From assembly GCA_010672785.1 (NCBI GenBank), contig JAAHFX010000009.1, forward strand, positions 2,690 through 66,689: DNA of 64,000 nt. The letters run 5' to 3'. Made by a program: the position numbers and the translations under genes. The notes below the pieces were generated by a model. It saw only the letters and a program-made list of their open reading frames with translations. It made no database searches and was not told the origin of the DNA. How positions within the stretch are numbered: the first letter of the stretch is position 1; the number at the start of each line of letters is the position of its first letter. Shown here piece after piece: positions 1 through 64,000 of the stretch. This DNA is from Sphaerospermopsis sp. SIO1G1 (lineage in GTDB: Bacteria > Cyanobacteriota > Cyanobacteriia > Cyanobacteriales > Nostocaceae).

Positions 1-648
1 AATTAACGGCCATAAAAAATCACTCCAAGCACCAATAAAAACAAAAATTCCTAAAGTTACCAAAGCTGGACGAATAGCTGGTAACATAATAAACCACCAT
101 AATCCTAACTCAGAAGTTCCATCTAAACGTGCAGCTTCTTCTAACTCTTTGGGTACTCCTAGAAAAGCTTGTCTTAATAAAAAAATACCAAAAGCTGAAG
201 CTAAACTAGGGAAAATCATTCCTAAATAACTATTAGTTAAACCTAGCTGAACTGTGAGAATATATAAAGGTATCATCACAATTTGAAAGGGAATCATAAT
301 TGTGGTGACAATAGTTAAAAAAATGATGTTCCTACCTACAAATGATAATCTCGCTAAGGGATAAGCAGCTAAGGAACAAAATAGCAGATTTAATCCTACA
401 GTTAATAGAGATACTATGATACTGTTATATAAATATTGCCCAAAAGGTAAAGATTCCCAAACACGGGAATAGTTATTTAATGTTGGTTGGTTGGGTAGTA
501 ATTGGGGTGGTGTTTGTAAAAGATTTTCGGTAGGTGATTTTAAAGATGTGCTAATTAACCAAAGTAAGGGAAATAGGGTTAGAAGTGCGATCGCTGTTAA
601 AATTAGATATGTTAAGAAAATTTGTTGTTTTGATTTTTGGATGTTCAT
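1..648 (-). CDS. Carbohydrate ABC transporter permease (CUT1/MalG-like), runs off the window start
   Basis: Manual translation from ATG at 648: MNIQKSKQQIFLTYLILTAIALLTLFPLLWLISTSLKSP...PKELEEAARLDG...LPAIRPALVTLGIFVFIGAWSDFLWPLI, containing the EAA loop. Not in the ORF track because it is open-ended. Confidence 0.88.
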   Translation of the reverse strand, partial: MNIQKSKQQIFLTYLILTAIALLTLFPLLWLISTSLKSPTENLLQTPPQLLPNQPTLNNYSRVWESLPFGQYLYNSIIVSLLTVGLNLLFCSLAAYPLARLSFVGRNIIFLTIVTTIMIPFQIVMIPLYILTVQLGLTNSYLGMIFPSLASAFGIFLLRQAFLGVPKELEEAARLDGTSELGLWWFIMLPAIRPALVTLGIFVFIGAWSDFLWPLI

Positions 649-737
649 ATTTTTGTTTTGCTCAAAGACGCTAAGAAGCAAAGATGCGAAGAAAGATATA
701 AATTTATGGAGAATCTGGGGTATTATGCCAGTAGTCT

Positions 738-2510
738 TTGATGATTGCTAGAGATGTTATGTTTTTGTCAATGAGACGTAAATTCTATATCTTAGTTTTA
801 TTTTTTCTGGTAGTATATTTGACGTTAGTGGGTGTACCTTCTTGGGGTCAGGGAACTATGATATCATCACCACAACTTTTAACAGATCCATTTTTGCAAT
901 TACCTACGGAAAATTCTGTGCGGGTGGTTTGGTTTACGGAGTTTGTGGGTGAAAAACATTTTGTTGTGTATGGAGAAAAGTTGGATCAAAGTGCGATCGC
1001 AAATACTACTAAGTTAAGTCGTACTAGGGAAGATCAATTATCTAGGGTAGGAAAGCAAACTGAAAATGGAGAAGTTTATCAACAACCTGTAAAACGGGAA
1101 ATTTGGCGACATGAAGCGGAAGTTATCGGTTTAAATTCCCATTCTTCAGTTCCTTATTATGTCACCAGTATTAGAAAAGATGGGGAAAAAGTTAATAGTG
1201 AAGTTTTCACCCTTACAGCAACTCCAAAACCAGAGAAACCTTTAAAAATTCTCCTCACTTCTGATCATCAATTAAAACCGATGACGGCCGCAAATTTACA
1301 AAAGGTGGAAGAAACTGTTGGTAAAGTTGATGGGGTTTGGTTTGCTGGAGATTTAATTAATGTACCAGATCGTGCTTCGGAATGGTTTGATGATAATCGT
1401 GGAAATGCTTTATTTCCTGGTTTGCAAGGTCGCGCTAATTATACAATGGAATATGATGGTAGAAAGGTAACTTATACCGGGGGTAAAATTATTCAAAATG
1501 CACCAATGTTTACCTGTATTGGTAATCATGAAGTCATGGGAAGATATGCAAGAACTGATAATTTAGATGCTGAATTTAATGATACTATTCCTCGTGATGT
1601 AGCTGAAAAATTATATGGGGTAAAAGATTTAAAAAGTAATTCATTTAATACCGATACCTACGAAGAAATTTTCACCTTACCGGAATCTAAGACTGGTGGA
1701 AAAACCTATTATGCTGTTACCTTTGGTGATACTCGATTGGTAGTTTTATATATTACGAATATGTGGCGACATCCACAGTTAGAATCTAGCAGAAAAGGTA
1801 GATATGTGGAAGCTGAAAAAGATTTAGATAATCCCGAAAATTTGGGTTATGGACAATTAATTTATGAACCAGTTTTTCGAGGTAGTGATCAATATAATTG
1901 GCTGCAAAAAGAATTAGAAAGTTCTGAATTTAAACAGGCTAAATACAAAGTTGTTATGTTCCATCATCCCCCTCATACTTTAGGAGATAACATCGTTCCA
2001 CCTTACACTAATCCTATACAAATAATCAAAAGAGATGAAAATGGAAACATTCAATCTATCAATTATGAATATCCTAAAAATGCAGATTATATAATTCGGG
2101 ATGTGATACCTTTATTGGAATCTGCTAAAGTACAGTTAGTATTTTATGGACATTCCCATTTGTGGAATAGGTTTGTAAGTGAAAGTGGAATTAACTTTTT
2201 AGAAACTTCTAATGTAGGTAATTCCTATGGTGCAGCGTGGGGTGAAAAAGAAAGGAATATTCCCAGTAATTATCCAGAAAATGATTATACCCGAATTGGA
2301 GATCCTAATGGTTTAGAACCGGTGATACCTAGTATTGCACCATTGGTAGGAGAAGATGGGAAAGCACTACCTTATATTGCTAGTAATGATATTACTGTTT
2401 TTAGTATTTTTGATACGGGAACAGGTACAATTAGTAGTTATCGGTTTGATACTAGAAAACCTGATTCAGAAGTTGTTAAATTCGATGAATTTATGATTGG
2501 TGATGGGTGA
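738..2510 (+). CDS. Secreted metallophosphoesterase (purple acid phosphatase-like)
   Basis: N-terminal hydrophobic signal; calcineurin-like motifs SDHQ, GDL, GNHE, HHP, GHSH. Confidence 0.8.
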   Translation: MMIARDVMFLSMRRKFYILVLFFLVVYLTLVGVPSWGQGTMISSPQLLTDPFLQLPTENSVRVVWFTEFVGEKHFVVYGEKLDQSAIANTTKLSRTREDQLSRVGKQTENGEVYQQPVKREIWRHEAEVIGLNSHSSVPYYVTSIRKDGEKVNSEVFTLTATPKPEKPLKILLTSDHQLKPMTAANLQKVEETVGKVDGVWFAGDLINVPDRASEWFDDNRGNALFPGLQGRANYTMEYDGRKVTYTGGKIIQNAPMFTCIGNHEVMGRYARTDNLDAEFNDTIPRDVAEKLYGVKDLKSNSFNTDTYEEIFTLPESKTGGKTYYAVTFGDTRLVVLYITNMWRHPQLESSRKGRYVEAEKDLDNPENLGYGQLIYEPVFRGSDQYNWLQKELESSEFKQAKYKVVMFHHPPHTLGDNIVPPYTNPIQIIKRDENGNIQSINYEYPKNADYIIRDVIPLLESAKVQLVFYGHSHLWNRFVSESGINFLETSNVGNSYGAAWGEKERNIPSNYPENDYTRIGDPNGLEPVIPSIAPLVGEDGKALPYIASNDITVFSIFDTGTGTISSYRFDTRKPDSEVVKFDEFMIGDG

Positions 2511-2518
2511 TTTGTTAA

Positions 2519-2800
2519 TTATGATTTTTTGAAAAGTGACTCCACTTTCCTAACATTATCAATTACAGTAGCATAATTAGTCAAGGGAAGCATAAAATCG
2601 CCATGAGTACCTAACACCATTGATTTCACATCTGCTGGTGCAATTCCCAATCCTAAAGCAATAAAAGTTTCAAATTTAGCTGAGTCTAAAACCCCCACCA
2701 TTCCCATAACTTTGTGTTTGGATAAACCTGTCGTTTTCCAGGGTAAATAAGTCATTACTTCCAAAGGGTTAGTAACAACAATAAAAATAGCATAATTATT
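2519..2800 (-). pseudogene. mdh: Malate dehydrogenase internal remnant
   Basis: The frame reads NAIFIVVTNPLEVMTYLPWKTTGLSKHKVMGMVGVLDSAKFETFIA...VLGTHGDFMLPLTNYATV, the central LDH/MDH segment. The Rossmann N-terminus and the C-terminus are absent, and there is an in-frame stop at 2810-2812 upstream. Confidence 0.82.
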
Positions 2801-2909
2801 GATTACGAATTAGAAGTGAGGACTCAGGAGAAATAAGAATTAATTTTTCTCTCCATCATCCAATTTACTCCTTTTTTTATTCTCTATGACAAGAATAAAT
2901 GGGAAATTT

Positions 2910-3125
2910 TTATTTAAACTCTTCCAATTGTTCTAACTTTAACCAAATGTTCGGAGTTGGTACTTTTCCAAACTTGACTAAAGCATAATCACCTTTGACA
3001 TCTACTATTTCCCCTTTACTCTCAAATAAATAGGAAGGAAACCGAGTATCACTAGCTTTAGCTTCCACACTGTTTTCCAACTTTTCGCGGATAGCGCGAA
3101 CCATAGTTCCTTTTTTTACTGGCAT
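2910..3125 (-). CDS. ndhO: NAD(P)H-quinone oxidoreductase (NDH-1) subunit O
   Basis: 71 aa; [32 protein letters not shown]...PTPNIWL matches cyanobacterial NdhO. Confidence 0.92.
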
Positions 3126-3266
3126 GAGTTATCCTCACAAATTCATCAATGTTCTTAATGAAAATTCTATCTTGTATTTACAAGAAATATGACCACCTAA
3201 TTTTTTCTCAGGGGTTTTAAAAAGAGTTTTTACTGACAACTGAAGACTAAATGCTGAGTTTTATAA

Positions 3267-4256
3267 TTAATTTACAGATTGTAGCCAAGTTTCTAAATCT
3301 GTAACAGAAGAAAAATCTAACAAAGCTTCTCCCAGTTCCTCCAGTTGTTCAACTGATAATGCTTGAATTTTTTGAATTAATGATGACTCAATTTCACCAA
3401 TTCGGCGATTTAGTTGACGGATAATTAGAGTTTCTTCTCCTTGTTGTAGTCCTTGCTGTAGTCCTTGTTGTAGTCCTTGTTGTAGTCCTTGTTGTAGTCC
3501 TTGTTGTAGTCCTTGTTGTAGTCCTTGTTGTACTGCTTGTGCTTTAAGTTCTTCTAATTGTTGTTGATAAATTTGAGATAACTTCATAATCAACTCCTGA
3601 TCATCTTTATCAATATCTTCTGCTTGACGTTGACGCGCTGATAAAACTGCAATGAGGTCATTTACTAATTGTATGATATGGAAAAGGGCGGGAGTATTTT
3701 TAGATAATTCTTCCAATTCTTCAACTGCTTGTCGCTGAACTTTCCCTTTACCTAATATCCTCAGAAATAGAGTTTCTGGTGTTTTCGGGAGTTGATGAAT
3801 GGCCACAATTATGGTTTTTAATCCTTCTCCCAAAAAATAAATCCCTTTACACCAGTTGTCCGTATCAACGGTAGTATTGAAACTTGCTAAGAGTTCTTCT
3901 GATGCAGTCGGAGAAAAAATCCATAACCGAGGTAATTCTGCTTCATGAAGACGGGTATTATTACGGTTAGACTGACGCTCTAATTCTGCATGGATATCAA
4001 ATAACTTACCCATACAACTGCGAATTTCACTTTTTGTAACCGCATTACGAAATGGCTCAAATACAGCATAATTCCTGGCCATTTTTCCTAATATTCCCAG
4101 TCTTTCAACATTTTCTGATTCAGATGCAGGAATAAATAAAATGTCTATTTGTCTAACTTCTGCTGTGATATCTTTGCTAGTTTCTACTTTTCCATAGGGT
4201 GTTAATAGTTCAGTGAGATATTGTTTAGCAAATTGATCGTGTATAAAGCGTGTCAT
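3267..4256 (-). CDS. Rpn-family/PD-(D/E)XK-like protein with C-terminal DUF4351
   Basis: N-terminal HDQFAKQYL...EVRQIDILF...VFEPFR; QQGL repeats; C-terminal LIIRQLNRRIG...LSVEQLEELGEALLDFSSVTDLETWL (DUF4351). Confidence 0.8.
   Translation of the reverse strand: MTRFIHDQFAKQYLTELLTPYGKVETSKDITAEVRQIDILFIPASESENVERLGILGKMARNYAVFEPFRNAVTKSEIRSCMGKLFDIHAELERQSNRNNTRLHEAELPRLWIFSPTASEELLASFNTTVDTDNWCKGIYFLGEGLKTIIVAIHQLPKTPETLFLRILGKGKVQRQAVEELEELSKNTPALFHIIQLVNDLIAVLSARQRQAEDIDKDDQELIMKLSQIYQQQLEELKAQAVQQGLQQGLQQGLQQGLQQGLQQGLQQGLQQGEETLIIRQLNRRIGEIESSLIQKIQALSVEQLEELGEALLDFSSVTDLETWLQSVN
3439..3530. repeat. Intragenic 12-bp tandem repeat encoding (QQGL)7-QQG
   Basis: CCTTGTTGTAGT x7 (one variant CCTTGCTGTAGT) plus a partial unit. 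Confidence 0.95.
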
Positions 4257-4296
4257 TCATTTAAGTTTATTTGAGAGGGAACAGGGAACAGAAAAT

Positions 4297-5157
4297 CTAC
4301 TTTTGACAACGATCGCAAAAATGACTGGAACGCCCACCCAATTTAATTTTCTGAATCACATTACCACATACTTTACACGGTTCTCCAGCCCGGTTATAAA
4401 CCCAAGCTTCACCACCATAGTTACCATTGACACCTTTAATGTTGAGGAAATTACTAAAAGTTGTTCCCCCAGCGGCAATACTAGCTGATAAAACATCTAT
4501 AATTGCTGTTCTTAAAGGTGCTATTTGTTTTTGATCTAATTCTGCACAGATGGTTGTTGGTAAAATACCACTTTTAAACAAAGCTTCATCAGCGTAAATG
4601 TTACCCAACCCAGCTACTACTGATTGATCCAATAAAGCAGTTTTAATCGGACGACGGGATCTTTCTAATTTATTCCCTAAATACTCTACTGTAAATTCTG
4701 GAGCAAATGGATCAACTGCCAGTTTGGCTAAACCTGTAATAATCGTTTCCACCGGAACGCTACTGGGAACATACCACATTTGCCCAAAGGTGCGCTGATC
4801 CACAAATCTTAATTCTTGGCCATTTTCAAAAAATAATCTGACTCTGGTGTGTTTGTGTAAGGGTTCATCTTGATTTAACCACAGTAATTGGCCTGTCATT
4901 CGCAAATGAACACCTAACCAAGGTAGAGATGGGGAAGTAGGGAGATGGGAAGCTGGAGTAAGTTCAGCTAGCAGATATTTACCGCGACGATGCCAAGATT
5001 TAATCTGATTAGTTTTAATATTTTCTATAAACTCAACCACAGAAAAAGGGTGAGCTATGGTGCGCTGTAGCAACACATCTCCCCCTGTGATTGTATGATT
5101 TAGGGTTAATTGATTTAAACCCCTTCTTACTATTTCAACTTCAGGCAGTTCAGGCAT
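4297..5157 (-). CDS. mutM: Formamidopyrimidine-DNA glycosylase
   Basis: N-terminal PELPEVE; H2TH motif LLDQSVVAGLGNIYADE; C-terminal zinc finger CKVC...CDRCQ. Confidence 0.97.
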   Translation of the reverse strand: MPELPEVEIVRRGLNQLTLNHTITGGDVLLQRTIAHPFSVVEFIENIKTNQIKSWHRRGKYLLAELTPASHLPTSPSLPWLGVHLRMTGQLLWLNQDEPLHKHTRVRLFFENGQELRFVDQRTFGQMWYVPSSVPVETIITGLAKLAVDPFAPEFTVEYLGNKLERSRRPIKTALLDQSVVAGLGNIYADEALFKSGILPTTICAELDQKQIAPLRTAIIDVLSASIAAGGTTFSNFLNIKGVNGNYGGEAWVYNRAGEPCKVCGNVIQKIKLGGRSSHFCDRCQK

Positions 5158-5262
5158 TTTGTAGAATATTGAGTTCTGATGAAAATTTAAAGATTATGGA
5201 ACAGCATCTCACAGTTTACTGTTTTTGTCCTTAACACTCAGAACTCAGTATTGAGAGAATGC

Positions 5263-5472
5263 TTATTTTGCTTTAGCTTTAGGAGCTTCTACTTCAAACA
5301 ATTCATCTAAAGCGAAGTTGTTGGTGTTGACTCCAGAGTAGTTAACCTTGTCGAAACGAACAATTACTGGGTACTTGATACCGCTTTTGTCAACAGTAGC
5401 GACTGTACCTACTTCCTGAAACCAGTAAGACTCAGGACGAAGGATACGAACTTTAGAACCGCGTTGAACCAT
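5263..5472 (-). CDS. psaE: Photosystem I subunit IV
   Basis: [28 protein letters not shown]...[20 protein letters not shown]. Confidence 0.97.
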
Positions 5473-5772
5473 GATGATTTTCCCTTTAAACGTTCAATTG
5501 ACAATAAATTAGGGCTATTTGACTTCAGTCTAAAACTTTTTCAGTCATGGTCAAGAATCTGAATAAAATCTTAACGGCTTTGATGATAAGTGCAGTGGAA
5601 AAATTTGTCCCATTTCTGCATACACAAGTTATGTCTTAAGTTATGAGTACCCCAGCAAAATTAATTGCACATACTGATAAAATACAGAACTAGCTGTATT
5701 GATTAGCTGTTAAGTGTTCTCTGTTCCCTATTCCCTCCCCGACGCTTCATTAAAATTTGTAAGTCCTAATGA

Positions 5773-6603
5773 CTAGGGAACAGCCAGTTGATAAGGTTGT
5801 TGTGTTCCTAAAGGTGTAATTACTTGTGCTTCTACTTGGCGATTGGGGGGTAAAGGAACAGTAATATCAAATTTACCACTAGGTTCAATATCAATCGGTT
5901 TTTGAAATACTTTTACTAGATTAACTGGATCAACAGTACCTACAATTCTCACCTGATTTCCACTTGCTACAAGCTGAATTACATTTAAGCTAGGATTGTC
6001 TCGAAGGGGAACAGGAGGTGTGGGGGGTTTTCCGGGAATGGTTAAATTTTGAAATCCAGCATTTACTAGTACCGTTTTCCCTTGAGCGCTAGTGGCCACA
6101 CTACCTGTCTTTGTACCCACACCAGTTTTACCATTGTCTTGAACGCTGACACCAAATTCAGTCCCTCTCACTCCTGCTACTCCAGCAGGGGTACTAATTT
6201 CTACACGGGAAGTATCATGTGTGAGACGACGAAGTTGTAGACGAACCTGTCCAGATTTGACTAATAGTTGAGTAATTCTACCACCATCTGGCTCTTTACT
6301 GAGTTTGTTGACGGAGACAATAGTATTTTCTGCGATGTTGACAAAACCAGTACCAACATCTATTGCTAGAACTGCACTACCACCTTTTTTAGTAATAATT
6401 GTGTCTCCTACTGATTTGAGTCTCAAACCCTTTTTTGCTGGTTGAGATTTTTGTCCGCTGACGTATATAACTTGACCTCTGGAGCGTCTTAATTCTAACC
6501 AACGATTAACTTTTACCCTAAATGTATCCGCAGATGAGGCATTAATGGTACTTAATAATGCGATAGAAACAAAAGTAAGTTGATAAATCCACTTATTTTT
6601 CAT
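5773..6603 (-). CDS. Secreted FecR-domain protein
   Basis: Signal peptide; GDTIIT...EISTPAGVAGVRGTEFGV FecR-type motif. Confidence 0.78.
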   Translation of the reverse strand: MKNKWIYQLTFVSIALLSTINASSADTFRVKVNRWLELRRSRGQVIYVSGQKSQPAKKGLRLKSVGDTIITKKGGSAVLAIDVGTGFVNIAENTIVSVNKLSKEPDGGRITQLLVKSGQVRLQLRRLTHDTSRVEISTPAGVAGVRGTEFGVSVQDNGKTGVGTKTGSVATSAQGKTVLVNAGFQNLTIPGKPPTPPVPLRDNPSLNVIQLVASGNQVRIVGTVDPVNLVKVFQKPIDIEPSGKFDITVPLPPNRQVEAQVITPLGTQQPYQLAVP

Positions 6604-6679
6604 ATTTAAAACCTCTTAATTGTTAATATGATTTGCCATTAATAAGATGTTTAATTAATTTTATTTGTGTACTTAATTA

Positions 6680-7054
6680 TTAGCGAGAATATATGACTCT
6701 GGCATCAATTCCTTGGGAATTTAAGACATTAGTCCAACACTGTGCTTGAAATCTATTTTTATATCCCCCTGCATAGATATAAGGGCCGAGCCTATTTCGG
6801 GTGATAAATGCGTTTTGAACAGACTTTCTAACTTGGTTTAATAATTGTCGGGAATTGCCTGGAACAATAACTATATAGGGTTTTTCTGATCTTTGTCCAA
6901 TCACAATAACTGGTCTAATCCAACTATCACTCACAGACTGCGCTATGTTAGTTCTATTTGATAAACTGCAAGGGAATGTTTGGCCGACAGTTGGAGATGA
7001 TATGGTTTGCCAAGTAATTACTGTGATTATGCTTGTAATTAGATATTTATTCAC
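6680..7054 (-). CDS. Small secreted hypothetical protein, possibly SPOR-like C-terminus
   Basis: Signal-like N-terminus; C-terminal YIYAGGYKNRFQAQCWTNVLNSQGIDARVIY resembles the SPOR pattern. Confidence 0.55.
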   Translation of the reverse strand: MNKYLITSIITVITWQTISSPTVGQTFPCSLSNRTNIAQSVSDSWIRPVIVIGQRSEKPYIVIVPGNSRQLLNQVRKSVQNAFITRNRLGPYIYAGGYKNRFQAQCWTNVLNSQGIDARVIYSR

Positions 7055-7232
7055 TTATTCACCAATTAATATAAATTTCCGATGTTGCTGATTCAATGTA
7101 TAATTTCATTGCACATAGAGGTGCTTTCTTTTCAGAGATTTAGATTTTCATTTTTTGAGCTTATGTTTTCTGTTAATTTCCCTTTTCTCAAAAATAATTA
7201 TACAGCAATTTTGGGGTAAATTATTTACACTC

Positions 7233-7324
7233 AGGACTTACACAGAAGTTATGGAAGAATGAACCATGAAGGACACGAAGAAAACGAAGGTAAGAGGGTT
7301 TGAGAGGTATTTTGCGTAAGTCCT
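7233..7324. mobile_element. MITE-like repeat, family A (termini AGGACTTACGC...GCGTAAGTCCT)
   Basis: Terminal inverted repeats; interior similar to copies at 25743, 33378, 43033, 45782 and 63444. Confidence 0.8.
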
Positions 7325-7417
7325 ATGCTGTAAAAATTCTTTCCTTCCCAACTCTTGAAACTGTTCCCTGTTCCCTTGATTTGCTGCTATACATTTTACA
7401 TCTACGAAAGCTTATGT

Positions 7418-9361
7418 TTATCTCTGTGATCGTAATTGATGAGATTGTTGACCTGTGGTTTCTGTGCTTTTGTGCTTCATCATAATTTGCTCATCATTAA
7501 ATTCCTCATTTTTATAACCTATAACTGAATAAATCATTGTGAGTTTTTCCCTGCCACGTAATTGAATTTGATTAACATTTTGAGTGATAAAATGTTTTTT
7601 TACAAGTTGAAAAGTTGTTTCACTAATTAATATACTATAGGGGTTATTTTGCTGAATTTTTTTATTAAGTTGTTCTAGACGTGCAGCAATATTGACAGCA
7701 TCACCCAACACAGAATAATTTAACCTTTCTGATCCACCAATACTACCAGCAACAACTAAACCTGTGTGAATACCAATCCCGATATAAATTCTTGGTTTCC
7801 CTAACTTTTCTAATTCTTGATTTAATGTTATTAATCTTTTTTGCATGGCAATCGCAGCAGATACGGCATTAATAGCATCTTTTTCAATCTTTGCTGAGTT
7901 ATGATGCGGGAAAGGAATACCAAATACAGCCATGACTGCATCACCAATATATTTATCTACAATCCCATTATATTCGTGTACACATTCAGCCATAGCTGAG
8001 AGATAGTAATTTAACCAGTCTAATAAATTTTTTGGTTTCATCCCTTCAGAAATAGAAGTAAAATTGCGAATGTCACTAAACAAAACTGTAGCTACCATTT
8101 CTTGGGCTTCTAATTTACCTTTTTGAAATATTTCTGAACGATTATCCCAGATTAAATTTGCTGTTTCTGGAGAAACATGACGAGCAAATAAATTCATTAA
8201 TTGTTGCTTTTCATTTTGTTCTTGCCACTGTACCGTAAAAGCTGCTAAAAAAATAGTGATGATAGGAGATGTTGTAGGTAATAATAAATTAAAATTAGTG
8301 AGAGTAAAAATAGAGATTGCAAGCCAAGATAATGGTAGAAATAGCAAAATATAAATACGTTGGCAAGGTTTTAAAGGGAGAATGATAAAAATAGAACCTG
8401 TGCCAATTATTAGTAGGGTAAAAATTTCTATTTGCCAAGGTAAAATTTCGAGATTTCTCTGATTGAGTAAATTATCAATAACTGCGGCGTGTAGATAGAT
8501 ACCTGATGTTGGGGGGATTTTTTCAAAAGGAGTTTTTAATTGATCATTAGTACCTGTTGCTGTTAATCCCACCAGGATGATTTTATCTGTTAATTCGTTA
8601 GCATCTATTTTATTTTCAATGACATCAACGAAAGAATATGTTGTAAATTTATGAGTTGGAGCGATCCAATTAATCCAGATAGATTGAAGTGGGTTGTTTA
8701 ATTGTGGTTTGGGTATTTTAACTGTAGATTTCTGAGATATTTGGGAATTGGCTGTGATGGTGGATTCTAAACTATAATTATATGTTTCTAATAATTGAAC
8801 ACTCAAAGCCGGAATTTTATCTATATAGATGTAAGATTGACGAGTTACTCCATCCATGTCAGGATTACTAGCAATGTGACCTTGAGTTGTTACCTGATTT
8901 AATTCACGTATTGGACGAATAGTTTTTTGTTGTGAAGTGGGAGAAATAGCCAAAACAACATTACCACTCAATTCCATAGCTTCTGCTAAAGTTTGGTCAT
9001 GAATGGTAGGTTCAATAAATAAGATATCAAAACCTATAGCAGCGGGAAATGAAGGGGCTAGAGTGTCTAATAGTTGGGTATAGCGATCGCGGGAAATAGG
9101 AAATTCTCCATATTCAGCTAAGGTTTTATCATCAATACTTATTATGACTATACGTTCATCCCAATTATGATTAGATATGCGGGTACGGATATTGAACAGT
9201 AAATTAAATCCTAACAATTCTAATGTTGCCCACACACCTACCTGCCATAACCCCCAAGAAAGCACTGCTGTCACTAAATAAGGATTAAATAAATGCTTTT
9301 CAATTTGGGAAGTTGAGAAATGTTTACGTATATCCCTGAGAGGTTGCGGCCAAAATTTCAT
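7418..9361 (-). CDS. CHASE2-domain class III adenylate cyclase
   Basis: CHASE2 motifs IVIISIDD, IGFDILF, DMDGVTR, SGIYLHA; 3 TM segments; cyclase motifs FSDIRNFT, DKYIGD, YSVLGDAVNIAARLE. Confidence 0.9.
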   Translation of the reverse strand: MKFWPQPLRDIRKHFSTSQIEKHLFNPYLVTAVLSWGLWQVGVWATLELLGFNLLFNIRTRISNHNWDERIVIISIDDKTLAEYGEFPISRDRYTQLLDTLAPSFPAAIGFDILFIEPTIHDQTLAEAMELSGNVVLAISPTSQQKTIRPIRELNQVTTQGHIASNPDMDGVTRQSYIYIDKIPALSVQLLETYNYSLESTITANSQISQKSTVKIPKPQLNNPLQSIWINWIAPTHKFTTYSFVDVIENKIDANELTDKIILVGLTATGTNDQLKTPFEKIPPTSGIYLHAAVIDNLLNQRNLEILPWQIEIFTLLIIGTGSIFIILPLKPCQRIYILLFLPLSWLAISIFTLTNFNLLLPTTSPIITIFLAAFTVQWQEQNEKQQLMNLFARHVSPETANLIWDNRSEIFQKGKLEAQEMVATVLFSDIRNFTSISEGMKPKNLLDWLNYYLSAMAECVHEYNGIVDKYIGDAVMAVFGIPFPHHNSAKIEKDAINAVSAAIAMQKRLITLNQELEKLGKPRIYIGIGIHTGLVVAGSIGGSERLNYSVLGDAVNIAARLEQLNKKIQQNNPYSILISETTFQLVKKHFITQNVNQIQLRGREKLTMIYSVIGYKNEEFNDEQIMMKHKSTETTGQQSHQLRSQR

Positions 9362-9471
9362 TGAGTATGTTGCAAATTTTACTTTCTTGATGGTAAACGA
9401 ATACTCAAGGCGATCGCAACTTTACATATTACCTTAAACTAAATTTGTGTATTTTTTTTCTCTTGTAACCT

Positions 9472-10668
9472 GTGAATTTACGTCAATTAGTTCCCATTTT
9501 TGATAATCCTGTCTCCGGTTGGGCATTAGAAGCCCGTATATTACGCTGGTTAACTCTTGTGTGGCTATTTATGGGTTTGGTAGTGCTTTTTTCTGCTTCA
9601 TACCCAGTAGCAGACGAACGCCAAGGAGACGGAATGTATTATTTTAAGCGTCAAATTATTTGGGTTTTGGTTTCATTAATCATTTTCAACATAATTGTTA
9701 ATTTACCTCTGCATAGAATTTTAGGAGTATCCCATTGGTTTTTTATACTCTTCCTGGGATTAATTTTTATCACCCTTGTTCCCGGTTTAGGGAAAAAAGC
9801 TTTTGATTCTGCTCGTTGGATAGCAATTGGCCCTATTCCCATTCAACCATCAGAATTAGTCAAACCTTTTTTAGTTTTACAAAGTGCTAGGGTATTCGGG
9901 CGATGGGAAAAACTAAGCTGGGGAATTCGGATAGCTTGGTTAGTGATGTTTTGTTTAGTATTATTAGGAATTTTAGCTCAACCTAATTTAAGTACAACTG
10001 CTCTTTGTGGGATGACAATTTGGTTAATAGCCTTAGCAGGAGGAATACCATATCAATATCTAGGAGGAACAGCTGTAGGTGGGTTTTTATTAGCATTAAT
10101 GAGCATTTCCATTAAAGAATATCAACGCCGTCGGGTAATGTCTTTTCTTAATCCTTGGGCTGATCCTACAGGTGATGGTTATCAGTTAATACAAAGTTTA
10201 TTAGCAATAGGTTCAGGTCAAACTTGGGGGGCTGGATTTGGATTTTCACAACAAAAATTATTTTATTTACCAATTCAAGATACTGATTTTATCTTTGCTG
10301 TGTTTGCGGAAGAATTTGGTTTTGTCGGTAGCATCTTACTCTTATTAATGTTAGCAGCATTTACTACTTTAGGATTTATGGTAGCAATGAAGGCTAAAAA
10401 TGTCATTCATCGTCTGTTAGCAATTGGAATTACAGTTGTAATTATCGGGCAATCATTACTACATATTGGTGTTGCAACCGGTGCATTACCAACCACAGGT
10501 TTACCTCTACCTATGTTTAGTTATGGTGGGAATTCTATGATTTCTAGTTTAGTTGCTTGTGCTTTGTTAATTCGTGTAGCTAGGGAAAGTAGTGAAGCGG
10601 AAGTAGTACCTTTACCAATTAATCAACAAGAAACTAAAAGAAGAAGGAGAAGGAGAAGGAAAAGTTAA
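9472..10668 (+). CDS. ftsW: SEDS family cell division protein FtsW
   Basis: ARWIAIGPIPIQPSELVKP, GYQLIQSLLAIGSG, LPIQDTDFIFAVFAEEFGF, TGLPLPMFSYGG. Confidence 0.9.
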   Translation: MNLRQLVPIFDNPVSGWALEARILRWLTLVWLFMGLVVLFSASYPVADERQGDGMYYFKRQIIWVLVSLIIFNIIVNLPLHRILGVSHWFFILFLGLIFITLVPGLGKKAFDSARWIAIGPIPIQPSELVKPFLVLQSARVFGRWEKLSWGIRIAWLVMFCLVLLGILAQPNLSTTALCGMTIWLIALAGGIPYQYLGGTAVGGFLLALMSISIKEYQRRRVMSFLNPWADPTGDGYQLIQSLLAIGSGQTWGAGFGFSQQKLFYLPIQDTDFIFAVFAEEFGFVGSILLLLMLAAFTTLGFMVAMKAKNVIHRLLAIGITVVIIGQSLLHIGVATGALPTTGLPLPMFSYGGNSMISSLVACALLIRVARESSEAEVVPLPINQQETKRRRRRRRKS

Positions 10669-10673
10669 TTTTT

Positions 10674-10700
10674 CAGTTATCAGTTATCAGTTATCAGTTA
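10674..10700. repeat. STRR heptamer tract (CAGTTAT)n
   Basis: About 4 units directly after the ftsW stop codon. Confidence 0.85.
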
Positions 10701-10805
10701 CAGCAGATTTCTTTGCTATGAGGTACAAATTGTAATCATGGAACTCTTGTGGGGTGGGCATCTTGCCCGCCAATAGTGTACCTCATTACACCGGAAAATG
10801 CTGTA
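10699..10805 (+). mobile_element. 107-bp MITE-like repeat, family B (TACAGCA...TGCTGTA) with internal REP-like palindrome
   Basis: Same length and near-identical to 18217-18323 (direct) and 27299-27405 (inverted); core CTCTTGTGGGGTGGGCATCTTGCCCGCCAA. Confidence 0.85.
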
Positions 10806-10950
10806 TCTCATCATGAAATCTGGATATCTGCACTAAAGGCAAAAAAATTCCCAGAGTCTATGAGATTTATAAACCCATACATCTCCAGGAATTTATTCAG
10901 CAGGTTCAGATTTTAACTGACAGCTGAAAACTGATTGTTGAAATACTTAC

Positions 10951-13053
10951 CTAACCATCATAGGATTGATAGGTTAAATTTTCTGGAGCAGGAAAACTTG
11001 GTGTTGTGTGTCTTGAACTTCCGTTTCTGTGGTTTTCTAATTCCACCATATACTGAATCTCATGTGCAGCCACAGGAATATTTTCTTGGTTGAAACGTTC
11101 CTGAATCATCTGTATCAACTCATCATAAACATACCAAAAGTCTGCGTGAGTTGCCCATGCACCTACATACATGGTCATATAATATCCTTCATAATTCCAT
11201 AAAAATGTTGATGGTTTGGGATTTTCTAGAACTTTGGGATGAGATGTCAAAATTTCCATCAATAGGTTTCTGACTCTTGTCAAATCTTCTTCAAGTCCTA
11301 CTCGCAATAACAGACTAACCATGCGAATGTCACCGTGACTGAGATTTTCAATCATGCCGCTCCAAACAGTATTGTTAGGAATAACATACATCTGTCCAGT
11401 GAAGCCTGAAATTTTGGTACTAGCTAAAGAAATGGAATCTACATAACCCCAAATACCACCGAGTTTAACTTCATCACCAATATCAAAGGGTTTGTTAAAC
11501 ATAATCATCAAACCACTAGCAAAGTTACCCAAATTACTTTGCAAAGCGAATGCTAAGACGAAACTCGCACCCCCAACTAAAGCTAAGATTGGTCCCAGGC
11601 TAACTTCTAATGCTGTCAGTGCTAACAACACACCTACAACAACACCACCACGCTTGACAACCATCACTATGAACTGACGTAGTAGTTCAGAACCACCGTT
11701 CAATTGTTGCAGAGATTTATTAACAATATTCCCTAATGATTGAGAAACGAAGAAAGAAACACCAATAATTCCTACAAATTTACCGATGTTAATGGCCCAA
11801 CGTATACCACCTTCTTCCGATTGTAACCAACTCATAATCCTGACCCCTGCACCTTCAGTATCTTGTAAATCAATCGTAATGATACTGATGGCTTCAATAT
11901 ATTTTTTGTAGGAATCAGGAGTTCCACCTTTACGTTCTAGTTCATCAAGAACTACTTTGAATCTATCAACTAAGGCGGTTCTTTCAGATTGTAGTTCTGT
12001 AACTGTCGCTACGAGTTGATTTTTTAATTCAGCTTCTTCTTGAGCATTTTTATCTAAATTTTCTGCTGCTTGTTCTAATTTATCCCCTTGTTGCTGGATG
12101 CTTTCTTGATCTTTTAAGGAATCTACTGAACCAGCCACTTTTGTACTACCATCGCCATCAATTTGAGTATTATTCAGGGCTGCTTCTGTTTGATTTAATT
12201 CCTGAGAAGATTTTTCGGTTGTATCTTGTGTTTTCACACCTTCTACTTCGTCAACAATTGTCAGGAGATTTTTCTGTGCTGTTTCTAATTGTTGGGTAGC
12301 TGCTTCAAATTCTGCTGAATCAGGAACAGTTTCTTTTTGTTTGTTTTGTGCATCTTCAAAGTCTTTAATTGCTGCCTCTAATCTATCAATTTTTTGGGTA
12401 GCATTGTCATAAGCTAAAGAACCGGCTGTTAATTGTTCTCGCTGGCTTCTAAGCTTGTCTAAATCTACTTTTCCTCGGTCTAAGACTTCTGTTTCTTTTG
12501 CCTTGTCTATGGCATCCTTTAAGTTACTATCCTGTTGGATATCTTTTTTAGCTTCCTGGGCTGCTTGAATAGAATCTTGTGCCTTTTGTAAGTTATCCTT
12601 GGCTTCTTCAAATTTTTTAGTCGCCTCTTCATACTCTGAAGAACCAGGAGCAGCAGATTTCAGTTGTTCTTCAGCCTTACTGAGAGATTCCTGAGCATTT
12701 TTTAAAGCATCCGCAGCTTCTTGTTGTTTATTAATACTTTCGTTCTGTCGCTTAATAGCTATTTCTGCATCACTAACTTGTTGGACTTTGGTCTTGAGTA
12801 AAATTAACCAAGCTGCTGATTCATTTTCCAATTCCGCTAATGTTAGTGGCTTGAGTAACAATTCTAATTGATCAACTGGAACTGTTGGATCTTGAGTGGT
12901 GATCGCAAACTCAGGATTTCCACTAGTAGCAGGTTGAACTTTTTCGCTTGTTTCTGTTTCTGCCGCATTTTCTTGAGTTTTAGCTGGCATACTCCACAGT
13001 GTAAATAGGCACACTACACTGGCAATAACTACGGCACGTACTCGGTAGCGCAT
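10951..13053 (-). CDS. Large mechanosensitive channel (MscS family) with long periplasmic coiled-coil N-terminus
   Basis: Signal peptide, ~400 aa acidic helical region, then GASFVLAFALQSNLGNFASGLMIMFNKPFDIGDEV (MscS core). Confidence 0.88.
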   Translation of the reverse strand: MRYRVRAVVIASVVCLFTLWSMPAKTQENAAETETSEKVQPATSGNPEFAITTQDPTVPVDQLELLLKPLTLAELENESAAWLILLKTKVQQVSDAEIAIKRQNESINKQQEAADALKNAQESLSKAEEQLKSAAPGSSEYEEATKKFEEAKDNLQKAQDSIQAAQEAKKDIQQDSNLKDAIDKAKETEVLDRGKVDLDKLRSQREQLTAGSLAYDNATQKIDRLEAAIKDFEDAQNKQKETVPDSAEFEAATQQLETAQKNLLTIVDEVEGVKTQDTTEKSSQELNQTEAALNNTQIDGDGSTKVAGSVDSLKDQESIQQQGDKLEQAAENLDKNAQEEAELKNQLVATVTELQSERTALVDRFKVVLDELERKGGTPDSYKKYIEAISIITIDLQDTEGAGVRIMSWLQSEEGGIRWAINIGKFVGIIGVSFFVSQSLGNIVNKSLQQLNGGSELLRQFIVMVVKRGGVVVGVLLALTALEVSLGPILALVGGASFVLAFALQSNLGNFASGLMIMFNKPFDIGDEVKLGGIWGYVDSISLASTKISGFTGQMYVIPNNTVWSGMIENLSHGDIRMVSLLLRVGLEEDLTRVRNLLMEILTSHPKVLENPKPSTFLWNYEGYYMTMYVGAWATHADFWYVYDELIQMIQERFNQENIPVAAHEIQYMVELENHRNGSSRHTTPSFPAPENLTYQSYDG

Positions 13054-13305
13054 AAATGTTTTACCTATGAATAAAAGATGAGGACGGATTGATTAATTAA
13101 ACAAAATACTGTAGAGTACTTCATTGTTTTACATAGTTAATATTAATATAAGATTTGAGATAAATGAAAAATTACCTTAGATAAAACAAGATATCTTAAT
13201 TTTTCTTTAGCAAGTCAGCTATTTTAGTCAGTAAAACGCCAGCAGATAATTAAATTTCTCAAAAATGTACCAGTATGGTTTAATTGAGAGGATAAACATA
13301 AAAAT

Positions 13306-14694
13306 GTGCATTTTAAACATTTACAAAACTCTTATTACACCATGCAAACAATTCATAAGTCAAATCAAGCACTTGTAGACAAAGTTCCTAATCTTAGTAA
13401 TTGTATTTGTGAGAACTTAATTAATTATTTTCTAGAGTCTTGGGAAATTGAAGAAACACTACTCAAAAGTATAATAAACCAAAATACATTTTATCTCAAT
13501 CCTGATCCTTTAAGAAATAAACTAATCTTTTATCTGGGACATTCAGCAGTTTTCTATATCAATAAGTTAATTCGAGTTGGGTTATTAGAACAACCCATTC
13601 ATCCCCAGTTTGAAATATTATTTGAAATTGGAGTTGATCCAGAAACACCAGAAGAATTAGCAGCAGTAACAAAAGATATAGAATGGCCGGATGTAGATCA
13701 AGTTTGGCAATATCGAGAACAAGCCAAAAATGCAATTATAAAAATCATCAAAAATACCCCTTTAAATCTACCTATTCAAGCCCAACATCCCCTTTGGGCT
13801 TTATTAATGGCAATTGAACACAGTCGCATTCATTTTGAAACCTCTTCTATGTTGCTGCGACAATTACCTGTAGATAAATTAGAACGTCCTCATGGTTGGA
13901 ATTATGCCCCTACTCAAGGAAAAACTCCTGCAAATCCAATGATAGAAATTCCTGGTGGAGTGGTGAAATTAGGGAAAAGAACTGATGATTTAACCTTTGC
14001 TTGGGACATGGAATATGGTAGTTTGGAAGTGGAAGTAAAACCCTTTTTAGCTAGTCAAAATTTAATCACCAATGGGGAATTTTTAGAATTTGTGCAAGCT
14101 GGTGGTTATGAAAATTCCGACCATTGGGATGTGGAAGGGTGGAATTGGCAGCAGTTAAATAATGTACAACATCCGAAATTTTGGATACCTGAAAAGCCAG
14201 GTAATTATCGTTATCGTGCTACTTTTGATGAACTAGATTTACCTTTAGATTGGCCAGTAGAAGTCAATTTTTATGAAGCAATTGCCTACTGTTGTTGGCG
14301 GGGTAAAGGGACTCGGTTAATGACCGAAGCAGAATGGAATCAAGCCTTAATTTTTTCTGAGCAAAATTGTTTAGAAAATAGCTATAACCTCAATTTAAAA
14401 TATATTTCACCCTCCCCTGTAGGAATGTTGACAGATTCTCAAAAATCAGTAATTTCTGATTTACGGGGTAATGTTTGGGAATGGTTATCTAGTAAATTTT
14501 ATCCCTTACCAGGATTTGCACCTAATTATCTTTACGAAGATAATGCTCAACCTTTTTTTGATGATAAACATCAGATGATGTTGGGTGGTTCTTGGGCAAC
14601 TAATGGTACAATGGCTTTGCCTTGTTATAGAAATTGGTTTCGTCCTTTTTTCTATCAGCACGTTGGTTTTAGAATTGCTGAAAGTCTAGCCTAG
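13306..14694 (+). CDS. Short OvoA-type 5-histidylcysteine sulfoxide synthase homolog without a C-terminal methyltransferase; likely ergothioneine sulfoxide synthase
   Basis: LRNKLIFYLGHSAVFYINKL (OvoA-like DinB domain); iron motif H-x3-H-x-E (HSRIHFE); FGE-sulfatase domain (GNVWEW, GGSW, YRNWFRPFFYQHVGFR). A later start at ATG 13342 is likely. Confidence 0.85.
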   Translation: MHFKHLQNSYYTMQTIHKSNQALVDKVPNLSNCICENLINYFLESWEIEETLLKSIINQNTFYLNPDPLRNKLIFYLGHSAVFYINKLIRVGLLEQPIHPQFEILFEIGVDPETPEELAAVTKDIEWPDVDQVWQYREQAKNAIIKIIKNTPLNLPIQAQHPLWALLMAIEHSRIHFETSSMLLRQLPVDKLERPHGWNYAPTQGKTPANPMIEIPGGVVKLGKRTDDLTFAWDMEYGSLEVEVKPFLASQNLITNGEFLEFVQAGGYENSDHWDVEGWNWQQLNNVQHPKFWIPEKPGNYRYRATFDELDLPLDWPVEVNFYEAIAYCCWRGKGTRLMTEAEWNQALIFSEQNCLENSYNLNLKYISPSPVGMLTDSQKSVISDLRGNVWEWLSSKFYPLPGFAPNYLYEDNAQPFFDDKHQMMLGGSWATNGTMALPCYRNWFRPFFYQHVGFRIAESLA

Positions 14695-14797
14695 GTGAAA
14701 GGTGACAGTTTTCAAAAACTGTTTATATATGGCTGCATAGCCAAAAAAAAAGATCAAAAAAATTGTCAATAGTTAATTCCCCAGGGCGTAGTAAACC

Positions 14798-15787
14798 ATG
14801 ATTTCAAAAACATTGGAAGCAGAGAATTTAACGGTTTTAGATCATCACTATCATGAACTAAAAGATGAAGGGCAAGATGTAATTAAGGGTTTGAGTAATA
14901 GTCCTAAAACTCTATCTCCTAAGTATTTGTATGATGATCGAGGCTCTTTGTTGTTTGAAGAAATATGTGATTTACCAGAATATTATCCTACTCGTACAGA
15001 AGCAGGGATTTTAAAACAATATGCTGATGAAATTGCAGAAATTACAGGTTGTTGTGAGTTGATAGAATTAGGTAGTGGTAGTTCTACCAAAACCCAGTTT
15101 TTATTAGATGCTTATCAAAAGATTTCTGACTATTGTAAATATCTACCCATTGATGTTAGTGGTAGCATTCTTAAAACCAGTGTTTTACAGTTACAAGAGA
15201 AATATCCTGAATTTCAGGTTCATGGTTTATTAGGAACTTATGAACAGGCGTTAGTTCATTTAGAAACTAATTATTTGCAGTCACGGTTGTTATTTTTCTT
15301 GGGAAGTTCTTTAGGGAATTTTAATCCTCAAGAATGTGATCAGTTCTTATCTAAAGTTGCGCGTACTTTACATCCAGGAGATTACTTTTTATTGGGGATT
15401 GATTTACAGAAACCCAAGCATATTTTAGAAGCAGCTTACAACGATGCTCAAGGAGTAACCGCTGCTTTTAATTTGAATATGCTCTCCCATTTGAATTGGC
15501 GTTTTCAAGGTGATTTTGATCTCAAATTATTCAAACACCAGGCAATTTACAATGAAGTTGACAATCAAATCGAGATGTATCTATACTCACAAGGAAGTCA
15601 TTGGGTAAACATCAAAGACTTGAATTTAACAGTTTTCTTTGAAGCAGGAGAAAGTATTTTAACGGAAATCTCCCGGAAGTTTGATTTAACAAACATGAAA
15701 GAAAGTCTACAAAACAAGGGATTAAACCCGGTAAAAACTTGGACAGATGAAAAGGGATGGTTTGGTTTAATTCTTTGCCAAGCTTAA
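14798..15787 (+). CDS. egtD: L-histidine N(alpha)-methyltransferase
   Basis: LSPKYLYD, LPEYYPTRTE, ELGSGSSTKT, GSSLGNF, AYNDAQGVTAAFN, QIEMYL, ILTEISRKF; His-pocket residues intact. Confidence 0.93.
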   Translation: MISKTLEAENLTVLDHHYHELKDEGQDVIKGLSNSPKTLSPKYLYDDRGSLLFEEICDLPEYYPTRTEAGILKQYADEIAEITGCCELIELGSGSSTKTQFLLDAYQKISDYCKYLPIDVSGSILKTSVLQLQEKYPEFQVHGLLGTYEQALVHLETNYLQSRLLFFLGSSLGNFNPQECDQFLSKVARTLHPGDYFLLGIDLQKPKHILEAAYNDAQGVTAAFNLNMLSHLNWRFQGDFDLKLFKHQAIYNEVDNQIEMYLYSQGSHWVNIKDLNLTVFFEAGESILTEISRKFDLTNMKESLQNKGLNPVKTWTDEKGWFGLILCQA

Positions 15788-15828
15788 ATAAAAAACTGGT
15801 GTAATTAACAAGATCAAGAGGAGTAAAA

Positions 15829-16803
15829 ATGGCAAATATAGTTGGAGATAAAAAAGTTGTTCATAAACTAGAAGAAGACGTAAAAGCATTCTTTTTAGAG
15901 CAACTGAATGGCAATTTGTGGCCTTACTTGTATGGAACTCCTCAAAATGAAGATGATTTAGTTAAAGGTGGTATCCTATACAACGAAATGCTTGAAGGTG
16001 AACAAGACTATTACCTTTACAAGTATGAAGCAAAACTTTTCCAAAGCAAAGGAAATGTTCTGACTAACCTCATTGGCCCTGATGCAACATTTATTGAATT
16101 AGGCCCTGGTAGTGAACAAAGTATTCGTCTAAAAACTGTACCTTTACTTCGTTTTTGTCAAAACTTAAAGGGTTACCTAGGAATTGAAATTTCCCAATCT
16201 TTTTTGGATAAAGTTTTAGAAGTAATTAGTTCTGAACTACCTAATATCTATGTATCTGGTATTCAGAATGACTTTACCCAACTGGATAGCTTACCAGAAT
16301 TTGATAAACCTGTAATTTTGTTCAAAGGTAGTACCATTGCTAACTTGAGAAAAGACGAAGTTCCTGTTTTCATGTCTTACATCAAGGAATTAGTCGGTAA
16401 AACTCACTATGTACTCCTTGTACATGATGCAAACCAAGATGAAATTTCCTTAATGAAAGCTTACGATACTCCCAAAATGGCAGTATTTATGGAAAACATC
16501 ATGTGTCGTGTTCATCGTGATATGAATTTAGTTGATTTTGATCCACTGGCATTTCGTTATAAGCCTGAATGGCATTCAGAGTCTCATGATCTTAAGCACG
16601 TTCTCACTGCTACTAAATCACAAAAATTTGTGTTAGGAAATAAAACTGTAGAAATTACAGAAGGACAAAAATTCCACACTTTGAGTTCTTTCAAATATCC
16701 TACGGATGTCTTCCAAAAACTCATTAGTTCTGCTGGATATAAACCAGTAGATTTTGTTTTTGATGAGTCTGGGCGTATGGCTGCTCACATTTTTGAGGGA
16801 TAA
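15829..16803 (+). CDS. EgtD-family SAM-dependent methyltransferase, divergent paralog 1
   Basis: DYYL, FIELGPGS, FKGSTIANL, KAYD, HTLSSFKY align to the EgtD fold, but the side-chain pocket is changed. Confidence 0.82.
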   Translation: MANIVGDKKVVHKLEEDVKAFFLEQLNGNLWPYLYGTPQNEDDLVKGGILYNEMLEGEQDYYLYKYEAKLFQSKGNVLTNLIGPDATFIELGPGSEQSIRLKTVPLLRFCQNLKGYLGIEISQSFLDKVLEVISSELPNIYVSGIQNDFTQLDSLPEFDKPVILFKGSTIANLRKDEVPVFMSYIKELVGKTHYVLLVHDANQDEISLMKAYDTPKMAVFMENIMCRVHRDMNLVDFDPLAFRYKPEWHSESHDLKHVLTATKSQKFVLGNKTVEITEGQKFHTLSSFKYPTDVFQKLISSAGYKPVDFVFDESGRMAAHIFEG

Positions 16804-16881
16804 TACCTAATTATAGCGATCGCCTATCATCAATTAATATTAGTTAACGGTGATAGGCGATATGTATGATTGCAAAAATCA

Positions 16882-17091
16882 TATCAAGAAGTTATCTGGT
16901 AAAAATCAAAAGCTTAAATTAAAAAGTTTTCTGGAAAAATAGAGAAAGTATTTTCACTAAAATATCCCGAAAGTTTGATTGAAAAAAACATAGAAAAACA
17001 TCTGCAAATCAAGGTGTTAAAACCTGTCAAAATCTGGGCAGATGACAATGAATAATTTGATTGGATTTTTGACCAAGCTTAGATAAAAAAC
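16882..17091 (+). pseudogene. Degenerate copy of the egtD 3' end and its downstream spacer
   Basis: For example GAGAAAGTATTTTCAC...AAGTTTGATT...AAAACCTGTCAAAATCTGGGCAGATGA...CCAAGCTTAGATAAAAAAC parallels 15648-15798; contains stops and indels. Confidence 0.8.
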
Positions 17092-17237
17092 AGATTTTAA
17101 AAAGATAGGTTGGCGTTCAAAATTAATCTGTTAATCAATTCCCTATAAATGGGTTAATTCAAAGTTTTCACAAAACTGAACACACATTGGTTTTGTTGTT
17201 TTGGCTTACTTATACAACAACTCATCAGGAGTAAAAA

Positions 17238-18212
17238 ATGACAAATGTAATTGGAGATAAAAAAGTTGTTCATAAACTAGAAGAAGATGCAAAAGCATTC
17301 TTTCTGGATCAACTTGATGGCAATTTGTGGCCTTACTTGTATGGAACTCCCGAAGATGAAAACGACTTAGTTACAGGAGGTATCTTATACAATGAAATAT
17401 TAACACAAGAACCAGATTATTATCTTTACAAATATGAAGCAGAACTTTTCCAAAATAAAGGTGATTTTCTGACTAATATAATTGGTTCGGATGCAACAAT
17501 CATAGAATTAGGCCCTGGTAGTGAACAAAGTGTCCGTTTAAAAACTATACCCTTACTTCGTTCTTTTATTAATTTAAAGGGTTATTTAGGAATTGAAATT
17601 TCTCAATCTTTCTTGGATAAAGCATTAGCAGTAATTAGTTCTGAACTACCTAATATCCATGTGTCTGGCATTCAAAATGACTTTACCCAACTAGAAAGCT
17701 TACCAGAATTTGATAAGCCTGTAATTTTGTTTAAAGGTAGTACAATTGGCAATTTAAGAAAAGATGAAGTTCAAGATTTCATGTCATATATCAAGAACTT
17801 AGTGGGTAAAACTCACTATGTACTCCTTGTACACGATGCAAATCAAGATGAAGTTTCCTTAATGAAAGCTTACAATACACCTAAAGTAGCAATGTTCGTT
17901 AAGAATATCATTTTTCGTTTTCATCGTGATATGAATTTAGTTGATCTTGATCCATCAGCATTTCGTTATCAATCAGAATGGCATTCAGAGTCTCATGATC
18001 TTAAACACATTCTCACTGCTACTAAATCACAAAAATTTGTGTTAGGAAATCAAACTGTAGAAATTAAAGAAGGACAAAAATTCCACACTTTGAGTTCTTT
18101 TAAATATCCCACTGATGTTTTCCAAAAACTCATTAGTTCTGCTGGATATAAACCAGTAGATTTTACTTTTGATGAGTCTGGGCGTATGGCTGCTCATATT
18201 TTTGAGGGCTAG
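17238..18212 (+). CDS. EgtD-family SAM-dependent methyltransferase, divergent paralog 2
   Basis: Same length (324 aa) and colinear with 15829-16803, with long identical blocks (e.g. GQKFHTLSSFKYPTDVFQKLISSAGYKPVDF). Confidence 0.82.
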   Translation: MTNVIGDKKVVHKLEEDAKAFFLDQLDGNLWPYLYGTPEDENDLVTGGILYNEILTQEPDYYLYKYEAELFQNKGDFLTNIIGSDATIIELGPGSEQSVRLKTIPLLRSFINLKGYLGIEISQSFLDKALAVISSELPNIHVSGIQNDFTQLESLPEFDKPVILFKGSTIGNLRKDEVQDFMSYIKNLVGKTHYVLLVHDANQDEVSLMKAYNTPKVAMFVKNIIFRFHRDMNLVDLDPSAFRYQSEWHSESHDLKHILTATKSQKFVLGNQTVEIKEGQKFHTLSSFKYPTDVFQKLISSAGYKPVDFTFDESGRMAAHIFEG

Positions 18213-18216
18213 GATT

Positions 18217-18323
18217 TACAGCAGATTTCATTCATAAGAGTTACAAATCATAATCATAAGACTCTTGTGGGGTGGGCATCTTGCCCGCCAATGATGTACC
18301 TCATGACACTGGAAAGTGCTGTA
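18217..18323 (+). mobile_element. 107-bp MITE-like repeat, family B
   Basis: Direct copy of 10699-10805, located 4 bp after the stop codon of paralog 2. Confidence 0.85.
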
Positions 18324-18858
18324 TTCAGTTGTTTTAACAGCAGGGAGAAAGAGGCAGGGTGCAGGGTGAAGGGTGAAATTAAGTTTGCGCTATTACTTAA
18401 TAAGACGCTATCGAGGTGAGAATATTACCCGAAAGCGTTTTAATTTATCACACAAGAAAGCGCTGTAATTAGGGAATAGACATCCAAAACTCTTGCCTGT
18501 TGCCTCTTAGTCTCTACGGAAACACTTTTTGCTGCAAACCCTAATTACTGATTAAATTAAGATTCCCAGTCACCAATCACCAGTCACTTTTTCTGCAAGC
18601 ACTAATTAATATGGATCTGATTTGAGAGCAATCGCCTCTCCAGAAAATCAAACAATAAAGTTAAAGCAAAATATTGAGAATGATAATCACGTTATGTTAG
18701 TTGGTTTTGTGGCACAAAGCCTTTCTTGTTATTCCATTGGCAAGTATTAGTGTAAATTATGGCTACACAGCGTGTTTTCTAGGAAGGTCAAATCATATCT
18801 AAATGACTTTAATGCTAGAATCATAAGTTGTTCTACCAAAGTCAAACCTAAATAAACA

Positions 18859-19974
18859 ATGGAATCCATATTTAACGCGCTGAATAGCTTAGATTATTCC
18901 AATGTTCCGATTGGGAAGATATCAGCTGTAATTGTAGTCATAACAGTCACACAAACATTAAGAAGATTTGTCTTAGGAATTATTGTTAAAACTATTGAAA
19001 AATTCACCAGTCAGACGGAAACGACACTGGACGATGAATTAATTGCCATTCTTAAACCAGCATTGAATTGGCTCATTTTTATTAGTGGATTTTGGATAGT
19101 TAAGGAAATTATTTCCGAGGATTTAGGTCCAAAACTGGCTGAAAGTATTGGTAAAGCACTGAACCTAATAGTGGTTTTTATTATCGCCTATGTTGTTTAC
19201 CGCTCTGCATCAATTTTAGGACAACTAATTGCTAACTTTGTTTTACACACGGAAACTGAACTTGATGAATTACTGAAGCCATTAATGCCTAAGATTTTTC
19301 AAGCCGTAGCAATTATTGTGATTGCAATTAAAACTAGTGAGATATTTTTAGGACAATCTGCGGGAGCTTTAGTTGGTTTACTCGGTGGTGCGGGGCTGAC
19401 AATAGGACTACTATTTAAAGATATTGTTTATGATTGGTTTTGTACAATTATTATCTATTCAGATAATCTCTACAGAGAAGGTGATTGGGTGGGAATATCA
19501 GGGGTAGATGGTTTTGTTGAAATCAAAAATATAGGCTTTAGAACTACCACTTTACACCTAGCTAAGTGGGGATCAATCGTAAAAATGCCCAATTCTCGGA
19601 TGATCACTGGAATTGTCGACAATTGGTCTCAGAATCCAGGAGAAGAACTCAGATGGGGTTTAGCAACAACTATCAGAATTGACGGTATTTCTGCCAAACA
19701 AACTGCTAGGATTTGTGATGCTATGGAAGAAATGCCAAAATCAATAGCAGGTTTTGATCCTAGTTGTCTAGTTCGCTTCAAGAAAATTGAAGGAAATGCC
19801 CGTGTTCTTGAAATTATGGCATTTGTGAATGATGATAATCTTTATTTGGCCGCAGAGAGAAACTTACATTTAGCCATCTTAGAACTTTTAGAACAAGAAG
19901 GTATAGACTCTCTCTATGTGGAGTTAATTACAGAAACAGGAAAGTATAATCCCAGTCCAAGTTTCAACAATTAA
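18859..19974 (+). CDS. Mechanosensitive ion channel, MscS family
   Basis: TM helices; GGAGLTIGLLFKD...YREGDWV...IGFRTT...PNS. Confidence 0.88.
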   Translation: MESIFNALNSLDYSNVPIGKISAVIVVITVTQTLRRFVLGIIVKTIEKFTSQTETTLDDELIAILKPALNWLIFISGFWIVKEIISEDLGPKLAESIGKALNLIVVFIIAYVVYRSASILGQLIANFVLHTETELDELLKPLMPKIFQAVAIIVIAIKTSEIFLGQSAGALVGLLGGAGLTIGLLFKDIVYDWFCTIIIYSDNLYREGDWVGISGVDGFVEIKNIGFRTTTLHLAKWGSIVKMPNSRMITGIVDNWSQNPGEELRWGLATTIRIDGISAKQTARICDAMEEMPKSIAGFDPSCLVRFKKIEGNARVLEIMAFVNDDNLYLAAERNLHLAILELLEQEGIDSLYVELITETGKYNPSPSFNN

Positions 19975-20004
19975 ACACCTGTAAAAATATCGAGTATACA
20001 GATC

Positions 20005-20610
20005 ATGAAAACCAAAAACACTACTACTAACATCAACACGATTTATCCCAATAAAATCTGGACAAAAGTATTACTAATTACAGGGATAATTTTTTGTACA
20101 TCTTCTATGTATTCTTCTCCCGTTCAAGCTCAATCAAAAATTGACCAAGGAATTAACAACGACAAAATTTTAATAGCCCAAACTCTAGGAGGAATCATCC
20201 GCAAAATTCCTATTTCTGAAGTTCCACTTCCAGCCATGTCAGCGGCAAAAACAGTCACAAATGCTCAGTTTAACCAAGCTAGAATTGAACTGCAATCAGA
20301 GGGTTCTTCGATCTATGTACTCAGAGGTAAAAATCAACAAGGTTTTGAAGTAGAAGTGCAAGTTTCTCCTAGCGGAACAATTATGCAAGTAGACGAACAA
20401 ATAGATCCCACTTCAGTACCAGAAATTGCTGTTAGATCTTTTAAAAGATGGGCCCCCAATGATCCTCTGTTAAGTATTTGGCGTAGTACCAGACTAGGGG
20501 AATTATACTACCAATTTGTGATTGAGGAATTTTGGTTAGAAGTCTCCACCGATGGAGAAAAAGTTATTATTTATGACAGAACAAAATTGACACAGAGTTT
20601 AGGCAGATGA
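20005..20610 (+). CDS. Secreted protein with PepSY-like (BLIP-like) repeats
   Basis: Signal peptide AQS; two units beginning ISEVPLPA... and PTSVPEIA..., each followed by Y-x-x-x and EV-x-V-S-x-x-G. Confidence 0.55.
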   Translation: MKTKNTTTNINTIYPNKIWTKVLLITGIIFCTSSMYSSPVQAQSKIDQGINNDKILIAQTLGGIIRKIPISEVPLPAMSAAKTVTNAQFNQARIELQSEGSSIYVLRGKNQQGFEVEVQVSPSGTIMQVDEQIDPTSVPEIAVRSFKRWAPNDPLLSIWRSTRLGELYYQFVIEEFWLEVSTDGEKVIIYDRTKLTQSLGR

Positions 20611-20862
20611 GGTAAATATCATCATTAGCTGATAACTAGTCATTTTAGACACAGATAATTTTAGGTTTGGGATAAAAGTTAAGGTAGGAAATAAAAAGCA
20701 AGATTCAAACCACAGCATTGATGGAAATCATCAAACTATTTCTACCAAAGCTGCTAAGTTCCAAACCTGAAATTTTCCGGATCAATAATCATCAAATTTA
20801 TAAAACATCACTAAATCTCCGTTAACTATTAAAAACAAAATTTAACATAAAATATATAAAAT

Positions 20863-22443
20863 ATGGACATTTTAATCATTCTAGCTGAAGTTTTTTTAGT
20901 CATTCTATTTTTCATCATCCTGAGATTAATGGTGGCTAGTTCATTTAAGATATTAACTAGATTATCAATACTCAAGGGTGACAATTTAAAAATAAAAATA
21001 TTACGCCGTAACATCACTGGATTGTTGTTGCTGATATGTTTATTATTATGTACTGCTATTATCGGTATTAATAGTTTTCTCATCTATCAGGGGGAAAATC
21101 TCCAAGAATATACAATCAACCTCATTAATCAGATTCCTACTGGATTTTGGTTTGAATTGGGAAAAGGAATTGCTCAATGCTTTGTTTTGGTATTTGTAGC
21201 ATTTCTAGCTGTCAAGTTGACAAAATATTTATTCAAAAAAGCTAGTAATAAAGCTAAGAGATTTACAGAAAGCATCGCAGATGATGAAAGTATTGATGCT
21301 TTTTTTACCGCCCTTAATACAAGAATGAAAGTAGGAATTTGGATATGGGTTGTGATTGCCTGTACCCAATTCTTGCGTTTACCCATAGTAATCTTAGAAT
21401 ATTTATACATTGGACTGCGAATTTATCTAATTATTGCGGTAGGATTACTAATACTTAAAGCAGTAGATGCAATTGTTGACACTATAGATGTTCTGAGTGT
21501 CAGATACTCCAGTCCTGATCAAATATTGAGATTTTATGATCCCCTCAAACATCTGATTCCATTTTTAAAAAGATGTTTAGAATTGGTAATTTATGTCTGC
21601 ATACTAACATTAGTAATTCAGCAGGTAAAACTAATAGCTAACTTAGCAGGTTTTGGAGTTAAAATTATCCAAATTATCGCTATTATTTTTATCAGTCGTG
21701 TTATTTTCCAAGTAATTTGTTTACTGATGGAAGAGTTTTTATTACGAGATAATAGTTTAACTGATACCCAAAGAAGTAGACGTTTAACTCTAATTCCTTT
21801 ATTCCGCAGTTTATTACAATATCTTACTTACTTTACGGCGGCGGTTTCCATTCTCTATATTCTTAATATTAATCCCACTCCAATTTTAGCCGGTGCTGGT
21901 ATTGTTGGTCTCGCTGTAGGTTTAGGAGCGCAAACACTAATTAATGATATGGTTTGTGGGTTTTTTATTTTGTTTGAAAACTATTACTTAGTAGGTGATT
22001 ATATTCAGACAGTGAAAGAAGAAAGAACATTAGAAGGCGTTGTGGAAGCAATAGAATTGAGAACAACTCGAATTAGACATCCCAATGGACAATTGTATAT
22101 TATCCGTAATGGAGAGATTGGCTCAATTACAAATTATTCTAAAGATTACATCTTTGCTGTAGTAGAACTTAATGTACCTCATGATTCTGATTTAGCTGCT
22201 ATAGCTCAAAAAATTGAAGCAATAGGTAAACAATTACAAGTGAATGATCCTAATATACTTGAACCTACTTTTGTAGATGGTATAGAAAGTATTGGTGAGT
22301 CTAACTTGTTATTGCGAACTTTGACAAAAATGAAACCAGGACAACATCTTCAAGTACAGCGTACTCTTCGGAAAATTTATATAGATACTTTTTTAGCAGA
22401 GGGAATTTTACTTTCTACAGCTAATGAAGATAGCAATGATTAA
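20863..22443 (+). CDS. Mechanosensitive ion channel, MscS family, with extended N-terminal membrane region
   Basis: LAGAGIVGLAVGLGAQTLINDMVCGFFILFENYYLVGDYI...LRTTRIR...IIRNG. Confidence 0.9.
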   Translation: MDILIILAEVFLVILFFIILRLMVASSFKILTRLSILKGDNLKIKILRRNITGLLLLICLLLCTAIIGINSFLIYQGENLQEYTINLINQIPTGFWFELGKGIAQCFVLVFVAFLAVKLTKYLFKKASNKAKRFTESIADDESIDAFFTALNTRMKVGIWIWVVIACTQFLRLPIVILEYLYIGLRIYLIIAVGLLILKAVDAIVDTIDVLSVRYSSPDQILRFYDPLKHLIPFLKRCLELVIYVCILTLVIQQVKLIANLAGFGVKIIQIIAIIFISRVIFQVICLLMEEFLLRDNSLTDTQRSRRLTLIPLFRSLLQYLTYFTAAVSILYILNINPTPILAGAGIVGLAVGLGAQTLINDMVCGFFILFENYYLVGDYIQTVKEERTLEGVVEAIELRTTRIRHPNGQLYIIRNGEIGSITNYSKDYIFAVVELNVPHDSDLAAIAQKIEAIGKQLQVNDPNILEPTFVDGIESIGESNLLLRTLTKMKPGQHLQVQRTLRKIYIDTFLAEGILLSTANEDSND

Positions 22444-22536
22444 TTTTCTATAATCTTATTTACATTCCTAACCTCTTGCAATTATTATTCATATCAAGTT
22501 AAATGAATTTTATGAAGCAAATGGAGCTAAATACCT

Positions 22537-25110
22537 ATGAAAAATTTTAACACAGTATCTACTAAATACTCAAAATTTATAACTGCTACTTTAGTCGGTG
22601 CAACAACTACTATTTTTACAGCTAATACTGCATTTGCTCAAGTATTGAGAGGTGCTGGTGATGGTTTTGTAGAACCATTGCTAGAAAGTTATCGCCAAGA
22701 ATATGAAAAAGAAACAGGTGAAAAATTCAAATATACTGCTGTTGGTAGCGGTGGAGGAATTAGATTTTTTATTAATGACTCTGTAGATTTTGCTGCTACT
22801 ACTTTAATTCCTAGCCCCATTGAAATCAATCAAATGAAAGATGGTGCATTAATGTTGCCAACAGGGGGCGGTAGTATATCTGTTATTTATAATTTGCAAG
22901 AAGTTAGTAGCACGGTGCAATTATCCCGTGAAAAATTAGCGAAAATATTCACAGGTGAAATCACAAATTGGCAACAGGTAAATCCTAGATTTCCGAATCT
23001 AGAAATTCAAGTAGTAACTTGTGCTAAAAATTGTAGCACCAATTTTATTCTTACCAAATATCTCAATAAAATTACTGGGGGAAAAATATTACCTAGTAGA
23101 AATCCAGAATGGAGTTTTCCGATTTTTTCAGAATTAACAGATGACAGTGCGATCGCTGGCGAAGTACGCAGAACCGATGGAGCAATTGGTTATGTACAAA
23201 CTAGTGTAGCAATGAGAGAAAATATTACGATTGCTAGTCTGGAAAATAAGAGTGGTAATTATGTTCAACCAACTTTAGCAGAAACAAGAAAAGCCTTAGC
23301 AAATGTCAAATTCAGTAGTGATTTTACCACCGAAGATATTCAAGATCCAGAAAGTGGTTATCCTTTGGTGAGTTTAACTTGGCTATTACTTCCTCAAAGG
23401 TATGATGATCCAGAAGTTCTCGCCAAAACCCAAAAATTATTAGGATGGATTTTTACCCAAGGACAACAATTAAATCAAAATTTAGGATATACAAAAGTTC
23501 CTGATGAAATTAATAAAAAAGCCATTGCAGCCATTAAAAATCAATTACAAGTTGGTTCTGTAGCAGGAGTTAGCGGCAACAATTTAAAATTAAATTATAT
23601 CGGTAATTTATATGATAATGCTCCCAGTAATGTCCGACCAATTGTTAATGTCAACAAATTAGTAGATGTGAGTCCTCAACATTGGGCTTATTCAGCATTG
23701 AATGATTTGGCTGAACAACATCAATGTTTGAGTGGTACTTCTCGCAATACTTTTTCTGGGAATAGATCATTAAGTCGCCATGAATTTGCATTTATGTTAC
23801 ATTCCTGTTTATGGCAAATTAGACTTTCCTTAGATGATTTAAGAAAAAATAAAATTGCTGATGAAGATGATTTAGCAGTTGTACAAAGATTACAAACAGA
23901 ATTTAGTCAAGAACTAGAACAAGTATCCCAGAGAGTAGATAACTTAGAATCAAAAACAGCCACAATTCAAGCCCAGCAATTTAGTACAACTACTGTTTTA
24001 AAAGGCAGAGTTGATTTTAATGCCATTAGTGGTTTTGGTGATCGCAAAGCAGTACCTCCTGGTACTAATAACGCTGAAAAATTAACAGCAAATCCCACCT
24101 TTTCTGGCAGAGCATCATTAACTCTAGATACCAGTTTTACAGGTAAAGATAAACTGCAAACTCAACTAGTTGCAGGGAATATTAATAACCTCAGTAGTGC
24201 GATCACAGGCACAGATATGACAAGGTTAATCGGTGCTACAAACACAGGTAATGATGTGATATTGGGAACAATATATTATCAATTTCCTGTAGGAGATAAA
24301 GGCATAATTGCGATCGCACCAGCAGCAGATTTTCCTACTCGTATTTTTCCTGCACTTAACCCAGTCAGTTCCATTTCTAACTTTGGTGCAGAAAGTCCCA
24401 TTTATTCCTTTGCATTTGGTAGTGGTGCAATCGGTTACTATCAATTTAGTGATCAATTAGCAGCAGGAATTAGTTATTTAAGTCTTTCGGGTAATGATCC
24501 CAGTGAAGGAGGATTATTTGGGGGACAATATACCCTATTAAGTCAAATAACTTATACCCCATCAGATCAGCTAGGTATTGCTTTTACCTATGGTAATTAT
24601 TATGCACCCAGACCAGGATCAAGTCTTAATGTAACTGGTAGTAAAGGTAGTGAATTTGGTCAATTACCATTTGGAGGAGATACACCTACTTCTTCCAATG
24701 CTTTTGGTTTACAACTAACCTATAAAATCACTGATAAATTAGTGTTGGGCGGTTGGACAAGCTATTTTAATACAGAAAGCCAAGCCACAGCTAATTTGAA
24801 TGGAGTTAACTTTGATGCTGGTGCTAATGCAGATATTTGGAGTTGGGCAGTCACAGCATCCTTAACAGATATAGCTAAATCAGGTAGTCAGTTAAGTTTT
24901 GTATTTGGAATGCCACCTAAAGTTACAAGCAATGATATCTTGCAACGACAGGATCAAGATACTTCCTTACATTTTGAATTATCTTATCGTTACCCATTAA
25001 CAGAAAGAATTAATCTTACCCCTGGATTTTTAATGATTACTAATCCAGAACATAATAACGCTAATGATACAATCTGGGTAGGATTATTGAGAACCTCATT
25101 TAGTTTTTGA
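22537..25110 (+). CDS. Fusion of a PstS-fold substrate-binding domain with an SLH domain and OprB-type (carbohydrate/iron-uptake) porin
   Basis: One signal peptide (TAFA/Q). Residues ~35-337 are PstS-like (GAG, VGSGGG, DGAIGYV, GYPLVSLTWLL). Then SLH-like DVSPQHWAYSALNDL...LSRHEFA, a coiled coil, QFSTTTVLKG and a beta-barrel ending in ...RTSFSF. Confidence 0.88.
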   Translation: MKNFNTVSTKYSKFITATLVGATTTIFTANTAFAQVLRGAGDGFVEPLLESYRQEYEKETGEKFKYTAVGSGGGIRFFINDSVDFAATTLIPSPIEINQMKDGALMLPTGGGSISVIYNLQEVSSTVQLSREKLAKIFTGEITNWQQVNPRFPNLEIQVVTCAKNCSTNFILTKYLNKITGGKILPSRNPEWSFPIFSELTDDSAIAGEVRRTDGAIGYVQTSVAMRENITIASLENKSGNYVQPTLAETRKALANVKFSSDFTTEDIQDPESGYPLVSLTWLLLPQRYDDPEVLAKTQKLLGWIFTQGQQLNQNLGYTKVPDEINKKAIAAIKNQLQVGSVAGVSGNNLKLNYIGNLYDNAPSNVRPIVNVNKLVDVSPQHWAYSALNDLAEQHQCLSGTSRNTFSGNRSLSRHEFAFMLHSCLWQIRLSLDDLRKNKIADEDDLAVVQRLQTEFSQELEQVSQRVDNLESKTATIQAQQFSTTTVLKGRVDFNAISGFGDRKAVPPGTNNAEKLTANPTFSGRASLTLDTSFTGKDKLQTQLVAGNINNLSSAITGTDMTRLIGATNTGNDVILGTIYYQFPVGDKGIIAIAPAADFPTRIFPALNPVSSISNFGAESPIYSFAFGSGAIGYYQFSDQLAAGISYLSLSGNDPSEGGLFGGQYTLLSQITYTPSDQLGIAFTYGNYYAPRPGSSLNVTGSKGSEFGQLPFGGDTPTSSNAFGLQLTYKITDKLVLGGWTSYFNTESQATANLNGVNFDAGANADIWSWAVTASLTDIAKSGSQLSFVFGMPPKVTSNDILQRQDQDTSLHFELSYRYPLTERINLTPGFLMITNPEHNNANDTIWVGLLRTSFSF

Positions 25111-25149
25111 TGATCCAGAAATTATAAATTATATATTTTACAAAGAATC

Positions 25150-25647
25150 ATGATGAGACCACAACCTATAACACCAAAACCAGGACAAGAATCTGTTTGG
25201 GACTATCCCCGTCCAGCAATTTTACAAGATACCGATAAGCACCTCAAAGTAATTTGTAATGGTATTGTTTTAGCCGAAACTACTAGAGCTAAAAGAGTAT
25301 TAGAAACCAGTCATCCACCTACTTATTATTTTCCACCAGAAGATATTAAAATAGAATATCTAATAGCCACACCTAGAAAGACTTTATGTGAATGGAAAGG
25401 TAGATGTCAGTATTATGATCTTTCCATAGAAGGCAAGTATATAAATACCGCAGCTTGGCGATATTTTGATGCCACTCCTGATTTTGTTCCCATTCAAGAA
25501 TATTATGGTTTGTATGCCAGTGTCATGGATGCTTGTTATGTAAATGATGAGTTAGTTATTCATCAAGCTGGCGATTTTTATGGTGGATGGATCACTGCGG
25601 ATATTGTTGGCCCATTTAAAGGTGAAGCTGGTACTTGGGGATGGTAA
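25150..25647 (+). CDS. DUF427 domain protein
   Basis: ESVWDYPRP, VLETSHPPTYYFP, CEWKG, FYGGWIT. Confidence 0.9.
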   Translation: MMRPQPITPKPGQESVWDYPRPAILQDTDKHLKVICNGIVLAETTRAKRVLETSHPPTYYFPPEDIKIEYLIATPRKTLCEWKGRCQYYDLSIEGKYINTAAWRYFDATPDFVPIQEYYGLYASVMDACYVNDELVIHQAGDFYGGWITADIVGPFKGEAGTWGW

Positions 25648-25742
25648 ATAATCAGCCATAATTCAGAATAGAATTATTTTTCGTTAGGTTGGGTGAAGCT
25701 ATAGTGCAACCCAACAAAATTCATTAAATCTTAAATTTACTC

Positions 25743-25830
25743 AGGACTTACGCAGAAGTTACGGAAGAATAAACCACGAAGGAAAGGATACGAAAATCAG
25801 AAAGTTGGAGAAATATTTTGCGTAAGTCCT
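25743..25830. mobile_element. MITE-like repeat, family A
   Basis: AGGACTTACGCA...TGCGTAAGTCCT termini. Confidence 0.8.
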
Positions 25831-25896
25831 ATTACTAATGTTAATCTAATCTACATGATCATAATTCACATTATTATATAGACAATAACTTAAATA

Positions 25897-27252
25897 ATGA
25901 AAATTTCAGTAGTTAAAATTGAGAATTTGACAGTTCATGAACATCATCTAGATATTCTCTATAGTGCTGATAAATTTAATTTTTCCACTAAGATTTTTTA
26001 TCATGATGTTTCTTTTTCTGGGTTAATTAGCAAATACTCTCAACCCTTTATCCAGAAAATTGCTGCCCATATAGCCTTATTTGAAGGGATGAAACTATGT
26101 TCTCTCTTCCCACAGTTTTATGATATTTCTAATATTGCTGAATATTTAGAACCCCCAGTTATAGACTTGTTTGTGCAAATATATCAAGGGGTATTTGGGC
26201 AACATTGGTATGAAAATAATATTACCGACTATCAACAACCAGAAATTATTTACTCCCAAGAATTAGGAGTAAGTCAACCTCTGGCAATTTTAGATGAGAA
26301 TGAAACTATTCTCGCTGGTTGTGGTGGTGGTAAAGATAGTATTGTTGCTATGAAAATGTTAGAAGCAGCAAACATTGATTTTGCTTCCATGCAGTATTCC
26401 CATAGCGTTTATGGAAAAGCTGATTTTCAGCATGAGTTAATATCTCAAGTTGTCGAAGATTTGCAACCAAATAATAAACATCAAATCTCTATTTTTGATG
26501 ATTTTACAGACTTTCCATTTCTGCAATTGTATTTTTCTCAAAATTCCGGTATTACTGCACCAGAAACACCAGTATCAATTTTTGAATCTTTGATTTTAAT
26601 GTTAGATAAAGGATATAAATATTTATGTTTAGCACATGAAAAAAGTGCAAACACTGGTAATTTATTTTGGGATGAAATCGGCAAAGAAGTGAATCATCAA
26701 TGGGGTAAAGGTTTAGAAGCAGAAGAGATTTTAGATCAATTTATTCAAAATCACCTAATAACTAACTTCAAATATTTTAGTATTTTACAACCAATTTACG
26801 ATTACCGCATTTTCCAAAACTTTAGTCAATATCCTGAATTTATAACCAAAACTCATTCATGTAATATCAAAAAACCCTGGTGCAAAAAATGTCCTAAATG
26901 TGCCTATGTTTGGTTAGGAATGATGGCATTTTCACAGCAAAACTTAGTCAATGAAGTTTTTGAAAATAACTTATTTGATGATGAAGATTTACTTCCTACC
27001 TTCCGCCAAATGGTAGGTTTAGGTGAACACACACCCTTTGAATGTATTGGTGAAATTGAAGAAAGTCGGTTATTGATGAAAAGATGTTTAGAAAGGGGTT
27101 TAACTGGGAAAGCTTTGGATATGTTTACTGAAGAGATTTTATCAAAAAGTAAAATTAATTGGCAGAAAATAGAAGATAAATATAATTACGTTTACGCAAC
27201 AGAACACGCTATTCCTGATTGGATATTTGAGAGAATTAAGGAACTGTTTTAA
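25897..27252 (+). CDS. MurL-like (UDP-MurNAc-L-Ala-L-Glu epimerase family) PP-loop protein
   Basis: GGGKDS PP-loop; HEKSA...EVNHQWGKG; YFSILQP; HSCN...WCKKCPKC; FENNLFDD; HTPFECIGE..ESR in the order found in MurL. Confidence 0.72.
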   Translation: MKISVVKIENLTVHEHHLDILYSADKFNFSTKIFYHDVSFSGLISKYSQPFIQKIAAHIALFEGMKLCSLFPQFYDISNIAEYLEPPVIDLFVQIYQGVFGQHWYENNITDYQQPEIIYSQELGVSQPLAILDENETILAGCGGGKDSIVAMKMLEAANIDFASMQYSHSVYGKADFQHELISQVVEDLQPNNKHQISIFDDFTDFPFLQLYFSQNSGITAPETPVSIFESLILMLDKGYKYLCLAHEKSANTGNLFWDEIGKEVNHQWGKGLEAEEILDQFIQNHLITNFKYFSILQPIYDYRIFQNFSQYPEFITKTHSCNIKKPWCKKCPKCAYVWLGMMAFSQQNLVNEVFENNLFDDEDLLPTFRQMVGLGEHTPFECIGEIEESRLLMKRCLERGLTGKALDMFTEEILSKSKINWQKIEDKYNYVYATEHAIPDWIFERIKELF

Positions 27253-27298
27253 ATCTCAATATCCTGATGCAGACAATTTCATTTGCTCTAATTCCAAT

Positions 27299-27405
27299 TA
27301 CAGCACTTTCCTGCGTCATGAGGTACATTGTTGGCGGACAAGATGCCCACCCCACAAGAGTTTCATAATTATGATTTGTACCTCATAGCAACGAAATCTG
27401 CTGTA
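27299..27405 (-). mobile_element. 107-bp MITE-like repeat, family B (inverted copy)
   Basis: Reverse complement matches 10699-10805 and 18217-18323. Confidence 0.85.
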
Positions 27406-27439
27406 TGAAATATAGTTAGGACTTACGCAAAATATCTAT

Positions 27440-27826
27440 TTAAAACTTAACCGTTACAGCTGTAATAGCTAAAACAACCCAACCAGCAATTAATGCTGTT
27501 CCTCCTAATGGCGCGATCGCACCTAAAGATTTAATTCCTGTTAAACTCAGAACATATAAACTGCCAGAAAAAATTACCACTCCCACAATAAATAACCAAC
27601 CACTTGCAACAAGAGTCATTGGTGGGTTTTCTAACCTACTCATGAAAATACCCACTAACAACAATGCCAGAGCATGATACATTTGGTAACGCGCACCAGT
27701 ATCAAAAATTTCTAGCATTCTTTCACTGACTTTATCCCGCAAAGCATGAGCGCCAAAAGCACCTCCAGCTACAGATAAACCACCGAAAATAGCAGCTATA
27801 GTTATAAAAATCTGAGTCATAATCAT
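27440..27826 (-). CDS. DUF423 (YgdD/TMEM256) membrane protein
   Basis: GAFGAHAL, YQMYHALALL, FSGSLY, APLGG. Confidence 0.9.
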   Translation of the reverse strand: MIMTQIFITIAAIFGGLSVAGGAFGAHALRDKVSERMLEIFDTGARYQMYHALALLLVGIFMSRLENPPMTLVASGWLFIVGVVIFSGSLYVLSLTGIKSLGAIAPLGGTALIAGWVVLAITAVTVKF

Positions 27827-27850
27827 CTAGTTAGTTATTAGAAAAATCCA

Positions 27851-28363
27851 TCAAACATCAAAATGATATGATATGCTGCCTTCTTCATTCACTTGAAAAT
27901 TGGCGTTAAATTCTTTAGCTTTTTGATCTAAAAATTGTTTCGCTTCCGCTGCTGGTAACTGTGATTGCATGGCAAAACCCAACAAAGTGATTTTACCGTC
28001 ATTTGCTTGTAATAGTTGATAAAACTGAGATAATCTTTCTTGTTCTTGTAAATGTAGATTTCTTTGCTCTTCCTGCATCAATGCTTTGGCACTTTGTCGC
28101 TTTTGTTTACACATTCCCAACACTAACCATCCACCCAACAGTGCAGTCGGAATACCAAACATCAAACCCTGAGTAGCTGTATGATCAAGTTGATATAATG
28201 CCTCTGTGTTAATAAAATCTTTACCTACATCCTGACTTTCAATACTTAATAAAGTAGGTTTGAGGGTTGTGTGTTTTGTAATTACTGCTGATCCTGACGT
28301 AGTTAAAAACATGAATCCGAGTGTAAGCAGCCAACCAGCAGCAAATTTTTCCGCCGTCTTCAT
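27851..28363 (-). CDS. Conserved cyanobacterial hypothetical membrane protein
   Basis: Two TM segments, then a C-terminal winged-helix-like GKITLLGFAMQSQL...AKQFLDQKAKEFNA. Confidence 0.65.
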   Translation of the reverse strand: MKTAEKFAAGWLLTLGFMFLTTSGSAVITKHTTLKPTLLSIESQDVGKDFINTEALYQLDHTATQGLMFGIPTALLGGWLVLGMCKQKRQSAKALMQEEQRNLHLQEQERLSQFYQLLQANDGKITLLGFAMQSQLPAAEAKQFLDQKAKEFNANFQVNEEGSISYHFDV

Positions 28364-28437
28364 AGTTTTCTAGATTTTAGACTATAGTTTGCAATTTTAA
28401 CCTGACTTGAGTAGAACTTCCAGTGATTTAATCTCGG

Positions 28438-29994
28438 TTAGTCTGGCCTTGATCTTTGCACCCAATACAAATAATATCTTTCTGTATTTACCCATGCTTT
28501 CTCGAATTTTTGGATGGGAATAACTTTTAAGTTATTTACTTTTGATTGTAACTCTTGATGCAAAATTAGTAATATTTTTTCAACTTGTAGTTTCTCCTGC
28601 ATAAGAGATTCAATTTGCCTGAAAACTTCCGGTTGTTCAACTTCCTTTCTTCCTGCTTTGAACAAAGTAAAACTTCCCATTGTTTGTAATTCAGGATAGT
28701 ATAACTGACGATTTAAATAACCAGAAATTGCTGCCATATTGGCATCTCTACTAGCGACAATAAATTCATTGTCAAAGTTATTTTTTTGAATATATTCAAC
28801 AGTCGCACGACTGGCAGAAAAAGGGATGATCAAATCCCTAGTAAATCCATATATCCCTCCAAAAAATTGCATATACAGCGAAATCATGAAAATGATATGT
28901 TGCCATTTACAGGCAAATTTAAAAATCTTTTGATAATTTTTAAAAGGGTAATTCCATATTTTCCCGATTAAATTGGAATCTGGGTAATAACTTTCTAACC
29001 ATAAAGCCGCTATCAAAGCTATGTAAAAATGTCCAAAATGTCTATGTCCAGAACCAGCAAATCTGAGATATGCAAAGGTAATAATTTCTAAATTAACTAA
29101 AAGATAGAAAAACAAGGGAATAGGTTTTTTTGATAATTTAATGACTGTAAAAACCATTGTTAAGCCGGCAATAATACCACATCCAATTAAATCCAACCAC
29201 CTCTTTGATGTGGGAATAATTAAATAGTAACCACCAAAAAACTTTCCTAAAGTTTTGAATATATGTTTGATATCTAATGTAGTTAACCAACCATCACTTA
29301 AACCTCCATGCAAATAACTATCAGCCGGAGGAGTGATCATAGATATTGCCAAGAAATAGCTAGCAACGATAATTATCAAACTAATAATTAAATCATATTT
29401 TTTTGCTTGTTGAGAATACTCATTTCTATGTTCAATATCAAAACATAATTCTACTAATAATGTGACTATTAGGGCAAAAGAAATGAATACAGCATAGGCA
29501 TTAGTATTGGCTAATAATCCCAACAGTAAAGATAGTAAAATATAGGTTTTCTTTCTAGAGGCAAAAAATACACATACGGCAAATACTAATAACATTCCAT
29601 AGGCATAGTTGCGGGAAATTAAAAGAAATTCATAAAAAGGTAAATAACTAAATGTAAAAAGAAACTTTTGCCGATAATTAAAGGGACTATATAGCCAAAT
29701 AATTATAATAGAAGAAATAGCCAGTCCTAAATGAAATAGCTGCATAATAATAGGGTTATCTATTATTGACATTAAAACAGCCAAAGAGAAATACCAAATA
29801 ACTGGATGTCCTTCATAACTAATATTATTAATTAAATCGGTAAAAGATTGACTATATTTGACAATTAACCAAGGATTTAATTCATCTCTCCACATAGAAT
29901 GATTGAGAATACCGATTAATCCTAAAATAGAGAATATAAATATAATCAGCCAAGGCGATCGCCAGTTCAAATTTGATATCTTTGTAGATGTCAT
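28438..29994 (-). CDS. Polytopic membrane protein, probable GT-C fold glycosyltransferase
   Basis: First loop MWRDE...YEGHP, ISRNY, about 11 TM segments and a C-terminal soluble domain. Confidence 0.6.
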   Translation of the reverse strand: MTSTKISNLNWRSPWLIIFIFSILGLIGILNHSMWRDELNPWLIVKYSQSFTDLINNISYEGHPVIWYFSLAVLMSIIDNPIIMQLFHLGLAISSIIIIWLYSPFNYRQKFLFTFSYLPFYEFLLISRNYAYGMLLVFAVCVFFASRKKTYILLSLLLGLLANTNAYAVFISFALIVTLLVELCFDIEHRNEYSQQAKKYDLIISLIIIVASYFLAISMITPPADSYLHGGLSDGWLTTLDIKHIFKTLGKFFGGYYLIIPTSKRWLDLIGCGIIAGLTMVFTVIKLSKKPIPLFFYLLVNLEIITFAYLRFAGSGHRHFGHFYIALIAALWLESYYPDSNLIGKIWNYPFKNYQKIFKFACKWQHIIFMISLYMQFFGGIYGFTRDLIIPFSASRATVEYIQKNNFDNEFIVASRDANMAAISGYLNRQLYYPELQTMGSFTLFKAGRKEVEQPEVFRQIESLMQEKLQVEKILLILHQELQSKVNNLKVIPIQKFEKAWVNTERYYLYWVQRSRPD

Positions 29995-30229
29995 CCTAAT
30001 TTATTTCCTGTTTCCTACTTTCTCAAACTAAAAACTTTTTCTATTACATATATAACAACTGCCATTTAAAACCTGAAAAATACAAATCGCAGTAAATTTA
30101 GATAATACAGCAAATTGCAGATAAATCAGGTACAGAATCTAAATTCAAATCTAGATATAAAAGCGATTTTACTTCTGACTCCTGACTCCTGAAATATGCT
30201 GTATATTTACTGCGACTTTCCGAAAATTA

Positions 30230-30913
30230 TTACCGGGTAGCTTCCAACAAACTAGAGAAATAGAAACTAGTTCGAGTCATGGCTTTTCTTTGGACTTTAA
30301 AGCCATTTTTTTCTAGAATTTTCATGACATCCACTTCACGGTGTAAGTATGCACGAGTTGCCTTACTAGGGCCTGGAAAAAAACTACCTATTTTCTTGAG
30401 GATAGAAAGGAAAAAGGTTTTAGGTGCAAAACTTAAAATAATGCGAGATTCTGCCAAAGAACAGAGGTGAGAAATCATCTCATCTGCTTTATCTTGGGGG
30501 TAATGAATCAACACATCTAGACAAATAACCGTGTGATAACTACCATTTAAAGATTCTAAATCCTGCACTGCAAAATTGGGATTAACAGTATTCTTAAATA
30601 CTGCTGCTGCGCGATCCTGGGCTTCTGATACCATTTTGGCAGATATATCACTGGCATACACCTTAGCACCTTCAGATACTAGGGGAAGACTGAGACTACC
30701 GACACCACACCCAGCATCACAGATTGATAACTCAGATAAATTGTTATCATCTTTGAGCCAGCCGATGACAGTATCCACGGTTTGCTGATGGCCAGTACGA
30801 ATATCCAACTGAACCTTGTTGACTTCTCCATCTCCATAGATGCGTCTCCAGCGGTCAAAACCTGTGGAATTAAAGTATTCACGTACTATTGTTTTATCGT
30901 CGGCTGCGTTCAT
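30230..30913 (-). CDS. chlM: Mg-protoporphyrin IX methyltransferase
   Basis: YFNSTGFDRWRRIYG, CDAGCGVGSL, CLDVLIHYP, SFAPKT, RAYLH. Confidence 0.96.
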   Translation of the reverse strand: MNAADDKTIVREYFNSTGFDRWRRIYGDGEVNKVQLDIRTGHQQTVDTVIGWLKDDNNLSELSICDAGCGVGSLSLPLVSEGAKVYASDISAKMVSEAQDRAAAVFKNTVNPNFAVQDLESLNGSYHTVICLDVLIHYPQDKADEMISHLCSLAESRIILSFAPKTFFLSILKKIGSFFPGPSKATRAYLHREVDVMKILEKNGFKVQRKAMTRTSFYFSSLLEATR

Positions 30914-30973
30914 GTCCTTGACTGTTGAGGGTTGATATTTCTTAAGATTATTATCTCAGGGAAATAGTGAACA

Positions 30974-31055
30974 GGGAATGGGGAGTTGGGGTGATGGGGT
31001 GATGGGGTGATGGGGTGATGGGGAGAGGGGGAGAGGGGGTGATGGGGTGTTGGGG
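30974..31055. repeat. Short tandem repeats (GGGGTGATG)n and GGGAGA variants
   Basis: Visible G-rich tandem units between chlM and nagA. Confidence 0.85.
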
Positions 31056-31101
31056 AGAAAAATTAGATTCTTTATTCCCCTGCACCCTGCACCCTGCCTC
31101 C

Positions 31102-32292
31102 TTACGATGTCAGCCGTTGCCAAGATAATTCTTTTTTGTCTTCTTCCCAGTGCCAACGTAATAAACTAGCTATTTGACCTGCTGTAAGTTTGGGTATGTT
31201 AATAGCCTGTCTGGGCGCATCTGTGGCTAAGTAAATAGCTGTTTCTACATCACAAATTCCCCATTTGACTAAGTTTTGTACTCCTATTAATAGGGGTAGA
31301 GTTGTACCAGATAAAGTGCCGTCTACTAATTTTGCAGTGCCTTTTTTAACTGTTATTTTTCGATTATCCCAAGGATATACACCATCTGGTAATCCTAAAG
31401 GTGCTAGGGCATCACTAACCAGAAATAATCCTTTACTGGCACGCAGCAAAATTTCTAACATGATTGGCACAACGTGTTGTCCATCAGCGATAAAGCTAGA
31501 CATCACATTAGCCTCATTCATGGCTGCACCTAATAATCCTGGTTCACGGTGGTGTAATGGTGGCATGGCATTGAAAGCATGAGTCACCATTGTTGCACCT
31601 GCGTTAAAGGCTTTTTTTGCTTGTGCTGCTGTTGCTTGGGAATGTCCTAAACTGACAGTAATTCCCAAGGAATGCAAATATGGAATGACTTCACCTGTAA
31701 TATCTAATTCAGGAGCTAAAGTCATAATTTTCACTAAATGTCCATAGTCACCTAATACCCTCCTGACATCATTCATAGTCAGAGGTAATAGATACTCAGC
31801 AGGATGAGCGCCTCTTTTCCCATAGTTTAAAAATGGCCCTTCTAAATGGACTCCGAGGATTTTCGCTCCTGATTTTTGTTGATAGTTGGCAATTAGAGAT
31901 AGCGATCGCTGAATGTTTTCAATAGAAGTCGTCACCAAGGTTGGTAAATAGCCATCAACCCCTGCATCCCATAAATATTGGGATATTTCTGCTAATTTAT
32001 GGATGTTTTTGGGTGTTAACTCAGGAAATGCTAAACCAAGCCCTCCATTAATTTGTAAATCAACACCACCTAAAGAAATCCAATCACCTGCTACATCTAA
32101 AATCTGTAAATCTGCTGGTGAAACTCTTTTGCAGACTATACCCATAGGCAAAATTTGCTCAATGATGCCATCTTCATTTACCCAAATCATCTGTAAATCT
32201 TGATAACCGGGTACTCTTGCATTGATAATATCTACATTTGAGAGGATGGGAGTTGGTGTTGCTTTGGTCATTACCCTAGCCAGAAACAGCAA
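31102..32292 (-). CDS. nagA: N-acetylglucosamine-6-phosphate deacetylase
   Basis: GVDLQING, HLEGPFL, RGAHP, TLAPE, LGHS, THAFNAM, ADGQHV, LVSDA. A start at ATG 32271 is likely. Confidence 0.95.
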   Translation of the reverse strand: MLFLARVMTKATPTPILSNVDIINARVPGYQDLQMIWVNEDGIIEQILPMGIVCKRVSPADLQILDVAGDWISLGGVDLQINGGLGLAFPELTPKNIHKLAEISQYLWDAGVDGYLPTLVTTSIENIQRSLSLIANYQQKSGAKILGVHLEGPFLNYGKRGAHPAEYLLPLTMNDVRRVLGDYGHLVKIMTLAPELDITGEVIPYLHSLGITVSLGHSQATAAQAKKAFNAGATMVTHAFNAMPPLHHREPGLLGAAMNEANVMSSFIADGQHVVPIMLEILLRASKGLFLVSDALAPLGLPDGVYPWDNRKITVKKGTAKLVDGTLSGTTLPLLIGVQNLVKWGICDVETAIYLATDAPRQAINIPKLTAGQIASLLRWHWEEDKKELSWQRLTS

Positions 32293-32401
32293 AATCTGAA
32301 ACGATTGTAAGCTGTAGGCAACAAGTAAACATCTCTAATTAATCAAAAATCCAAATTCTATAACGGCTTCCAGTAATTAACTGTTAGTAGTAAGCCAGAA
32401 A

Positions 32402-32627
32402 GTCCTTGTTAGTTAAGGCTTTGTAGTTTATAAGTACCTAAGCAAAATTAATTTAACATTTTCGGAACAAATAAAAATCTCTGTAGCTCTTACCTATTCC
32501 CTGTTCCCTATTCCCTATTCCCTCTCCAAAATATAAAATTTATTTTACACGACGACTTATCTAAAAATCTAAAATTCTATGAGTTTGCAAGTTGGTATTA
32601 TTATGGGCAGTGATTCGGATCTGCCTA
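32402..32627 (+). repeat. Copy 1 of a ~230-bp direct repeat (purE upstream region plus first 16 codons)
   Basis: Near-identical to 33700-33938. Confidence 0.92.
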
Positions 32628-33091
32628 CTATGCAAGATGCGATCGCAGTTTGTGAAGAGTTTGGTATTGAATGTGAAGTGGCTATAGTTTCTGCCCATCG
32701 TACCCCAGAAAGAATGGTTGAATATGCTCAAACTGCACATAAACGCGGTATCAAAGTAATCATTGCGGGTGCTGGTGGAGCGGCACATCTCCCTGGTATG
32801 GTAGCAGCTTTAACACCCCTCCCTGTAATCGGTGTTCCTGTTGCTACTCGGAATTTACAAGGTGTAGATTCTTTGTATTCTATTGTGCAAATGCCTGGTG
32901 GTATTCCTGTTGCTACGGTAGCTATTGGTAATGCTAAAAATGCCGGACTTTTAGCGGTGCAAATTCTTGCTACCCATCAACCAGACTTATTAGCACAAGT
33001 GCAAGCATATCGGCAAAGTTTATCTGATATGGTCATGGAAAAGCAAAGTAAATTAGAAGAATTAGGATATCAAAAATATTTAAAACAATAA
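32579..33091 (+). CDS. purE: N5-carboxyaminoimidazole ribonucleotide mutase
   Basis: [40 protein letters not shown]. Confidence 0.97.
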
Positions 33092-33270
33092 GTAGGGGTT
33101 GCAGCAAAAAGTGATTGGTGATTGGTGATTGGTGACTAGGGAACTCTTAACAGGGAACAGTTTTAGCCTATTGGTAAGGAAAGAATTTTTAGCAAAAGTG
33201 CAAGGTTTTCATGTGCTGCTCCTCAAATATCTTGCACTTTTTGAATTTCACACAATGTAGGGGCAAACCC

Positions 33271-33350
33271 CCCGTGGTTGCCCGAAAAACCCGTGGTTTA
33301 CCCCAAAAATCCGTGGTTGCCCGAAAAACCCGTGGTTTGCCCCAAAAATC
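33271..33350. repeat. Tandem amplification of a REP-like arm (four 19-20 bp units forming a 39-bp period)
   Basis: CCGTGGTTGCCCGAAAAAC and CCGTGGTTT(A/G)CCCCAAAAAT alternate twice, following GTAGGGGCAAACCCCCGTGGTTGCCC. Confidence 0.85.
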
Positions 33351-33377
33351 TGTGCATTACGGCGTTCAGTGTTTATT

Positions 33378-33470
33378 AGGACTTACCCAGAAGCTATGGA
33401 AAAAACGAACCACAGAGGCACAGAGAACACAGAGGAATGAGGGTTGAAAGAGATATTTTGCGTAAGTCAT
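33378..33470. mobile_element. MITE-like repeat, family A
   Basis: AGGACTTACCCA...TGCGTAAGTCAT. Confidence 0.75.
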
Positions 33471-33472
33471 GT

Positions 33473-33598
33473 TTATTTTGAATCAGAAGAATGCTTACCT
33501 TTTCCTTTGATGCGTGCAGCTAAAGAACCTATCCCAAAAACACAAACCGCTAATGCTGATGATGGTTCAGGAATTGACTGACTAACATCTACACGGAT
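33473..33598 (-). pseudogene. Orphan PEP-CTERM sorting-signal tail
   Basis: Manual translation IRVDVSQSIPEPSSALAVCVFGIGSLAARIKGKGKHSSDSK*; upstream the frame runs into a repeat element and stops. Confidence 0.72.
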
Positions 33599-33604
33599 AT
33601 CAGA

Positions 33605-33699
33605 TGCAAAAATCCTGGGATTGCTTCCCTACACTATGGCTAACGCCACCCTTCGCGGATGTTTCAGTCGCAATGACAAATCTTCGTTGCGTAAGTCCT
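33605..33699. mobile_element. Repeat element, family A2 (GATTGCTTCC...GTCGCAATGAC core, GCGTAAGTCCT end)
   Basis: Near-identical to 48775-48869; shorter versions at ~43200-43284 and 57160-57250. Confidence 0.78.
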
Positions 33700-33938
33700 G
33701 TCCTTGTTGATTAAGGCTTTGTAGTTTATAAGTACCTAAGCAAAATTAATTTAACATTTTCATTTAACATTTTCGGAACAAATAACAATCTCTGTAGTTC
33801 TTCCCTGTTCTTTGTTCCCTATTCCCTATTCCCTCTCCAAAATATAAAATTTATTTTGCACGACGACTTATCTAAAAATCTAAAATTTTATGAGTTTGCA
33901 AGTTGGTATTATTATGGGCAGTGATTCGGATCTGCCTA
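33700..33938 (+). repeat. Copy 2 of the purE 5' direct repeat
   Basis: Matches 32402-32627 with an extra 13-bp ATTTAACATTTTC duplication. Confidence 0.92.
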
Positions 33939-33943
33939 ATTAG
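33890..33943 (+). pseudogene. purE: purE 5' fragment ([17 protein letters not shown])
   Basis: First 16 codons identical to purE, then a stop codon at the junction with TAGAGGATGTTTTAAAAGT. Confidence 0.88.
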
Positions 33944-33985
33944 AGGATGTTTTAAAAGTCGCTAATAAAAAAAGGATCATAAAGG

Positions 33986-34105
33986 GTATCCCTCTTCTGT
34001 TACTTTCCTAAATTATAAGGAATTTTCGTCATTACAGCCAACAACACCTAACGACAGAATTAAGGTTTGACCCACATTTTTCGCAGTCTGACAGAAGAGG
34101 GATAC
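33986..34105. repeat. Perfect 15-bp inverted repeat pair enclosing 90 bp
   Basis: GTATCCCTCTTCTGT at 33986-34000 and ACAGAAGAGGGATAC at 34091-34105. Confidence 0.85.
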
Positions 34106-34222
34106 TCTGATTCAGCAAAACCTATTTAATCTATCTTCAGACAGATACGACTAAACTTTTTTGCTGTATTATACTAGTAATAATAAAAAAGTTATTTAAC
34201 TCTAAGATTAGTAGGCTATTCT

Positions 34223-35833
34223 ATGTTTAGAAATCAACTTTCTGAAAAGAAAATCCGTATTATTCGATGGGTACTAGTAATACTTTGGATAATCTTAATT
34301 GCATCTTTGTTTTATGATCCTGTTTCGTCCTATCTGACTTCTCCAGAGACCAAATGGAGTCCTCTGAAAATTGCTCTTGGATGTGTTCTTTTATTTCAGG
34401 GAGAATGTCTGCAAGATAAACCATATCCCCTGGGAACTACGATTTTTTGGGGTGCGGTCATCCCTGGTGCAGTCATGATGTTATTAGTTTTTGGTCATGA
34501 AACATGGCGACGTATTTGTCCTCTATCTTTCTTATCACAAATTCCCAGAGCTTTAAATATTCAGCGTAAACGTAAGAAAGTTAGCAAGATAGGTAAAGTT
34601 AGCTATGAATTAGTTAGAGTAGGTCAAGATTCTTGGTTAGGACGCAATCATCTATATCTCCAATTTGGACTCCTATTCTTAGGTTTAAGTCTGAGAATTC
34701 TCTTGATTAATTCTGAACGTTTACTGCTAGGAATTTTCTTAATTCTCACTATCTTTTCAGCAATTACAGTAGGGTATTTATTTGCTGGTAAAAGTTGGTG
34801 TCATTATTTCTGTCCAATGGCTCCAGTGCAGATGGTTTATAATGGACCTCGTGGTCTGTTAGGAAGTAAAACACATAAAGATCAGAAGTTAAAGCTTACC
34901 CAGTCTACCTGTCGGACAATTGATGCTAATGGTCAGGAAAAAAATGCTTGTGTAGCTTGTCAAAAACCTTGTCTTGATATTGATGCAGAAAATTCTTATT
35001 GGAAAGGACTGAATAAACCAGGTCGGAAATTAGTCCAGTATGGTTATCTAGGAATAGTAATTGGTTTCTATCTCTACTATTGGTTCTATTCAGGTACTTT
35101 GGAGTACTACTACTCTGGGATTTGGACTCATGAAGGAGATCAATTAGCAAACCTTTTCAATCCTGGATTTTTTCTGAATGGTCAGACAATTCCTATCCCT
35201 AGAATAATTGCTGTTCCTTTCACCTTAGCGTTTTTTATCGGACTAAGTTATTTTGTTTTTAATCACCTAGAAAAAGTTTATCGTAGTTATCAAATTCGTA
35301 TTCAGAAACCTCTTGAAAAAATACAAGTCCAGCACATAGTTTTTTCCATTTCAACCTTTGTTGTTTTTAACATTTATTTTTTATTTGCTGGTCGTCCACT
35401 GACTAGGTTACTTCCACCAATTGTAGAACTAAGTTTTAATGCTTTGGTAATCATGGTTAGTACCTTGTGGCTATACAAAACTTTGCGTCGGACTGAAGAA
35501 AAGTATATCCGGGAAAAGCTAACCCAGAGTTTACGTCGTCAATTGCAACAACTTCCCTTTGATTTATCCAAATATCTAAAAGGTTCTTCTGTAGAACAAC
35601 TAAACTCCTATGAGGTTCATATTCTTGCCAAGGTCATACCAAGTTTTAGCCAAGAAAAAAGCTTGCAACTTTATAAAGAAATGCTGCGAGAGCTTTTACA
35701 ACAAGGATGTGTGAGTTCTGTTAACAGTTTGGAAACTTTACAAGACATTCGCAAGGAATTGGATATCTCAGAAGAGAAACATTTTGCAATTTTAAATGAG
35801 TTGAGTAGTGAAAATCCCAACTTCGTTTTGTAG
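34223..35833 (+). CDS. Polytopic membrane 4Fe-4S-binding protein (NosR/YccM-like ferredoxin family)
   Basis: WRRICPLSF, WCHYFCPMAP, C-x13-CVACQKPCLDID; multiple TM segments. Confidence 0.72.
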   Translation: MFRNQLSEKKIRIIRWVLVILWIILIASLFYDPVSSYLTSPETKWSPLKIALGCVLLFQGECLQDKPYPLGTTIFWGAVIPGAVMMLLVFGHETWRRICPLSFLSQIPRALNIQRKRKKVSKIGKVSYELVRVGQDSWLGRNHLYLQFGLLFLGLSLRILLINSERLLLGIFLILTIFSAITVGYLFAGKSWCHYFCPMAPVQMVYNGPRGLLGSKTHKDQKLKLTQSTCRTIDANGQEKNACVACQKPCLDIDAENSYWKGLNKPGRKLVQYGYLGIVIGFYLYYWFYSGTLEYYYSGIWTHEGDQLANLFNPGFFLNGQTIPIPRIIAVPFTLAFFIGLSYFVFNHLEKVYRSYQIRIQKPLEKIQVQHIVFSISTFVVFNIYFLFAGRPLTRLLPPIVELSFNALVIMVSTLWLYKTLRRTEEKYIREKLTQSLRRQLQQLPFDLSKYLKGSSVEQLNSYEVHILAKVIPSFSQEKSLQLYKEMLRELLQQGCVSSVNSLETLQDIRKELDISEEKHFAILNELSSENPNFVL

Positions 35834-36142
35834 TATAAGAATGTTGCAAGTTTTTGGTAAATTTTCCCTGGATAGCGAACTGCTTGCAGCAGAGCTTCGC
35901 TATCGCCAAAGGGCTAAAATCCCTACGTTGAAACACTTAATAATTTAAAGGTTTTTTGTGATTTTTGTTAAAGTATCAGCATGTGACATCTTGAAGTGCA
36001 GAATGTGGGATATGACATCTTGTAGGTTTCATAACCCAGTGAACTTATTCTAAAACGGTGCGTTACGCGATCGCTAACACACCCTACCTATTTTTTAGTG
36101 TTTAGTGTTTAATTATTAATCAATTCCTAAAAATAAACAAAA

Positions 36143-36158
36143 TGTATTTTCATATACA
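36143..36158 (+). promoter_or_regulatory. NtcA-binding site (TGTA-N8-TACA) upstream of amt
   Basis: TGTATTTTCATATACA matches the consensus. Confidence 0.72.
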
Positions 36159-36291
36159 GAAAATATTAGAGTGTAGCATACACAATTATGCGATGAAAAA
36201 TTTACTAATTTCAACACAGAAGTTAACATAAATAATTTCTGTATACTTTTGCTTTCAATTCTTAATGATTGAACTAATTAAATTGTAAGAA

Positions 36292-36305
36292 GTATTTCAT
36301 CTTAC
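36292..36305 (+). promoter_or_regulatory. Second NtcA-type site (GTA-N8-TAC) upstream of amt
   Basis: GTATTTCATCTTAC. Confidence 0.55.
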
Positions 36306-36418
36306 ATTTACCGATGATTTAGCAGAATTTTAGCAAAAAATCTTGTGTTATTACCCCAATTAACTTAACTTGTTTGGGTAAGCCAACAGAATAGTTTTAC
36401 AACTTCTATCAGAAAAAA

Positions 36419-37897
36419 ATGAATAAACCTAATCGTTCATTACACCGCCTACTGGCACTAGCTTTAGGCTCAATGGTGTTTGCAATTTTTGCTCCTAGTA
36501 TTGTCCAAGCAGCAGATCCACAAACAGTTGAATCCTTAGCAGAAACAACTAAACAATTACAAATTTCTATTGATACCACCTGGGTACTACTAACCGGTTT
36601 TTTAATTTTCTTTATGCAAACTGGTTTTGCAATGTTGGAAGCCGGTTTACTACGACAAAGGGGAGTCGTTAATGGTTTAATAGAAAACTTTATTGATCCT
36701 TGTATTACCATTCTAGTATGGTGGGCGGTCGGTTTTGGTGTCGCTTTTGGTACAAGTGCTGGGGGTTTTATCGGTACTGATACCTTTTTCCTCAGTCAGT
36801 TACCAGTAGACGGTAGTTACCAAATGGGCGCACCTGGTTCAGAAGCTGGTGTTAATACCTATACTTTATTCTTCTTCCAATTTGCCTTTGCTGCTACCGC
36901 CAGTACCATTACTACAGGTGCAATGGCAGGTAGAGCTAACTTTTTGGGTGATATCATCTACAGTGCTGTTATGGGTGCATTTAGTTATCCCATTATTGTG
37001 CATTGGGTATGGAATAAAGATGGTTGGTTAGGTGGAATGGGTTTCCTTGATTTTGCCGGTAGTGCTGTAGTTCACAGTGTTGGTGCTTGGACAGCTATAG
37101 TTGGTGCATATTTGATTGGCCCCAGACCAGGACGTACAGCTTGGGGAACACTCCCACCCGCACATAATTTGGGTTTAGCAACCTTGGGGGCGATGATTTT
37201 ATGGTTGGGTTGGTTTGGTTTTAACCCCGGTTCAACCTTGGGAACTGGAGATACAGGTTTGATTGGTTTAGTAACCGTTAATACTGCCTTAGCTTCCGGT
37301 GCAGGTGCTTTAGCAGCGATGATTTTCCAACATTTCCGTTCTGGTAAATGGGATTTAACCTATTGTCTCAATGGTGCGTTATCTGGTTTAGTAGGAATTA
37401 CCGCTGGTTGTGCTTTTGTGTTACCTTGGGCGGCAGTTTTAATTGGTCTTACCGGCGGAATTTTAGCGGTTCTAGGAATTGATTTGATTGAAAAGTGCAA
37501 AATTGATGATCCAGTAAGTGCTTTTACAGTACATGGAATCAATGGCATGATGGGTACGATCGCTGTCGGATTTTTAGCTCAAAAAGAATTGACAGGTAAA
37601 GATGGACAACCAGGACTATCAGGATTACTTTTAGGTGGTGGTTTTGATTTACTAGGTGTACAAATTTTAGGTGTAGTAGCGATCGCTGTATTTACCGTTG
37701 CTTTTGCCTTTGTGATGTTTAGTATACTCAAAGCCCTGAAATTACTGCGTGTTGATGCTAAGGCTGATGAAGTTGGCATTGATAATTATGAACACGGTGC
37801 AAGTGTCTGGCCTGATGTTTATGCAATGGGTCAATTTATGGAAGAACAAAAGCACGATCCCAGAAATCCAAATATTAGTGTCATTGACACAGAATAA
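36419..37897 (+). CDS. amt: Ammonium transporter
   Basis: FFMQTGFAMLEAG, FFFQFAFA, DFAGSAVVH, WFGFNPGS, DDPVSAFTVHG. Confidence 0.96.
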   Translation: MNKPNRSLHRLLALALGSMVFAIFAPSIVQAADPQTVESLAETTKQLQISIDTTWVLLTGFLIFFMQTGFAMLEAGLLRQRGVVNGLIENFIDPCITILVWWAVGFGVAFGTSAGGFIGTDTFFLSQLPVDGSYQMGAPGSEAGVNTYTLFFFQFAFAATASTITTGAMAGRANFLGDIIYSAVMGAFSYPIIVHWVWNKDGWLGGMGFLDFAGSAVVHSVGAWTAIVGAYLIGPRPGRTAWGTLPPAHNLGLATLGAMILWLGWFGFNPGSTLGTGDTGLIGLVTVNTALASGAGALAAMIFQHFRSGKWDLTYCLNGALSGLVGITAGCAFVLPWAAVLIGLTGGILAVLGIDLIEKCKIDDPVSAFTVHGINGMMGTIAVGFLAQKELTGKDGQPGLSGLLLGGGFDLLGVQILGVVAIAVFTVAFAFVMFSILKALKLLRVDAKADEVGIDNYEHGASVWPDVYAMGQFMEEQKHDPRNPNISVIDTE

Positions 37898-37911
37898 GAG
37901 GGATCAATGGA

Positions 37912-37993
37912 CAGTTAACAGTTAACAGTTAACAGTTAACAGTTAGCAGTTAGCAGTTAGCAGTTAGCAGTTAGCAGTTAGCAGTTAGCAGTT
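37912..37993. repeat. STRR heptamer tract (CAGTTAA)4(CAGTTAG)7
   Basis: Counted directly from the sequence. Confidence 0.95.
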
Positions 37994-38065
37994 CAAGGTG
38001 ATTTATCTGAGTTTTATGAATCAATCAATCTAAAATTCAGATAAATCACAGGTTATGGGGTGATA

Positions 38066-38125
38066 ATTCGTAATTCGTAATTCGTAATGCTCCCTTTGGG
38101 AGAGCTTCGCTTACGTAATTCTTAA
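38066..38125 (+). repeat. Short dispersed repeat embedded in an AATTCGT tract; inverted partner at 40321-40380
   Basis: TAATGCTCCCTTTGGGAGAGCTTCGCTTACGTA versus TACGTAAGCGAAGCTCTCCCGAAGGGAGCATTA. Confidence 0.8.
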
Positions 38126-38128
38126 TTC

Positions 38129-38791
38129 TTAATTCTTTAGCGCCAAAGTTAAACCGTCAGCAATAGGTACTAAGCTGAGAGTGATTCTTTGATCCTGATG
38201 TAACTTTTGATTTAAAGCACGTATATCTTGAGTTTGTTTATCTTGATTTTCGGGATCTGCTACTTTACCTGACCACAGAACATTATCAATAGCTATGATT
38301 CCACCTGGTCTAATTAATTTTAGCGATCGCTCGTAGTAGTTTTCGTAGTTTCCTTTATCTGCATCAATAAAGGCAAAGTCAAAGGTTTCTTCTGCTCCTG
38401 CGGCTAATAGATTGTCTAATGTCTCTAAAGCTGGTGCTATCTGTAAATCTACTTTCTCTCCTACTCCAGCTTGTTGCCAATAACGTTTAGCTATGTTTGT
38501 ATTTTCTACGTTGGTATCACAAGCAACCACTTTCCCGTCGGCTGGTAATGCTAGTGCTACTACTAAAGAACTATAACCTGTAAATACTCCTATATCTAAG
38601 GTTTTTTTTGCATTGATTAATTTAACCAACAATCCCATGAATTGCCCCTGTTCTGGGGATATTTGCATGATTGCTCCTGGTAACTGAGAGGTTTCTTGAC
38701 GTAGTTGGGTTAAAATTTCTGGTTCTCGCAGAGATACTGAAAGTAGGTAATTATATAAATTTGGTTCTAAGCCGATTGTTTTTTTAATCAC
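38129..38791 (-). CDS. Class I SAM O-methyltransferase (caffeoyl-CoA OMT/COMT family)
   Basis: MQISPEQGQF, LDIGVFTGYS, FDFAFIDADKGNY, GGIIAIDNVLWSG. Confidence 0.92.
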   Translation of the reverse strand: MIKKTIGLEPNLYNYLLSVSLREPEILTQLRQETSQLPGAIMQISPEQGQFMGLLVKLINAKKTLDIGVFTGYSSLVVALALPADGKVVACDTNVENTNIAKRYWQQAGVGEKVDLQIAPALETLDNLLAAGAEETFDFAFIDADKGNYENYYERSLKLIRPGGIIAIDNVLWSGKVADPENQDKQTQDIRALNQKLHQDQRITLSLVPIADGLTLALKN

Positions 38792-39364
38792 TTGCTTATT
38801 GTTATAAAATAGTTCTTCCTTATCAATTATATCATATTACTATTCAGCAATTTTGTCAACCTGCTTACCTTTCTCTATTGGCAAAAAGCGATCGCCAACC
38901 ACAAAAATATAAAGATTCAATAATCAGTCAATTATTTCAATTTTTGAGGAAATGTTGAGAGATATTGCAAGGAGAGTAGTTCAGTGAATTTTGGGCAGGA
39001 TTTACCTATACAATTGGTACACTAAATAATCAAATAATTCCTCCAAAAAAGTTATCAACGCAAAGATGGACAAAAAACTATTGCTTAAAGTCAATACCTT
39101 TGCCGAAATCAAAAATATCTTGAGTTTACGTTGGGTTTCACTTTGTTCAACCGAACCGACGGGATAATAGCCAAGTTATTGTCAAGTAAGAAGAGTTCAA
39201 AAGTTTTGAGTGGATAATTTTTATTAATTAGTAAAAATACGTACAGCATTATTGATTGGGAAGAATAGTAAATATGGTTGCAACTATTTTAAAATCCCAG
39301 AATCTTTATCCTTTCAGGGTGAGGGTTAGGTCAAGCAAACAGCTTATATTAAAGGGGGGCTAAG

Positions 39365-40300
39365 ATGAGTCGTTCAATTATTCTTGGTATTGTTGGTGAT
39401 AGCGCAGCGGGAAAAACCACCCTCACTAAGGGTATAGCTCAGGTACTTGGGCCTGAAAATGTTACACTCATCTGCACCGATGATTACCATCGTTATGACC
39501 GTAAACAGCGAGCAGAAAAAGGAATTACAGCACTCCATCCAGACTGTAATTACTTAGATATAATGCAGCAACATTTATCCATGCTACGTACAGGCCAATC
39601 AATTCTTAAACCTGTTTATAGCCACAAAACAGGTACATTTGAGCCTCCTGTATATATTCAACCAAAAAAATTTGTTATTATAGAAGGCTTATTAGGATAT
39701 TCTACTCGTGTAGCCCGTGAAGCTTACGACATTAAAGTTTACCTTGCACCACCAGAATCTTTACGGGCAAAATGGAAAGTAAAACGAGACACTCAAAAAC
39801 GGGGTTATTCTGAAGAACAAGTATTAGCAGAATTACAAAAGCGTGAACCAGACTCAGAACAGTATATCCGTCCCCAGCGTCAATGGTCTGATATTGTAGT
39901 CAGTTTTTATCCTCCCCAGGAAGATGCACAAGAAAGTACCGGACATTTGAATGTAAGATTGGTATTACGGCCAACAGTTCCCCACCCGGATTTTACGCAA
40001 ATTATCTCAGAAAATAATCATTCTGACTCAGCAGTGCGTTTAGGTTTAGGAAGAGATATGGGTAAACCAGTGGATGTACTAGAAGTAGATGGCCACGCTA
40101 CCTTAGAACAAGTGAACAACATAGAGCATATGATGTGTAATGATCTGCCCTATTTAAAAAATGTGTGCGATCGAGAAATTAATCCCGAATTAGGTAAAAT
40201 AGCTGGTACAACTGGGGAATCTCTGCAAAGTTATCCTTTGGCCTTAACACAGTTAATTATTACTTATCATATGCTCAAAGCAACACAGATTTATCAGTAA
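39365..40300 (+). CDS. prk: Phosphoribulokinase/uridine kinase family protein (non-canonical Prk paralog)
   Basis: GIVGDSAAGKTT P-loop, ICTDDYHRYDRKQR, IEGLL, WKVKRDTQKRGY. Confidence 0.8.
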   Translation: MSRSIILGIVGDSAAGKTTLTKGIAQVLGPENVTLICTDDYHRYDRKQRAEKGITALHPDCNYLDIMQQHLSMLRTGQSILKPVYSHKTGTFEPPVYIQPKKFVIIEGLLGYSTRVAREAYDIKVYLAPPESLRAKWKVKRDTQKRGYSEEQVLAELQKREPDSEQYIRPQRQWSDIVVSFYPPQEDAQESTGHLNVRLVLRPTVPHPDFTQIISENNHSDSAVRLGLGRDMGKPVDVLEVDGHATLEQVNNIEHMMCNDLPYLKNVCDREINPELGKIAGTTGESLQSYPLALTQLIITYHMLKATQIYQ

Positions 40301-40320
40301 TCAGAATTTAGAATTCAGAA

Positions 40321-40380
40321 CTACGAACTACGAACTACGTAAGCGAAGCTCTCCCGAAGGGAGCATTACAAATTACGAAT
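40321..40380 (-). repeat. Short dispersed repeat, inverted partner of 38066-38125
   Basis: Reverse-complement match. Confidence 0.8.
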
Positions 40381-42938
40381 TATAACCAATTGCCAAGCAG
40401 AACAAAAGCTGACCAATAATAGGGGTGAGAAAATTGAGAATTCTCATCCTTTAAAACTGCTAATTGAGCATTACGCAGAACTTCAGCCTTGGTGAGACTT
40501 TGATTAGATAATTGTTGGTAAAATTCATTCATTAATAAAGCTGTTGCTTGATCATCAATATACCAAAGACTAGCCAAAGTGCTACGCGCTCCCGTTCTTA
40601 CAGCCATTCCTGCTAACCCTAATGAGGATCTTTTATCACCAGCGGCTGTTTTACAAGCACTCAAGACTAATAATTCAATAGGGGCAGTTTTTTTGGTTTG
40701 CAACCGCAGAAGATAATTCAAATCATTGATATTTAATTTTCGATTCCAAGTCAAAATAAATGTGTCTTCCAACTGAGAACTAAATTCACCATGAGTTGCT
40801 AAATGAACTACTGGATAAGAATTACGAGTTAAGTTTTTCTCCAACTGCTGATTAGTAAAAGATTGATTTTTTAATAATAAAGAATTGGAAAACTCTGCTT
40901 TAATTCGTTCTAATTCTGATAATACATTAGGTAAAGGAGGGAATCCAAATCTAGATTCACTAATTCCAGCACCAAGCAATTGAATGTTTTCTCTTTCTAA
41001 AGCTTGGGGATCTATTAATTGTAAACTGGGAGCATTAGCAACACTATATTTCTCAACCAGATATTGTTGGCCATCATGAAGAACACTCATAGGAATATTT
41101 CTTAAAATTCCATCAGCAATAAAAACGACATTTTTGACGTTGTTTGCTTGTAATTTATCTTCAGTGGGTTTAATGATCCAACTATAAATTTGTTGAGACA
41201 ATCTTAACATTTCCTTTCTAAAAATTATTTCACTCCGTCTGGCTAATTTGGCTCGTAAATCTTCCACACCAGTTTCTATCTCTAATTGGGATAATTTTTG
41301 ACTATGGTGATGTAAAGTCTGATCAGGGAGACTAACAATTACTTCTAAACTCTTGGGCAGAATAATGATGTAAAAAATAGCTGATTCTTGATCAATTTTA
41401 TCAATTTGCACAGGTTTTGCATCTAAACAAGCATTACGAAAAAAGTTATCTAATTCTGCCAACTGTAATAATTCAATGACATTTCTAGCTTGTTTTAATT
41501 CAGCTTGAGTGGGATTTCCTGCTAATAATAATTCTACCAGTTCTCTATATACAGGTTCTACTCGCTCTCGGAAATCAAACTGTGCTTCTGAACTAATTTT
41601 TACTAAATCAGTACGAATAGATTGTAGAGTTTGGACTGATTGACTATAAGCAGATATGGCAGTTTTTATAGCTGATTTGCTATCACTATTAACAGCTATA
41701 ATTCTACCTAATTGCCATTGCCATTCATAGCTTAATTCCGGGAAATTTTGACTTTGAGAAATTAGTAAAGCTGTTTCGGTGAGTTTTTTTGCTTCTTGAT
41801 AGCGTTGATTTTTTTCATAAAGATTCCCCAATGTTCCTATTGCATAACTTTCTCCTCGTTTATCTCCTAATTTTTGAGATAAATTAATTGCATAAGCTAA
41901 TTCTTGAGCTATCAATGATTGAGGATAATTAGCATTTTTGGTGCGTAATAATATTCTCGCTAAACTAATTCGAGCATAAACCCCTGTGCGAGTAGAAGGT
42001 AATTGAGATAAACTATCTTGAATTGCTGATATTAGTGACTTTGCCAATAATTTTTGATTCGTATTTAGAAATAATTCTAATTGATTTAACTGTCCTTGAA
42101 TTTTCAAATCTGGAGATGGAGATTGTTCAATTACTTGTTGAAAATATTCACTGGCGATTCCCTTTTTATCTGTTTGGAGAATACTAGTTTTACCTAAACT
42201 CAAAAGTGCTTCTGTCTTGATTTTAGAAGATGATAATTTTGTCGCTATTTTTAAACTTTGCTCTAAAACTTGTTGAGATTGCTCCAACTTGCCTATTCCT
42301 CTCCAAACATTACCTAAATTTAATAGTGTTTGAGCTTTAACTAGATTATCCTGTTGTTGTTCTAGACTTTTTTGACTAACCATTAAAGTGTTTATCGCTT
42401 GACTATATAAACCTAATGCTTGTAAAGCTAGAGATTGATTAATCCTACTTCTGAGTAACCCAGAATTATCACCAATGTTTTGATAAATTTCTGTAGTTCG
42501 TTGCCAAGTTTCTAATGCTGCTTGAGAATCACCTACAGAAAACTGTAATTGTCCTTTAACTTCCAGAGTTTGGGCGAGCAATGTTTGATTATTACGACTA
42601 TTTTGTAGTTGCTTAATCTGATTCAAACTCTGATTAATTGCTTGATTTGCTTGTTGGATGTCTCCTATTTTTTGGTAGACTAGAGATAAGTTTCTCCAGG
42701 CAATTATTAATCCTGAAATATCACCAACTTGCTGATAGTTGGTAATGGTTTTTTTTAACATTGCTACAGAGGCAGAAAAATCTTTACCTTCATATAGTTT
42801 TCTGGCTCTTTCTTCAGGAGAAATGGCTTCACTAACAGTTAAATTATTGATATGACTTTCCTTTCCAATAGCTTGTTCTACTGCTAAACCAGTAATCAAA
42901 TAAAAAATACTAAGTAGAAGAATAGAGATATTTTTCAT
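40380..42938 (-). CDS. Secreted TPR + CHAT (caspase-like) domain protein
   Basis: Signal peptide; TPR-like helices; VHLATHGEF and LLVLSACKTA (His/Cys dyad); HPYYWSAFVLLGNWL. Confidence 0.9.
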   Translation of the reverse strand: MKNISILLLSIFYLITGLAVEQAIGKESHINNLTVSEAISPEERARKLYEGKDFSASVAMLKKTITNYQQVGDISGLIIAWRNLSLVYQKIGDIQQANQAINQSLNQIKQLQNSRNNQTLLAQTLEVKGQLQFSVGDSQAALETWQRTTEIYQNIGDNSGLLRSRINQSLALQALGLYSQAINTLMVSQKSLEQQQDNLVKAQTLLNLGNVWRGIGKLEQSQQVLEQSLKIATKLSSSKIKTEALLSLGKTSILQTDKKGIASEYFQQVIEQSPSPDLKIQGQLNQLELFLNTNQKLLAKSLISAIQDSLSQLPSTRTGVYARISLARILLRTKNANYPQSLIAQELAYAINLSQKLGDKRGESYAIGTLGNLYEKNQRYQEAKKLTETALLISQSQNFPELSYEWQWQLGRIIAVNSDSKSAIKTAISAYSQSVQTLQSIRTDLVKISSEAQFDFRERVEPVYRELVELLLAGNPTQAELKQARNVIELLQLAELDNFFRNACLDAKPVQIDKIDQESAIFYIIILPKSLEVIVSLPDQTLHHHSQKLSQLEIETGVEDLRAKLARRSEIIFRKEMLRLSQQIYSWIIKPTEDKLQANNVKNVVFIADGILRNIPMSVLHDGQQYLVEKYSVANAPSLQLIDPQALERENIQLLGAGISESRFGFPPLPNVLSELERIKAEFSNSLLLKNQSFTNQQLEKNLTRNSYPVVHLATHGEFSSQLEDTFILTWNRKLNINDLNYLLRLQTKKTAPIELLVLSACKTAAGDKRSSLGLAGMAVRTGARSTLASLWYIDDQATALLMNEFYQQLSNQSLTKAEVLRNAQLAVLKDENSQFSHPYYWSAFVLLGNWL

Positions 42939-43032
42939 GGCTTTCTATAAGTTGTGAGGAATAAATTTTGAGGCATTTTAATTATTAGCAAATATCAGAT
43001 TTTGGAGTATATAAATCCAAAATACCTTGGAT

Positions 43033-43131
43033 AGGACTTACGCACAAGCTATGGAATAAAAGAACCACTCCAGGCACAGAAAACACAGAGGAATGAGGGT
43101 TACAAGAGATATTATATTTTTCGTAAGTCCA
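43033..43131. mobile_element. MITE-like repeat, family A
   Basis: AGGACTTACGCA...TCGTAAGTCCA. Confidence 0.75.
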
Positions 43132-43295
43132 GTTGGACGTTGGTTTAAAATTTAAACTTACCAACTATCGAAAAAATTTACATGATTTCAATAGTAATTA
43201 CGCATTTCAACGAAATATTGATGTTTGAGATTGCTTCCTTACGTCGCAATGATAGTATTTGTAATAGGTTTTGTGTAAGTCCTGTTAAAAACTGT

Positions 43296-45557
43296 TTAAT
43301 TATTAGCTATGATTGATTTTTGCAGGTATTGAAAAAGTATTTCAGCCTCTGCTGCTGGTTTAAAAGTAAATTGAATATAAAAATGACTAGGATTTGCTGA
43401 TTTATTGAGGATTTTGGCATAAATATCTTCGCTGGTTTGTTTTTGGTTATTAATTCTTAATAGATTGAGTTTAATATTACTTAAAGGCGCTGGTAAAGGG
43501 TCTGAATTTGCCAGTTCTGTTTTTACCTCTGCTCCTGTTTCCGAAAGTTTAATTAAGTAAGCAGCAAATATCTGATTAGAAACATTTTTTCCTTCCAAAA
43601 TTTGGTAACTGATGGGGATAGGTTCTCTTAAATTAAAATATTGATCTGTTTCTTTTGTCAAAAATAAATTGTATGGTTCACCAATTCCACCAAGATCATA
43701 AATAGTAATTAGTTCTTGTACTCCTTTCGGCTTAACTTGCATTTCTCCATCAATTCTTAAATGGGAGTTTTTGATAGCCTTTAAAGTCGGTTCAGAAATG
43801 AGAATTTGTTTACCTGTAGTGTAACCTTCTATCCGAAATGCCAAATTCATTTCTTTCCCAATAACAGTATATTCCGTATGCTTTTCTGAACCAATATTTC
43901 CCACTACGACTTCACCAGTATTAATACCAATACCCATTGCTAAGGATGGTAAATCTAATTCCTGCAATTTAGCATTAACGTTTTTCATTGTTAATTGCAT
44001 ATCTATGGCACAAGCTAAAGCTCGTTCTGCATCATCCTCCTTAAGAGTTGGCGCACCAAAAAGTATCACAATCCCATCTCCCATAAACTTATCTACAGTT
44101 CCTTGATATTTTGTAATCACATCTAACATGAATTCCAGATAGATATTGAGAATTTGGACGACGACTTCAGGATCAAGCTGTTCTGATAAAGCTGTAAATC
44201 CTCTTAAATCGGAAGTAACTATGGTGATTTCCCGCCGTTTACCGCCAATTTTCAGTCCATCTGGAGATTCTAATAAGTTAGCAACCACTTCATTGCTTAA
44301 ATAACGGCCAAAAGTTTTACGAATGAGGTTGGCGCTGCGAGCTATATATGCAGTAATAGCCGATACAGAACCGATCATGGCTAAAAATGGTGGAACTACT
44401 GGTATCCACAAACCCCAAATTAATGCCGTATAGGTACTAACGAATAAAATTCCTGTGGATAATACAAGAGTCGAACCTAAACTAATTAATTTCCATGAAC
44501 TACCTACATATCGCCATTGCCACGACACAATAGCACCAATTAAGGCCCAAAAGATAATCCATAAATATTCTTGGACTTCTGGCCAACTGTGAATCAGAGG
44601 CCGTCCATCTATTGCAGCACTTAAAATTTGACTGATCAGGTTTGCTTGCACCTCTACCCCTGACATGGGTTCAGGAAGACTCAGTAATCCAGCACTATAT
44701 GGAGTGTAAAATAAGTCCTTAAAGCTTTCGCCAACTGTACCGATTAAAATAATGCGATCGCGTCCCCAATCTTGAGGTACTCTGTCCTCTAAAATATCTG
44801 TTAAGGAAACAGTCTCAAAATAACCAGCTTCTCCTCTATAATTAATTAATACTTGATAGCCTCCATTATCGGTACGAATATAACCGCCTTCATTTACATT
44901 GAGTTGTGGAAATACAGCTTGGCCCAGTTGCCAAGTGATCCCATCTTCTAAAGTATTAACGGTAATCCCTTCTTGATTTAAATACAGTAATGCTAAGTAT
45001 AAACTAAAACTATAAACGTTGTTATTATTTTTATCTGCCAGATACATAAAACCACGTCTGACTGTATTATCAGAATCAACAACGACATCATTTGCACCCA
45101 CTTGTCCTAATTCTTTCAGTACAGGAGGTGCTGAGACAGTGTTACCATTACGATCTGGCACTACTTTTTCAATTCCCACTAAATACTCTGTGGACTTAAA
45201 TACCTGAACTAGATTTTCATGTCCTGGTTGAAAAGGTAAGTCGCGGTAAATATCTAAACCAATAGCTCTGGGTTTTTTTTCCTTCAGCTTTTTAATTAAA
45301 CGTGCATAAACATCATCATTTATATATCCTTGCTGTAAATTATGTAAATCAGTTTCAGAAATTCCCACAATCACAATGCGCTCGTCTTTACTCTCATGAG
45401 GACGCAGGCGCATATATTGATCAAATACTGCCCATTCCAAAGATTGCAATAAACCCAGAAAACGCAAGAGAATGACAAATCCTGTCATACTAGATGTAAT
45501 AACACTTATATCACGCCATTCTCGTAAAAATTTTTTAATTTTCTCCATTATAAACAC
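43296..45557 (-). CDS. CHASE2-domain class III adenylate cyclase with a C-terminal extension
   Basis: IGLDIYRDLP, DSDNTVRR, MSGVEVQA; TSDLRGFT, DKFMGD, YTVIGKEMNLAFR. Confidence 0.9.
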   Translation of the reverse strand: MFIMEKIKKFLREWRDISVITSSMTGFVILLRFLGLLQSLEWAVFDQYMRLRPHESKDERIVIVGISETDLHNLQQGYINDDVYARLIKKLKEKKPRAIGLDIYRDLPFQPGHENLVQVFKSTEYLVGIEKVVPDRNGNTVSAPPVLKELGQVGANDVVVDSDNTVRRGFMYLADKNNNNVYSFSLYLALLYLNQEGITVNTLEDGITWQLGQAVFPQLNVNEGGYIRTDNGGYQVLINYRGEAGYFETVSLTDILEDRVPQDWGRDRIILIGTVGESFKDLFYTPYSAGLLSLPEPMSGVEVQANLISQILSAAIDGRPLIHSWPEVQEYLWIIFWALIGAIVSWQWRYVGSSWKLISLGSTLVLSTGILFVSTYTALIWGLWIPVVPPFLAMIGSVSAITAYIARSANLIRKTFGRYLSNEVVANLLESPDGLKIGGKRREITIVTSDLRGFTALSEQLDPEVVVQILNIYLEFMLDVITKYQGTVDKFMGDGIVILFGAPTLKEDDAERALACAIDMQLTMKNVNAKLQELDLPSLAMGIGINTGEVVVGNIGSEKHTEYTVIGKEMNLAFRIEGYTTGKQILISEPTLKAIKNSHLRIDGEMQVKPKGVQELITIYDLGGIGEPYNLFLTKETDQYFNLREPIPISYQILEGKNVSNQIFAAYLIKLSETGAEVKTELANSDPLPAPLSNIKLNLLRINNQKQTSEDIYAKILNKSANPSHFYIQFTFKPAAEAEILFQYLQKSIIANN

Positions 45558-45781
45558 CTAAGCATAATTAATTTTATGACTTATACATTTCTTGATGAGA
45601 CTGCACTTAATTTTGTAACTCGGATCTTATGTATTTTCCTCCTCTGCGAACTCTGCTCCTCTGCGGTTAATTTCCTGAGAAATGTGGCGCATCTTTATAC
45701 AATACCTTTCCAAAAATCAAAGATGTCTTGATTTGTAGGTTGGGTTCAGGAACGAAACCCAAAAAATATCTTGAATTTAAT

Positions 45782-45874
45782 AGGACTTACTCAGAAGTTA
45801 GGGAAGAATGAACCACGAAGGAAGCAAAGGAAACGAAGGTAAGAGATTTACAAGAGATATTTTGCGTAAGTCCT
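45782..45874. mobile_element. MITE-like repeat, family A
   Basis: AGGACTTACTCA...TGCGTAAGTCCT. Confidence 0.8.
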
Positions 45875-46012
45875 ATTTAAGTTGAGTTTCACTTTGTTCA
45901 ACCTAACCTACAGGAAAATAGATAGTTAAAAAAGGAAATGAAAGAATTGCAAAATACCATGTTTTGTACTGTTTGAAAATGAAAACATAAAGGCATAATT
46001 GAACAGTAAATC

Positions 46013-46792
46013 CTAATTAGAAACTTCTGCTATTTCTGCTAATCTCACATAGGTTAAAAGTTCTTGCCATAAGACTTGTGCTTGTGAATTATTTTTGCGT
46101 AACTGATCCAAAATTACCAAAGCTTGATTCCAAAAACCAAATTGTGCATAAAGTCGTACTTGAGCTAGAGAATTAGGCATTAATTTCTGTATTTGAGTAG
46201 CTTGTTCAGAAGTTAAAGGTGTATATTTGATCCAACCTTCAACTAATTCATCGGCTTCTCTATCTTGGGGATTACAAATAACTAAAACCTGCCACTGATA
46301 GATGCTATCTTGCTGAAGTTGAACTGTCTCAGGTATGCTGATTTTAACTATTCCTGGAGTAGTGACAAAAGAAATACTTTGTTGGTAAACGATTTGTTCA
46401 GTTTTAATATCAATCAAACGAAATGTTCCATTTTTGTCAGTAGCATTAGGAATATATACGAAAACCGTTGCTTGTGGTTCTGCTGTGGTAATCAGATTAT
46501 TTCCTGGTGTTAATGCAGTCAGAGGAATTTTTCTAGTTTCAATATTTTCTACTACTGTTGAATTATTAAATTGATAACTACTACAAGCAGGGCCACGTGA
46601 ACCTGCTCCTGATGTACGTTTTGGCGCTCCTAAATCTGTTACAGGAGGGAATCTAAGGTTTACACGTAAACTTCTCATTAATTGAGCATTGCTGGGGTGA
46701 GGAAACAGAGAAACCATCACAATTGCAGTTAAAACACTTAAAACACTCAAGTTGCAATTTTTCACCGTTAGCACTGGAACTTTGATAAACAT
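46013..46792 (-). CDS. DUF928 domain protein
   Basis: Signal peptide; GAPKRTSGAGSRG, LTALTP, PTV-like VFVYIP, YQWQV, YAQFGFWNQAL. Confidence 0.85.
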   Translation of the reverse strand: MFIKVPVLTVKNCNLSVLSVLTAIVMVSLFPHPSNAQLMRSLRVNLRFPPVTDLGAPKRTSGAGSRGPACSSYQFNNSTVVENIETRKIPLTALTPGNNLITTAEPQATVFVYIPNATDKNGTFRLIDIKTEQIVYQQSISFVTTPGIVKISIPETVQLQQDSIYQWQVLVICNPQDREADELVEGWIKYTPLTSEQATQIQKLMPNSLAQVRLYAQFGFWNQALVILDQLRKNNSQAQVLWQELLTYVRLAEIAEVSN

Positions 46793-46940
46793 AATCAGAA
46801 TAGATTGTTACCTAATTTATTCTTCAGTTATCAGTGGTCAGTTAGCAGTTATCACTGTTTACTGTATCCTTTTTTAAGTATAAAACTTATTTCGCATTAT
46901 TACTTATATTCATAACTGATAACTGAATAAATGATAGCTG

Positions 46941-47855
46941 TCATTGCCTGTGACTATTCACCGCAGCACGCAAATTTCCCTGATGTGCAGCTAACAGTTT
47001 TTCCCCAGAAGTTTTGTCTAAATTTGTCCAGTGCATCAATAAAGCTAGTTTTACCCATTTACCACTGCGTTCTAATAAAAAACTGGCAGTTTCTCGACTT
47101 AAGCCGGTTAAGTCTTGTAAAATTCTCAAAGCGCGATCTTGCAATTTTTGATTCGTGACAGCAACATCTACCATCCGATTACCGTAAACTTTGCCTAACT
47201 TCACCATTACACTGGTAGAAAGGATATTTAGAGCCAGTTTAGTTGCAGTACCAGCTTTTAAGCGAGTTGAACCTGCTAGGATTTCTGGCCCTGTTAACAA
47301 ACGAATATCTATGTCTGCGTCAAAACTGACTTGTTCAGCAGGAACACAGGCAATAAAAATAGTTAAAGCTCCTCTTTGACGTGCTGCTTTGAGCGCACCG
47401 TGAACATAAGGTGTTGTACCTCCAGCGCTGATCCCCACAACTACATCCTGTTGATTTACCTTATGTTGGGCGATCGCATTTTCTCCATCTTCAGCTAAAT
47501 CTTCTAGGCCTTCAGAACTACGTAGTAAAGCTCCTGCACCACCAGCAATTATTCCTTGTACTAACTCTGGAGGTGTACAAAAAGTGGGAGGACATTCTGC
47601 TGCGTCTAACACCCCTAAACGTCCACTTGTGCCTGCACCAATATAAAATAAGTGTCCACCATGATGCAGTCTTTGAGCAGTTTTTTCTATAGCTGCGGCT
47701 AATTCCACTTTAGCTCCAGCTACCGCAGCTACAGCTTTGTGGTCTTCCATATTGAATAATTCTACTAATTCTAGAGCATTAAGTTGGTCTAAATTCAGAC
47801 TGTTAGGATTGATCTGTTCTGTCAGTAGATGACCACGTGATTGCAAATTTGTCAT
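46941..47855 (-). CDS. murQ: N-acetylmuramic acid 6-phosphate etherase
   Basis: LLTEQINP, GAGTSGRLGVLDAAECPPTF, GSTRLKAGTATK, GKVYGNRMVDV. Confidence 0.97.
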   Translation of the reverse strand: MTNLQSRGHLLTEQINPNSLNLDQLNALELVELFNMEDHKAVAAVAGAKVELAAAIEKTAQRLHHGGHLFYIGAGTSGRLGVLDAAECPPTFCTPPELVQGIIAGGAGALLRSSEGLEDLAEDGENAIAQHKVNQQDVVVGISAGGTTPYVHGALKAARQRGALTIFIACVPAEQVSFDADIDIRLLTGPEILAGSTRLKAGTATKLALNILSTSVMVKLGKVYGNRMVDVAVTNQKLQDRALRILQDLTGLSRETASFLLERSGKWVKLALLMHWTNLDKTSGEKLLAAHQGNLRAAVNSHRQ

Positions 47856-48155
47856 TTGTTGATTTGTCTATTGTGATTATTGACAATTCTAATTTTAAGA
47901 GGATGTTTGATTTTTTCGTCTGGATGATTATTATTCCGTACTTATTTGATTTAAATGAAATATTTTATACTTATTTCGTAATCTTTCATCGGCTAATGAA
48001 AAAAATGCAAGCTTTGTCACCCCCTAAACTGAAAAACCTTGCATTTAATTCCTGCTGAAAGGAAAAATCATTCCTATCCCACTCTTAAAACTGCTCCCTG
48101 CTCACCGTTCCCTGTTCCCTAACCTCCACAGATCACTTTTTGCAGCAAACCCTCA

Positions 48156-48267
48156 TTATCAGTTATCAGTTATCAGTTATCAGTTGTTACTGTTTACTGT
48201 TCCCTGTTCCCTATTCCCTGTTCCCTATTCCCTGTTCCCTATTCCCTGTTCACTGTTCACTGTTTAC
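48156..48267. repeat. Mixed STRR tract (TTATCAG, TGTTCCC/TATTCCC, TGTTCAC)
   Basis: Visible heptamer units. Confidence 0.88.
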
Positions 48268-48279
48268 AGCAAACCCTAA

Positions 48280-48666
48280 TTACAACAGTCCTTCTAATTT
48301 ACGACGGATGCTATCTAAATCAGAATCTGACATTTCCGATGCTGAAGAAGTATTGTTTTTATTTTTAGTATCTTGCTCCCAATCAGTTTCTTCCACATTT
48401 AATTCTGGAGGAGTTGGGATAGCATTACTATCTTTGGGAATCAGTTCCCAATCAAAACCCGCACCTTGGCAAAAATCCTTGATTTCTTGATCATCAATTT
48501 CTTCAACGGTTGGTGTCGGAAAATCTTGAGCTTCTAACATTAAAGCAAAGCGTGTAGCATCATCTTCTGACTCGAACATCATAATTTTATTCAGATTTCC
48601 TTGGCGAACAGAATGAATACCTTCATTGTCACTGCCAGCATTGAAAATTAGTACAAAGACACGCAT
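48280..48666 (-). CDS. DUF3110 domain protein
   Basis: VFVLIFNAGSDNEGIH...MFESEDDATRFALMLEAQDFP...DSIRRKLEGLL. Confidence 0.9.
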   Translation of the reverse strand: MRVFVLIFNAGSDNEGIHSVRQGNLNKIMMFESEDDATRFALMLEAQDFPTPTVEEIDDQEIKDFCQGAGFDWELIPKDSNAIPTPPELNVEETDWEQDTKNKNNTSSASEMSDSDLDSIRRKLEGLL

Positions 48667-48774
48667 TATTTATCCTTCAAGATTACATACGTATTATTCT
48701 ATTTTTACTATTTAATCAGGGAATCGGAGGTTATGGGTTAAATATTTTGATATTTATAGGACTAGCGACTTAAT

Positions 48775-48869
48775 CGCAAAAATCCTGGGATTGCTTTCCT
48801 ACACTATGGCTAACGCCACGCTTCGCGGACGTTTCAGTCGTAATGACAAATCTTCGTTGCGTAAGTCCT
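48775..48869. mobile_element. Repeat element, family A2
   Basis: Near-identical to 33605-33699. Confidence 0.78.
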
Positions 48870-49121
48870 AATTTAGTCCAATTCACTTATTTTTATTGGT
48901 ATACTCCTTTGCGACTAATCTTACTAGTACAGATTGGCTGAATATAGATAAACTACTCTCAATTGCTAGAAAGCTTGCTAACTCTTACTTTTGACTTTTG
49001 ACTTCCGCCGTGTAATCACGACTGCAAATTTACTTGATTTTATAGGTAAGATTCTCCATAATTTATGTTATTTTCAATAGCAGGTTGGCAGATACATCTA
49101 GCAGTTAAATACTAAAACCGT

Positions 49122-52100
49122 ATGTCTAACTCTTCTGAACAAGATTCTCAAAACCCAACCAAAAGCCCTAAACGTCTATGGTTGATGTTATTGAGTCGTG
49201 GTAGCATCGCTGTCGCTTTTGGGTTAATAATATTCTTAATTTTTGGTGTTTGGTGGTTAAGAAATTTTATTAAAACCGAGTTAGCTCCCATCGCACAGGA
49301 AAATTTAACTAAGACTATTAACCGTCCTGTCAAGTTGGGAAAAGTCACCGAATATTCTCTCACTGGTGTAAAATTTGCAGCTTCGTCTATCCCCGCAACA
49401 TCAACAGATTCAGACAGAGTCAACATAAAATCAATAGATGTAAGTTTTAATATTTGGCAATTAGTTACTAACCGCCAACTAAAATTAGATGTTACTTTAA
49501 TTAAACCCGATATTTATATTGAACAGGATAATCAGAAAACCTGGATCAATACAACTTTAGCTCCACCAGGAAAACCAGGAATTATTAGTACAGATTTAGA
49601 TACACTCAGATTTCGGGATGCTAAGTTGGTATTGGTAGGAAATCAACAATTACCAATAGTTAAAAAAGAGCAAGATAATAACAAAAATCCTAACCCATCT
49701 GAAGTCAAAAAAGAGCAAGATAATAATAAAAATCCTAACTTAACAAATTCTGTGGGAAATGCTCAAATTCCCGTAGTATTTTCTAATTTATATGGAAAGG
49801 CTCAACTGGTAGAAAATAATCAAGCTATTAAATTTGATGCAGCTGGTAAAGCAGATAGTGGTGGGAAGGTATCCATCAAGGGAAATATGCAAGCCAAAGC
49901 TAGTTTGGATGGTAACTTGCAACTCAAATTTCAAGATTTATCAGCCCCTGATGTTACCCGCTTGTTGCCTTTACCTCTCAATTTACAAACTGGGCAACTT
50001 AGTGGTGATTTAAAAGTAGAATTAACTCCGAATCAGCAACCTTTATTAAATGGGAATACAACTCTCCAAGCAGTAGATGTGCAAGTAGAAGGATTACCGC
50101 AAAAGTTTAGTCAAACTCAGGGAAATATTAAATTTGATGGATTAGCTTTAGAATTAGATCAAGTAGTAAGTAATTATGGTCAAATACCACTAACAGCGAA
50201 AGGAATAATTGATAGAGAAAAAGGCTTTAATTTGAAAGCAAATGTTAATGCAGTTAGTGCAACTAATGCCTTAAAAACATTGAAAGTTAATTCTCCCTTA
50301 CCGGTGAGTGGGGTAGTTAAAGCCGAATTGCAGGTATCTGGGAGTGTGGAAGAGCCTACATTAACAGGTAATGTTACTAATATCAAAACTGCTAAAATTG
50401 ATAAAGTTGATTTTGCTAAAGTTGCCAGTAAATTTACTCTTTCTACCCGTGATGCACAAATTAAATTAACAGACATTCAAGCTCAAACCACATTAGGTGG
50501 TGAAATTAATGGTGCAGGCAAAATTCAATTAGGAAAAGTGCCAAGCATAGATGTTAACTTGAATGCCAAAAACATCCCAGGAGACGCAATTGCTAAACTC
50601 TATAATGATAATATTAGCTCTGCATTAAAAATTGGTAATATTGCCGCTACAGCTAAACTTATTGGTGCGGCTGATAATGTCAAAACATTAGTCAAATGGC
50701 AAGCTCCAGAAGCAACTTATGCCGCAACTGGGGAAACAATCATCAACGCAGATAGAACAGCAGATTTTAGAAATGTTAATGTTAATGTAGCTGGTAATAT
50801 TATCCGTGGTTATGGTAGTTATAATCCACAAAGTTGGCAAGCTGTAGCAGAAGCATCAGGCGTAAAAATAGCTCAATTTTTAACACCAGAGCAACTGGAA
50901 AATGTTAATCTAGGTAATGCGGCTTTCAATGGTAAATTAATTGTTTCCGGAACATCAAATCAGTTCCAGATTACTAATATCCGTTCTGAAGGAGCAGGGA
51001 TTAATATAGGTGGTGGGAGAGTGAATATTTCCCAACTACAATTAGAAAATCAAAATTTTGTGGCTGTTATAAGTGCTAATAACATCAGGCTAGCAAGGAT
51101 ATTAAAACAATCTTTACCAATTTTAAATAATCCCATTGCAGGTAAATTTACCATTGCAGGTAACACTGAAAACTTGGACTTGAACAATTTCGGAGCAATT
51201 GGAGAAGGAGAACTCAAAGTAGGAAATAACAAAATTACAGCCAGTAATATTCAAGTTGGTAATGGCAATTATCAAGCTCAAGTTAAAGTTAATAATGTTC
51301 CTGTAGAGAGATTAGTAGATATTCCCCCTCAATTAACAGGAGGAAGATTAACAGGGAACTTTAATGTTGCTGGATCTCTGGCATCATTGCAAGCAAATGC
51401 AATCTCAGCCACTGGTAATGCCAAATTGAATTTAGCAGGTGGAAAAGTCACAGCGACAAACATTCAAGTTGCTAATGGTAAATACCAAGCTTTAGTTAAT
51501 ACTTCCGGGCTGCAATTAAGTCGTTTCAACTCACAATTACAAGGCAAACTTGCGAGTCAATTACAATTGGCAGGTATTTTAGGCTCTACACAATTATCTG
51601 ATGTTCGTGCTACTGGTCAAGTACAATTGAGTCAGGGAATTCCGGGTATTAACTCCCCAGTAAATGCAGCTTTTGCTTGGAATGGTCAACAATTAACTAT
51701 ACCCCAAGCCAGAACATCAAACATTAACGTTAGTGGTTCTGTTTTAGCTAATGCTCGACAACCGGGAATACCTGAAATTACACAATTAAATCTGAATGTA
51801 CAGGCAAGGGATTATAACCTCAAACAATTACCATTGCAGTTACCGAAATTTGTCAAAGTAGATGGTAAGGCAGACTTTAAAGGAAAAATTACAGGTAAAC
51901 CAACATTTCCCAACATTACAGGTCAGCTAGATTTAAAAAACTTACAAGTTCAGGAATTCGCCTTTGAACCATTATTAACAGGTGAAGTCAAATTTATTGC
52001 TGGTCAAGGTTCAAGCATAGATATAGAAGGGGAACAAGATAGAATCGCAGCTATACTCGATGCCAAAAATCAACCTAGCAAGTTTTTAGTCCAGTGGCAA

Positions 52101-54728
52101 AAAGCACTAGCCATAGGTGAAGCAAGGGGAAATGATTGGGACATTGATGTGAAGGATTTTCCATTACAAGCCCTCAACTTTACCTTACCGAATAACCCAG
52201 TTTCTGGTAAAGGTGTGATCGCAGGTCTTGTATCAGCAAACTTGCAACTTAACCAACAAACATTAGCCTCAAAAGGTAAAATTGCGATCGCCGAACCCCA
52301 ATTAGGAAGAATTAAAGGTAATAATTTCAGTGCTGAGTTTACCTACAATAATGATACAGCGACAATTAGCGACGGCACTTTTATTAGAGATAATAACTAT
52401 CGCAACAGTAATAGTAAAAATCAAACTGACCAAAATCAAAGTCGCTACACTATCAATGCTGAAGTTAAGCAAATTTTCAAAAATCCCCAAATCCAAGCCA
52501 AACTAAACCTAGAAAAGGCTCAAATTCAAGACTTATTAACCGTTGCTCAAATCTTTGAAGTTCAAGACCTACAAAGAGGTTTAACACCTCCAACTTACGG
52601 TACAGCAGCAGACCTAATTACAAACTCCCGTGGTTTACCAAACCAACCCTTATTAAATCAAATTCAGCGTCTAGTAGAAATAGAAGCATTCTTAGCTGCA
52701 CAAGAACAAAAAAGATTAGAATCTGAACCTATCCCCGATTTAAGAGACTTAAATGGTACTTTAAACGGAGAAATTGCTTTAAACACTGCTACCAAAAATG
52801 GATTAGCAATAGACTTTAACCTCAAAGGGGACAACTTTACCTGGGGTAGAGAATCAGATAGAAACACAAATCTTTATTATCGTGCTGATACTTTAGTTGC
52901 AGAAGGTAGCTTTGCTAACGGAATTTTACGTTTACAACCTCTACGTCTAGAAGCTAAAAATAGATTGATATCTTTAACCGGAAATATTGGTGGTGAACAA
53001 CAATCAGGAAAGTTAATAGTTAATAACTTCCCGATTCGACTCTTAGAAAATTTTGTCAAAATTCCTCTTGGAATCAGTGGTAATATTAATATTGATGCTG
53101 GTTTATCTGGTAGTTTATCTAATCCTAAATCCATAGGTAAATTGGCAATTACGGAAGGAAGACTTAATCAACAACCCATACAATTAGCAATAGCCAGTTT
53201 TAACTATCATGATGGACGTTTAAGATTTAGTAGTGATTTTCAAGCCGCAGAACTTGAACCTTTGAAAGTCATGGGTAACATACCCTATAAACTACCTTTT
53301 GCATCTGTAGAACCTAATGATAATCAAATTGATTTAGATGTAAAAATTGAGAACGAAAATTTAAAACTATTAAATTTATTCACCAATCAAATAGCTTTTG
53401 AAGACGGTGAAGGAAACATAGATATAAAAGTGAGGGGGACGGTAGAACAACCGTCAGTCAATGGGACTGCAAATCTTAACAATGCCACATTTACAGCTAT
53501 AGCTTTACCTGGTAAATTGACTAATGTTTCTGGTCAAGCCACATTTGATTTCGATAAACTGATTCTAGAAAATCTGCAAGCACAGTTTAGTGATGGCAAA
53601 ATTGAAGCTGCTGGTGAAATTCCCATTTCTAACAACGGTCAAATATTACCAGAAGATCAACAACTTGCTATTAAATTAGAAAAACTGTTATTAAACTTGA
53701 AGGGATTATATCAAGGTGGTGCTAGTGGCAATTTAAAAATTACAGGTTCTTTGTTGAGACCAGGAATTGGTGGTGAAATTGAATTATCCAATGGACAAGT
53801 TTTACTAACAGATTCCAGTGCATCTACTCTAGCAGATAGTAACTCTAATTCTTCAGTTTTTGCTGCTAATAAACAAGAGAAAATTCCCGACCTAGATAAT
53901 GGAATTACTAGATTAAATAATTTACTGATTAAATTAGGTCAAAATGTACAAATAGTTAGCCCACCAGTATTTGAATTTCTTGCTACTGGTGATTTGAAAG
54001 TTAGTGGATCATTGAATAATCCTATTCCAGTGGGAACAATTCGACTTCAAAGAGGTGGTGTAAATTTATTTACTACTCAATTTAAACTAGCTCGTAACTA
54101 TGAACAGACTGCTACCTTTAGAACTTCTCAACCTCGTGATCCGGAACTAGATATTAGGTTATTTGCAAAAGTATTTGATAGTACACAATCTAGTGATTTG
54201 AGTAGACAACTGGCGACTGGTTTATCTGCTTTGGAAACTGTGCAAGTAGAAGCAATAGTTCAAGGTTCTGCACGTCAACTAGACCAAAGTTTAGAATTGA
54301 AAAGTAGTCCTTCCCGTTCCCAAACAGAAATTGTCACATTATTAGGTGGTGGGTTTATAGATACTCAAGGACGAGGTGATAGCACATTAGGTTTAATTAA
54401 TATTGCTGGTTCAGCAGTTTTCAATAATTTCCAAGGTGCATTTAACCAAATCGGTGATGCTTTTGGTTTAAGTGAACTGCGTATATTTCCTACAATTCTT
54501 TCTGATAACCCGGAAGCAGGTAGAACCAATTCTACATTGGAACTAGCTTTAGAAGCAGGGGTAGATATTTCTAATATCTTCTCTTTTTCTACAATCAAAA
54601 TTCTTACTGCTAGTGATCCTTTCCAATGGGGTATTAATTATAGATTAGATGATGACTTCCGGGTTCGTGCTTCTACAAATTTAACTGATGATACCCGAAC
54701 TGTGGTTGAGTTTGAAAGAAGATTTTAA
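49122..54728 (+). CDS. tamB: Translocation/assembly module TamB (DUF490) protein
   Basis: N-terminal TM anchor; long beta-taco repeats; C-terminal DPELDI, LKSSPSRSQTEIVTLLGG, VVEFERRF. Confidence 0.88.
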   Translation: MSNSSEQDSQNPTKSPKRLWLMLLSRGSIAVAFGLIIFLIFGVWWLRNFIKTELAPIAQENLTKTINRPVKLGKVTEYSLTGVKFAASSIPATSTDSDRVNIKSIDVSFNIWQLVTNRQLKLDVTLIKPDIYIEQDNQKTWINTTLAPPGKPGIISTDLDTLRFRDAKLVLVGNQQLPIVKKEQDNNKNPNPSEVKKEQDNNKNPNLTNSVGNAQIPVVFSNLYGKAQLVENNQAIKFDAAGKADSGGKVSIKGNMQAKASLDGNLQLKFQDLSAPDVTRLLPLPLNLQTGQLSGDLKVELTPNQQPLLNGNTTLQAVDVQVEGLPQKFSQTQGNIKFDGLALELDQVVSNYGQIPLTAKGIIDREKGFNLKANVNAVSATNALKTLKVNSPLPVSGVVKAELQVSGSVEEPTLTGNVTNIKTAKIDKVDFAKVASKFTLSTRDAQIKLTDIQAQTTLGGEINGAGKIQLGKVPSIDVNLNAKNIPGDAIAKLYNDNISSALKIGNIAATAKLIGAADNVKTLVKWQAPEATYAATGETIINADRTADFRNVNVNVAGNIIRGYGSYNPQSWQAVAEASGVKIAQFLTPEQLENVNLGNAAFNGKLIVSGTSNQFQITNIRSEGAGINIGGGRVNISQLQLENQNFVAVISANNIRLARILKQSLPILNNPIAGKFTIAGNTENLDLNNFGAIGEGELKVGNNKITASNIQVGNGNYQAQVKVNNVPVERLVDIPPQLTGGRLTGNFNVAGSLASLQANAISATGNAKLNLAGGKVTATNIQVANGKYQALVNTSGLQLSRFNSQLQGKLASQLQLAGILGSTQLSDVRATGQVQLSQGIPGINSPVNAAFAWNGQQLTIPQARTSNINVSGSVLANARQPGIPEITQLNLNVQARDYNLKQLPLQLPKFVKVDGKADFKGKITGKPTFPNITGQLDLKNLQVQEFAFEPLLTGEVKFIAGQGSSIDIEGEQDRIAAILDAKNQPSKFLVQWQKALAIGEARGNDWDIDVKDFPLQALNFTLPNNPVSGKGVIAGLVSANLQLNQQTLASKGKIAIAEPQLGRIKGNNFSAEFTYNNDTATISDGTFIRDNNYRNSNSKNQTDQNQSRYTINAEVKQIFKNPQIQAKLNLEKAQIQDLLTVAQIFEVQDLQRGLTPPTYGTAADLITNSRGLPNQPLLNQIQRLVEIEAFLAAQEQKRLESEPIPDLRDLNGTLNGEIALNTATKNGLAIDFNLKGDNFTWGRESDRNTNLYYRADTLVAEGSFANGILRLQPLRLEAKNRLISLTGNIGGEQQSGKLIVNNFPIRLLENFVKIPLGISGNINIDAGLSGSLSNPKSIGKLAITEGRLNQQPIQLAIASFNYHDGRLRFSSDFQAAELEPLKVMGNIPYKLPFASVEPNDNQIDLDVKIENENLKLLNLFTNQIAFEDGEGNIDIKVRGTVEQPSVNGTANLNNATFTAIALPGKLTNVSGQATFDFDKLILENLQAQFSDGKIEAAGEIPISNNGQILPEDQQLAIKLEKLLLNLKGLYQGGASGNLKITGSLLRPGIGGEIELSNGQVLLTDSSASTLADSNSNSSVFAANKQEKIPDLDNGITRLNNLLIKLGQNVQIVSPPVFEFLATGDLKVSGSLNNPIPVGTIRLQRGGVNLFTTQFKLARNYEQTATFRTSQPRDPELDIRLFAKVFDSTQSSDLSRQLATGLSALETVQVEAIVQGSARQLDQSLELKSSPSRSQTEIVTLLGGGFIDTQGRGDSTLGLINIAGSAVFNNFQGAFNQIGDAFGLSELRIFPTILSDNPEAGRTNSTLELALEAGVDISNIFSFSTIKILTASDPFQWGINYRLDDDFRVRASTNLTDDTRTVVEFERRF

Positions 54729-54830
54729 TTCAAGCTTGCTGCATCTAATTATCAGTTATCAGTTGTCACGGTTCACTGTTTACTGTTCACGGTTCACTGT
54801 TCACGGTTCACTGTTCACCAATCACTTTAA

Positions 54831-55352
54831 TTAAATTTTTGCCACCATGACTGTATTTTTTTCGATTTTCGTTTTATAGCTTGAAAGAGATTTAGTCGCT
54901 GGTCCATATTGGACTTTTCCTTCTGTGGTAAATTCAGAAGCGTGACAAGGACATAAAAAGATATTTTCTTCTGCTTCCCAATCCACAAAACAGCCCAGAT
55001 GGGGACAAATTGGGTTGACTGCAATTAATTCTTTACTCTTTGAAGTCCCTATTACTAAAACAGCACCTAAAGAAGTTTTTTCTTTGAAAATTTGACCACT
55101 TTTATCTAGTTCTGCTACTGTTCCTACAGAAATCCAATTATCTTTTTTCTTAGATCCAGGCTTAGGTTTAGGTTGGGCTTTATTTGCATAAACAGCATTT
55201 AAAAATAAAGGGGAAAGGCTTAATAATAAGCTCACACTCAATACATTGATAAATTTACGACGTTTCATTTTTTCAAGTAATATTTTACAGTTATTTATAT
55301 CAAGCGCAGTAAATAATATATGCCAACTAAACATATTCTGAATTAATTGCAC
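54831..55352 (-). CDS. Tat-exported Rieske 2Fe-2S protein
   Basis: KRRKF twin-arginine signal (likely start ATG 55268); CPHLGC and CPCHAS boxes. Confidence 0.88.
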   Translation of the reverse strand: MQLIQNMFSWHILFTALDINNCKILLEKMKRRKFINVLSVSLLLSLSPLFLNAVYANKAQPKPKPGSKKKDNWISVGTVAELDKSGQIFKEKTSLGAVLVIGTSKSKELIAVNPICPHLGCFVDWEAEENIFLCPCHASEFTTEGKVQYGPATKSLSSYKTKIEKNTVMVAKI

Positions 55353-55414
55353 TTATTTACTACGCCATTGAATCACATACACCCTATCTATTTAAACCTC
55401 AATCAAAGAATCAA

Positions 55415-55810
55415 CTAGTCTGGTAAGCTATTTCGTAAACGACGCAGACAATTAATTGATGCAACACAATCACAGCCAAACATTTTCACAGCAGCATCAC
55501 TTTCTTCATCTGTTACACCCAGTAGTGCATCTTGATTGTTTAGATCAGTTGAATCAATTTCTGGATTACCCTTTTTCAAACGAGATAATTCCTGTGCATT
55601 TCCACAGAAAAATTTACCCACTTTTGGGTGTTTTATACAAACTTTTTGACTATCTGCTGATACAGGTATCACCGTCGCGTCAGGACTTTCTATTGATTGC
55701 ACATTCCTGACAGTCTCGTCTGCTACAGCAACTTTTCCTGTCATTAATAATGAACCAAGAGAAATAAATGCCAAATGTTTACTAGTTAAGTTTGACAATA
55801 TTTTTTGCAC
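55415..55810 (-). CDS. Secreted hypothetical protein with a C-terminal FGCDC..S..C motif
   Basis: Signal peptide; C-terminal VTDEESDAAVKMFGCDCVASINCLRRLR. Confidence 0.62.
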   Translation of the reverse strand: MQKILSNLTSKHLAFISLGSLLMTGKVAVADETVRNVQSIESPDATVIPVSADSQKVCIKHPKVGKFFCGNAQELSRLKKGNPEIDSTDLNNQDALLGVTDEESDAAVKMFGCDCVASINCLRRLRNSLPD

Positions 55811-56180
55811 TTAATGTTCCTCAGTATATGGGAGTTATTAGCACCATTATATTTTAATGAGTTTGACCTGACTCGTCAGGATCAAGTTCCTGAAATTAAT
55901 CAGTTGTAACACAGTTTTAATGTTAGCTTTTAATTGTTGATGGTGAATTTATCCTATATTTTGAAAGGACAAGTTTTTAGTCCACTTCTTTATAAATGAG
56001 TTGTTAGACACACTATTTGCTGGTAAAATTAATGTATATTTAAGCGATTCAACTCAATTAAATTATCTGGAACTTATATCCCCGTGAAAAATTTAGCGAG
56101 TAATAACGAAGTGGAAAGAACTTCCAATCAGCAAAACCTTATGAATATTTTTTCCTGATCTAACATACCCCTATAGGGAA

Positions 56181-56232
56181 GTATATATACCTTAATTGAT
56201 TTAATACCCTCAGGTGGAACTGGGGGTTTCAC
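56181..56232 (+). ncRNA. Degenerate NsiR1-like sRNA copy
   Basis: Imperfect repeat of 56320-56376 (shared CCTTAATT..ATT..TACCCTCAG....TGGGGGTTT); upstream TCCTGA is a one-mismatch DIF1 motif with altered spacing. Confidence 0.35.
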
Positions 56233-56282
56233 TAAAAATATTTTCTGGCGATATACAAAAAATATAGAAATGACTGAATTTT

Positions 56283-56288
56283 TCCGGA
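56283..56288 (+). promoter_or_regulatory. DIF1 motif TCCGGA at about -35 of the putative sRNA
   Basis: TCCGGA centred about 35 nt upstream of GTAGATGCACC. Confidence 0.55.
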
Positions 56289-56319
56289 TCTGACTATCAA
56301 CCCAGAGGATAGGAAAATA

Positions 56320-56376
56320 GTAGATGCACCTTAATTAGATTTTTACCCTCAGCTTCTGGTTGGGGGTTTTATTTTT
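56320..56376 (+). ncRNA. NsiR1-like heterocyst-differentiation small RNA
   Basis: 5' GTAGATGCACC resembles the NsiR1 5' end (from memory); about 57 nt; ends in hairpin ACCCTCAGC/GTTGGGGGT plus a U-run; DIF1 motif upstream; tandem degenerate copy 139 bp away. Confidence 0.55.
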
Positions 56377-56535
56377 CTAATGTTTGTGGCAGTTAAACAA
56401 CTATTTTTGATTTTTAGCTGGTTTAACACTCTGATTATTTCTACTATTTTTTTAGTAGGGCTTTTAGTATAACATATAATTGTCAGAACTGCCTAAATTT
56501 CCAAATTATTTTTGAACGTTTTCATATTCTCAATG

Positions 56536-57126
56536 TCAGAGTAAGGTTGGAGCTAACCACACAGCATAGCCAATGATACCAAACAAGATAGTAATTAAGA
56601 TAGTCATAATGTAGCAGATACACATTAACAAGCCATCAGATTCAATGGTGGCAACGGCAAACAGCAAAATGCCTATTGTGGGGATGGGGTTAGTAAAAGG
56701 AACTGGTGAAATTAGTAATATGGTTAACCAGGATATACATAATCCATTAAATCGCCAAATCAAAGAATTAGAGGCAAGTTGAGTCAAGCGAGGACGAGTA
56801 ATTTTTTCCAGTAGCTTAGTTACTTGACGTAAATTTTTGAGAATTACTTCAGCGAAACTACGAGGAAATTTATAAGCAGCAATTTTTCGAGGTAGCCAGG
56901 GCGATCGCCTACCTAGAAGCATTTGCAAGGATAATAATAAACAAGCACCCCCAAAAGGGCCTGTTAAACCTGGTGGCATTGGAAACAAAAATGGTAAAAC
57001 CAATAAAGCAATCACTAAACTAAAACCCCGTTCTGAAGTTTCTGCCAAAACATCACCCAATGTCAGTGGTTTTTCGGTTAAACGTTGCAGTAAAGATTTG
57101 ATATCTTGGGAGAATCTCAATTGCAT
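56536..57126 (-). CDS. exoD: Exopolysaccharide synthesis protein ExoD
   Basis: LGDVLAETSERGFSL, LPFLFPMPPG, QMLLGRRSPWLP, PVPFTNPIP. Confidence 0.9.
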   Translation of the reverse strand: MQLRFSQDIKSLLQRLTEKPLTLGDVLAETSERGFSLVIALLVLPFLFPMPPGLTGPFGGACLLLSLQMLLGRRSPWLPRKIAAYKFPRSFAEVILKNLRQVTKLLEKITRPRLTQLASNSLIWRFNGLCISWLTILLISPVPFTNPIPTIGILLFAVATIESDGLLMCICYIMTILITILFGIIGYAVWLAPTLL

Positions 57127-57159
57127 TGTTTTAGAGTTAATAAACCGTTACTTTTATAC

Positions 57160-57250
57160 GAGACTTACACAAAACCTGGTTCAAATACTGTAATTGCGAC
57201 GAAAGGAAGCAATCTCCAATCCAGACATTTCGTAAAAATGCGTAAGTCCT
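57160..57250. mobile_element. Repeat element, family A2 (short form)
   Basis: GACTTACACA...TTGCGACGAAAGGAAGCAATC...TGCGTAAGTCCT. Confidence 0.65.
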
Positions 57251-57269
57251 ATTATAATTGAGATAATAC

Positions 57270-58235
57270 CTACGGCACAAAAACACTGATAGCCCTAGGC
57301 ATGAGACTAAAAACAGCTGGAGTAGAAGTAGTAATTTCCCCATCTGTATTAATAGGGTAAGGTTTACGAGTGTAAATTTCAATTTCTTGTCCTTGAATAG
57401 CCCGCACTTCACGCCAATGTATGTGTCTACCTTGACGTATAGCTGGTAGGAGGGGAATCATTTGCCACCAATGGTCAATTTCAAGACTATAAAGATCCAA
57501 TCTTTGGTCATCTATCCTCGCATCGTGAAAAACAGCCATACCACCACCATAATAACGCCCATTCCCAACAGCAATTTGTACGGTTTTAACTCGAAAAGAT
57601 TCACTTGGGGTTCTAATTTCTGCTCGAAAAGGACGAGACTTCCAAACTACTTGGAATGCAGCTGCTGCGTATGCAAAAATTCCCCAGCGGCGTTTAACTT
57701 CCCTAGTTAACTTTTGAGTAATATTGACACTTAATCCTAAACTGGCAACATTAAAGAAATACTTACCATTAACACGCCCTAAATCTATGCGTTGTAATTG
57801 CCCCGCCGCAATAATTTGACAGGCCTCTGGCAAAGAATTAGGAATACCCAAAGTTCGTGCCAGATCATTAGCAGTTCCCAAAGGTAAAATGCCCAGAGGT
57901 AACTGAGTTTCAACAATAGCATCCACGGCTGCATTCAGAGTACCATCACCACCACCAATAATCACTAAGTCAACTTGTTTTTGATATTTATGAATCACTT
58001 CACCTAAATGTTTTGGGGTTGAGGTAGACTCTTGAATAACATTAAACCCTAGGGTTTGTAGGCAATAAACTGCTGTAGCTAAAAATTCTCGTCCTTTGCG
58101 AGAATGAAGATTAACTAACAACAGTGCATTAGGACTTATGGGTAACACCCTTTCTAGTTGAGGTAAGGAATTTTTCACGTTGTTTAACCTGGCGTGAATT
58201 TGCAAATCAACTCTACAGAAACAAGACTTACGCAA
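57270..58235 (-). CDS. YegS/Rv2252/BmrU family lipid (diacylglycerol) kinase; true start probably downstream of 58235
   Basis: LLLVN, IGGGDGTLN, LPLGTANDLAR, VGNGRYYGGG, INTDGE. Confidence 0.9.
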   Translation of the reverse strand: MRKSCFCRVDLQIHARLNNVKNSLPQLERVLPISPNALLLVNLHSRKGREFLATAVYCLQTLGFNVIQESTSTPKHLGEVIHKYQKQVDLVIIGGGDGTLNAAVDAIVETQLPLGILPLGTANDLARTLGIPNSLPEACQIIAAGQLQRIDLGRVNGKYFFNVASLGLSVNITQKLTREVKRRWGIFAYAAAAFQVVWKSRPFRAEIRTPSESFRVKTVQIAVGNGRYYGGGMAVFHDARIDDQRLDLYSLEIDHWWQMIPLLPAIRQGRHIHWREVRAIQGQEIEIYTRKPYPINTDGEITTSTPAVFSLMPRAISVFVP

Positions 58236-58647
58236 AATATCGCTGAAACTCTTTTGCCTTCGTAGTTCTTTTTTCCGTTACAAGTAGTCGTGCAGAATAA
58301 ATTTTATCTTTGGAAGAGGGAATAGGGTTCAGGGAATAGGGAACAGGTAAAAGGTAAAAGGTTTTAGAAGGTTTGAGATTGAGAAAGTGCAAGCTTTTGA
58401 GAGGTAAGCACTAAAAAACCTTACACTTTTTTGATTTCGAGAGATTGAAAAATAGTTTTTCAGTCCTCTCCCTGCACCCTGCACCCTGCTGCCTTAATGA
58501 TAAGTATTGAACCGGACATAATATTATTTGTGCGTAAGTCCTAATAAAGGGTGTGCCATAGATAAGTAATGACGCACCCTAAGAGAAATTATTCACTGAA
58601 ACAGAGATTGATGAACTAACTAAATCTCCAGCAGCAATGGAATGATG

Positions 58648-60336
58648 TTAATAAACACTAGCATTTATATCTTGAGGAGTATTTTTAACTATCTCTAGTG
58701 CTTGCTCCAGTGCTTCTTGACGATGAGTCACTAAATGTTGGGGAGGTAATAAACTCAAAACACCCAAATTTTCTAAGCGTTTCTTAATTTTACCAGCTGC
58801 ACCAACAATAATTACTTGACGACCTTTTTCACAAGCTTCTCTAATTGCACTCTCAATAGTTAAAGAAGCTGTCACACCCATCATGGGTACATCACTTAAG
58901 TCAAGAATGACTACATCGCAGTCTTTAATAGCGTTATGTTCACGGGAGATAGCTTTCGATACACCGAAGATCATCGCACCGCTCAAGTAGAATAGTAAAA
59001 TCCGACCATTTCCTTCATCCAATAAATCTTTTTCTGCGGGGGATAAGTCAATATTGTCATCTGCATCACTGATGGCCTTGACTGTTTGAGACTGCATATT
59101 AGACAGGCGCTCAATTGTTAAGATGTTGGCAATAAACACACCCACACCTACAGCCACAATTAAGTCTACAAATACAGTTAGGAATAACACACCGTACATA
59201 ATTAAGCTTCCCTTGAGGGAAACTTTATGAGAGCGTGTTAAGAAACTCCAATCTAAAATATCAATACCTACTTTCAGGGCAATACCTGCTAAAACTGGCA
59301 TAGGAATACTCTGAGTTATGCCAGCCGCACCCAAAACTACAACTAACAAGATTAAAGCACGAGTGAGACCAGATACCGCAGTCCGCGCCCCAGTTTGGAT
59401 ATTAACAACAGTTCCCATTGTTGCACCAGCACCAGGTAAACCACCGCAGATACCAGAAACTAAATTTGCAACACCTTGACCAATTAATTCTTTATCTGAT
59501 TTATGTTCATAGCGAGTTAAACTATCAGATATGACAGCTGTCAACAAAGTATCAATACACCCTAACATTGCCAACATCACCGCATCAACCAACATTACGG
59601 TAATTTGAGATAATGTGAAGGTTGGCATTTGCAGTGTGGGCAAGCCAGTTTCAATTACACCAATACGTTTGAGATTAGGATCATTACCGAAGAACATTAC
59701 CGAAATTATTGTCACCCCTACTAAAGCTATTAGTTGTGGAGGTACAACTTTCTTGATTTTTTTTGGTGTTAAGAACAGAACTGCTACTGTTGAACCACCT
59801 AGAATTGCAGCGGTAGGATTTATATTTGCAATTAAATCTGGTAGGTTTGTCACTACCCCAATTACACCACCTTTAGGACTAGACTGTCCCAAGAAAGGTG
59901 CAATTTGCAAAAATATCAAAATTACCCCAATTCCTGACATAAAGCCAGAAATTACACTGTAGGGCATAAGGGTGATGTATTTACCTAGCTTAAAAATACC
60001 AAAGATAATTTGAAATACACCTGCTAACATAATTACGGTAAAGCCCATAGCTATACCGATTTCTGGATTATCTGGATGACTTGCACTTAGAGAGGCAAAA
60101 ATACCAGTCATTACCACTGTCATTGGCCCAGTGGGTTCAGAAATTAGGGTAGGTGTACCACCGAATAATGCGGCAAAAAAGCCCACACAGACAGCACCAT
60201 AAAGACCTGCTACAGGGCCAGCACCAGAAGCTACACCGAAAGCTAACGCGAGGGGTAAAGAAATAATTGCAGCGGTAACACCACCAAAGATGTCACCGCG
60301 TAAATTACGGAAATGAATGTAGTTTGTTATTTGCAT
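58648..60336 (-). CDS. bicA: SulP-family Na+-dependent bicarbonate transporter
   Basis: RGDIFGGVTAAIISLPLALAFG, LISEPTGPMTV, GGLPGAGATMGT, C-terminal STAS domain. Confidence 0.9.
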   Translation of the reverse strand: MQITNYIHFRNLRGDIFGGVTAAIISLPLALAFGVASGAGPVAGLYGAVCVGFFAALFGGTPTLISEPTGPMTVVMTGIFASLSASHPDNPEIGIAMGFTVIMLAGVFQIIFGIFKLGKYITLMPYSVISGFMSGIGVILIFLQIAPFLGQSSPKGGVIGVVTNLPDLIANINPTAAILGGSTVAVLFLTPKKIKKVVPPQLIALVGVTIISVMFFGNDPNLKRIGVIETGLPTLQMPTFTLSQITVMLVDAVMLAMLGCIDTLLTAVISDSLTRYEHKSDKELIGQGVANLVSGICGGLPGAGATMGTVVNIQTGARTAVSGLTRALILLVVVLGAAGITQSIPMPVLAGIALKVGIDILDWSFLTRSHKVSLKGSLIMYGVLFLTVFVDLIVAVGVGVFIANILTIERLSNMQSQTVKAISDADDNIDLSPAEKDLLDEGNGRILLFYLSGAMIFGVSKAISREHNAIKDCDVVILDLSDVPMMGVTASLTIESAIREACEKGRQVIIVGAAGKIKKRLENLGVLSLLPPQHLVTHRQEALEQALEIVKNTPQDINASVY

Positions 60337-60669
60337 TGGAGATAAGTAGATGGGGGTTGGAGTTGCATTATTTGGGAATGATTTAAACTAAAACACCCAG
60401 CTTTGCTAAATTGGGTATGATTTGATAATGTTATAGTTTGGATTGTTGAAACTACTTTTAATATTAACTTTTTCTTGCTCCCTAAATAAATATTAATTTT
60501 ATACCTTGATTTAGCAAAGCTTGTTTGACTACGGGATAATTCTTTTTACTGGTTTTAATGAAGTGACAAATTGTACATCATTATTCAGTTTATCCTCAAA
60601 ATATGCAACGCCCCACAGCGTTAGTCGCCGGTTTAGAAGATTGCCGGCAGACCACGACTTATCTGGGAA

Positions 60670-61782
60670 TCAGCTACCCATCAACACTTGAGCAAGAGCG
60701 ATGTATAGAGGTATTCCTATTGCCAGTGCCACTGGTGTGCCGACTGCTGTAGATGAGCCTATGTAAGCAGAAGGATTAGCTTTGGGAATACCAGCTCGTA
60801 AAGTTGGTGGTCCTGAAATGTCTGAACTAGAAGCAGCAATAACGGCTAGGATGACAACACCGCCAAAACTAAATCCAGTAGCATAGTGGGCAATCATACC
60901 AAAACCGAAGGCAATGAAACCATGTAATAATGGGGCAAAGAAGGCATATATGGCGTACCATTGACCAACTTTGCGTAGTTCACCTAGTCTGGCTGTAGCT
61001 TCCATACCCATTACCAACATTAGTATTGAAAGGAGTCCACGGAAGAGGGGATTGAAGAAGCTCTCATAGACACTTTCAGGACGGGTTAGCAAACCAAGAG
61101 CGAGACCGAGTAGTAGTGCTGATAGGGCAGATCCCTGAAGACTTTCCTGAATAATAGGCCATATCTTGACCCTTTGATCTGCGGGATCTTGCTGCTGGCT
61201 GAGATACTCCTGCCTGTTGGCGGGATAATCTGGTGTACTGGAATAGTCCCCTACTGCAACTGGTTGCTTGCTAAGATTCTCATTTGCGGCATCGCGCTGC
61301 TTGCTAGCATAGAGACTGGCTAAAACAATTGCAGTTACGAGTGCGGGTATGTCCATGAAGGGATAGAGTGCAGCAGCCCAAGGTTCATATTGAATGCTTT
61401 GCTCTTCCATGAGAGTTAGGGCTGCTGCAAGGGTAGAACCACTAACAGCACCGAACAAACCTGCGGTGGCAATTGCATCCATAACTTTGATGTTCGGCAT
61501 CTTACCCAATGTGTAGCGCCCAATGAAGACAATCAGGATTCCTGTTACCACCGCAAACAAAGCGGGTAACAGCATTTCTAATATATTGGCATTACGGATC
61601 GCAATCCCGCCGCTCAGTCCCACTTTAATCAGTAGCATGAAGACGATGAATTTATAGATCGCATCCGGAATTGATAGTCTGCTATTAACAGCCGCAACAA
61701 CCGCGCCACCAATCAGAAAACCAAGTGTCGGTGACTGCAACTTCCCCAAAAAGGTCGTCAGAAAATCGGACAAAAATTCCAC
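60670..61782 (-). CDS. sbtA: High-affinity Na+/bicarbonate symporter
   Basis: LQSPTL, FGAVSGSTL, ALYPFMDIPAL, ASSSDISGPPTLRAGIP. Confidence 0.95.
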   Translation of the reverse strand: MEFLSDFLTTFLGKLQSPTLGFLIGGAVVAAVNSRLSIPDAIYKFIVFMLLIKVGLSGGIAIRNANILEMLLPALFAVVTGILIVFIGRYTLGKMPNIKVMDAIATAGLFGAVSGSTLAAALTLMEEQSIQYEPWAAALYPFMDIPALVTAIVLASLYASKQRDAANENLSKQPVAVGDYSSTPDYPANRQEYLSQQQDPADQRVKIWPIIQESLQGSALSALLLGLALGLLTRPESVYESFFNPLFRGLLSILMLVMGMEATARLGELRKVGQWYAIYAFFAPLLHGFIAFGFGMIAHYATGFSFGGVVILAVIAASSSDISGPPTLRAGIPKANPSAYIGSSTAVGTPVALAIGIPLYIALAQVLMGS

Positions 61783-62658
61783 TAATACCTCCTTACTCCT
61801 TCGATAACGAGGAGTTATGACTGTGATGAATTAGATTTAAAAGTTGAAGAAATTATGTGTGAAACTATTCATCCCATAGCGAAGGTGTTATACTAGAGAT
61901 GAAAGGGTAATAAAATATAACCGCTCTCCAAACGGAGCTAGAAGATAATTAATTTCCTAGCTAACCTTTTGGGTTTTCTATCTATCCATTAAGGAAGCTC
62001 CAGATTATTATTCGCTTGAGCCTCTTGCAAAGAATATATAGCTTTTTTCGCTATGTACTTAAGTCTATACCGAAATGCACAGATTTTTTCACTCTCGTGC
62101 ATGGATTTCCAATGTAATGTCAAATTCAAATCATAAGTTTTTCTTTTATTTAGTGATCAAAAATAACTTTATTTACGACCTAGAGTCGTTGACCTTGTTG
62201 GGCCAGCTACCTGTGTGAAGTGTATAATGCCTGGAAAACATTGGTTATATCCTTGATAGGCTGGCAGGAAATCTACAGAGCAGTCAAATTATTGATATAT
62301 ATAATCCTATCCTTGAATCAAACATCATATATTCCAACTTATGCAGTCCTTGGCTAAAAAGCAACGTTTGTGACAACAATTGCATCTAACTGGCAAAATA
62401 TTTTTATAATTAAAACTTATGAATTGAAATATATTGGCTATACCGGATTTCCATTCCTATTAGTTCTGCAACCTGAAGTTTAATAGTGGTCATAATGCCA
62501 AAAGTATAAGTGTTTTTTATACAATGCTTCCGTTAATCTGAGCCAATCTTTGTCAATAGAAGGTAGTGAATTCGCCGATCTTTGGTATAAACTCAAAAAT
62601 ATGGTTCAAGGCAAAACCATAGAGTCTTTTATTAAAATGTTACAACAAAACGTGTTAA

Positions 62659-62985
<327 letters not shown>

Positions 62986-63443
62986 TTCAAAAGCTAAAAG
63001 GCAGGGGGAAGTTAAAAACTTGACCGAGTGATCAGGAAAGTAAAAACTAGGCAGGGAGCAGGGAGTAGGGAGAAAAAATTGTCATTGTGGTGACAGCGAT
63101 TCCGAGTCTAAACAAGTGCAAGGTTTTTGTGACTGTCGCTGCTCTAAGTAGAACAACGGGAAAAACTAAAGTATGCCAATAAAAGTAAATTAACTAAAAA
63201 ACCTTTTTTCTCTTACCTCTTTTCTCTTGCTTTGTCATCACGACAATTTTTAACGCCTACTTACTAGAGTTTGTGCATCCTAGCAATCAAATCTGCTTGC
63301 TGTATTTCCTCTTCCCTGTTCCCTGTAATTCCCTAAAAATAAAAAACTTTGTACCTTACTAATCTGGGAATTGCCATCACTCTAAATTCTGATTTTGTTA
63401 ATAAGCGATCGCCATAAGATTTTATGTTTAATGATTTTTCAAT

Positions 63444-63534
63444 AGGACTTACGCACGAATCATGGAATATCAAACCGCAGAGAACGCAGAGAATACAGAG
63501 GAATAGAGTTTTGGAAGATTTTTGTGTGAGTCCT
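63444..63534. mobile_element. MITE-like repeat, family A
   Basis: AGGACTTACGCA...TGTGTGAGTCCT. Confidence 0.75.
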
Positions 63535-63670
63535 GTTCAATTCAAGGTCCTTTATTTATAAGGATTTCAGTATTTTAATTTTACATATATTTTGCTAATA
63601 TTTATGGTATATCTACCTGCAAAGGTTTACTATCTTAAGATGGTTTATTGTGTACCACTATTAAGTCTAG

Positions 63671-64000
63671 ATGAGTAATTTGAGTGGAGAATTGAACTAC
63701 AATTACATAATATCTAATAATCCAGATGACAGACAAAACCAACCAGAGGGAAGAATCTGGAGAGAACCTTCATTCTACTATTTTGCTTATGGTTCTTGTA
63801 TGTGTCCAGTGGATTTAAAAAGATCCTTGGGTGAAAATACTCATGCTTATGTCATGGGGCCAGCGATATTAAAAGAATATCAATTAAAGTTTTATGGCTA
63901 TTCTCCCAAACGTGAATGTGGAGTTTTAGATGTTATTAATGATAAGACTTCTATTGTTACAGGAGTTCTTTATCAATTACCTTCGCGACTTAGCTACAAT
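63671..64000 (+). CDS. Gamma-glutamylcyclotransferase family protein, runs off the window end
   Basis: Manual translation MSNLSGELNY...PSFYYFAYGSCMCPVDLKRSLGENTH...GVLDV...VTGVLYQLP; YFAYGS motif. Confidence 0.8.
   Translation, partial: MSNLSGELNYNYIISNNPDDRQNQPEGRIWREPSFYYFAYGSCMCPVDLKRSLGENTHAYVMGPAILKEYQLKFYGYSPKRECGVLDVINDKTSIVTGVLYQLPSRLSYN

Follow-up and report, generated by a model that had tools for sequence, protein, structure and literature searches.

A recurring cyanobacterial gene cluster places MscS-family channels beside ergothioneine-type synthesis genes

Introduction

EgtD enzymes, an established family, trimethylate histidine to hercynine, and the short OvoA-type synthases, likewise an established family, attach the cysteine sulfur; both hercynine and the antioxidant ergothioneine are betaines, although cyanobacteria are reported to contain little ergothioneine by the standards of an osmolyte. 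Ergothioneine is imported by the ABC transporter EgtUV in S. pneumoniae and H. pylori. Channels of the MscS family are generally non-selective and are established to release solutes on osmotic down-shock, while one member, MscCG (NCgl1221) of Corynebacterium glutamicum, is an MscS-type glutamate exporter carrying an extra C-terminal transmembrane segment.

An ergothioneine exporter is known in no organism, mechanosensitive channels having been proposed as the route (PMC12689799). Among cyanobacteria, clustering of OvoA with EgtD has been described in Cylindrospermopsis and Microcystis (PMC8433421), and Microcoleus vaginatus releases both histidine betaine and mercaptohistidine betaine (PMC4595634). 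Among the frequent neighbours of non-haem-iron sulfoxide synthase genes, Abbott et al. 2026 (PMC13674229) list DUF427 (5.7%) and an OpuB-type ABC ATPase and permease (13.6% and 5.4%). Here, we describe a locus of Sphaerospermopsis sp. SIO1G1 in which these synthesis genes stand beside three MscS-family genes, and consider what its recurrence in other cyanobacteria suggests about its function.

Organization of the locus

Within the window, the whole 64,000-nucleotide stretch that was analysed, the interval between the genes for FtsW and DUF423 contains the following features:

9472-10668, + strand: FtsW
10698-10806: MITE copy 1 (107-109 nt), at the left boundary drawn initially
10951-13053, - strand: MscS700, MscS-family channel of 700 aa with a signal peptide and a long coiled-coil N-terminal domain (PF00924 67.6 bits, PF21082)
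13306-14694, + strand: short OvoA-type non-haem-iron sulfoxide synthase, 462 aa (TIGR04344 ovoA_Nterm 563 bits, cut-off 400)
14798-15787, + strand: EgtD, histidine N-alpha-trimethyltransferase, which makes hercynine (TIGR03438 411 bits, cut-off 291)
15829-16803, + strand: MT2a, EgtD-fold methyltransferase whose pocket is not of the histidine type (TIGR03438 151 bits, under the cut-off)
16888-17091, + strand: decayed copy of the egtD 3' end (75% identical to 15594-15796)
17238-18212, + strand: MT2b, diverging tandem duplicate of MT2a (TIGR03438 170 bits, under the cut-off)
18216-18324: MITE copy 2 (86% identical to copy 1)
18859-19974, + strand: MscS371, small MscS-family channel of 371 aa (PF00924 37.9 bits)
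20005-20610, + strand: PepSY201, secreted PepSY-like/BLIP-like tandem-repeat protein of 201 aa, by predicted fold
20863-22443, + strand: MscS526, second conserved MscS-family channel, 526 aa (PF00924 55.5 bits, PF21088)
22537-25110, + strand: PstS-like binding domain followed by an SLH/coiled-coil/SomB-OprB porin in one 857-aa ORF (PF12849 PBP_like_2, PF04966 OprB; NF033921 441 bits)
25150-25647, + strand: DUF427, beta-tent fold family (PF04248 107 bits)
25897-27252, + strand: MurL-like PP-loop (SGGKDS-type) protein (NF041275 143 bits, cut-off 700)
27299-27405: MITE copy 3, inverted (89% complementary to copy 1), at the right boundary drawn initially
27440-27826, - strand: DUF423

Every gene named in the initial annotation was recovered as an intact ORF with Pfam and NCBIfam family support, and the first MscS gene is, as described there, the only one of the block on the minus strand. 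The initial limits of the block, 10699 and 27405, fall on the two arms of an inverted repeat of 107 nt and not on gene ends. The view of the block as an island, in the mobile sense, did not survive: blastn with MITE copy 1 matched the genome at 217 places, with a length of 90 nt or more at 115. With about 217 copies genome-wide, the flanking repeat does not make the block a mobile island, and the core order from FtsW to DUF423 is syntenic in other genera.

The OvoA-type protein, a single-copy gene product in this genome, scores 210 bits against the EgtB model TIGR03440, under its cut-off of 360; at 462 aa it comprises the N-terminal synthase part only, lacking the C-terminal methyltransferase domain, and putatively fills an EgtB-like role. 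Among 251 genomes sampled from the order, 68 have orthologues of about 450 aa. The EgtD sequence has the canonical pocket motifs GVTAAFN, EMYL and LTEIS, and no C-S lyase is encoded within the block. Three of the genome's seven PF00924 genes fall within 11.5 kb at the block, so that the grouping of channels goes beyond chance, and as tblastn cross-hits among the three never exceed about 28% identity, none arose by recent duplication of another.

Conservation of the cluster

On comparative genomics, the block is a recurring cyanobacterial cluster built in two layers. The conserved layer is made up of the short OvoA-type synthase and EgtD, MscS371, MscS526, the PepSY-like protein, the PstS-like binder with its SomB-OprB porin, DUF427 and the MurL-like PP-loop protein, and it recurs on one strand in dozens of filamentous species of several families, spanning Nostocaceae, Microcoleaceae-type, Floridaenema/Phormidium, Scytonema, Westiellopsis and other lineages. 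EgtD, the OvoA-type gene, MscS371 and MscS526 appear in at least 13 different gene orders.

This linkage was found from either end of the cluster. When every ORF in the surroundings of 67 OvoA-type loci was clustered without bias, EgtD ranked first (56 loci), followed by DUF427 (22), MscS371 (18), MscS526 (11) and the MurL-like gene (8), with an ABC ATPase and a permease-OpuAC fusion at 8 each. Around 80 species-level MscS371 orthologues (57-79% identical), neighbours counted within 10 kb were EgtD (46), the OvoA-type gene (39), MscS526 (28), DUF427 (22), permease-OpuAC (19), the PepSY-like gene (18), the binder/porin pair (14) and the MurL-like gene (8). EgtD or an OvoA-type gene lies within this distance in 51 of the 80 species, EgtD being the immediate neighbour of MscS371 in 42 loci, as in Microcoleus, where the two adjoin. 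Without exception, these 46 EgtD and 39 OvoA-type genes share the strand of MscS371, with median gaps of 200-330 nt. Judged by these neighbourhoods, MscS371 is a conserved partner of the ergothioneine genes. Sphaerospermopsis aphanizomenoides has a near-identical locus with, in this order, FtsW, OvoA-type, EgtD, MscS371, PepSY-like, MscS526, binder, porin, radical SAM, DUF427 and importer genes.

Linkage was also apparent in an evenly drawn, order-wide sample of 251 genomes. An MscS371 orthologue (at least 58% identity) and an OvoA-type gene are both present in 15, lying no more than 5 kb apart in 12 and on separate contigs in the remaining three, so that these 15 offer no clear counter-example to adjacency; none of the MscS371 paralogues at or below 52% identity in the sample adjoins an OvoA-type gene. 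The association is specific: among Nostocaceae, the partners accompany three of four OvoA-type loci and none of 16 EgtD loci without the OvoA-type synthase, 12 of which have an EgtB-type gene, and the surroundings of all MscS371 orthologues are free of EgtB-type genes.

The association also has bounds. Only about a quarter of OvoA-type loci have the channels, which are thus not required for synthesis, and 29 of the 80 MscS371 loci lack both EgtD and the OvoA-type gene (22 lack MscS526 as well), some of these being short contigs. At least one genome, Floridaenema fluviatile, keeps the accessory set with neither the OvoA-type gene nor EgtD nearby. Proximity, on which the initial annotation relied, is upheld as a grouping signal for MscS371, MscS526, the PepSY-like, PstS-like/porin, DUF427 and MurL-like genes, which recur beside OvoA-type and EgtD genes; independent occurrence in relatives was seen for MscS700 and the MT2 genes, while most of the block is linked.

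Accessory proteins of the conserved layer

PepSY201 has no Pfam or NCBIfam match. Its AlphaFold model (pLDDT 74.6, core mostly 85-96) predicts two alpha-beta4 repeats, as in PepSY/DUF2874/BLIP-like periplasmic proteins, and the top Foldseek matches are Bacteroides DUF2874/BLIP-like periplasmic proteins (E 5e-5). Of the 14 MscS371 loci that bear the binder/porin pair, 13 have this gene directly before it.

In the 857-aa ORF, the PstS-like domain occupies residues ~35-340 and the SLH/coiled-coil/SomB-OprB porin, of the SomB iron-uptake subfamily, residues ~370-857. The former aligns over its full length with E. coli PstS (E 3e-34) but has lost the phosphate ligands, with cysteines at the R135 and S139 positions; across orthologues, both cysteines are present in 13 and neither in 8. 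Some lineages have binder and porin as one fused protein, others as the products of adjacent split genes, which argues for joint working. DUF427, the commonest accessory neighbour of the sulfoxide synthase, is always on the same strand, and the MurL-like gene usually follows directly after it. The score of the latter protein, far under the NF041275 cut-off, rules it out as a MurL equivalog.

Lineage-specific inserts

MscS700 and the methyltransferases MT2a and MT2b make up the second layer, and here the proposed partnership with the block fell away. MscS700 is a lineage-specific neighbour: at this locus it is present only in genomes G000 and G001, which are also its only carriers within their taxonomic family, homologues of 45-53% identity are scattered across other families, and it is absent from all 140 ergothioneine or MscS371 loci. 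The EgtD-like methyltransferases are restricted at this locus to the genus, their homologues in other organisms being stand-alone genes without conserved context.

MT2a and MT2b share 84% amino-acid and 87% nucleotide identity and are only 26% identical to EgtD. G001 has one copy only, which shares 92% identity with MT2a; MT2b (dN/dS 0.195) is closer to MT2a (dS 0.43) than to the G001 copy (dS 0.58). The pair is a recent tandem duplication, of which the decayed egtD 3' copy between them is the scar. Aligned to M. smegmatis EgtD, MT2b retains N166, Y56 and S284, and has V in place of T213, H in place of M252 and L in place of E282; MT2a has the matching V, H and L at the corresponding positions. 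Both probably form a different amino-acid betaine independently of the cluster, and the whole layer would be a later, lineage-specific addition to the locus.

A possible route for synthesis and trafficking

Our leading reading, drawn from gene neighbourhood and held at somewhat less than even confidence, is that the block represents, in the form found in this strain, a conserved cluster for ergothioneine/hercynine synthesis and trafficking, with the MscS-type channels as the efflux path. MscS371 and MscS526 would let the betaine leave the cytoplasm, opening either under membrane tension (a hypo-osmotic shift or rewetting) or for dedicated efflux, as in the Corynebacterium glutamate exporter. 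The PepSY-like protein and the PstS-like binder on its porin might then take over between the periplasm and the exterior, handling either the betaine or a partner ligand, while the betaine might be modified or recycled by DUF427 and the MurL-like enzyme, and the quaternary-amine ABC importer of many relatives, absent from this genome, would serve re-uptake. On this reading, ergothioneine export would have its first concrete candidates in the two channels.

That the cargo may be a modified product is suggested by genes that recur in these neighbourhoods, of the radical-SAM, fatty-acid-hydroxylase-like, DegT-methyltransferase and 2OG-oxygenase types. In its full form, which we consider unlikely although it deserves some weight, the cluster would make and export a putative modified thiohistidine/betaine natural product instead of plain ergothioneine, tailored by these enzymes in relatives and by the MurL-like protein and DUF427, and secreted or sensed by the channels, PepSY-like protein and binder-porin. 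Tailoring-type enzymes do recur at the 80 MscS371 loci (radical SAM 17, FA_hydroxylase 10, DegT-methyltransferase 8, MurL-like 8), the accessory set of F. fluviatile persists without the synthesis genes, and recent work has such synthases feeding further natural products (PMC13674229). Many loci, however, consist of just EgtD, the OvoA-type gene and MscS371, and the window offers only DUF427 and the MurL-like protein as possible tailoring enzymes.

The initial annotation had envisaged an osmotic compatible-solute cycle, in which betaines build up in salt, leave through all three MscS channels on down-shock and are recaptured. The betaine nature of both compounds, the established down-shock release through MscS and the raised ergothioneine titres under osmotic pressure in engineered Corynebacterium (PMC12689799) are in its favour, but the same Corynebacterium paper saw no gain in growth under osmotic stress, the third channel and extra methyltransferases are non-conserved partners, and the brackish rationale has no support, most carriers being taxa of fresh water, the benthos or soil (such as Dolichospermum, Anabaena, Nostoc, Microcoleus, Tychonema, Planktothrix and Raphidiopsis). 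Recapture holds only in part: relatives link a permease-OpuAC fusion and ATPase to 19 of the 80 loci, this genome has no orthologue of that importer, and the porin-tethered binder, its phosphate ligands lost, gives no support for betaine binding. We regard the cycle as improbable.

Still less probable, to our minds, is a metal or redox shuttle working in the periplasm or outside the cell, in which exported ergothioneine would chelate or reduce Cu or Fe, or quench oxidants, and the Cys-pair binder on its SomB-type 'iron uptake' porin, with the relatives' importer, would retrieve the complex or oxidised form. The porin subfamily (441 bits), the co-varying cleft cysteines in a binder without phosphate ligands, the 2:1 ergothioneine complexes with Cu2+ and Fe2+ cited in 10.1101/2022.05.02.490363, and a synthesis-export-capture-re-import logic that resembles metallophore systems all fit this purely inferential account; many orthologues nevertheless lack the Cys pair, and the block has no metal-responsive element or regulator. 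We give equally little credence to an absence of shared function, with the FtsW-DUF423 interval an accessory-gene hot spot and co-occurrence a product of shared ancestry and repeated insertion. The interval does vary gene by gene within one genus, holds three MITE copies and has clearly taken in MscS700 and the MT2 genes recently, yet the same gene families also stand side by side in distantly related families, where they occupy other sites on the chromosome and share one strand in many different arrangements, and the binder-porin fusion recurs.

Comparison with known systems

The core of the cluster resembles the cyanobacterial OvoA-type/EgtD pathway of Liao and Seebeck 2017, as relayed in PMC8433421, in having an OvoA-related synthase directly upstream of a canonical EgtD; in that account the pathway comprises two enzymes only, and the block adds two MscS channels, the PepSY-like protein, the binder-porin, DUF427 and the MurL-like protein. 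For the channels, the nearest analogy is MscCG, an MscS-family efflux path for a specific metabolite beyond the emergency valve, a role that MscS371 and MscS526 may share; unlike MscCG with its C-terminal transmembrane segment, both end in hydrophilic tails, and efflux is a candidate function only.

The binder departs from E. coli PstS in that the equivalents of the ligands Asp56, Arg135, Thr10 and Ser139 are replaced, and in being tethered to a porin or encoded immediately upstream of one, with no PstCAB genes nearby; its C-terminal part is a full SomB-type porin, like the cyanobacterial SLH-OprB/SomB porins. The importer of relatives, encoded beside DUF427, is EgtUV-like in fusing its permease to an OpuAC-type domain and pairing it with an ATPase, and that domain scores 166 bits against EgtUC structures; unlike EgtUV, it best matches choline-type OpuBC binders (239 bits), so that either ligand is a candidate. 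Both DUF427 and the OpuB-type ABC genes listed by Abbott et al. 2026 recur in these loci, whereas their table (PMC13674229) has no mechanosensitive channel, porin, PstS-like binder or PepSY-like protein, links that are here cyanobacterial. The linkage of DUF427 and an ABC importer is thus already published, and that of MscS channels and a porin appears to be new.

Gene content of the FtsW-DUF423 interval

Between the genes for FtsW and DUF423, ORF calling in the window gives 11 intact genes: an OvoA-type synthase, EgtD, two EgtD-like methyltransferases (MT2a and MT2b), three MscS-family channels named here by their length in residues (MscS700, MscS371 and MscS526), a secreted 201-aa protein (PepSY-like), a PstS-like binding domain joined to a SomB/OprB porin (the binder-porin), a DUF427 protein and a MurL-like protein. 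The gene labels of the initial annotation were upheld by Pfam and NCBIfam, save for three that needed correction (OvoA-like, PepSY-like and MurL-like). The located features are:

9472-10668: FtsW gene
10698-10806: MITE-like repeat, first copy
15829-16803, + strand: MT2a
16888-17091: decayed 3' end of egtD
17238-18212, + strand: MT2b
18216-18324: MITE-like repeat, second copy
18859-19974: MscS371
20005-20610: PepSY-like gene
20829-21083, - strand: 84-aa low-complexity ORF overlapping the start of MscS526, probably spurious
27299-27405: MITE-like repeat, third copy
27440-27826: DUF423 gene

The block had been proposed as an island, and repeat finding identifies the ends it was given as the arms of a 107-nt inverted repeat. 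That repeat, present in the window as three copies of 107-109 nt, matches the 5.19-Mb genome at some 217 places by blastn, with 115 of these hits covering nearly all of it, and is a common MITE in intergenic DNA that marks no element boundary. With the repeat genome-wide, a block GC content (0.33-0.37) the same as that of the flanks and core genes held in the same FtsW-DUF423 interval in other genera, a mobile island or composite transposon has to be given up. An Rfam scan of the whole window returned 0 matches, so no riboswitch accounts for the intergenic gaps, and a promoter and terminator scan gave counts at or below shuffle expectation, which makes it uninformative. No public sequencing run that could show co-transcription is listed.

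Gene order between FtsW and DUF423 in the window's genome (G000) and two genomes of the same genus (G001, G002)
G000: FtsW, MscS700, OvoA-type, EgtD, MT2a, MT2b, MscS371, PepSY-like, MscS526, binder-porin, DUF427, MurL-like, DUF423
G001: FtsW, MscS700, OvoA-type, EgtD, one MT2, PepSY-like, binder-porin, DUF427, DUF423
G002: FtsW, OvoA-type, EgtD, MscS371, MscS526, DUF427, small nucleotidyltransferase, permease-OpuAC fusion, ABC ATPase, DUF423

As gene content varies among these three genomes, the block is made of units gained or lost separately, namely MscS700; MT2; MscS371 with MscS526; the PepSY-like gene with the binder-porin; and either the MurL-like gene or an ABC importer. Sphaerospermopsis aphanizomenoides BCCUSP55 has nearly the window's architecture, lacking MscS700 and MT2 and having in addition a radical-SAM gene and the importer. 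Within the family MscS700 occurs in G000 and G001 only, its homologues of 45-53% identity being scattered in other families, and it is absent from all of roughly 140 ergothioneine or MscS371 loci.

Conservation of the channel neighbourhood

Linkage was assessed from both sides. For the synthase, 68 genomes with an OvoA-type gene were found among 251 drawn evenly from the order; about 20 kb was taken around the gene in 57 of these, and around three MscS371 genes without an OvoA-type partner, and every ORF was clustered without prior labels, giving 67 loci in all. For the channel, one genome per species was scanned and neighbours were counted within 10 kb of MscS371 in 80 named loci.

Neighbouring families: number of OvoA-type loci (n=67); number of MscS371 loci (n=80)
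EgtD: 56; 46
OvoA-type: anchor; 39
MscS371: 18; anchor
MscS526: 11; 28
DUF427: 22; 22
MurL-like: 8; 8
Permease-OpuAC fusion: 8; 19
ABC ATPase: 8; -
Radical-SAM: 6; 17
Fatty-acid-hydroxylase-like: 6; 10
PepSY-like: 4; 18
DegT-methyltransferase fusion: 4; 8
Binder/porin: -; 14

The OvoA-type/EgtD pair is linked to MscS371, MscS526, DUF427, the PepSY-like protein, the binder/porin and the MurL-like protein in a manner that is conserved, strand-coherent and resistant to rearrangement. At least one ergothioneine gene accompanies the channel in 51 of the 80 MscS371 loci, where every EgtD and OvoA-type gene within 10 kb shares its strand, and EgtD is its immediate neighbour in 42, the two genes lying a median of about 200 nt apart. 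The four core genes occur in at least 13 orders, among them EgtD-MscS371-OvoA (Nostoc, Microseira, Pelatocladus), OvoA-EgtD-MscS371-MscS526 (Anabaena, Trichormus, Sphaerospermopsis), MscS371-OvoA-MscS526 (Tychonema) and MscS371-EgtD (Microcoleus-type MAGs). Fifteen of the 251 sampled genomes hold both an OvoA-type gene and an MscS371 orthologue (at least 58% identity); the pair lies within 5 kb in 12, is split over contigs in three and is clearly apart in none, where by our arithmetic random placement would put two genes within 10 kb of each other in a 6-Mb genome about 0.3% of the time.

The channel link is specific to the OvoA-type cluster. MscS371 paralogues that reach no more than 52% identity, among them the tandem arrays of two large genomes, never adjoin ergothioneine genes, and no EgtB-type gene was found near any MscS371 orthologue. 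Among Nostocaceae, three of four OvoA-type loci have the partner genes, which are found at none of 16 EgtD loci that lack an OvoA-type synthase (12 of these with an EgtB-type gene).

The ergothioneine enzymes and the divergent methyltransferases

The synthase matches the OvoA N-terminal model TIGR04344 at 563 bits against a cut-off of 400, but at 462 aa it has FGE-sulfatase as its sole Pfam domain, and the absence of a C-terminal methyltransferase domain sets it apart from ovothiol-making OvoA; matches of OvoA length (780 aa) in the 251-genome sample are separate genes, 42-43% identical. The EgtD encoded 103 nt downstream is canonical (TIGR03438, 411 bits against a cut-off of 291), and Pfam finds no PLP lyase within the block for the C-S lyase step that completes the pathway. 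In two loci from other cyanobacteria, L045 (at about 10058) and L084 (at about 3228), an EgtD-like gene of 37-39% identity adjoins the OvoA-type gene. L045 has it in addition to a canonical EgtD, and in L084 it is the sole EgtD-like gene detected; it encodes a divergent methyltransferase distinct from MT2.

MT2a and MT2b are 84% identical to each other but just 26% identical to the window EgtD, and assignment of either as EgtD is rejected on two grounds. Their scores (151 and 170 bits) fall under the EgtD cut-off, and alignment to M. smegmatis EgtD (4PIM) shows replacement of E282 by leucine, T213 by valine and M252 by histidine, which we take to be the imidazole contacts of the histidine-binding pocket. 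Y56, N166 and S284, which presumably hold the alpha-amino acid part of the substrate, are retained. The MT2 clade is present in only two of 41 relatives, with further homologues patchily distributed (Roseofilum, Oscillatoria, Electrothrix, Desulfococcaceae). A place for MT2 in the thiol pathway was also rejected, as the homologues in Roseofilum, Electrothrix and a metagenomic cyanobacterium stand alone in unrelated contexts; such solitary genes would fit a one-enzyme betaine route, and the predicted substrate is an amino acid other than histidine, probably an aromatic or hydrophobic one. One of them, 53% identical and from Candidatus Electrothrix gigas (locus L174, 8001-8969), sits inside the cell-wall and division (dcw) cluster between murD and a P-type ATPase gene.

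The MT2 duplication is recent, with a dS between the copies of 0.43, below that to the G001 orthologue (0.58). About 200 nt from the 3' end of egtD survive in decayed form upstream of MT2b, at 75% identity, so the duplicated unit took in the egtD tail, and dN/dS values of 0.08-0.20 indicate that both copies are maintained.

Channels, importer and remaining neighbours

The genome has seven MscS-family genes, three of them in the block. MscS700, MscS371 and MscS526 are predicted members of the MscS family (TC 1.A.23), scoring 67.6, 37.9 and 55.5 bits against the PF00924 cut-off of 20.2, and Gly/Ala-rich TM3 motifs can be seen in all three. In MscS371 the segment that follows the pore helix (residues 187-210) carries the invariant aromatics Y191, W193, F194, Y200, Y205 and W210; the E. 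coli MscS hinge glycines G113 and G121 presumably correspond to its D188 and T196.

DUF427 has a beta-tent fold. The MurL-like protein is a full-length yet distant relative of MurL (UDP-MurNAc-L-Ala-L-Glu epimerase), and its 143 bits against an equivalog cut-off of 700 do not place it with that enzyme; its conserved neighbours are DUF427 and the ergothioneine genes. In G002 its place between DUF427 and DUF423 is taken by an ABC ATPase and a permease-OpuAC fusion, an EgtUV-like architecture (locus L012, 3493-6020), and this pair adjoins DUF427 in 19 of the 80 MscS371 loci, always on the opposite strand. For the binding domain of this importer, sequence score alone does not part an ergothioneine-type from a choline-type ligand, and the EgtU paper offers no quick residue signature. 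This genome lacks the importer: a tblastn search of the whole of it with the relatives' protein gave a single match, permease-only at 32%. Other cyanobacterial ergothioneine neighbourhoods recurrently contain genes for a radical-SAM protein of about 510 aa and a fatty-acid-hydroxylase-like membrane protein of about 290 aa, as well as for a DegT aminotransferase-methyltransferase fusion and a 2OG-Fe(II) oxygenase (L033, 15020-16549; L024, 7970-9520; and others); all four are absent from the window.

The PepSY-like protein and the binder-porin

The PepSY-like protein has no family match, with Pfam empty even at E up to 1. Structure prediction gives two alpha-beta4 repeats behind a signal peptide, and the closest folds are those of Bacteroides DUF2874/BLIP-like periplasmic proteins (E 5e-5), the PepSY protein YpmB matching only at E 0.3. 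Of the 14 loci with a binder/porin pair, 13 have the PepSY-like gene directly upstream of it.

The N-terminal binder domain, about residues 35-340, matches E. coli PstS along its whole length (E 3e-34). A role as the phosphate-binding protein is nonetheless rejected: of the residues that we take to be the PstS phosphate ligands (T10, S38, D56, R135, S139 and T141) only S38 and T141 are kept, the others becoming G, T, C and C, respectively, and the scores of 182 and 135 bits lie under the curated cut-offs of 205 and 339. The two cysteines, Cys162 and Cys166, co-vary across 21 orthologues, both being present in 13 and both replaced in eight, where the first becomes N, G or R and the second becomes S. 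The porin part is a full-length match to the SomB/OprB cyanobacterial porins (NF033921, 441 bits against a cut-off of 100, residues 370-857; PF04966, 135 bits). Binder and porin form a single ORF in this genus, in Anabaena sp. UHCC 0451 and in a number of genomes from other families, where the open frame spans 926-1126 aa. Most Nostoc, Floridaenema and Sphaerospermopsis genomes encode them as separate neighbouring genes; such repeated fusion and fission argues that the two act together. As an SLH-like segment and a coiled coil follow the binder domain, this domain is expected on the periplasmic side, beneath the porin. The repeated joining of a re-purposed PstS-fold binder with an outer-membrane porin is architecturally unusual and would bear on how periplasmic binders and porins cooperate.

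A candidate exit route for ergothioneine or hercynine

The block extends a biosynthetic cluster that is already known. OvoA is clustered with EgtD in two cyanobacteria (PMC8433421), and in the account given there of Liao and Seebeck (2017) a cyanobacterial OvoA is able to act in ergothioneine synthesis. Abbott et al. 2026 (PMC13674229) tabulated the genes within 5 kb of all such synthases, among them DUF427 (5.7%) and OpuB-type ABC components (13.6% and 5.4%); mechanosensitive channels, porins, PstS-like binders and PepSY-like proteins are absent from their table. Full-text literature searching found no paper that joins ergothioneine clusters to MscS genes, and the links to the channels and the binder-porin appear to be new.

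Our leading reading, to which we give a little less than an even chance, is that of a synthesis and trafficking cluster whose channels, MscS371 and MscS526, would let ergothioneine or hercynine leave the cell. In Microcoleus-type loci EgtD adjoins MscS371 with no synthase within 10 kb, a pairing that hints at a link to the betaine part of the molecule. A more elaborate version is unlikely: here the two would be dedicated efflux channels that work with the PepSY-like protein, the porin-tethered binder and, in relatives, the betaine ABC importer, so that the compound is let out, captured and taken up again in a cycle across the envelope. If that were true, MscS371 and MscS526 would be the first known exporters of ergothioneine or hercynine, and ergothioneine could serve filamentous cyanobacteria outside the cytoplasm, as an antioxidant or metal shuttle in the periplasm or beyond the cell.

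The same linkage could be read in other ways. That a tailored derivative is the true cargo is unlikely. The initial annotation had proposed an osmotic cycle in which betaines are made, released and recaptured as salinity fluctuates; its observation of the block was confirmed and its interpretation is supported in part. Judged by their names, the carriers are for the most part freshwater and soil species, and this lends the salinity setting no support. With two of its named components also recent add-ons, we regard the osmotic framing as improbable. Slightly more improbable again are a metal or redox shuttle and a mere hot spot, both of which we place at the low end of the scale.

Comparison with known transport systems

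Few organisms make the much-studied antioxidant ergothioneine, whose uptake is served by OCTN1 in animals and EgtUV in bacteria. On the export side, a 2025 production study (PMC12689799) notes that an ergothioneine exporter is known from no organism and speculates that the compound gets out through mechanosensitive channels. Histidine betaine and mercaptohistidine betaine are released into the medium by Microcoleus vaginatus (PMC4595634), and an exit through MscS371 would help to explain release of histidine betaines by soil and freshwater cyanobacteria. A channel subfamily kept beside biosynthetic genes through many rearrangements offers direct, cheap exporter candidates, which may be useful for fermentation strains. 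The candidates would differ in design from an MscCG-type exporter, which is defined by an extra C-terminal transmembrane domain and demonstrated efflux, whereas the window's channels end, on our reading of their sequences, in hydrophilic C-termini with no such extra domain.

What the first reader, a model, noticed from the sequence alone, without database searches (positions are those of the whole stretch)
15829..18212. Two tandem EgtD-fold methyltransferases with a rebuilt side-chain pocket, candidate synthases for an unknown amino-acid betaine
Seen: directly after a canonical egtD are two 324-aa EgtD-family paralogs. I aligned them by eye to M. smegmatis EgtD, with numbering from memory. The alpha-amino/carboxylate and SAM contacts are kept: Y56 (DYY), the GxG motif (ELGPGS), N166 (GSTI[A/G]NL), Y206 (KAY), S284/K286 (SSFK). 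The imidazole-recognition residues are replaced: T213 becomes M (paralog 1, PKMAVF) or V (paralog 2, PKVAMF), E282 becomes L (TLSS versus TEIS), and M252 becomes H (DLKHVL versus QIEMYL). The neighbouring true egtD keeps all three. Established: swapping positions 252 and 282 in EgtD redirects it from His to Trp, and natural EgtD homologs methylate Trp, Tyr or DMAT (e.g. EasF). Inference: these enzymes N-methylate a non-histidine, probably hydrophobic amino acid, and the two copies may differ in substrate or methylation degree. This would be an uncharacterised betaine pathway attached to ergothioneine genes.
Basis: partly seen in the sequence, partly recalled or inferred. Interest (0 to 1): 0.85.

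Follow-up and report, generated by a model that had tools for sequence, protein, structure and literature searches.

The report
Two non-histidine EgtD-like methyltransferases
Right after the ergothioneine genes of a cyanobacterium sit two intact, duplicated relatives of the histidine-methylating enzyme EgtD with a rebuilt side-chain pocket. They belong to a rare, uncharacterised clade from marine taxa that most likely methylates a different amino acid, possibly to make a salt-stress betaine.

Summary
Windows 15829-16803 and 17238-18212 encode two 324-aa proteins, 84% identical to each other and 24% identical to the true EgtD just upstream. Both have the EgtD fold (AlphaFold pLDDT 92; TM 0.83-0.86 to EgtD structures). 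They keep the SAM, alpha-amino and carboxylate contacts. The imidazole contacts are replaced: T213 to M/V with a 2-residue deletion, M252 to H, E282 to L, F47 to Y. Both score far below NCBI's EgtD cut-off.

These changes are shared across a small clade: 53 protein clusters and about 1% of sampled cyanobacterial genomes. Every named source is a taxon I know as marine. Both copies are under purifying selection (dN/dS 0.19). A decayed egtD 3' end upstream of copy 2 shows a tandem duplication.

The link to ergothioneine is local. None of 26 homologous loci has egtD, egtB or MscS nearby. At least two host genomes show neither egtD nor a sulfoxide synthase.

Best reading: a stand-alone N-alpha-methyltransferase for a free amino acid other than histidine. 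Three MscS channel genes around it and the marine distribution hint at an osmolyte. The substrate remains unknown. Homoserine betaine is unlikely, because Trichodesmium IMS101 keeps only a pseudogene fragment. Many other uncharacterised pocket variants exist in this superfamily.

The parts
10951..13053 (-). MscS-family mechanosensitive channel, 700 aa, upstream flank of the block
   Evidence: PF00924 67.6 bits and PF21082. Also present in congener G033.
13306..14694 (+). OvoA-like sulfoxide synthase without the C-terminal methyltransferase domain. Most likely the cyanobacterial type IV EgtB.
   Evidence: TIGR04344 563 bits (cut-off 400); TIGR03440 210 bits, below its cut-off. The same egtD/OvoA-like pairing occurs in several other cyanobacterial genomes. 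EgtB-IV is described in PMC11030361, citing Liao & Seebeck 2017.
14798..15787 (+). Canonical egtD (L-histidine N-alpha-methyltransferase)
   Evidence: TIGR03438 411 bits, above the 290.9 cut-off. E 3e-70 to M. smegmatis EgtD. Keeps F47, T213, N217, M252 and E282.
15829..16803 (+). EgtD-like paralog 1 (P0003), starting 41 nt after the egtD stop. Pocket codons: Y51 15979-81, M217 16477-79, M221 16489-91, H257 16597-99, H283 16675-77, L285 16681-83. Kept contacts: Y61 16009-11, N172 16342-44, Y212 16462-64, S287 16687-89, K289 16693-95.
16898..17091 (+). Decayed copy of the egtD 3' end, containing stop codons. It is a scar of the tandem duplication.
   Evidence: 75% identical to 15604-15796, E 1e-33. 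It translates to ESIFTKISRKFD*... versus GESILTEISRKFD in EgtD.
17238..18212 (+). EgtD-like paralog 2 (P0004). Pocket codons: V217 17886-88, V221 17898-900, H257 18006-08, L285 18090-92.
   Evidence: Absent from congener G033.
18859..19974 (+). MscS-family channel, 371 aa
   Evidence: PF00924 37.9 bits. Absent from congener G033.
20863..22443 (+). MscS-family channel, 526 aa
   Evidence: PF00924 55.5 bits and PF21088. Absent from congener G033.

Best explanation
Both genes encode active, SAM-dependent N-alpha-methyltransferases of the EgtD fold that act on a free L-alpha-amino acid other than histidine.

Shown:
- The fold is that of EgtD.
- The SAM site is intact (GxG, D148/F149).
- The residues that hold the substrate carboxylate (Y61, Y212, S287) and alpha-amine (N172, G167) in EgtD are kept.
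- The imidazole-recognising residues are replaced by a conserved new set (Y51, M/V217, M/V/I221, H257, L/M/F285), with a 2-residue deletion.
- Both copies are under purifying selection.

Inferred:
- The enzyme transfers one to three methyl groups from SAM to the alpha-amine by the EgtD mechanism, giving an N-methylated amino acid, probably a betaine.
- Because the gene is stand-alone in all other hosts, the substrate is a common metabolite and one enzyme suffices.
- In this genus the gene was captured downstream of egtB-egtD. In this species it was then tandemly duplicated, and two further MscS channel genes lie just downstream.
- The product may therefore be a stress or compatible solute released through those channels.
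- Copy 2 has diverged more, including two pocket positions, and may prefer a different substrate or methylation state.
For: - Family and fold: PF10017 E 1e-47 and 1e-53. AlphaFold pLDDT 92.2, pTM 0.87. Foldseek TM 0.83-0.86 to 15 EgtD chains, against at most 0.48 for any other methyltransferase listed.
- Kept and replaced residues across 46 clade members. Their roles in EgtD are documented in PMC8593015 and by entry 4pip, the M252V/E282A variant bound to tryptophan.
- Below the EgtD and EasF family cut-offs.
- Monophyletic clade, support 0.98, separate from the EgtD clade, support 0.999.
- dN/dS 0.19, dS 0.43.
- No conserved neighbours in 26 loci plus 5 annotated contexts.
- The family occurs in genomes where neither EgtD nor EgtB/OvoA was found (G004, G026).
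- Every named host is a taxon I know as marine; habitat is my own knowledge, not a tool result.
- Rare and patchy: 4 of 401 cyanobacterial genomes and 2 of 41 relatives.
- 3 of the genome's 7 MscS genes lie within 11.5 kb around the pair. The chance for a fixed 12-kb window is about 4e-7.
- ggpS is absent from 26 of 28 genomes searched, 24 of 26 of them holders.
Against: - No biochemical or expression data.
- A congener (G034) lacks the gene.
- Several subclade-B copies carry stop codons, so the function is dispensable.
- No betaine transporter or osmoregulatory gene is conserved next to it.
- The MscS association is seen only in this genus: one channel in the congener, three in this species.
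- The ggpS absence has no matched control of marine non-holders.
- The pocket is largely hydrophobic, which is not typical of known compatible-solute precursors.
Confidence: 0.6

Rival explanations
1. The paralogs belong to the local thiohistidine pathway. They would N-alpha-methylate a histidine derivative (2- or 5-thiohistidine, or an N-methylated imidazole) made with the neighbouring OvoA-like enzyme, giving an ergothioneine or ovothiol B/C-type variant.
For: - Copy 1 starts 41 nt after egtD on the same strand.
- The duplication unit included the egtD 3' end.
- The same order occurs in congener G033.
- The upstream enzyme scores as OvoA N-terminal domain.
- A modified imidazole would need new contacts.
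Against: - None of 26 homologous loci has egtD, egtB/OvoA or MscS nearby.
- G004 and G026 hold the family but show no EgtD and no sulfoxide synthase at E 1e-20.
- E282 and T213 are replaced by hydrophobic residues.
Confidence: 0.12
2. They are aromatic amino-acid (Trp, Tyr or Phe) betaine synthases, or tailoring enzymes of a secondary metabolite. This would resemble the engineered Trp-methylating EgtD, the fungal aromatic betaine synthases, or EasF.
For: - Loss of E282 and M252 is what redirects EgtD to tryptophan (entry 4pip).
- EasF is a curated subfamily of the same superfamily.
- The hosts are natural-product-rich marine filamentous cyanobacteria.
Against: - The replacements here are bulky (L, H, M, M), not the small residues (A, V) that enlarge the pocket in 4pip.
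- EasF model score is 94-110 bits, below its 205.55 cut-off.
- No NRPS, PKS or prenyltransferase is conserved nearby.
Confidence: 0.13
3. They methylate something other than a free amino acid, such as a peptide N-terminus, an amine or a lipid head group.
For: - The superfamily shows dozens of pocket signatures of unknown function.
- The clade has an N-terminal insertion (residues about 36-46) absent from EgtD.
Against: The carboxylate-binding triad (Y56, Y206, S284) and the amine-binding N166 and G161 are invariant in all 46 members. This argues for a free alpha-amino acid.
Confidence: 0.08
4. The copies are redundant or decaying duplicates with no function of their own.
For: - Subclade-B pseudogenes are frequent.
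- Copy 2 is missing in the congener.
Against: - Both reading frames are intact.
- dN/dS is 0.19 at dS 0.43.
- All catalytic motifs are kept.
Confidence: 0.04

Closest known systems
EgtD, L-histidine N-alpha-trimethyltransferase (M. smegmatis / M. tuberculosis; PDB 4PIM, 4PIN, 4PIO, 4UY5-7, 7SCF)
   Same: - Same fold (TM 0.83-0.86) and same Pfam family.
- Same SAM site.
- Same carboxylate contacts (Y56, Y206, S284) and alpha-amine contacts (N166, G161).
   Different: - 22-24% identity.
- 151 and 170 bits against the 290.9 cut-off of TIGR03438.
- Imidazole contacts T213, M252 and E282 replaced, plus F47Y, N217M/V and a 2-residue deletion.
- Not linked to egtB outside this genus.
Engineered EgtD M252V/E282A (PDB 4PIP), and the natural aromatic amino-acid betaine synthases reported by Vit et al. 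2015 (recalled, not held in the library)
   Same: Specificity is changed at the same two positions, 252 and 282, while the backbone contacts stay.
   Different: Here the replacements are H and L (bulky) rather than V and A. T213, N217 and F47 are also changed, so the pocket is reshaped rather than simply enlarged.
EasF / FgaMT family (dimethylallyltryptophan N-methyltransferase, TIGR03439)
   Same: Same superfamily, and also a non-histidine substrate.
   Different: - 94 and 110 bits against a 205.55 cut-off.
- No ergot-type or prenyltransferase genes nearby.
- Bacterial rather than fungal.
Glycine sarcosine / dimethylglycine N-methyltransferases (the glycine betaine pathway of halophilic cyanobacteria and archaea)
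   Same: SAM-dependent stepwise N-methylation of an amino acid to a betaine compatible solute. This would be the functional analogue if the osmolyte reading is right.
   Different: A different methyltransferase family. Only the generic Rossmann core matches (TM 0.44-0.48).
Compatible-solute operons that carry their own MscS channel, such as the ectoine-mscS cluster of Nitrosopumilus maritimus (recalled)
   Same: Solute-synthesis genes sit next to an MscS-type release valve.
   Different: - The association here is seen in one genus only.
- It involves three channels.
- It is not shown to be co-transcribed.

Membership tests
Methyltransf_33 / EgtD-fold superfamily (PF10017) | Significant match to PF10017 over the full domain | tested here: met
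   161.7 and 180.3 bits against a gathering score of 23, covering profile positions 25-302 of 304.
Methyltransf_33 / EgtD-fold superfamily (PF10017) | Two-domain EgtD fold | tested here: met
   AlphaFold pLDDT 92.2. TM 0.83-0.86 to EgtD chains, against at most 0.48 for the other methyltransferases listed.
Methyltransf_33 / EgtD-fold superfamily (PF10017) | SAM motif, plus the residues binding the alpha-carboxylate (Y56, Y206, S284) and the alpha-amine (N166, G161) | tested here: met
   Invariant in 46 of 46 clade members. Roles are described in PMC8593015.
EgtD proper (TIGR03438 equivalog, L-histidine N-alpha-methyltransferase) | Score above the curated cut-off of 290.9 bits | tested here: not met
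   151.3 and 169.9 bits. The neighbouring true EgtD scores 411.2.
EgtD proper (TIGR03438 equivalog, L-histidine N-alpha-methyltransferase) | Imidazole-recognition residues T213, E282 and M252 (plus F47, N217) | tested here: not met
   M/V, L, H, Y and M/V respectively, with a 2-residue deletion before 213.
EgtD proper (TIGR03438 equivalog, L-histidine N-alpha-methyltransferase) | Genomic or functional coupling to a sulfoxide synthase (EgtB/OvoA-type) or EanB | tested here: not met
   Adjacent only in this genus. Zero of 26 other loci. G004 and G026 show no sulfoxide synthase.
EasF subfamily (TIGR03439) | Score above 205.55 bits | tested here: not met
   94.1 and 110.1 bits.
Compatible-solute (betaine) synthase | Salt-dependent expression, and accumulation of the product to osmotically relevant levels | not testable with these tools
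Only circumstantial support: hosts are taxa I know as marine, MscS clustering, and ggpS absent in 26 of 28 genomes searched.
Homoserine betaine synthase of Trichodesmium (gene unknown to my knowledge) | An intact copy in T. erythraeum IMS101, which accumulates homoserine betaine | tested here: not met
   The 7,750,108-bp chromosome I take to be IMS101 (G006, identified by length) has only a fragment with stop codons. The fragment is 71% identical to Okeania subclade B over residues 197-300.

The most novel reading that the evidence does not exclude
The clade is the missing single-enzyme synthase of an orphan or entirely new amino-acid betaine osmolyte of marine filamentous cyanobacteria and sulfur bacteria. 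Glutamate betaine is one example: it has been reported in cyanobacteria since 1984 and, to my knowledge, has no assigned gene. In this species the duplicated synthase and three MscS release valves would form a dedicated make-and-dump osmotic island.
Probability: 0.25. Interest if true: 0.75.

Novelty: new variant of a known kind. Interest (0 to 1): 0.5.

Why it matters
The EgtD fold is a platform for making amino-acid betaines. Only the histidine enzyme (with one engineered Trp variant) has a solved structure, and only a few specificities (histidine, DMAT via EasF and, from memory, Trp and Tyr) have been reported.

This clade is small and sharply defined, and all its named hosts are taxa I know as marine. 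It has a conserved, rebuilt pocket and is annotated in public records as 'L-histidine N(alpha)-methyltransferase', which is very probably wrong.

Identifying its product could add a betaine to marine organic nitrogen and methyl-group cycling. It could also assign a gene to an orphan cyanobacterial solute and supply natural specificity rules for engineering EgtD-type enzymes. The tandem pair offers a natural experiment in pocket divergence (M217V, M221V).

Tried and rejected
1. Homoserine betaine synthase (the main Trichodesmium solute). Rejected as the leading candidate: the chromosome I take to be IMS101 keeps only a stop-ridden fragment of the related subclade B.
2. Conserved gene neighbourhood. 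None was found in 26 genome loci by all-against-all clustering, nor in five Pfam-annotated contexts: Roseofilum, Electrothrix, Geitlerinema, a 508-kb metagenome contig and a Pseudomonadota MAG.
3. Dependence on ergothioneine or ovothiol genes. Not supported.
4. An earlier scan note placed an Okeania EgtD-like gene inside a betaine importer cluster. In the one Okeania genome and one Dapis genome I examined, subclade B is flanked by a GT21 glycosyltransferase and a DegT aminotransferase, and in Okeania also an Stf0 sulfotransferase. A third Okeania paralog is flanked by folD and a polyprenyl synthase. Neither sits among transporters, so that lead does not transfer to this clade.
5. Enrichment of copy-2-specific substitutions in the pocket helix 213-228. 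Six of 31 fall there, nominal p = 0.002, but p = 0.15 when any 16-residue window is allowed. This is only suggestive.
6. Naming the nearest non-clade representatives. None carries a name.
7. RNA-seq evidence.
8. Pade et al. 2016 (PMC5135383) is not held. Literature searches for characterised EgtD homologues of new specificity found nothing relevant.
9. Pocket geometry and docking. Model coordinates are not exposed.
Full report
**What is there**

The + strand carries, in order:
- an OvoA-like sulfoxide synthase (13306-14694);
- egtD (14798-15787);
- two 324-aa ORFs (15829-16803 and 17238-18212).

The first gene scores 563 bits on TIGR04344 (cut-off 400) and only 210 bits on the EgtB model. It lacks OvoA's C-terminal methyltransferase domain. 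In several other cyanobacterial genomes it is paired with egtD. This fits the OvoA-derived 'EgtB-IV' of cyanobacteria (PMC11030361, citing Liao & Seebeck 2017).

The egtD is canonical: 411 bits against a 290.9 cut-off and E 3e-70 to M. smegmatis EgtD.

The two following ORFs (P0003, P0004) match PF10017. They reach only 151 and 170 bits on the EgtD model and 94 and 110 bits on the EasF model, both below cut-off. They are 84% identical to each other without gaps and 24% identical to the neighbouring EgtD.

I reproduced it with HMMER against EgtD chains 4pim/4pip and with a MAFFT alignment of 46 clade members plus two EgtDs. Numbering was anchored on the M252V/E282A differences of entry 4pip.
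- Kept, invariant in the clade: Y39, Y56, G161, N166, Y206, S284, K286 and the GxG motif.
- In EgtD, Y56, Y206 and S284 bind the carboxylate and N166 the alpha-amine. T213 positions the water that contacts the imidazole, and E282 is a key side-chain contact (PMC8593015).
- Replaced: T213 to M or V with a 2-residue deletion before it; M252 to H (42 of 46); E282 to L, M or F.

An AlphaFold model built on the clade alignment is confident (pLDDT 92.2). It superposes on EgtD structures with TM 0.83-0.86, while every other methyltransferase listed scores 0.48 or less.

**Family and distribution**
- A search of 5.8 billion proteins finds only 53 clusters.
- An exhaustive HMMER scan shows the clade embedded in a large PF10017 superfamily.
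- In that superfamily the backbone-binding residues are nearly universal, but the side-chain positions take dozens of combinations.
- The close clade ('A', 47-76% identity) is monophyletic (support 0.98) and separate from the EgtD clade (0.999).
- A second clade ('B', 35-40% identity) shares the pocket signature, but its sister relation to A is unresolved.

Named hosts:
- Clade A: Roseofilum, Symploca, Oscillatoria, Phormidium, Geitlerinema, Calothrix rhizosoleniae, Ca. Electrothrix gigas and a Desulfococcaceae bacterium.
- Clade B: Okeania, Dapis, Lyngbya aestuarii, Hormoscilla, Rivularia, Prochloraceae, a Trichodesmium MAG and Ca. Albibeggiatoa.

All are taxa I know as marine or hypersaline. 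That habitat assignment is my own knowledge, not a tool result.

The gene is rare and patchy:
- 4 of 401 cyanobacterial genomes and 3 of 155 genera;
- 2 of 41 relatives, with one congener lacking it.

This pattern suggests horizontal spread among organisms sharing marine mat and sediment habitats.

**Context**

Nothing is conserved next to the gene elsewhere.
- None of 26 loci has egtD, egtB/OvoA or MscS within 7 kb.
- Annotated contexts differ completely.
- Calothrix rhizosoleniae (G004) and a Prochloraceae MAG (G026) hold the gene but show neither EgtD nor a sulfoxide synthase. The caveat is that both are draft assemblies.

So the family's function does not depend on ergothioneine synthesis.

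**History at this locus**

In the congener G033 the order is MscS(-), OvoA-like, egtD and one paralog (92% identical to copy 1). The 201-aa ORF and the PstS-porin gene follow directly.

In this species three things are added:
- copy 2;
- a 371-aa MscS;
- a 526-aa MscS.

A 194-nt decayed copy of the egtD 3' end (16898-17091) lies upstream of copy 2. It is 75% identical to the original, carries stop codons and still reads ...ISRKFD. It proves a tandem duplication of a unit that already included the end of egtD.

- The copies have dS 0.43 and dN/dS 0.19, so both are maintained.
- Copy 2 carries 31 private substitutions, against 11 in copy 1 and 7 in the congener's copy.
- These include M217V and M221V at two pocket-lining positions. 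Those are states that also occur together elsewhere in the family.
- The apparent concentration of changes in helix 213-228 is only suggestive.

**Function**

The intact SAM site and amino-acid backbone contacts, together with the conserved replacement of the imidazole contacts, make an N-alpha-methyltransferase for a non-histidine free amino acid the best reading. My confidence in that is about 0.6.

Stand-alone occurrence implies a common metabolite as substrate and a one-enzyme pathway, as with histidine to hercynine.

An osmolyte or stress-solute role is hinted at by several observations:
- the marine host range;
- three of the genome's seven MscS genes lying within 11.5 kb around the pair (chance for a fixed window about 4e-7);
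- absence of the glucosylglycerol gene ggpS from 26 of the 28 genomes searched. That set is 26 holders plus the G034 congener and the IMS101 chromosome, and 24 of the 26 holders lack it. There is no matched control.

Orphan cyanobacterial betaines exist. Glutamate betaine is one (PMC4390839 and PMC7824335) and homoserine betaine in Trichodesmium is another (PMC6753628).

Homoserine betaine is unlikely for this family. The 7,750,108-bp chromosome that I take to be T. erythraeum IMS101 (identified by its length) retains only a stop-ridden fragment of subclade B.

The pocket combines hydrophobic walls (M/V217, F220, M/V221, L285) with polar residues (Y51, H257, H283). The replacements are bulky, unlike the A and V substitutions that open EgtD to tryptophan in 4pip. 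I therefore lean toward a small or medium side chain, but I could not test this.

**Limits**
- No access to model coordinates.
- No biochemical literature on this clade in the held library.

**Verdict**

This is a new specificity variant within a known enzyme kind.

Interest is moderate. The clade is well defined, ecologically coherent, and probably mis-annotated in public records as histidine methyltransferase. It is also one of many unexplored pocket variants in this superfamily, and its product is unknown.

Noticed in passing
G006:C1:7087602-7087970 (L068) and G006:C1:1137030-1138022 (L067 5030-6022, minus strand): The 7.75-Mb chromosome that matches T. erythraeum IMS101 by length has a pseudogene fragment of subclade B. 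It also has an intact, very divergent 330-aa PF10017 paralog (95 bits) in which the Y56 equivalent aligns to R. Similar 'type 3' paralogs occur in most genomes of that genus. The homoserine betaine synthase is, to my knowledge, still unassigned.
   Followed up: partly
L059 7001-7969 (Ca. Electrothrix gigas, CALOCB020000015.1): The cable-bacterium homologue sits inside the dcw cell-wall cluster, between murD and murG, together with a P-type ATPase and where ftsW is normally found. In the window the island begins right after an ftsW/rodA-family gene (9472-10668).
   Followed up: no
L014 6501-12323; L016 8172-12461: Subclade-B genes of Okeania and Dapis are flanked by a GT21-family glycosyltransferase and a DegT-type aminotransferase; Okeania (L014) also has an Stf0 sulfotransferase. 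Several subclade-B copies carry internal stop codons (G007, G009, G027, G032).
   Followed up: partly
G017:C9:7678-10984: One Roseofilum genome has egtD, an OvoA-like gene and then a second high-scoring EgtD-type gene (340 bits) in a row. This is a different kind of EgtD duplication next to the egt genes.
   Followed up: no
L027 (GCA_010672725.1, JAAHFY010000021.1) versus window 19975-22443: A public contig encodes proteins 98.6-100% identical from the MscS700 gene through the MscS371 gene (both paralogs, EgtD and MscS371 at 100%). It then continues with psaK, sufE and others instead of the 201-aa ORF and the 526-aa MscS of the window. This is either a rearrangement or an assembly difference.
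   Followed up: no
window 22537-25110: An 857-aa ORF combines a PBP_like_2 (PstS-type) domain with an OprB porin domain in one polypeptide (Pfam). It is conserved in the congener (82% identity).
   Followed up: partly
public annotations of P0019, P0020, P0028, P0033, P0042 and others: Clade members are named 'L-histidine N(alpha)-methyltransferase' in NCBI and UniRef. The two window copies score about half the TIGR03438 cut-off, and all members lack the imidazole contacts. This is probably over-annotation.
   Followed up: yes
window 16804-16870: Directly after the stop of copy 1 lies a HIP1-containing inverted repeat (ATAGCGATCGCCTATCA ... TGATAGGCGAT). It may be a transcript-end hairpin between the two copies.
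   Followed up: no

Follow-up and report, generated by a model that had tools for sequence, protein, structure and literature searches.

A PstS-fold binding domain joined to an outer membrane porin in Sphaerospermopsis: a single-chain form of a conserved cyanobacterial envelope cassette

Results

The window (the whole stretch of Sphaerospermopsis sp. SIO1G1 DNA analyzed here, 64,000 nucleotides long) carries a single uninterrupted open reading frame of 857 amino acids at positions 22537..25110 of the forward strand, with no stop or frameshift inside. From N to C terminus, the protein has a Sec signal and a PstS-fold domain, then a disordered linker leading to SLH helices and a coiled-coil stalk, and finally a 16-strand SomB/OprB barrel (Table 1). 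An earlier sequence-only reading had proposed an intact frame with one Sec signal free of a lipobox cysteine, a coiled coil, and a full porin barrel with a terminal phenylalanine, and all of these were recovered. The first cysteine of the protein is residue 162, so none lies at the end of the signal peptide, and the C terminus reads ...RTSFSF. The signal peptide is homologous to those of unfused PstS-like proteins. The promoter-like site upstream of the gene is a consensus match only, and such sites were no more numerous in the region than in shuffled sequence (consensus scan). No terminator-like site was found in the gap between the fusion gene and the DUF427 gene.

The N-terminal domain matched Pfam PBP_like_2 (aa 35 to 292, E = 4e-30) and E. 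coli PstS in sequence (E = 3e-34), and Foldseek matched it to the PstS structure 1quk (E = 3e-16, TM of 0.75 on the target). The C-terminal part matched NF033921 (por_somb; aa 370 to 857, 441 bits against a cutoff of 100) and Pfam OprB (PF04966; aa 445 to 857, E = 6e-39, 135 bits against a cutoff of 22.9), and the porins matched by Foldseek for the barrel included OprB (4gey), Omp32 (2fgq), OprP, and OmpM1 (8byt). The Pfam SLH match was weak in the fusion protein itself (aa 377 to 418; 13.9 bits, under the cutoff of 20.8); orthologs carry PF00395 above the cutoff. In the AF2 model, the PBP fold spans aa 44 to 336 and is followed by a disordered linker (aa 341 to 373, pLDDT < 50), SLH helices within aa 383 to 437 (383 to 395 and 414 to 437), a long helix (aa 443 to 480), and 16 beta-strands (aa 485 to 856). 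The full-length model had a pTM of 0.46, with no confident packing between domains. The porin half is at most 40% identical to the six other porin paralogs of the same genome and falls in a distinct orthogroup. The name "iron uptake porin" carried by por_somb was taken over from Synechocystis paralogs, and the cassette described below showed neither Fur-related nor iron-related genes.

Table 1. Features of the fusion gene and its neighborhood (positions in the window)
Feature	Position	Strand	Basis or remark
OvoA-N-terminal-type sulfoxide synthase and EgtD, cyanobacterial ergothioneine biosynthesis pair	13306..15787	+	NCBIfam
Second MscS-family channel, 371 aa, directly upstream of fam1	18859..19974	+	Pfam MS_channel_2nd
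fam1, secreted tandem PepSY/BLIP-like protein, first cassette gene	20005..20610	+	Foldseek, AF2, weak Pfam PepSY_like
MscS-family channel, 526 aa, between fam1 and fusion gene	20863..22443	+	Pfam MS_channel_1st/2nd
Promoter-like site TTTACA-18-TATTAT	22459..22488	+	In 93-nt spacer 5' of fusion gene; consensus match only
Sec-type signal peptide, aa 1-34	22537..22638	+	Cut after AFA (...TAFA/QVL); no lipobox Cys
PstS-fold (type II periplasmic binding protein) domain, aa 35-340, porin-linked subfamily	22639..23556	+	Pfam, E. coli PstS, Foldseek
Cleft change D42/G43 (positions 9/10)	22660-22665	+	Alignment to E. coli PstS
Cleft change T89 (position 56)	22801-22803	+	Alignment to E. coli PstS
Remodeled anion-binding loop C162-A-K-N-C166-S-T	23020..23040	+	Counterpart of R135-A-D-G-S139-G-T141 in E. 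coli PstS
Fusion junction GSVAGVSGNNLKLNYIGN, aa 340-357	23554..23607	+	Comparison with 26 unfused loci
Conserved pre-SLH segment (LYDNAP...IVNVNKL) and SLH-like domain, Cys397/Cys424 pair, aa 358-437	23608..23847	+	Pfam, AF2
Long alpha-helix, coiled-coil stalk between SLH and barrel, aa 443-480	23863..23976	+	AF2 secondary structure
16-strand OprB/SomB-type beta-barrel, terminal Phe, aa 485-857, plus stop codon	23989..25110	+	Pfam, NF033921, AF2, Foldseek
DUF427 gene, 39 nt downstream of fusion	25150..25647	+	Recurrent near D9-type cassettes

We compared this locus with its relatives in other cyanobacteria. Separate adjacent genes, each with its own signal peptide, encode the PstS-like protein and the porin in about 60 species spread over the Nostocales, Oscillatoriales, and Pleurocapsales. 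The gene order on one strand, PepSY-like gene, PstS-like gene, porin, is invariant: immediately after the PstS-like gene comes the porin ortholog (30 of 30 and 57 of 59 loci), and the PepSY-like gene (fam1) precedes the PstS-like gene in all 63 loci with enough flank. We define the cassette as a PepSY-like gene, a PstS-like gene with Asp56 replaced by Thr, and a cassette-type porin gene on the same strand. The window holds fam1 (20005-20610) followed by the fused PstS-like/porin gene (22537-25110), with an MscS gene between them. Basal lineages have intergenic gaps of 22 and 45 nt, which indicates that the cassette is an operon. The N-domain subfamily linked to porins is monophyletic (support of 96/100) and distinct from ordinary PstS; the window's domain shares 56 to 70% identity with standalone cassette proteins versus 36 to 41% with ordinary PstS. 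Unfused members end in a conserved, cassette-specific ...P[YF] tail. As judged from these comparisons, the fusion gene is a rare single-chain form of a conserved cyanobacterial envelope cassette that many filamentous species carry and that is previously undescribed; we found no published account of it.

The secreted PepSY-like protein, absent from the first reading of the sequence, is the third invariant partner. Its AF2 core is confidently modeled (pLDDT > 90), and Foldseek matched it to DUF2874/BLIP-like periplasmic proteins, with a weak Pfam PepSY_like match. Genes neighboring the cassette in basal lineages are lineage specific (ArsA-like ATPase, UbiA, HTH regulator, polysaccharide deacetylase), and no transporter was found near these cassettes as an ancestral partner.

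Fused full-length orthologs occur in at least six other assemblies. They include proteins of 853 to 873 aa from Okeanomitos corallinicola TIOX110, Anabaena sp. UHCC 0451, and Logan and ENA metagenome contigs, together with open frames of 871 to 883 aa in GTDB genomes (G298, G312, and G338). The fusion is rare, being present in 4 of about 40 Nostocaceae species that have the cassette, and it has been retained through 18 to 28% protein divergence in at least four lineages. Two to three fusion events are indicated, the tree requiring three state changes; the two fused groups have different junctions, and comparable fusions arose independently in a second branch. At the junction, the binding protein has lost its C-terminal ...RP[FY] and stop codon, and the porin has lost its signal peptide and most of its low-complexity extension; the spacer between the two genes is gone as well. 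Reconstructed in this way, each fusion is an in-frame deletion that took the stop codon, the spacer, and the porin signal peptide. The sequence-only reading had seen no second signal peptide at the junction and had argued against simple stop-codon loss, and the comparison with unfused orthologs agrees with it on both points. Its linker of about 35 aa stands in part: a disordered linker is present, but only about 18 aa (340 to 357) are new, the rest being the porin's conserved pre-SLH segment. The junction and linker are the fastest-evolving part of the protein (dN/dS of 0.35 to 0.43), whereas values for the PBP domain (0.13 to 0.27) and the barrel (0.13 to 0.16) indicate that purifying selection has been kept on both halves since fusion.

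It is extremely improbable that the fusion is a sequencing or assembly artifact or a pseudogene read-through. The one observation in favor of this is an alternative 553-aa database entry for the gene (P0005), which starts at an ATT codon within the PBP domain. An internal restart at this codon was rejected: it falls within a helix of the PBP fold, no signal peptide follows it, and its choice as a start reflects homology-guided annotation. Against an artifact, the junction recurs in independent assemblies, one of them a 5.1-Mb contig, the frame is open throughout, and both halves are under purifying selection. On these grounds we regard that explanation as effectively refuted. The fusion proposed by the sequence-only reading is thus genuine but not a one-off invention, being a rare derived state of a cassette that elsewhere has separate genes. 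Among the best 150 matches from a representative library of 1.84 billion proteins, we found no further PBP-porin fusions. Two candidates (P0139 and P0225) were rejected as tandem PBP-PBP proteins, and long porins were rejected as bearing only low-complexity extensions. That reading had also not recognized the architecture as described; our literature search likewise found no published description of this binding-protein/porin fusion.

Neither pstC nor pstA is present in the window, as the sequence-only reading had stated, or near any of about 70 cassette loci. The same genome contains two canonical pstSCA operons, each with its own pstS, on contigs C12 and C34, in agreement with the claim that the binding domain does not serve an adjacent PstCAB. 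The fusion N-domain falls below the cutoffs of both PstS models (TIGR00975, 181.7 against an equivalog cutoff of 205; NF008171, 135.1 against 339). Because the fusion is recurrent and retained, the adjacency to the porin invariant, and pstCAB never adjacent, we infer that this binding-protein subfamily normally works at the porin and not with the Pst ABC importer. We also scanned for Pho boxes, scored as three 8-bp PyTTAAPyPy(T/A) repeats at 11-bp spacing with a maximum of 24. The region upstream of the fusion scored 18/24, which is the background mode; a canonical pstS promoter scored 20/24. Upstream of fam1, 59 loci showed no convincing enrichment, the few higher scores lying in orthologous coding sequence.

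In the numbering of E. coli PstS, the phosphate ligands are T10, F11, S38, D56, R135, S139, G140, and T141. The window protein has G, F, S, T, C, C, S, and T at these positions, so that five of the eight are changed. The complete PstS-like domain of the sequence-only reading therefore holds for the fold but not for the ligand positions, and the domain appears to be PstS-like in fold only. The Asp56-to-Thr change is common to all cassette members, and the window's clade has also replaced Arg135 by Cys, Ser139 by Cys, Ala9 by Asp, and Thr10 by Gly. The two cysteines are always paired (both in 22 loci, only one in none). Basal R-type members keep S10, F11, S38, R135, S139, G140, and T141 and differ only in Asp56 to Thr. 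From these substitutions, the changes in the window's clade should abolish canonical orthophosphate binding, and the predicted cleft should be larger and less cationic and either disulfide bridged or thiol lined. AF2 confidence is lowest at the pocket loops (aa 70 to 83 and 163 to 170, pLDDT < 50). Across cassettes the pockets form a series (near-canonical oxyanion, Cys pair, and Asn/Glu), each with its own neighboring genes; on the tree, the D9 pocket arose once.

The genes around the cassette differ with pocket type. Plain MscS types are adjacent to D9 cassettes, and R/Q-type cassettes are accompanied by cNMP-binding (bCNG-type) channels, a class with no known role (PMC13591265), as well as by a second PBP and a dCache-cyclase sensor. 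Orthologs of the window's 526-aa channel (NCBIfam MscS, 163 bits, under the cutoff) adjoin the cassette in many D9-type loci, and the 371-aa channel is conserved beside it in most. The ergothioneine pair scored above the cutoffs (TIGR04344, 563 bits against 400; TIGR03438, 411 bits against 291). Among the 22 D9-type loci flanked by at least 6 kb, 20 have OvoA, EgtD, and MscS colocated with the cassette. Ergothioneine chelates Cu and Fe (10.1101/2022.05.02.490363); no exporter for it is known, and mechanosensitive channels have been suggested (PMC12689799). A betaine-type permease-SBP fusion resembling EgtU, itself a permease-SBD fusion (10.1101/2022.05.02.490363), lies near 14 D9-type loci and is absent from the window's genome. 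More broadly, most Nostocales, Microcoleus, and Rivularia loci have MscS-family genes no more than 10 kb from the cassette. None was found near the cassettes of Symploca, Caldora, Xenococcus, Pleurocapsa, or the fusion-bearing Okeanomitos, and ergothioneine genes are absent near the cassettes of the basal lineages and Okeanomitos; neither is therefore an obligatory partner. Phylogeny confounds the association of pocket type with gene module, given the single origin of the D9 pocket. No riboswitch or other RNA element was detected between 12500 and 26500 (no Rfam match at E ≤ 0.1).

Discussion

We propose, giving the idea an even chance of being right, that the binding domain serves as a periplasmic receptor positioned beneath its own pore and specific for a solute other than phosphate. 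The fusion product would be exported once by Sec, after which its barrel would be inserted in the outer membrane, while the SLH domain and stalk would anchor the protein to the cell-wall layer. By analogy with OmpM1, the barrel likely spans the outer membrane and the SLH domain binds the wall polymer. The binding domain, joined to the stalk's periplasmic end by a linker of about 30 aa and presumably present in three copies per trimer, would catch a small non-phosphate solute coming through its own porin; the solute would then be kept or passed on instead of being lost by diffusion. The sequence-only reading had also tethered a periplasmic domain below the pore, and its placement agrees with ours, the domain being N-terminal to the SLH and stalk and hence periplasmic. 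It had further suggested a possible ligand trap, concentrator, or gate. The repeated fusion favors a binding domain and a porin that cooperate physically, and the unfused PstS-like protein would presumably dock on its porin. The weak point of the receptor proposal is that a wall-tethered receptor cannot shuttle to the inner membrane, which leaves a gain in net transport unexplained.

The best candidate ligand is most likely a thiol-histidine betaine or a metal complex of one, because the remodeled pockets travel with ergothioneine genes, with MscS-type channels, and elsewhere with an EgtU-like importer. A wider proposal, which we put forward tentatively and consider rather doubtful, is that the cassette, often with an MscS-family or cNMP-gated channel, constitutes a new envelope solute system built of a PBP and a porin, in which the remodeled branch handles ergothioneine-type thiol-histidine betaines or their metal complexes. 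If so, the remodeled-pocket cassette would be the missing outer-envelope leg of ergothioneine release or recapture.

Other functions can be weighed against a receptor for a non-phosphate solute. The fusion might be neutral, reflecting only a shared compartment and operon, with the linker cut or the tether immaterial; the disordered, fast-evolving linker and the rarity of fusions are consistent with this. We nevertheless consider it unlikely, since fusions were kept through substantial divergence in several lineages, arose more than once with precise loss of the second signal peptide each time, and retain a binding domain under purifying selection. Alternatively, closure of the domain on its ligand could alter its packing on the stalk or barrel mouth and so set porin permeability. 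Such a gate would suit the presence of one binding domain per porin subunit on a linker with few new residues, the constant PepSY-like partner, and the ...P[YF] tail of unfused members, which could be a docking peptide. It is quite unlikely in view of the AF2 model, which packs no domains together with confidence, and of the position of the domain ahead of the SLH and a 38-residue stalk helix; if the stalk is extended as in OmpM1, this position would put the binding domain far from the barrel mouth.

Phosphate itself is the ligand that the PstS fold would suggest. The domain would then bind orthophosphate and concentrate it at the periplasmic exit of a phosphate-scavenging porin, like a tethered PhoE/OprP with PstS, and marine cyanobacterial Som porins are induced by phosphorus starvation. 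This may well hold for the ancestral R-type members, whose pocket is nearly intact. In the window's clade, however, it is improbable because Arg135, Ser139, Thr10, and Asp56 are replaced; an Asp is gained at position 9, both PstS models score below their cutoffs, the neighbors are not phosphorus acquisition genes, and no Pho-box-like repeat stands out upstream of the fusion or across the 59 loci. An equally improbable route would span the envelope, the PstS-like and PepSY-like proteins bridging an inner-membrane MscS channel to the porin for release of solutes such as ergothioneine or osmolytes. The frequent proximity of MscS-family genes favors it, but the five genera listed above lack such a gene near the cassette, and the MscS proteins of the window have no large periplasmic domain in Pfam.

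Periplasmic binding proteins classically work with sensors or with inner-membrane ABC and TRAP transporters. A PBP subfamily with an outer membrane porin as its partner would give the fold a new role and add a new layer of selectivity to the outer membrane of cyanobacteria, the porins of which remain poorly understood. The natural pocket series offers a ready system for studying change of ligand specificity, and the fused proteins are convenient reagents with both partners in one polypeptide. The cassette also links to two open questions, the ergothioneine exporter and the physiological role of bCNG channels.

Compared with PstS (E. coli 1IXH/1QUK; cryo-EM 9K3S), the window domain has the same type II PBP fold over about 300 aa and retains F11, S38, and T141, and its unfused relatives are likewise Sec exported and soluble in the periplasm. 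In contrast to PstS, it scores under the equivalog cutoffs, its cassette relatives are never beside pstCAB and always beside a porin and a PepSY-like gene, and it is covalently tethered to an outer membrane protein. Cooperation of a binding protein with a specific outer membrane channel has functional analogs in SusC/SusD, TbpA/TbpB, and PhoE or OprP with PstS. SusD and TbpB, however, lie on the outer face as surface lipoproteins and have unrelated folds, whereas the binding protein of the cassette is a PBP, faces the periplasm, and can share one polypeptide with the porin. The genes for PhoE/OprP and PstS form no cassette and are not fused, and the partner to which PstS delivers is PstCAB. 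OmpM1 of Veillonella parvula (8BYT) has an SLH domain, an extended helical stalk, and a porin barrel in the same layout, but OmpM has nothing N-terminal to the SLH and no associated binding protein. Among cyanobacterial SLH-OprB porins (SomA/SomB; Slr1908/Slr1841 of Synechocystis; Alr4550 and others of Anabaena), the C-terminal 490 aa of the fusion appear to form a full member, with a predicted SLH domain and coiled coil ahead of the 16-strand barrel and its terminal Phe. Unlike them, the fusion has a 300-aa folded binding domain in place of the signal peptide and low-complexity extension, and its porin belongs to a dedicated cassette.

A PstS-fold domain and a porin in one reading frame

The sequence-only reading had described a one-ORF fusion of a PstS-fold binding domain (N-domain), an SLH segment and a porin, carrying a single Sec signal and no lipobox, and the ORF, Pfam/NCBIfam, AlphaFold2 and Foldseek results bear this out (see table). 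The signal ends in AFA before Q, and the protein terminates in ...SFSF. AlphaFold2 modeling from a 95-row alignment gave a mean pLDDT of 69.6. By Foldseek, the N-domain matched PstS structures (E 3e-16; TM 0.75 on the target) and the barrel matched Omp32, OprB, OprP, and OmpM1. Both PstS models scored under their cut-offs (TIGR00975, 181.7 versus 205; NF008171, 135 versus 339).

Full-length orthologs were found in several sources, and an artefactual fusion was therefore rejected: a 5.1-Mb contig of Okeanomitos corallinicola TIOX110 (82% identity over an 854-aa protein), Anabaena sp. UHCC 0451 (80%, also 854 aa), one contig from a Logan metagenome (72%, 853 aa), ENA contigs (59%, 873 aa), and genome G338, which shares its genus with unfused Calothrix/Rivularia-type genomes. 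Public annotation calls the gene simply "iron uptake porin." The database product (P0005, 553 aa) begins with an ATT that falls within the PBP fold, so the deposited annotation has probably cut the gene short and concealed the fusion; this start reflects an annotation choice, and a restart there was rejected.

Features of the fusion gene, its product and neighboring or related loci
Feature	Location	Evidence or remark
Fusion gene	window 22537..25110 (+)	single uninterrupted ORF, 857 aa
Promoter-like site	window 22459-22488	
ATT start of P0005	window 23449	
PBP_like_2 domain	aa 35-292	Pfam, E 4e-30
SLH	aa 377-418	Pfam, sub-threshold
OprB domain	aa 445-857	Pfam, E 6e-39
por_somb "iron uptake porin"	aa 370-857	NCBIfam, 441 bits vs cut-off 100
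PBP fold	aa 44-336	AlphaFold2
Disordered linker	aa 341-373	AlphaFold2
SLH helices	aa 383-437	AlphaFold2
38-residue helix	aa 443-480	AlphaFold2
16 beta-strands	aa 485-856	AlphaFold2
fam1	window 20005-20610	~190-aa secreted protein
OvoA-N-terminal-type sulfoxide synthase + EgtD	window 13306-15787	TIGR04344, 563 bits; TIGR03438, 411 bits
EgtD-like paralogs	window 15829-16803, 17238-18212	TIGR03438, 151 and 170 bits, under cut-off 291
EgtD-like homolog, Symploca MAG	L096:3397-4371	72% identical
DUF427 gene	window 25150-25647	39 nt downstream of fusion
451-aa protein	window 25897-27252	NF041275, 143 bits vs cut-off 700
Permease-SBP fusion (example)	L036:3338-4888	
Module upstream of A9 cassettes	L040:11827-17189, L041:3108-8843, about 13 other loci	
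XRE-type HTH regulator, Caldora/Symploca	L092:8508-9194, L093:8401-9087	minus strand; 228 aa
Other PBP_like_2 fusion (L003)	G000:C34, from about 109130	open frame of ~1000 aa

A conserved cassette and recurrent fusion

When the N-domain was used to query the species genomes of 389 Nostocaceae, ordinary PstS paralogs (36 to 41% identity) separated from a distinct subfamily (56 to 70% identity, E <= 1e-127). Forty genomes carry this subfamily, as a standalone ~340-aa protein in 36 and fused in 4. An orthologous porin lay directly downstream on the same strand in 30/30 fetched Nostocaceae loci. Scanning named genomes added about 65 loci from Nostocales, Oscillatoriales (Microcoleus, Phormidium, Microseira, Floridaenema, Aerosakkonema, Potamolinea, Symploca, and Caldora), and Pleurocapsales (Xenococcus PCC 7305 and Pleurocapsa); the porin followed in 57 of the 59 whose flank was long enough, and fam1, encoding a tandem PepSY/BLIP-like (DUF2874-type) periplasmic protein, preceded the PstS-like gene in 63/63. 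Only this triad is common to the basal lineages, where gaps of just 22 and 45 nt mark it as an operon. Across the phylum the cassette is rare (7 of 401 evenly sampled genomes), and G299, a congener of the window's organism, is without it. In the Caldora/Symploca lineages, an XRE-type HTH gene divergent from fam1 is a candidate local regulator. No Rfam element was detected in the cassette region, nor any Pho-box-like repeat above background upstream of the fusion gene or cassette.

In a maximum-likelihood tree of N-domains, the cassette subfamily was monophyletic (support 96/100), and the fused state required three changes: one for the window's clade and, in the Calothrix/Rivularia-type branch, one or two more. 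Unfused binding proteins end in ...NNEVKIRP[F/Y]-stop, and unfused porins carry their own signal peptide (MKKLDVPFTLTSLILSGNLLTSSPVVAQ...), a variable low-complexity extension, and a conserved LYSNAPPDLDEIVNVNQL...WAYEAL segment. The window's junction reads ...KNQLQV-GSVAGVSGNNLKLNYIGN-LYDNAPSNVRPIVNVNKL....; compared with these ends, an in-frame loss took away the stop codon, the spacer, the signal peptide of the porin, and the greater part of its extension. Junctions in the 873-aa group are longer and different, and those of proteins P0006 and P0007 are unlike each other. Two proteins of the same compartment have been joined repeatedly, in "Rosetta-stone" fashion, and that recurrence is our main evidence that binding protein and porin would cooperate physically. 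A cassette-specific ...P[YF] tail, found in 51 of 61 unfused PstS-like proteins, is absent from the ordinary PstS proteins of the window's genome and lost at the window's junction; as a weak clue, it could be a docking element made redundant by covalent linkage.

Pocket substitutions and neighboring genes

Pocket residues were read from an alignment to E. coli PstS, whose numbering is used here. Every cassette member carries Asp56->Thr. Basal (A9) members keep A9, S (or A/T) at 10, F11, S38, S139, G140, and T141, with Arg135 (R-type) or, in a Microcoleus-type branch, Gln135. A derived clade (support 98/100) has Ala9->Asp and has lost Arg135; it comprises an N-type (Asn135, Glu137, Ser139) and a C-type with paired Cys135 and Cys139, to which the window's protein belongs (D42, G43, F44, S71, T89, C162, K164, C166, S167, and T168 in its own numbering). 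The two cysteines are inseparable, occurring together in 22 loci and singly in none; the only other two in the fusion protein are the conserved SLH pair. The pocket pair may either be joined as a disulfide or face the cleft as free thiols; AlphaFold2 confidence is lowest at the loops carrying it.

Where the upstream flank spans 6 kb or more, gene modules around the cassette follow pocket type, a suggestive pattern that is confounded by phylogeny and not universal. In 20/22 loci, D9 pockets are adjoined by an OvoA-type sulfoxide synthase and EgtD together with MscS-family channels, one or two per locus; the two enzymes are the ergothioneine pair of cyanobacteria (Liao & Seebeck 2017, cited in PMC9103826). 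In Fischerella PCC 9431 the OvoA-type gene overlaps the fam1 start, which suggests co-translation with the cassette. Near 14 D9 loci, 2 to 9 kb away on the opposite strand, lies a betaine-type ABC permease fused to an OpuAC/OsmF-like binding domain. The ergothioneine importer EgtU is built in the same way (10.1101/2022.05.02.490363); the window's genome lacks this permease fusion. Two EgtD-like methyltransferase paralogs follow canonical EgtD in the window, with a homolog near a Symploca cassette. The DUF427 gene is also found a few kb or less from many D9-type cassettes, and the 451-aa protein has only a distant MurL-family match and no Pfam match.

A9 pockets (Arg/Gln135) are adjoined in 13 loci by a dCache-HAMP-adenylate/guanylate cyclase-globin sensor, a cNMP-binding MscS-like (bCNG-type) channel, and a second PBP_like_2 protein (ptsS_2 type, under cut-off); 8 others show nothing recognizable and 2 have MscS genes. 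This module is a possible handle on the physiology of bCNG channels.

A proposed porin-associated receptor and its rivals

By analogy with OmpM-type porins, the barrel would sit in the outer membrane with stalk and SLH extending to the wall layer; the binding domain, being N-terminal to the SLH, would then hang at the stalk's inner end on a ~30-aa flexible linker, presumably three per trimer. We propose that the subfamily is a porin-associated periplasmic receptor, retuned in the window's clade from an oxyanion to another small solute that it would capture at its own pore. Judging by the neighboring genes and by a cleft presumably lined with thiol and carboxylate groups, the best candidate would be a thiol-histidine betaine, either free or complexed with a metal. 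We regard the structural and evolutionary part of this reading as near certain and the functional part, inferred for fusion and cassette from sequence, as less likely than not; taken whole, its chances are about even.

A true phosphate trap is plausible for R-type members, which keep Arg135, and unlikely for the window's protein, where the lost Arg, the added Asp, and the smaller side chains speak against orthophosphate being bound in the canonical way. The domain might instead act as a ligand-controlled gate of the pore to which it is tethered. A bridge to MscS-type inner-membrane channels is a further rival; in Okeanomitos, which has the fusion, no MscS gene lies near the cassette. The fusion might also be neutral or proteolytically resolved; among the three closest fused genes, dN/dS was 0.13 to 0.27 for the binding domain, 0.13 to 0.16 for the barrel, and 0.35 to 0.43 for the linker, which shows purifying selection on both halves.

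Comparison with known systems

The sequence-only reading did not recognize the architecture as a described one, and in full-text literature searches neither the cassette nor any PBP-porin fusion turned up; no other PBP-porin fusions appeared among the best 150 matches in a representative protein library. That library includes proteins with tandem PstS-type PBP domains, unrelated to porins (P0139, 931 aa; P0225, 748 aa). The window's genome encodes another fusion (L003), in which a signal peptide and a PstS-family domain are followed by a TM segment and then by >400 aa of acidic, low-complexity tail. A conserved binding-protein/porin partnership with natural fusions and pocket variants would be unexpected to specialists and lends itself to direct testing. 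We class the fusion as a variant of known protein kinds and see a small but realistic chance that the cassette represents an envelope solute system of a new type. Toward the C-terminus the protein fully belongs to the cyanobacterial SLH-OprB (por_somb) porins, its barrel resembling that of the SLH-stalk-barrel porin OmpM1. Its genome has seven porin paralogs; identity of the fused porin is <=40% to the other six but 58 to 67% to the cassette porins found in other genera. The N-terminal part, though PstS-like in fold, departs from PstS in HMM score, ligand residues, and pstCAB partnership, the genome's two canonical pstS-pstC-pstA operons lying elsewhere.

What the first reader, a model, noticed from the sequence alone, without database searches (positions are those of the whole stretch)
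22639..23200. The fused PstS domain has lost its phosphate ligands and gained a C-x3-C pair in the binding cleft
Seen: the canonical PstS motif H-R-S-D-G-S-G-T-T reads T-C-A-K-N-C-S-T-N (Cys162 at 23020-22, Cys166 at 23032-34). GAG-A-S/T-F becomes GAG-D-G-F, DFGASD becomes DFAATT, and the G-K-G-N-x-G loop becomes ELTDDS. Only the GSG serine is kept. Established: in E. coli PstS, Thr10, Ser38, Asp56, Arg135, Asp137, Ser139 and Thr141 bind phosphate. Inference: the Arg135 and Ser139 positions are both Cys, so this domain probably does not bind phosphate. It may bind a thiophilic ligand (metal ion, arsenite/antimonite, or a thiol such as ergothioneine made next door), or use a disulfide as a redox switch. 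I saw no convincing SphR/Pho box upstream, which fits a non-phosphate role.
Basis: partly seen in the sequence, partly recalled or inferred. Interest (0 to 1): 0.75.

Follow-up and report, generated by a model that had tools for sequence, protein, structure and literature searches.

The report
Porin-fused PstS-like domain without phosphate site
A cyanobacterial outer-membrane porin carries a fused periplasmic domain that descends from the phosphate-binding protein PstS; it has lost most of its phosphate-binding residues and gained a co-varying pair of cysteines in the old pocket, and it belongs to an undescribed, widespread "binding protein plus porin" gene module that is routinely annotated as PstS.

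Summary
Window 22537-25110 (+) is one intact 857-aa ORF: signal peptide, PstS-fold domain, SLH/coiled-coil stalk and OprB barrel. Against E. coli PstS, Thr10 is Gly43, Asp56 is Thr89, Arg135 is Cys162, Asp137 is Lys164 and Ser139 is Cys166.

These changes are not specific to the fusion. The domain belongs to a cyanobacterial lineage of about 340-aa PstS-like proteins. Their gene is followed by an orthologous porin gene wherever the contig reaches (about 60 species) and is never near pstCAB. Fusion of the two genes arose at least twice.

Ligand loss was stepwise:
- Basal members are canonical.
- Most members have Asp56 replaced by Thr or Ser.
- One clade gained both Cys by single-base changes, together with Ala9 to Asp.

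In that clade the two Cys are the only cysteines in the mature domain (17/17; other groups have none in 54/55), and they were later lost together at least twice. The domain is under purifying selection (dN/dS 0.13-0.27).

My reading: phosphate binding is lost, and the Cys pair is most likely a periplasmic disulfide in the emptied pocket. The domain survives as the porin's periplasmic partner for an unknown, non-phosphate role. No coordinates were available, so the Cys-Cys distance is unmeasured.

The parts
22537..25110 (+). Fused gene, 857 aa: signal peptide, PstS-like domain, linker, SLH-like region, coiled coil, OprB barrel
   Evidence: ORF. Pfam PBP_like_2 (aa 35-292, 1e-30) and OprB (aa 445-857, 6e-39). 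NCBIfam por_somb 441 bits.
22537..22638 (+). Sec-type signal peptide (aa 1-34, ...TAFA|QVL)
   Evidence: Read from the sequence. The AF2 model has pLDDT below 50 for aa 1-35. The cleavage site is inferred.
22639..23556 (+). PstS-fold periplasmic domain (aa 35-340)
   Evidence: AF2 pLDDT 82.8. Foldseek TM 0.78-0.90 to PstS structures 5wnn, 1ixi, 7xg8 and 9k3x. dN/dS 0.13-0.27.
22660..22665 (+). Asp42-Gly43, at the E. coli Ala9/Thr10 positions
   Evidence: Asp42 accompanies loss of Arg135 in the C, N and G groups. Gly43 is found only in the window, L007 and L008.
22747..22749 (+). Ser71 = Ser38 (retained ligand)
22801..22803 (+). Thr89 at the Asp56 position (the low-barrier hydrogen-bond aspartate)
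   Evidence: Among 120 standalone relatives this position is T in 89, S in 28, N in 3 and never Asp.
23020..23022 (+). Cys162 (TGT) at the Arg135 position; last residue of strand 158-162
   Evidence: The ancestral codon CGY becomes TGY by one transition.
23026..23028 (+). Lys164 at the Asp137 position (specific to the fused subclade)
23032..23034 (+). Cys166 (TGT) at the Ser139 position; N-cap of helix 167-179
   Evidence: The ancestral codon AGC becomes TGC by one change.
23038..23040 (+). Thr168 = Thr141 (retained ligand)
23557..23664 (+). Fusion linker (aa 341-376). It replaces the binding protein's stop codon, the intergenic spacer and the porin's signal peptide
   Evidence: Junction alignment with the unfused sister locus L009 and with L004, L013 and L065
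23665..23790 (+). SLH-like segment (aa 377-418) with the conserved Cys397
   Evidence: Pfam SLH 17.2 bits, below the 20.8 cut-off. Invariant columns.
23869..25107 (+). OprB-type beta-barrel (aa 445-857)
   Evidence: Orthologues next to standalone binding-protein genes are 46-83% identical. The six paralogues in the own genome are 30-40% identical.
20005..20610 (+). 201-aa exported protein of unknown family; first gene of the conserved three-gene module
   Evidence: A homologue lies directly upstream of the binding-protein gene in nearly all loci. No Pfam, NCBIfam or PDB match.
20863..22443 (+). MscS-family channel inserted between the 201-aa gene and the fused gene
   Evidence: Pfam. The same arrangement occurs in L009 and L065.
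10951..19974 (.). Neighbourhood found only with the Arg-less clade: MscS (-), OvoA-like sulfoxide synthase, EgtD, two EgtD-like methyltransferases, MscS
   Evidence: Synteny tally.
25150..27252 (+). DUF427 gene and MurL-like gene, further conserved neighbours in that clade

Best explanation
SHOWN: The gene is an in-frame fusion of two genes that are adjacent in a conserved cyanobacterial module: a small exported protein, a PstS-like binding protein and an SLH/OprB porin. The binding-protein part keeps the PstS fold and is under purifying selection. It belongs to a porin-linked lineage that has no pstCAB partner. That lineage lost the phosphate ligands stepwise. Basal members are canonical. Most members have Asp56 replaced by Thr or Ser. 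One clade (Nostocales plus Aerosakkonemataceae) changed Arg135 to Cys and Ser139 to Cys, each by one base change, together with Ala9 to Asp. The fused subclade added Ser10 to Gly and Asp137 to Lys.

INFERRED: The domain no longer binds phosphate. The two Cys are the only Cys in an exported domain. They always occur together, at a strand end and a helix N-cap of the former anion pocket, in a genome that has a VKOR oxidase. They most likely form a disulfide that staples the emptied loop. That disulfide is structural and possibly redox-sensitive; it is not a ligand site. The domain is retained because it works with its porin on the periplasmic side, as a trap or gate for a non-phosphate solute or as a ligand-independent partner. 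In this clade the solute may relate to the adjacent ergothioneine/betaine and MscS genes, but it is unknown.
For: - Ligand mapping.
- PstS fold.
- TIGR00975 score 181.7, below the cut-off of 205. There is a score gradient of 330 (own PstS), 250-258 (canonical porin-linked), 224-235 (R and Q groups), 209-210 (Cys and Gly standalone) and 182 (window).
- The own genome has two canonical pstSCAB operons.
- In about 60 cyanobacterial species the binding-protein gene is followed by an orthologous porin wherever the contig reaches, and is nearly always preceded by the 201-aa gene.
- No pstC or pstA lies within 10 kb of any porin-linked member, whereas all 11 non-cyanobacterial PstS loci have pstC, and pstA and pstB wherever the contig extends.
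- Independent fusions in the window/Okeanomitos/Anabaena UHCC 0451/P0004 group and in Rivularia, with a clean junction.
- Tree: the Cys pair was gained once and lost as a pair at least twice, never back to Arg although that is one transition away.
- Cys census 17/17 against 54/55.
- dN/dS 0.13-0.27.
- VKOR homologue in the genome.
- In SphX, mutating the Thr or the Arg of the phosphate site abolishes binding or lowers affinity to the millimolar range (PMC13614923).
Against: - No structure coordinates were available, so the Cys-Cys geometry is unmeasured. In PstS the Arg135 and Ser139 side chains reach the same anion from different depths, so a disulfide may need loop rearrangement.
- No binding, redox or expression data exist.
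- A Lys at 164 plus the retained Ser71, Thr89 and Thr168 could in principle still hold an anion weakly.
- The porin partnership is inferred from synteny and fusion alone.
Confidence: 0.5

Rival explanations
1. The Cys pair, perhaps with Asp42, is a binding site for a thiophilic ligand: a metal ion, arsenite, or a thiol/thione such as ergothioneine made by the neighbouring genes. The domain then acts as a porin-tethered receptor for it.
For: Two Cys lie in the cleft at a helix N-terminus, an Asp has been gained and the Arg lost. The porin matches the 'iron uptake porin' model. The clade without Arg is the one embedded in the Egt/MscS neighbourhood: 19/22 against 0/43.
Against: The compartment is exported and oxidising, and the genome has VKOR. 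No conserved His, Met or third Cys is present. Position 164 between the Cys is hypervariable. Nostoc lineages and L027 lost both Cys yet kept the module and island. The synteny shift is a single evolutionary event.
Confidence: 0.15
2. The domain still binds phosphate or a related oxyanion with lower affinity, as the Asp-less S-type PstS SphX does, and hands it on from the porin.
For: Replacement of Asp56 by Thr or Ser need not abolish binding: S-type SphX, which has Ser at the aspartate position on a different (TIGR02136-type) scaffold, still binds phosphate at about 26-fold lower affinity (PMC13614923, abstract). Ser71, Thr89 and Thr168 are kept and Lys164 was gained. Basal and R-group members of the porin-linked lineage look competent for phosphate.
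Against: The window protein has no Arg135, has Gly at Thr10 and has a new Asp42. The equivalent SphX mutants T17A and R231A lose binding or fall to millimolar affinity. The TIGR00975 score is below its cut-off. Lineages that lost the Cys did not revert to Arg. No Pho box stands out above background, though that test is weak.
Confidence: 0.1
3. The pair is a reversible redox switch. Oxidation state changes the open/closed state of the Venus-flytrap domain and thereby porin permeability.
For: Cys166 sits at a helix N-cap, which favours a low pKa. The domain is tethered to, or encoded with, a porin. A thiol-biosynthesis cluster is adjacent.
Against: There is no direct evidence. The pair is dispensable in sister lineages. 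C-x3-C is not a known redox-active motif of the thioredoxin kind (my own knowledge).
Confidence: 0.15
4. The domain is a decaying remnant without function.
For: Most ligand residues are lost. The window genome's own gene call starts at residue 305 and skips the domain.
Against: dN/dS is 0.13-0.27, comparable to the barrel. The ORF is intact in four fused genomes and 55 or more unfused ones. Identity is 50-83% across orders. The AF2 model is confident.
Confidence: 0.03

Closest known systems
PstS (E. coli-type, TIGR00975; D-type of Lu et al. 2026)
   Same: Same fold (TM 0.8-0.9) and the same long scaffold, with best NCBIfam and PDB matches at 26-30% identity. Ser38 and Thr141 are retained.
   Different: Thr10, Asp56, Arg135, Asp137 and Ser139 are replaced. 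The score is below the equivalog cut-off. There is no pstCAB neighbour. The domain is fused to, or encoded beside, a porin.
S-type PstS / SphX of Synechocystis (PMC13614923)
   Same: The low-barrier hydrogen-bond aspartate is replaced by a hydroxyl residue. It is a cyanobacterial PstS paralogue with a presumably different role.
   Different: SphX is of the short TIGR02136 type (the window scores 66 bits there against a cut-off of 206.6), keeps an Asp-Arg-Thr triad and binds phosphate. The window domain has neither the Arg nor the Thr.
Cyanobacterial SLH-OprB porins (por_somb 'iron uptake porin'; OmpM-like tether porins)
   Same: The C-terminal 490 aa match at 441 bits. The architecture has an SLH-like segment, a long helix and a barrel.
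   Different: It carries a 340-aa binding-protein domain N-terminal to the SLH part. It belongs to a distinct orthologous group that always accompanies the PstS-like gene.
Porin and binding-protein pairs such as OprP/PstS (Pseudomonas) or LamB/MalE (E. coli)
   Same: An outer-membrane channel and a periplasmic binding protein serve one uptake route (my own knowledge).
   Different: Those binding proteins deliver to an ABC importer encoded with them. Here no importer is linked, and the two partners are repeatedly fused into one polypeptide.

Membership tests
PstS, phosphate ABC transporter substrate-binding protein (TIGR00975) | PstS/class II binding-protein fold | tested here: met
   AF2 pLDDT 82.8. 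Foldseek TM 0.78-0.90 to PstS structures.
PstS, phosphate ABC transporter substrate-binding protein (TIGR00975) | Score at or above the curated equivalog cut-off | tested here: not met
   181.7 bits against a cut-off of 205. The own genome's canonical PstS scores 329.8.
PstS, phosphate ABC transporter substrate-binding protein (TIGR00975) | Phosphate ligand set Thr10, Ser38, Asp56, Arg135, Ser139, Thr141 (plus Asp137) | tested here: not met
   Only Ser38 and Thr141 are retained.
PstS, phosphate ABC transporter substrate-binding protein (TIGR00975) | Encoded with pstC, pstA and pstB | tested here: not met
   No pstC or pstA lies within 10 kb in any porin-linked locus. The own genome's two pstSCAB operons are elsewhere.
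PstS, phosphate ABC transporter substrate-binding protein (TIGR00975) | High-affinity phosphate binding | not testable with these tools
   Needs ITC or DSF on purified protein.
S-type PstS (SphX-like; Lu et al. 2026) | Asp56 position occupied by Ser or Thr | tested here: met
   Thr89.
S-type PstS (SphX-like; Lu et al. 2026) | TIGR02136-type scaffold with a Thr/Ser-centred Asp-Arg triad | tested here: not met
   TIGR02136 scores 66 bits against a cut-off of 206.6. The Thr10 equivalent is Gly and there is no pocket Arg. The triad is defined.
SLH-OprB porin (NF033921 por_somb / PF04966) | Family models above their cut-offs | tested here: met
   NF033921 scores 441 bits against 100. PF04966 scores 135 bits against 22.9.
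SLH-OprB porin (NF033921 por_somb / PF04966) | N-terminal SLH domain | tested here: inconclusive
   PF00395 scores 17.2 bits, below the 20.8 cut-off, at aa 377-418.
Porin-linked PstS-like module (defined here) | Binding-protein gene directly upstream of an orthologous OprB porin, preceded by the 201-aa exported protein, with no ABC genes | tested here: met
   In the window the first two are fused, and an MscS gene sits between the 201-aa gene and the fusion.
Disulfide-bonded periplasmic domain | Even number of Cys in an exported domain; geometry compatible with an S-S bond; oxidase present | tested here: inconclusive
   Exactly 2 Cys in 17/17 members. VKOR is present. The Cys-Cys distance could not be measured because no coordinates are returned.

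The most novel reading that the evidence does not exclude
The PstS-derived protein is the periplasmic receptor of a porin-coupled system with no ABC importer. In the Nostocales/Aerosakkonemataceae clade it has been retargeted from phosphate to a cationic or zwitterionic solute made or released by the adjacent ergothioneine/betaine and MscS genes. The Cys162-Cys166 pair acts as a redox- or thiol-responsive element that controls ligand capture or porin gating. The repeated fusions would then be direct evidence that periplasmic binding proteins can work physically on porins.
Probability: 0.12. Interest if true: 0.8.

Novelty: new variant of a known kind. Interest (0 to 1): 0.55.

Why it matters
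Several hundred cyanobacterial proteins of this lineage are named 'phosphate ABC transporter substrate-binding protein PstS' by automatic annotation. The standalone Cys-type members score 209-210 bits against a cut-off of 205. They lack key phosphate ligands, have no transporter partner and always accompany a dedicated porin. Counting them as phosphate-uptake genes in genomic or metagenomic surveys of phosphorus stress is therefore probably wrong.

The conserved pairing and the repeated fusion give a testable case of a periplasmic binding protein that works with an outer-membrane channel and not with an ABC importer. The graded series, from canonical through Asp-less and Arg-less to the Cys pair, is a natural experiment on how an anion pocket is dismantled or repurposed.

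Tried and rejected
- A full-length AF2 model from the 6-sequence alignment failed (pLDDT 33) and says nothing about domain docking.
- Structure prediction returns no coordinates, so the Cys-Cys distance could not be measured.
- The Pho-box scan (three YTTAAYYW units at 11-bp spacing) does not discriminate in this AT-rich genome. The own pstS controls scored 19-20/24, the region upstream of the fused gene 18/24, and shuffles 17-18.
- The promoter/terminator scan gave no more sites than shuffled sequence.
- The 201-aa module protein has no Pfam, NCBIfam or PDB match. Its PepSY-like look is an impression only.
- Literature searches found no description of the module, the fusion or the Cys variant.
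- I considered and rejected three ideas. An assembly artefact is ruled out because the fusion is present in four or more independent genomes. Decay is ruled out by dN/dS. Membership of the SphX S-type is ruled out by the different scaffold and the missing triad.
Full report
**1. What is there**

Window 22537-25110 (+) is a single open frame of 857 aa. It has four parts:
- a Sec-type signal peptide;
- a PstS-like domain at aa 35-340 (Pfam PBP_like_2);
- a short linker followed by an SLH-like segment, which scores below the Pfam cut-off, and a long helix;
- an OprB barrel, which matches NCBIfam 'por_somb iron uptake porin' at 441 bits.

An AlphaFold2 model of the N-terminal domain, built on 66 homologues, has pLDDT 82.8. 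Its best structural matches are PstS proteins at TM 0.78-0.90.

**2. The observation**

I aligned the domain to E. coli PstS with HMMER and in a 127-sequence MAFFT alignment with scripted E. coli numbering. The equivalences are:

| E. coli PstS | Window protein | Status |
|---|---|---|
| Ala9 | Asp42 | changed |
| Thr10 | Gly43 | changed |
| Ser38 | Ser71 | kept |
| Asp56 | Thr89 | changed |
| Arg135 | Cys162 (TGT 23020-22) | changed |
| Asp137 | Lys164 | changed |
| Ser139 | Cys166 (TGT 23032-34) | changed |
| Thr141 | Thr168 | kept |

Codons were checked. The one slip is that the Thr141 equivalent survives as well as the GSG serine. The TIGR00975 PstS equivalog scores 181.7 bits, below its cut-off of 205.

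**3. The genome has real PstS elsewhere**

The assembly is 5.19 Mb and 100% complete. It contains two full pstS-pstC-pstA-pstB operons whose PstS proteins keep every ligand. One of them scores 329.8 bits on TIGR00975. The fused domain is the only member of its own lineage in this genome.

**4. Relatives and context**

Only five other fused proteins were found among 5.8 billion sequences:
- Okeanomitos corallinicola (83% identity), Anabaena sp. UHCC 0451 (78%) and one metagenomic protein (70%), all with V-[TV]-C-A-K-N-C-S-T;
- two Rivularia-type proteins (about 60% identity) with V-R-S-N-S-S-G-T.

Searching with the domain alone gives over 2300 hits. The best 120 are standalone cyanobacterial proteins of about 340 aa at 50-69% identity.

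The context of one of them (AP018298.1) was decisive. The binding-protein gene lies 170 bp upstream of a separate 576-aa OprB porin gene, in the same neighbourhood as in the window.

A survey of 79 species-representative loci with 10-kb flanks gave these results:
- The binding-protein gene is followed on the same strand by an orthologue of the window's porin part (46-83% identity) in every cyanobacterial locus that extends far enough. These loci cover Nostocales, Microcoleus, Floridaenema, Moorena, Symploca, Coleofasciculus, Rivularia, Xenococcus/Pleurocapsa, Hormoscilla and Prochlorothrix.
- It is nearly always preceded by a homologue of the window's 201-aa exported protein (20005-20610).
- The own genome's six other OprB porins are only 30-40% identical to the fused one, so this is a dedicated porin lineage.
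- None of these loci has pstC or pstA within 10 kb. All 11 non-cyanobacterial PstS loci recovered by the same search have pstC, and pstA and pstB wherever the contig extends.

The window gene is therefore a fusion of two neighbouring genes of a conserved three-gene module. The junction replaces the binding protein's stop codon, the spacer and the porin's signal peptide.

On the tree, fusion arose at least twice. One event is in the window/Okeanomitos/Anabaena UHCC 0451/P0004 group, whose sister Sphaerospermopsis is unfused. The other is in Rivularia. Among 301 sampled genomes of the order, 41 carry the lineage, and the window's is the only fused copy.

**5. History of the pocket**

An IQ-TREE phylogeny places the porin-linked proteins in one clade (support 100/99), apart from canonical PstS. 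The ligand states fall into steps:
- Basal members (a Prochloraceae genome, and the second Moorena copy) keep the full canonical set.
- Most members have Asp56 replaced by Thr or Ser with everything else canonical (marine Symploca, Pleurocapsa, Coleofasciculus, Rivularia).
- Arg135 then becomes Gln (Microcoleus), His (Moorena) or, in one well-supported clade of 23 sequences (100/99), Cys.
- In that clade Ser139 is also Cys and Ala9 is Asp.
- Each Cys is one base change from the ancestral codon: CGY to TGY and AGC to TGC.
- Within the clade both Cys were lost together at least twice (a Nostoc group and L027), going to Asn or Gly plus Ser. They never went back to Arg, although that is a single transition.
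- Gly43 and Lys164 are specific to the fused subclade.

So the ligand losses and the Cys pair predate the fusion.

**6. Is the pair meaningful?**

In the mature domain, all 17 Cys-type sequences have exactly two cysteines, and 54 of 55 others have none. Only one of 127 sequences has a single Cys at these sites.

In the model, Cys162 ends strand 158-162 and Cys166 caps helix 167-179. This is the strand-loop-helix element that holds phosphate in PstS. The protein is exported, and the genome encodes a VKOR-family oxidase.

The pattern of 'two or none' in an otherwise Cys-free periplasmic domain is the usual signature of a disulfide. I could not measure the distance because no coordinates are returned.

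Two points argue against a specific new ligand site. The residue between the Cys (position 164) varies freely (D/G/N/E/K/Q). The pair is also dispensable in sister lineages that keep everything else.

**7. Selection**

dN/dS for the binding domain is 0.13-0.27. The barrel gives 0.13-0.16 and the linker/SLH part 0.31-0.35. The domain is not decaying.

**8. Does it bind phosphate?**

This step is inferred. With no Arg135, Gly at Thr10, Thr at Asp56 and a new Asp42, high-affinity phosphate binding is very unlikely.

A 2026 study of Synechocystis PstS1 and SphX (PMC13614923) bears on this:
- Replacing the aspartate by Ser/Thr is compatible with binding at lower affinity.
- Removing the pocket Thr abolishes binding.
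- Removing the Arg lowers affinity to the millimolar range.

SphX has a different, shorter scaffold (TIGR02136 type) with an Asp-Arg-Thr triad. The window domain does not share either feature.

**9. Neighbourhood**

In the window the module is embedded among these genes:
- an OvoA-like sulfoxide synthase;
- EgtD;
- two EgtD-like methyltransferases;
- three MscS channels;
- DUF427;
- a MurL-like gene.

Such neighbours occur in 19 of 22 loci of the Cys/Asn/Gly clade and in 0 of 43 loci of the Arg/Gln/His groups. The remodelling of the pocket thus coincides with relocation next to these genes. Because this is one clade it counts as one event. It is a lead for the ligand, not evidence.

**10. Verdict**

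The interpretation 'no longer a phosphate receptor' is well supported. The thiophilic-ligand idea is possible but less likely than a disulfide.

The larger point is the undescribed module of binding protein and porin without a transporter. Its Cys-type members are annotated as PstS (209-210 bits against a cut-off of 205).

I found no paper describing the module, the fusion or the Cys variant.

Noticed in passing
window 23449-25110: The gene call stored for this genome (P0021, 553 aa) starts at residue 305 of the 857-aa frame, on an ATT codon read as Met. It therefore omits the PstS-like domain, although the frame is open from ATG 22537 with a GGAG upstream.
   Followed up: partly
window 23725-23727 and 23806-23808 (Cys397, Cys424): A second Cys pair in the SLH-like region is invariant in all six fused proteins. 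It is also present in the N-terminal region of the standalone partner porins (…KYQC…/…NRCL…), suggesting another periplasmic disulfide.
   Followed up: partly
window 13306-14694: The 'EgtB-like' gene matches the OvoA N-terminal model (TIGR04344) at 563 bits against a cut-off of 400, well above EgtB (210 bits against 360). It sits directly before a strong EgtD (400 bits).
   Followed up: no
window 15829-16803 and 17238-18212: There are two tandem divergent Methyltransf_33 genes, 84% identical to each other. A 72%-identical homologue lies near the binding-protein/porin module of Symploca sp. SIO1C2 (L050:3409-4368), outside the Egt-linked clade.
   Followed up: no
window 25897-27252: A 451-aa MurL-like protein scores NF041275 143 bits against a cut-off of 700. 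It is conserved next to DUF427 in the same neighbourhood in several Nostocales and Floridaenema.
   Followed up: no
L056, L057, L060, L063 (Moorena); G201, G118, G261: Moorena genomes carry two PstS-like genes flanking the 201-aa gene: one fully canonical and one His-type next to the porin. In three sampled genomes the second copy has an in-frame TAG.
   Followed up: no
window 23021-23039: The DNA encoding C-A-K-N-C-S-T is itself a 6-bp inverted repeat (GTGCTA…TAGCAC) that the terminator scan flagged. It is probably coincidental.
   Followed up: no
own genome C34:306291-307877: One of the six paralogous OprB porins lies about 10 kb upstream of a canonical pstSCAB operon (pstS at about C34:317226).
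   Followed up: no
window 20863-22443; L009, L065: An MscS-family gene is inserted between the 201-aa gene and the binding-protein gene in the window, Sphaerospermopsis and Plectonema radiosum. The insertion lies inside the otherwise contiguous three-gene module.
   Followed up: partly
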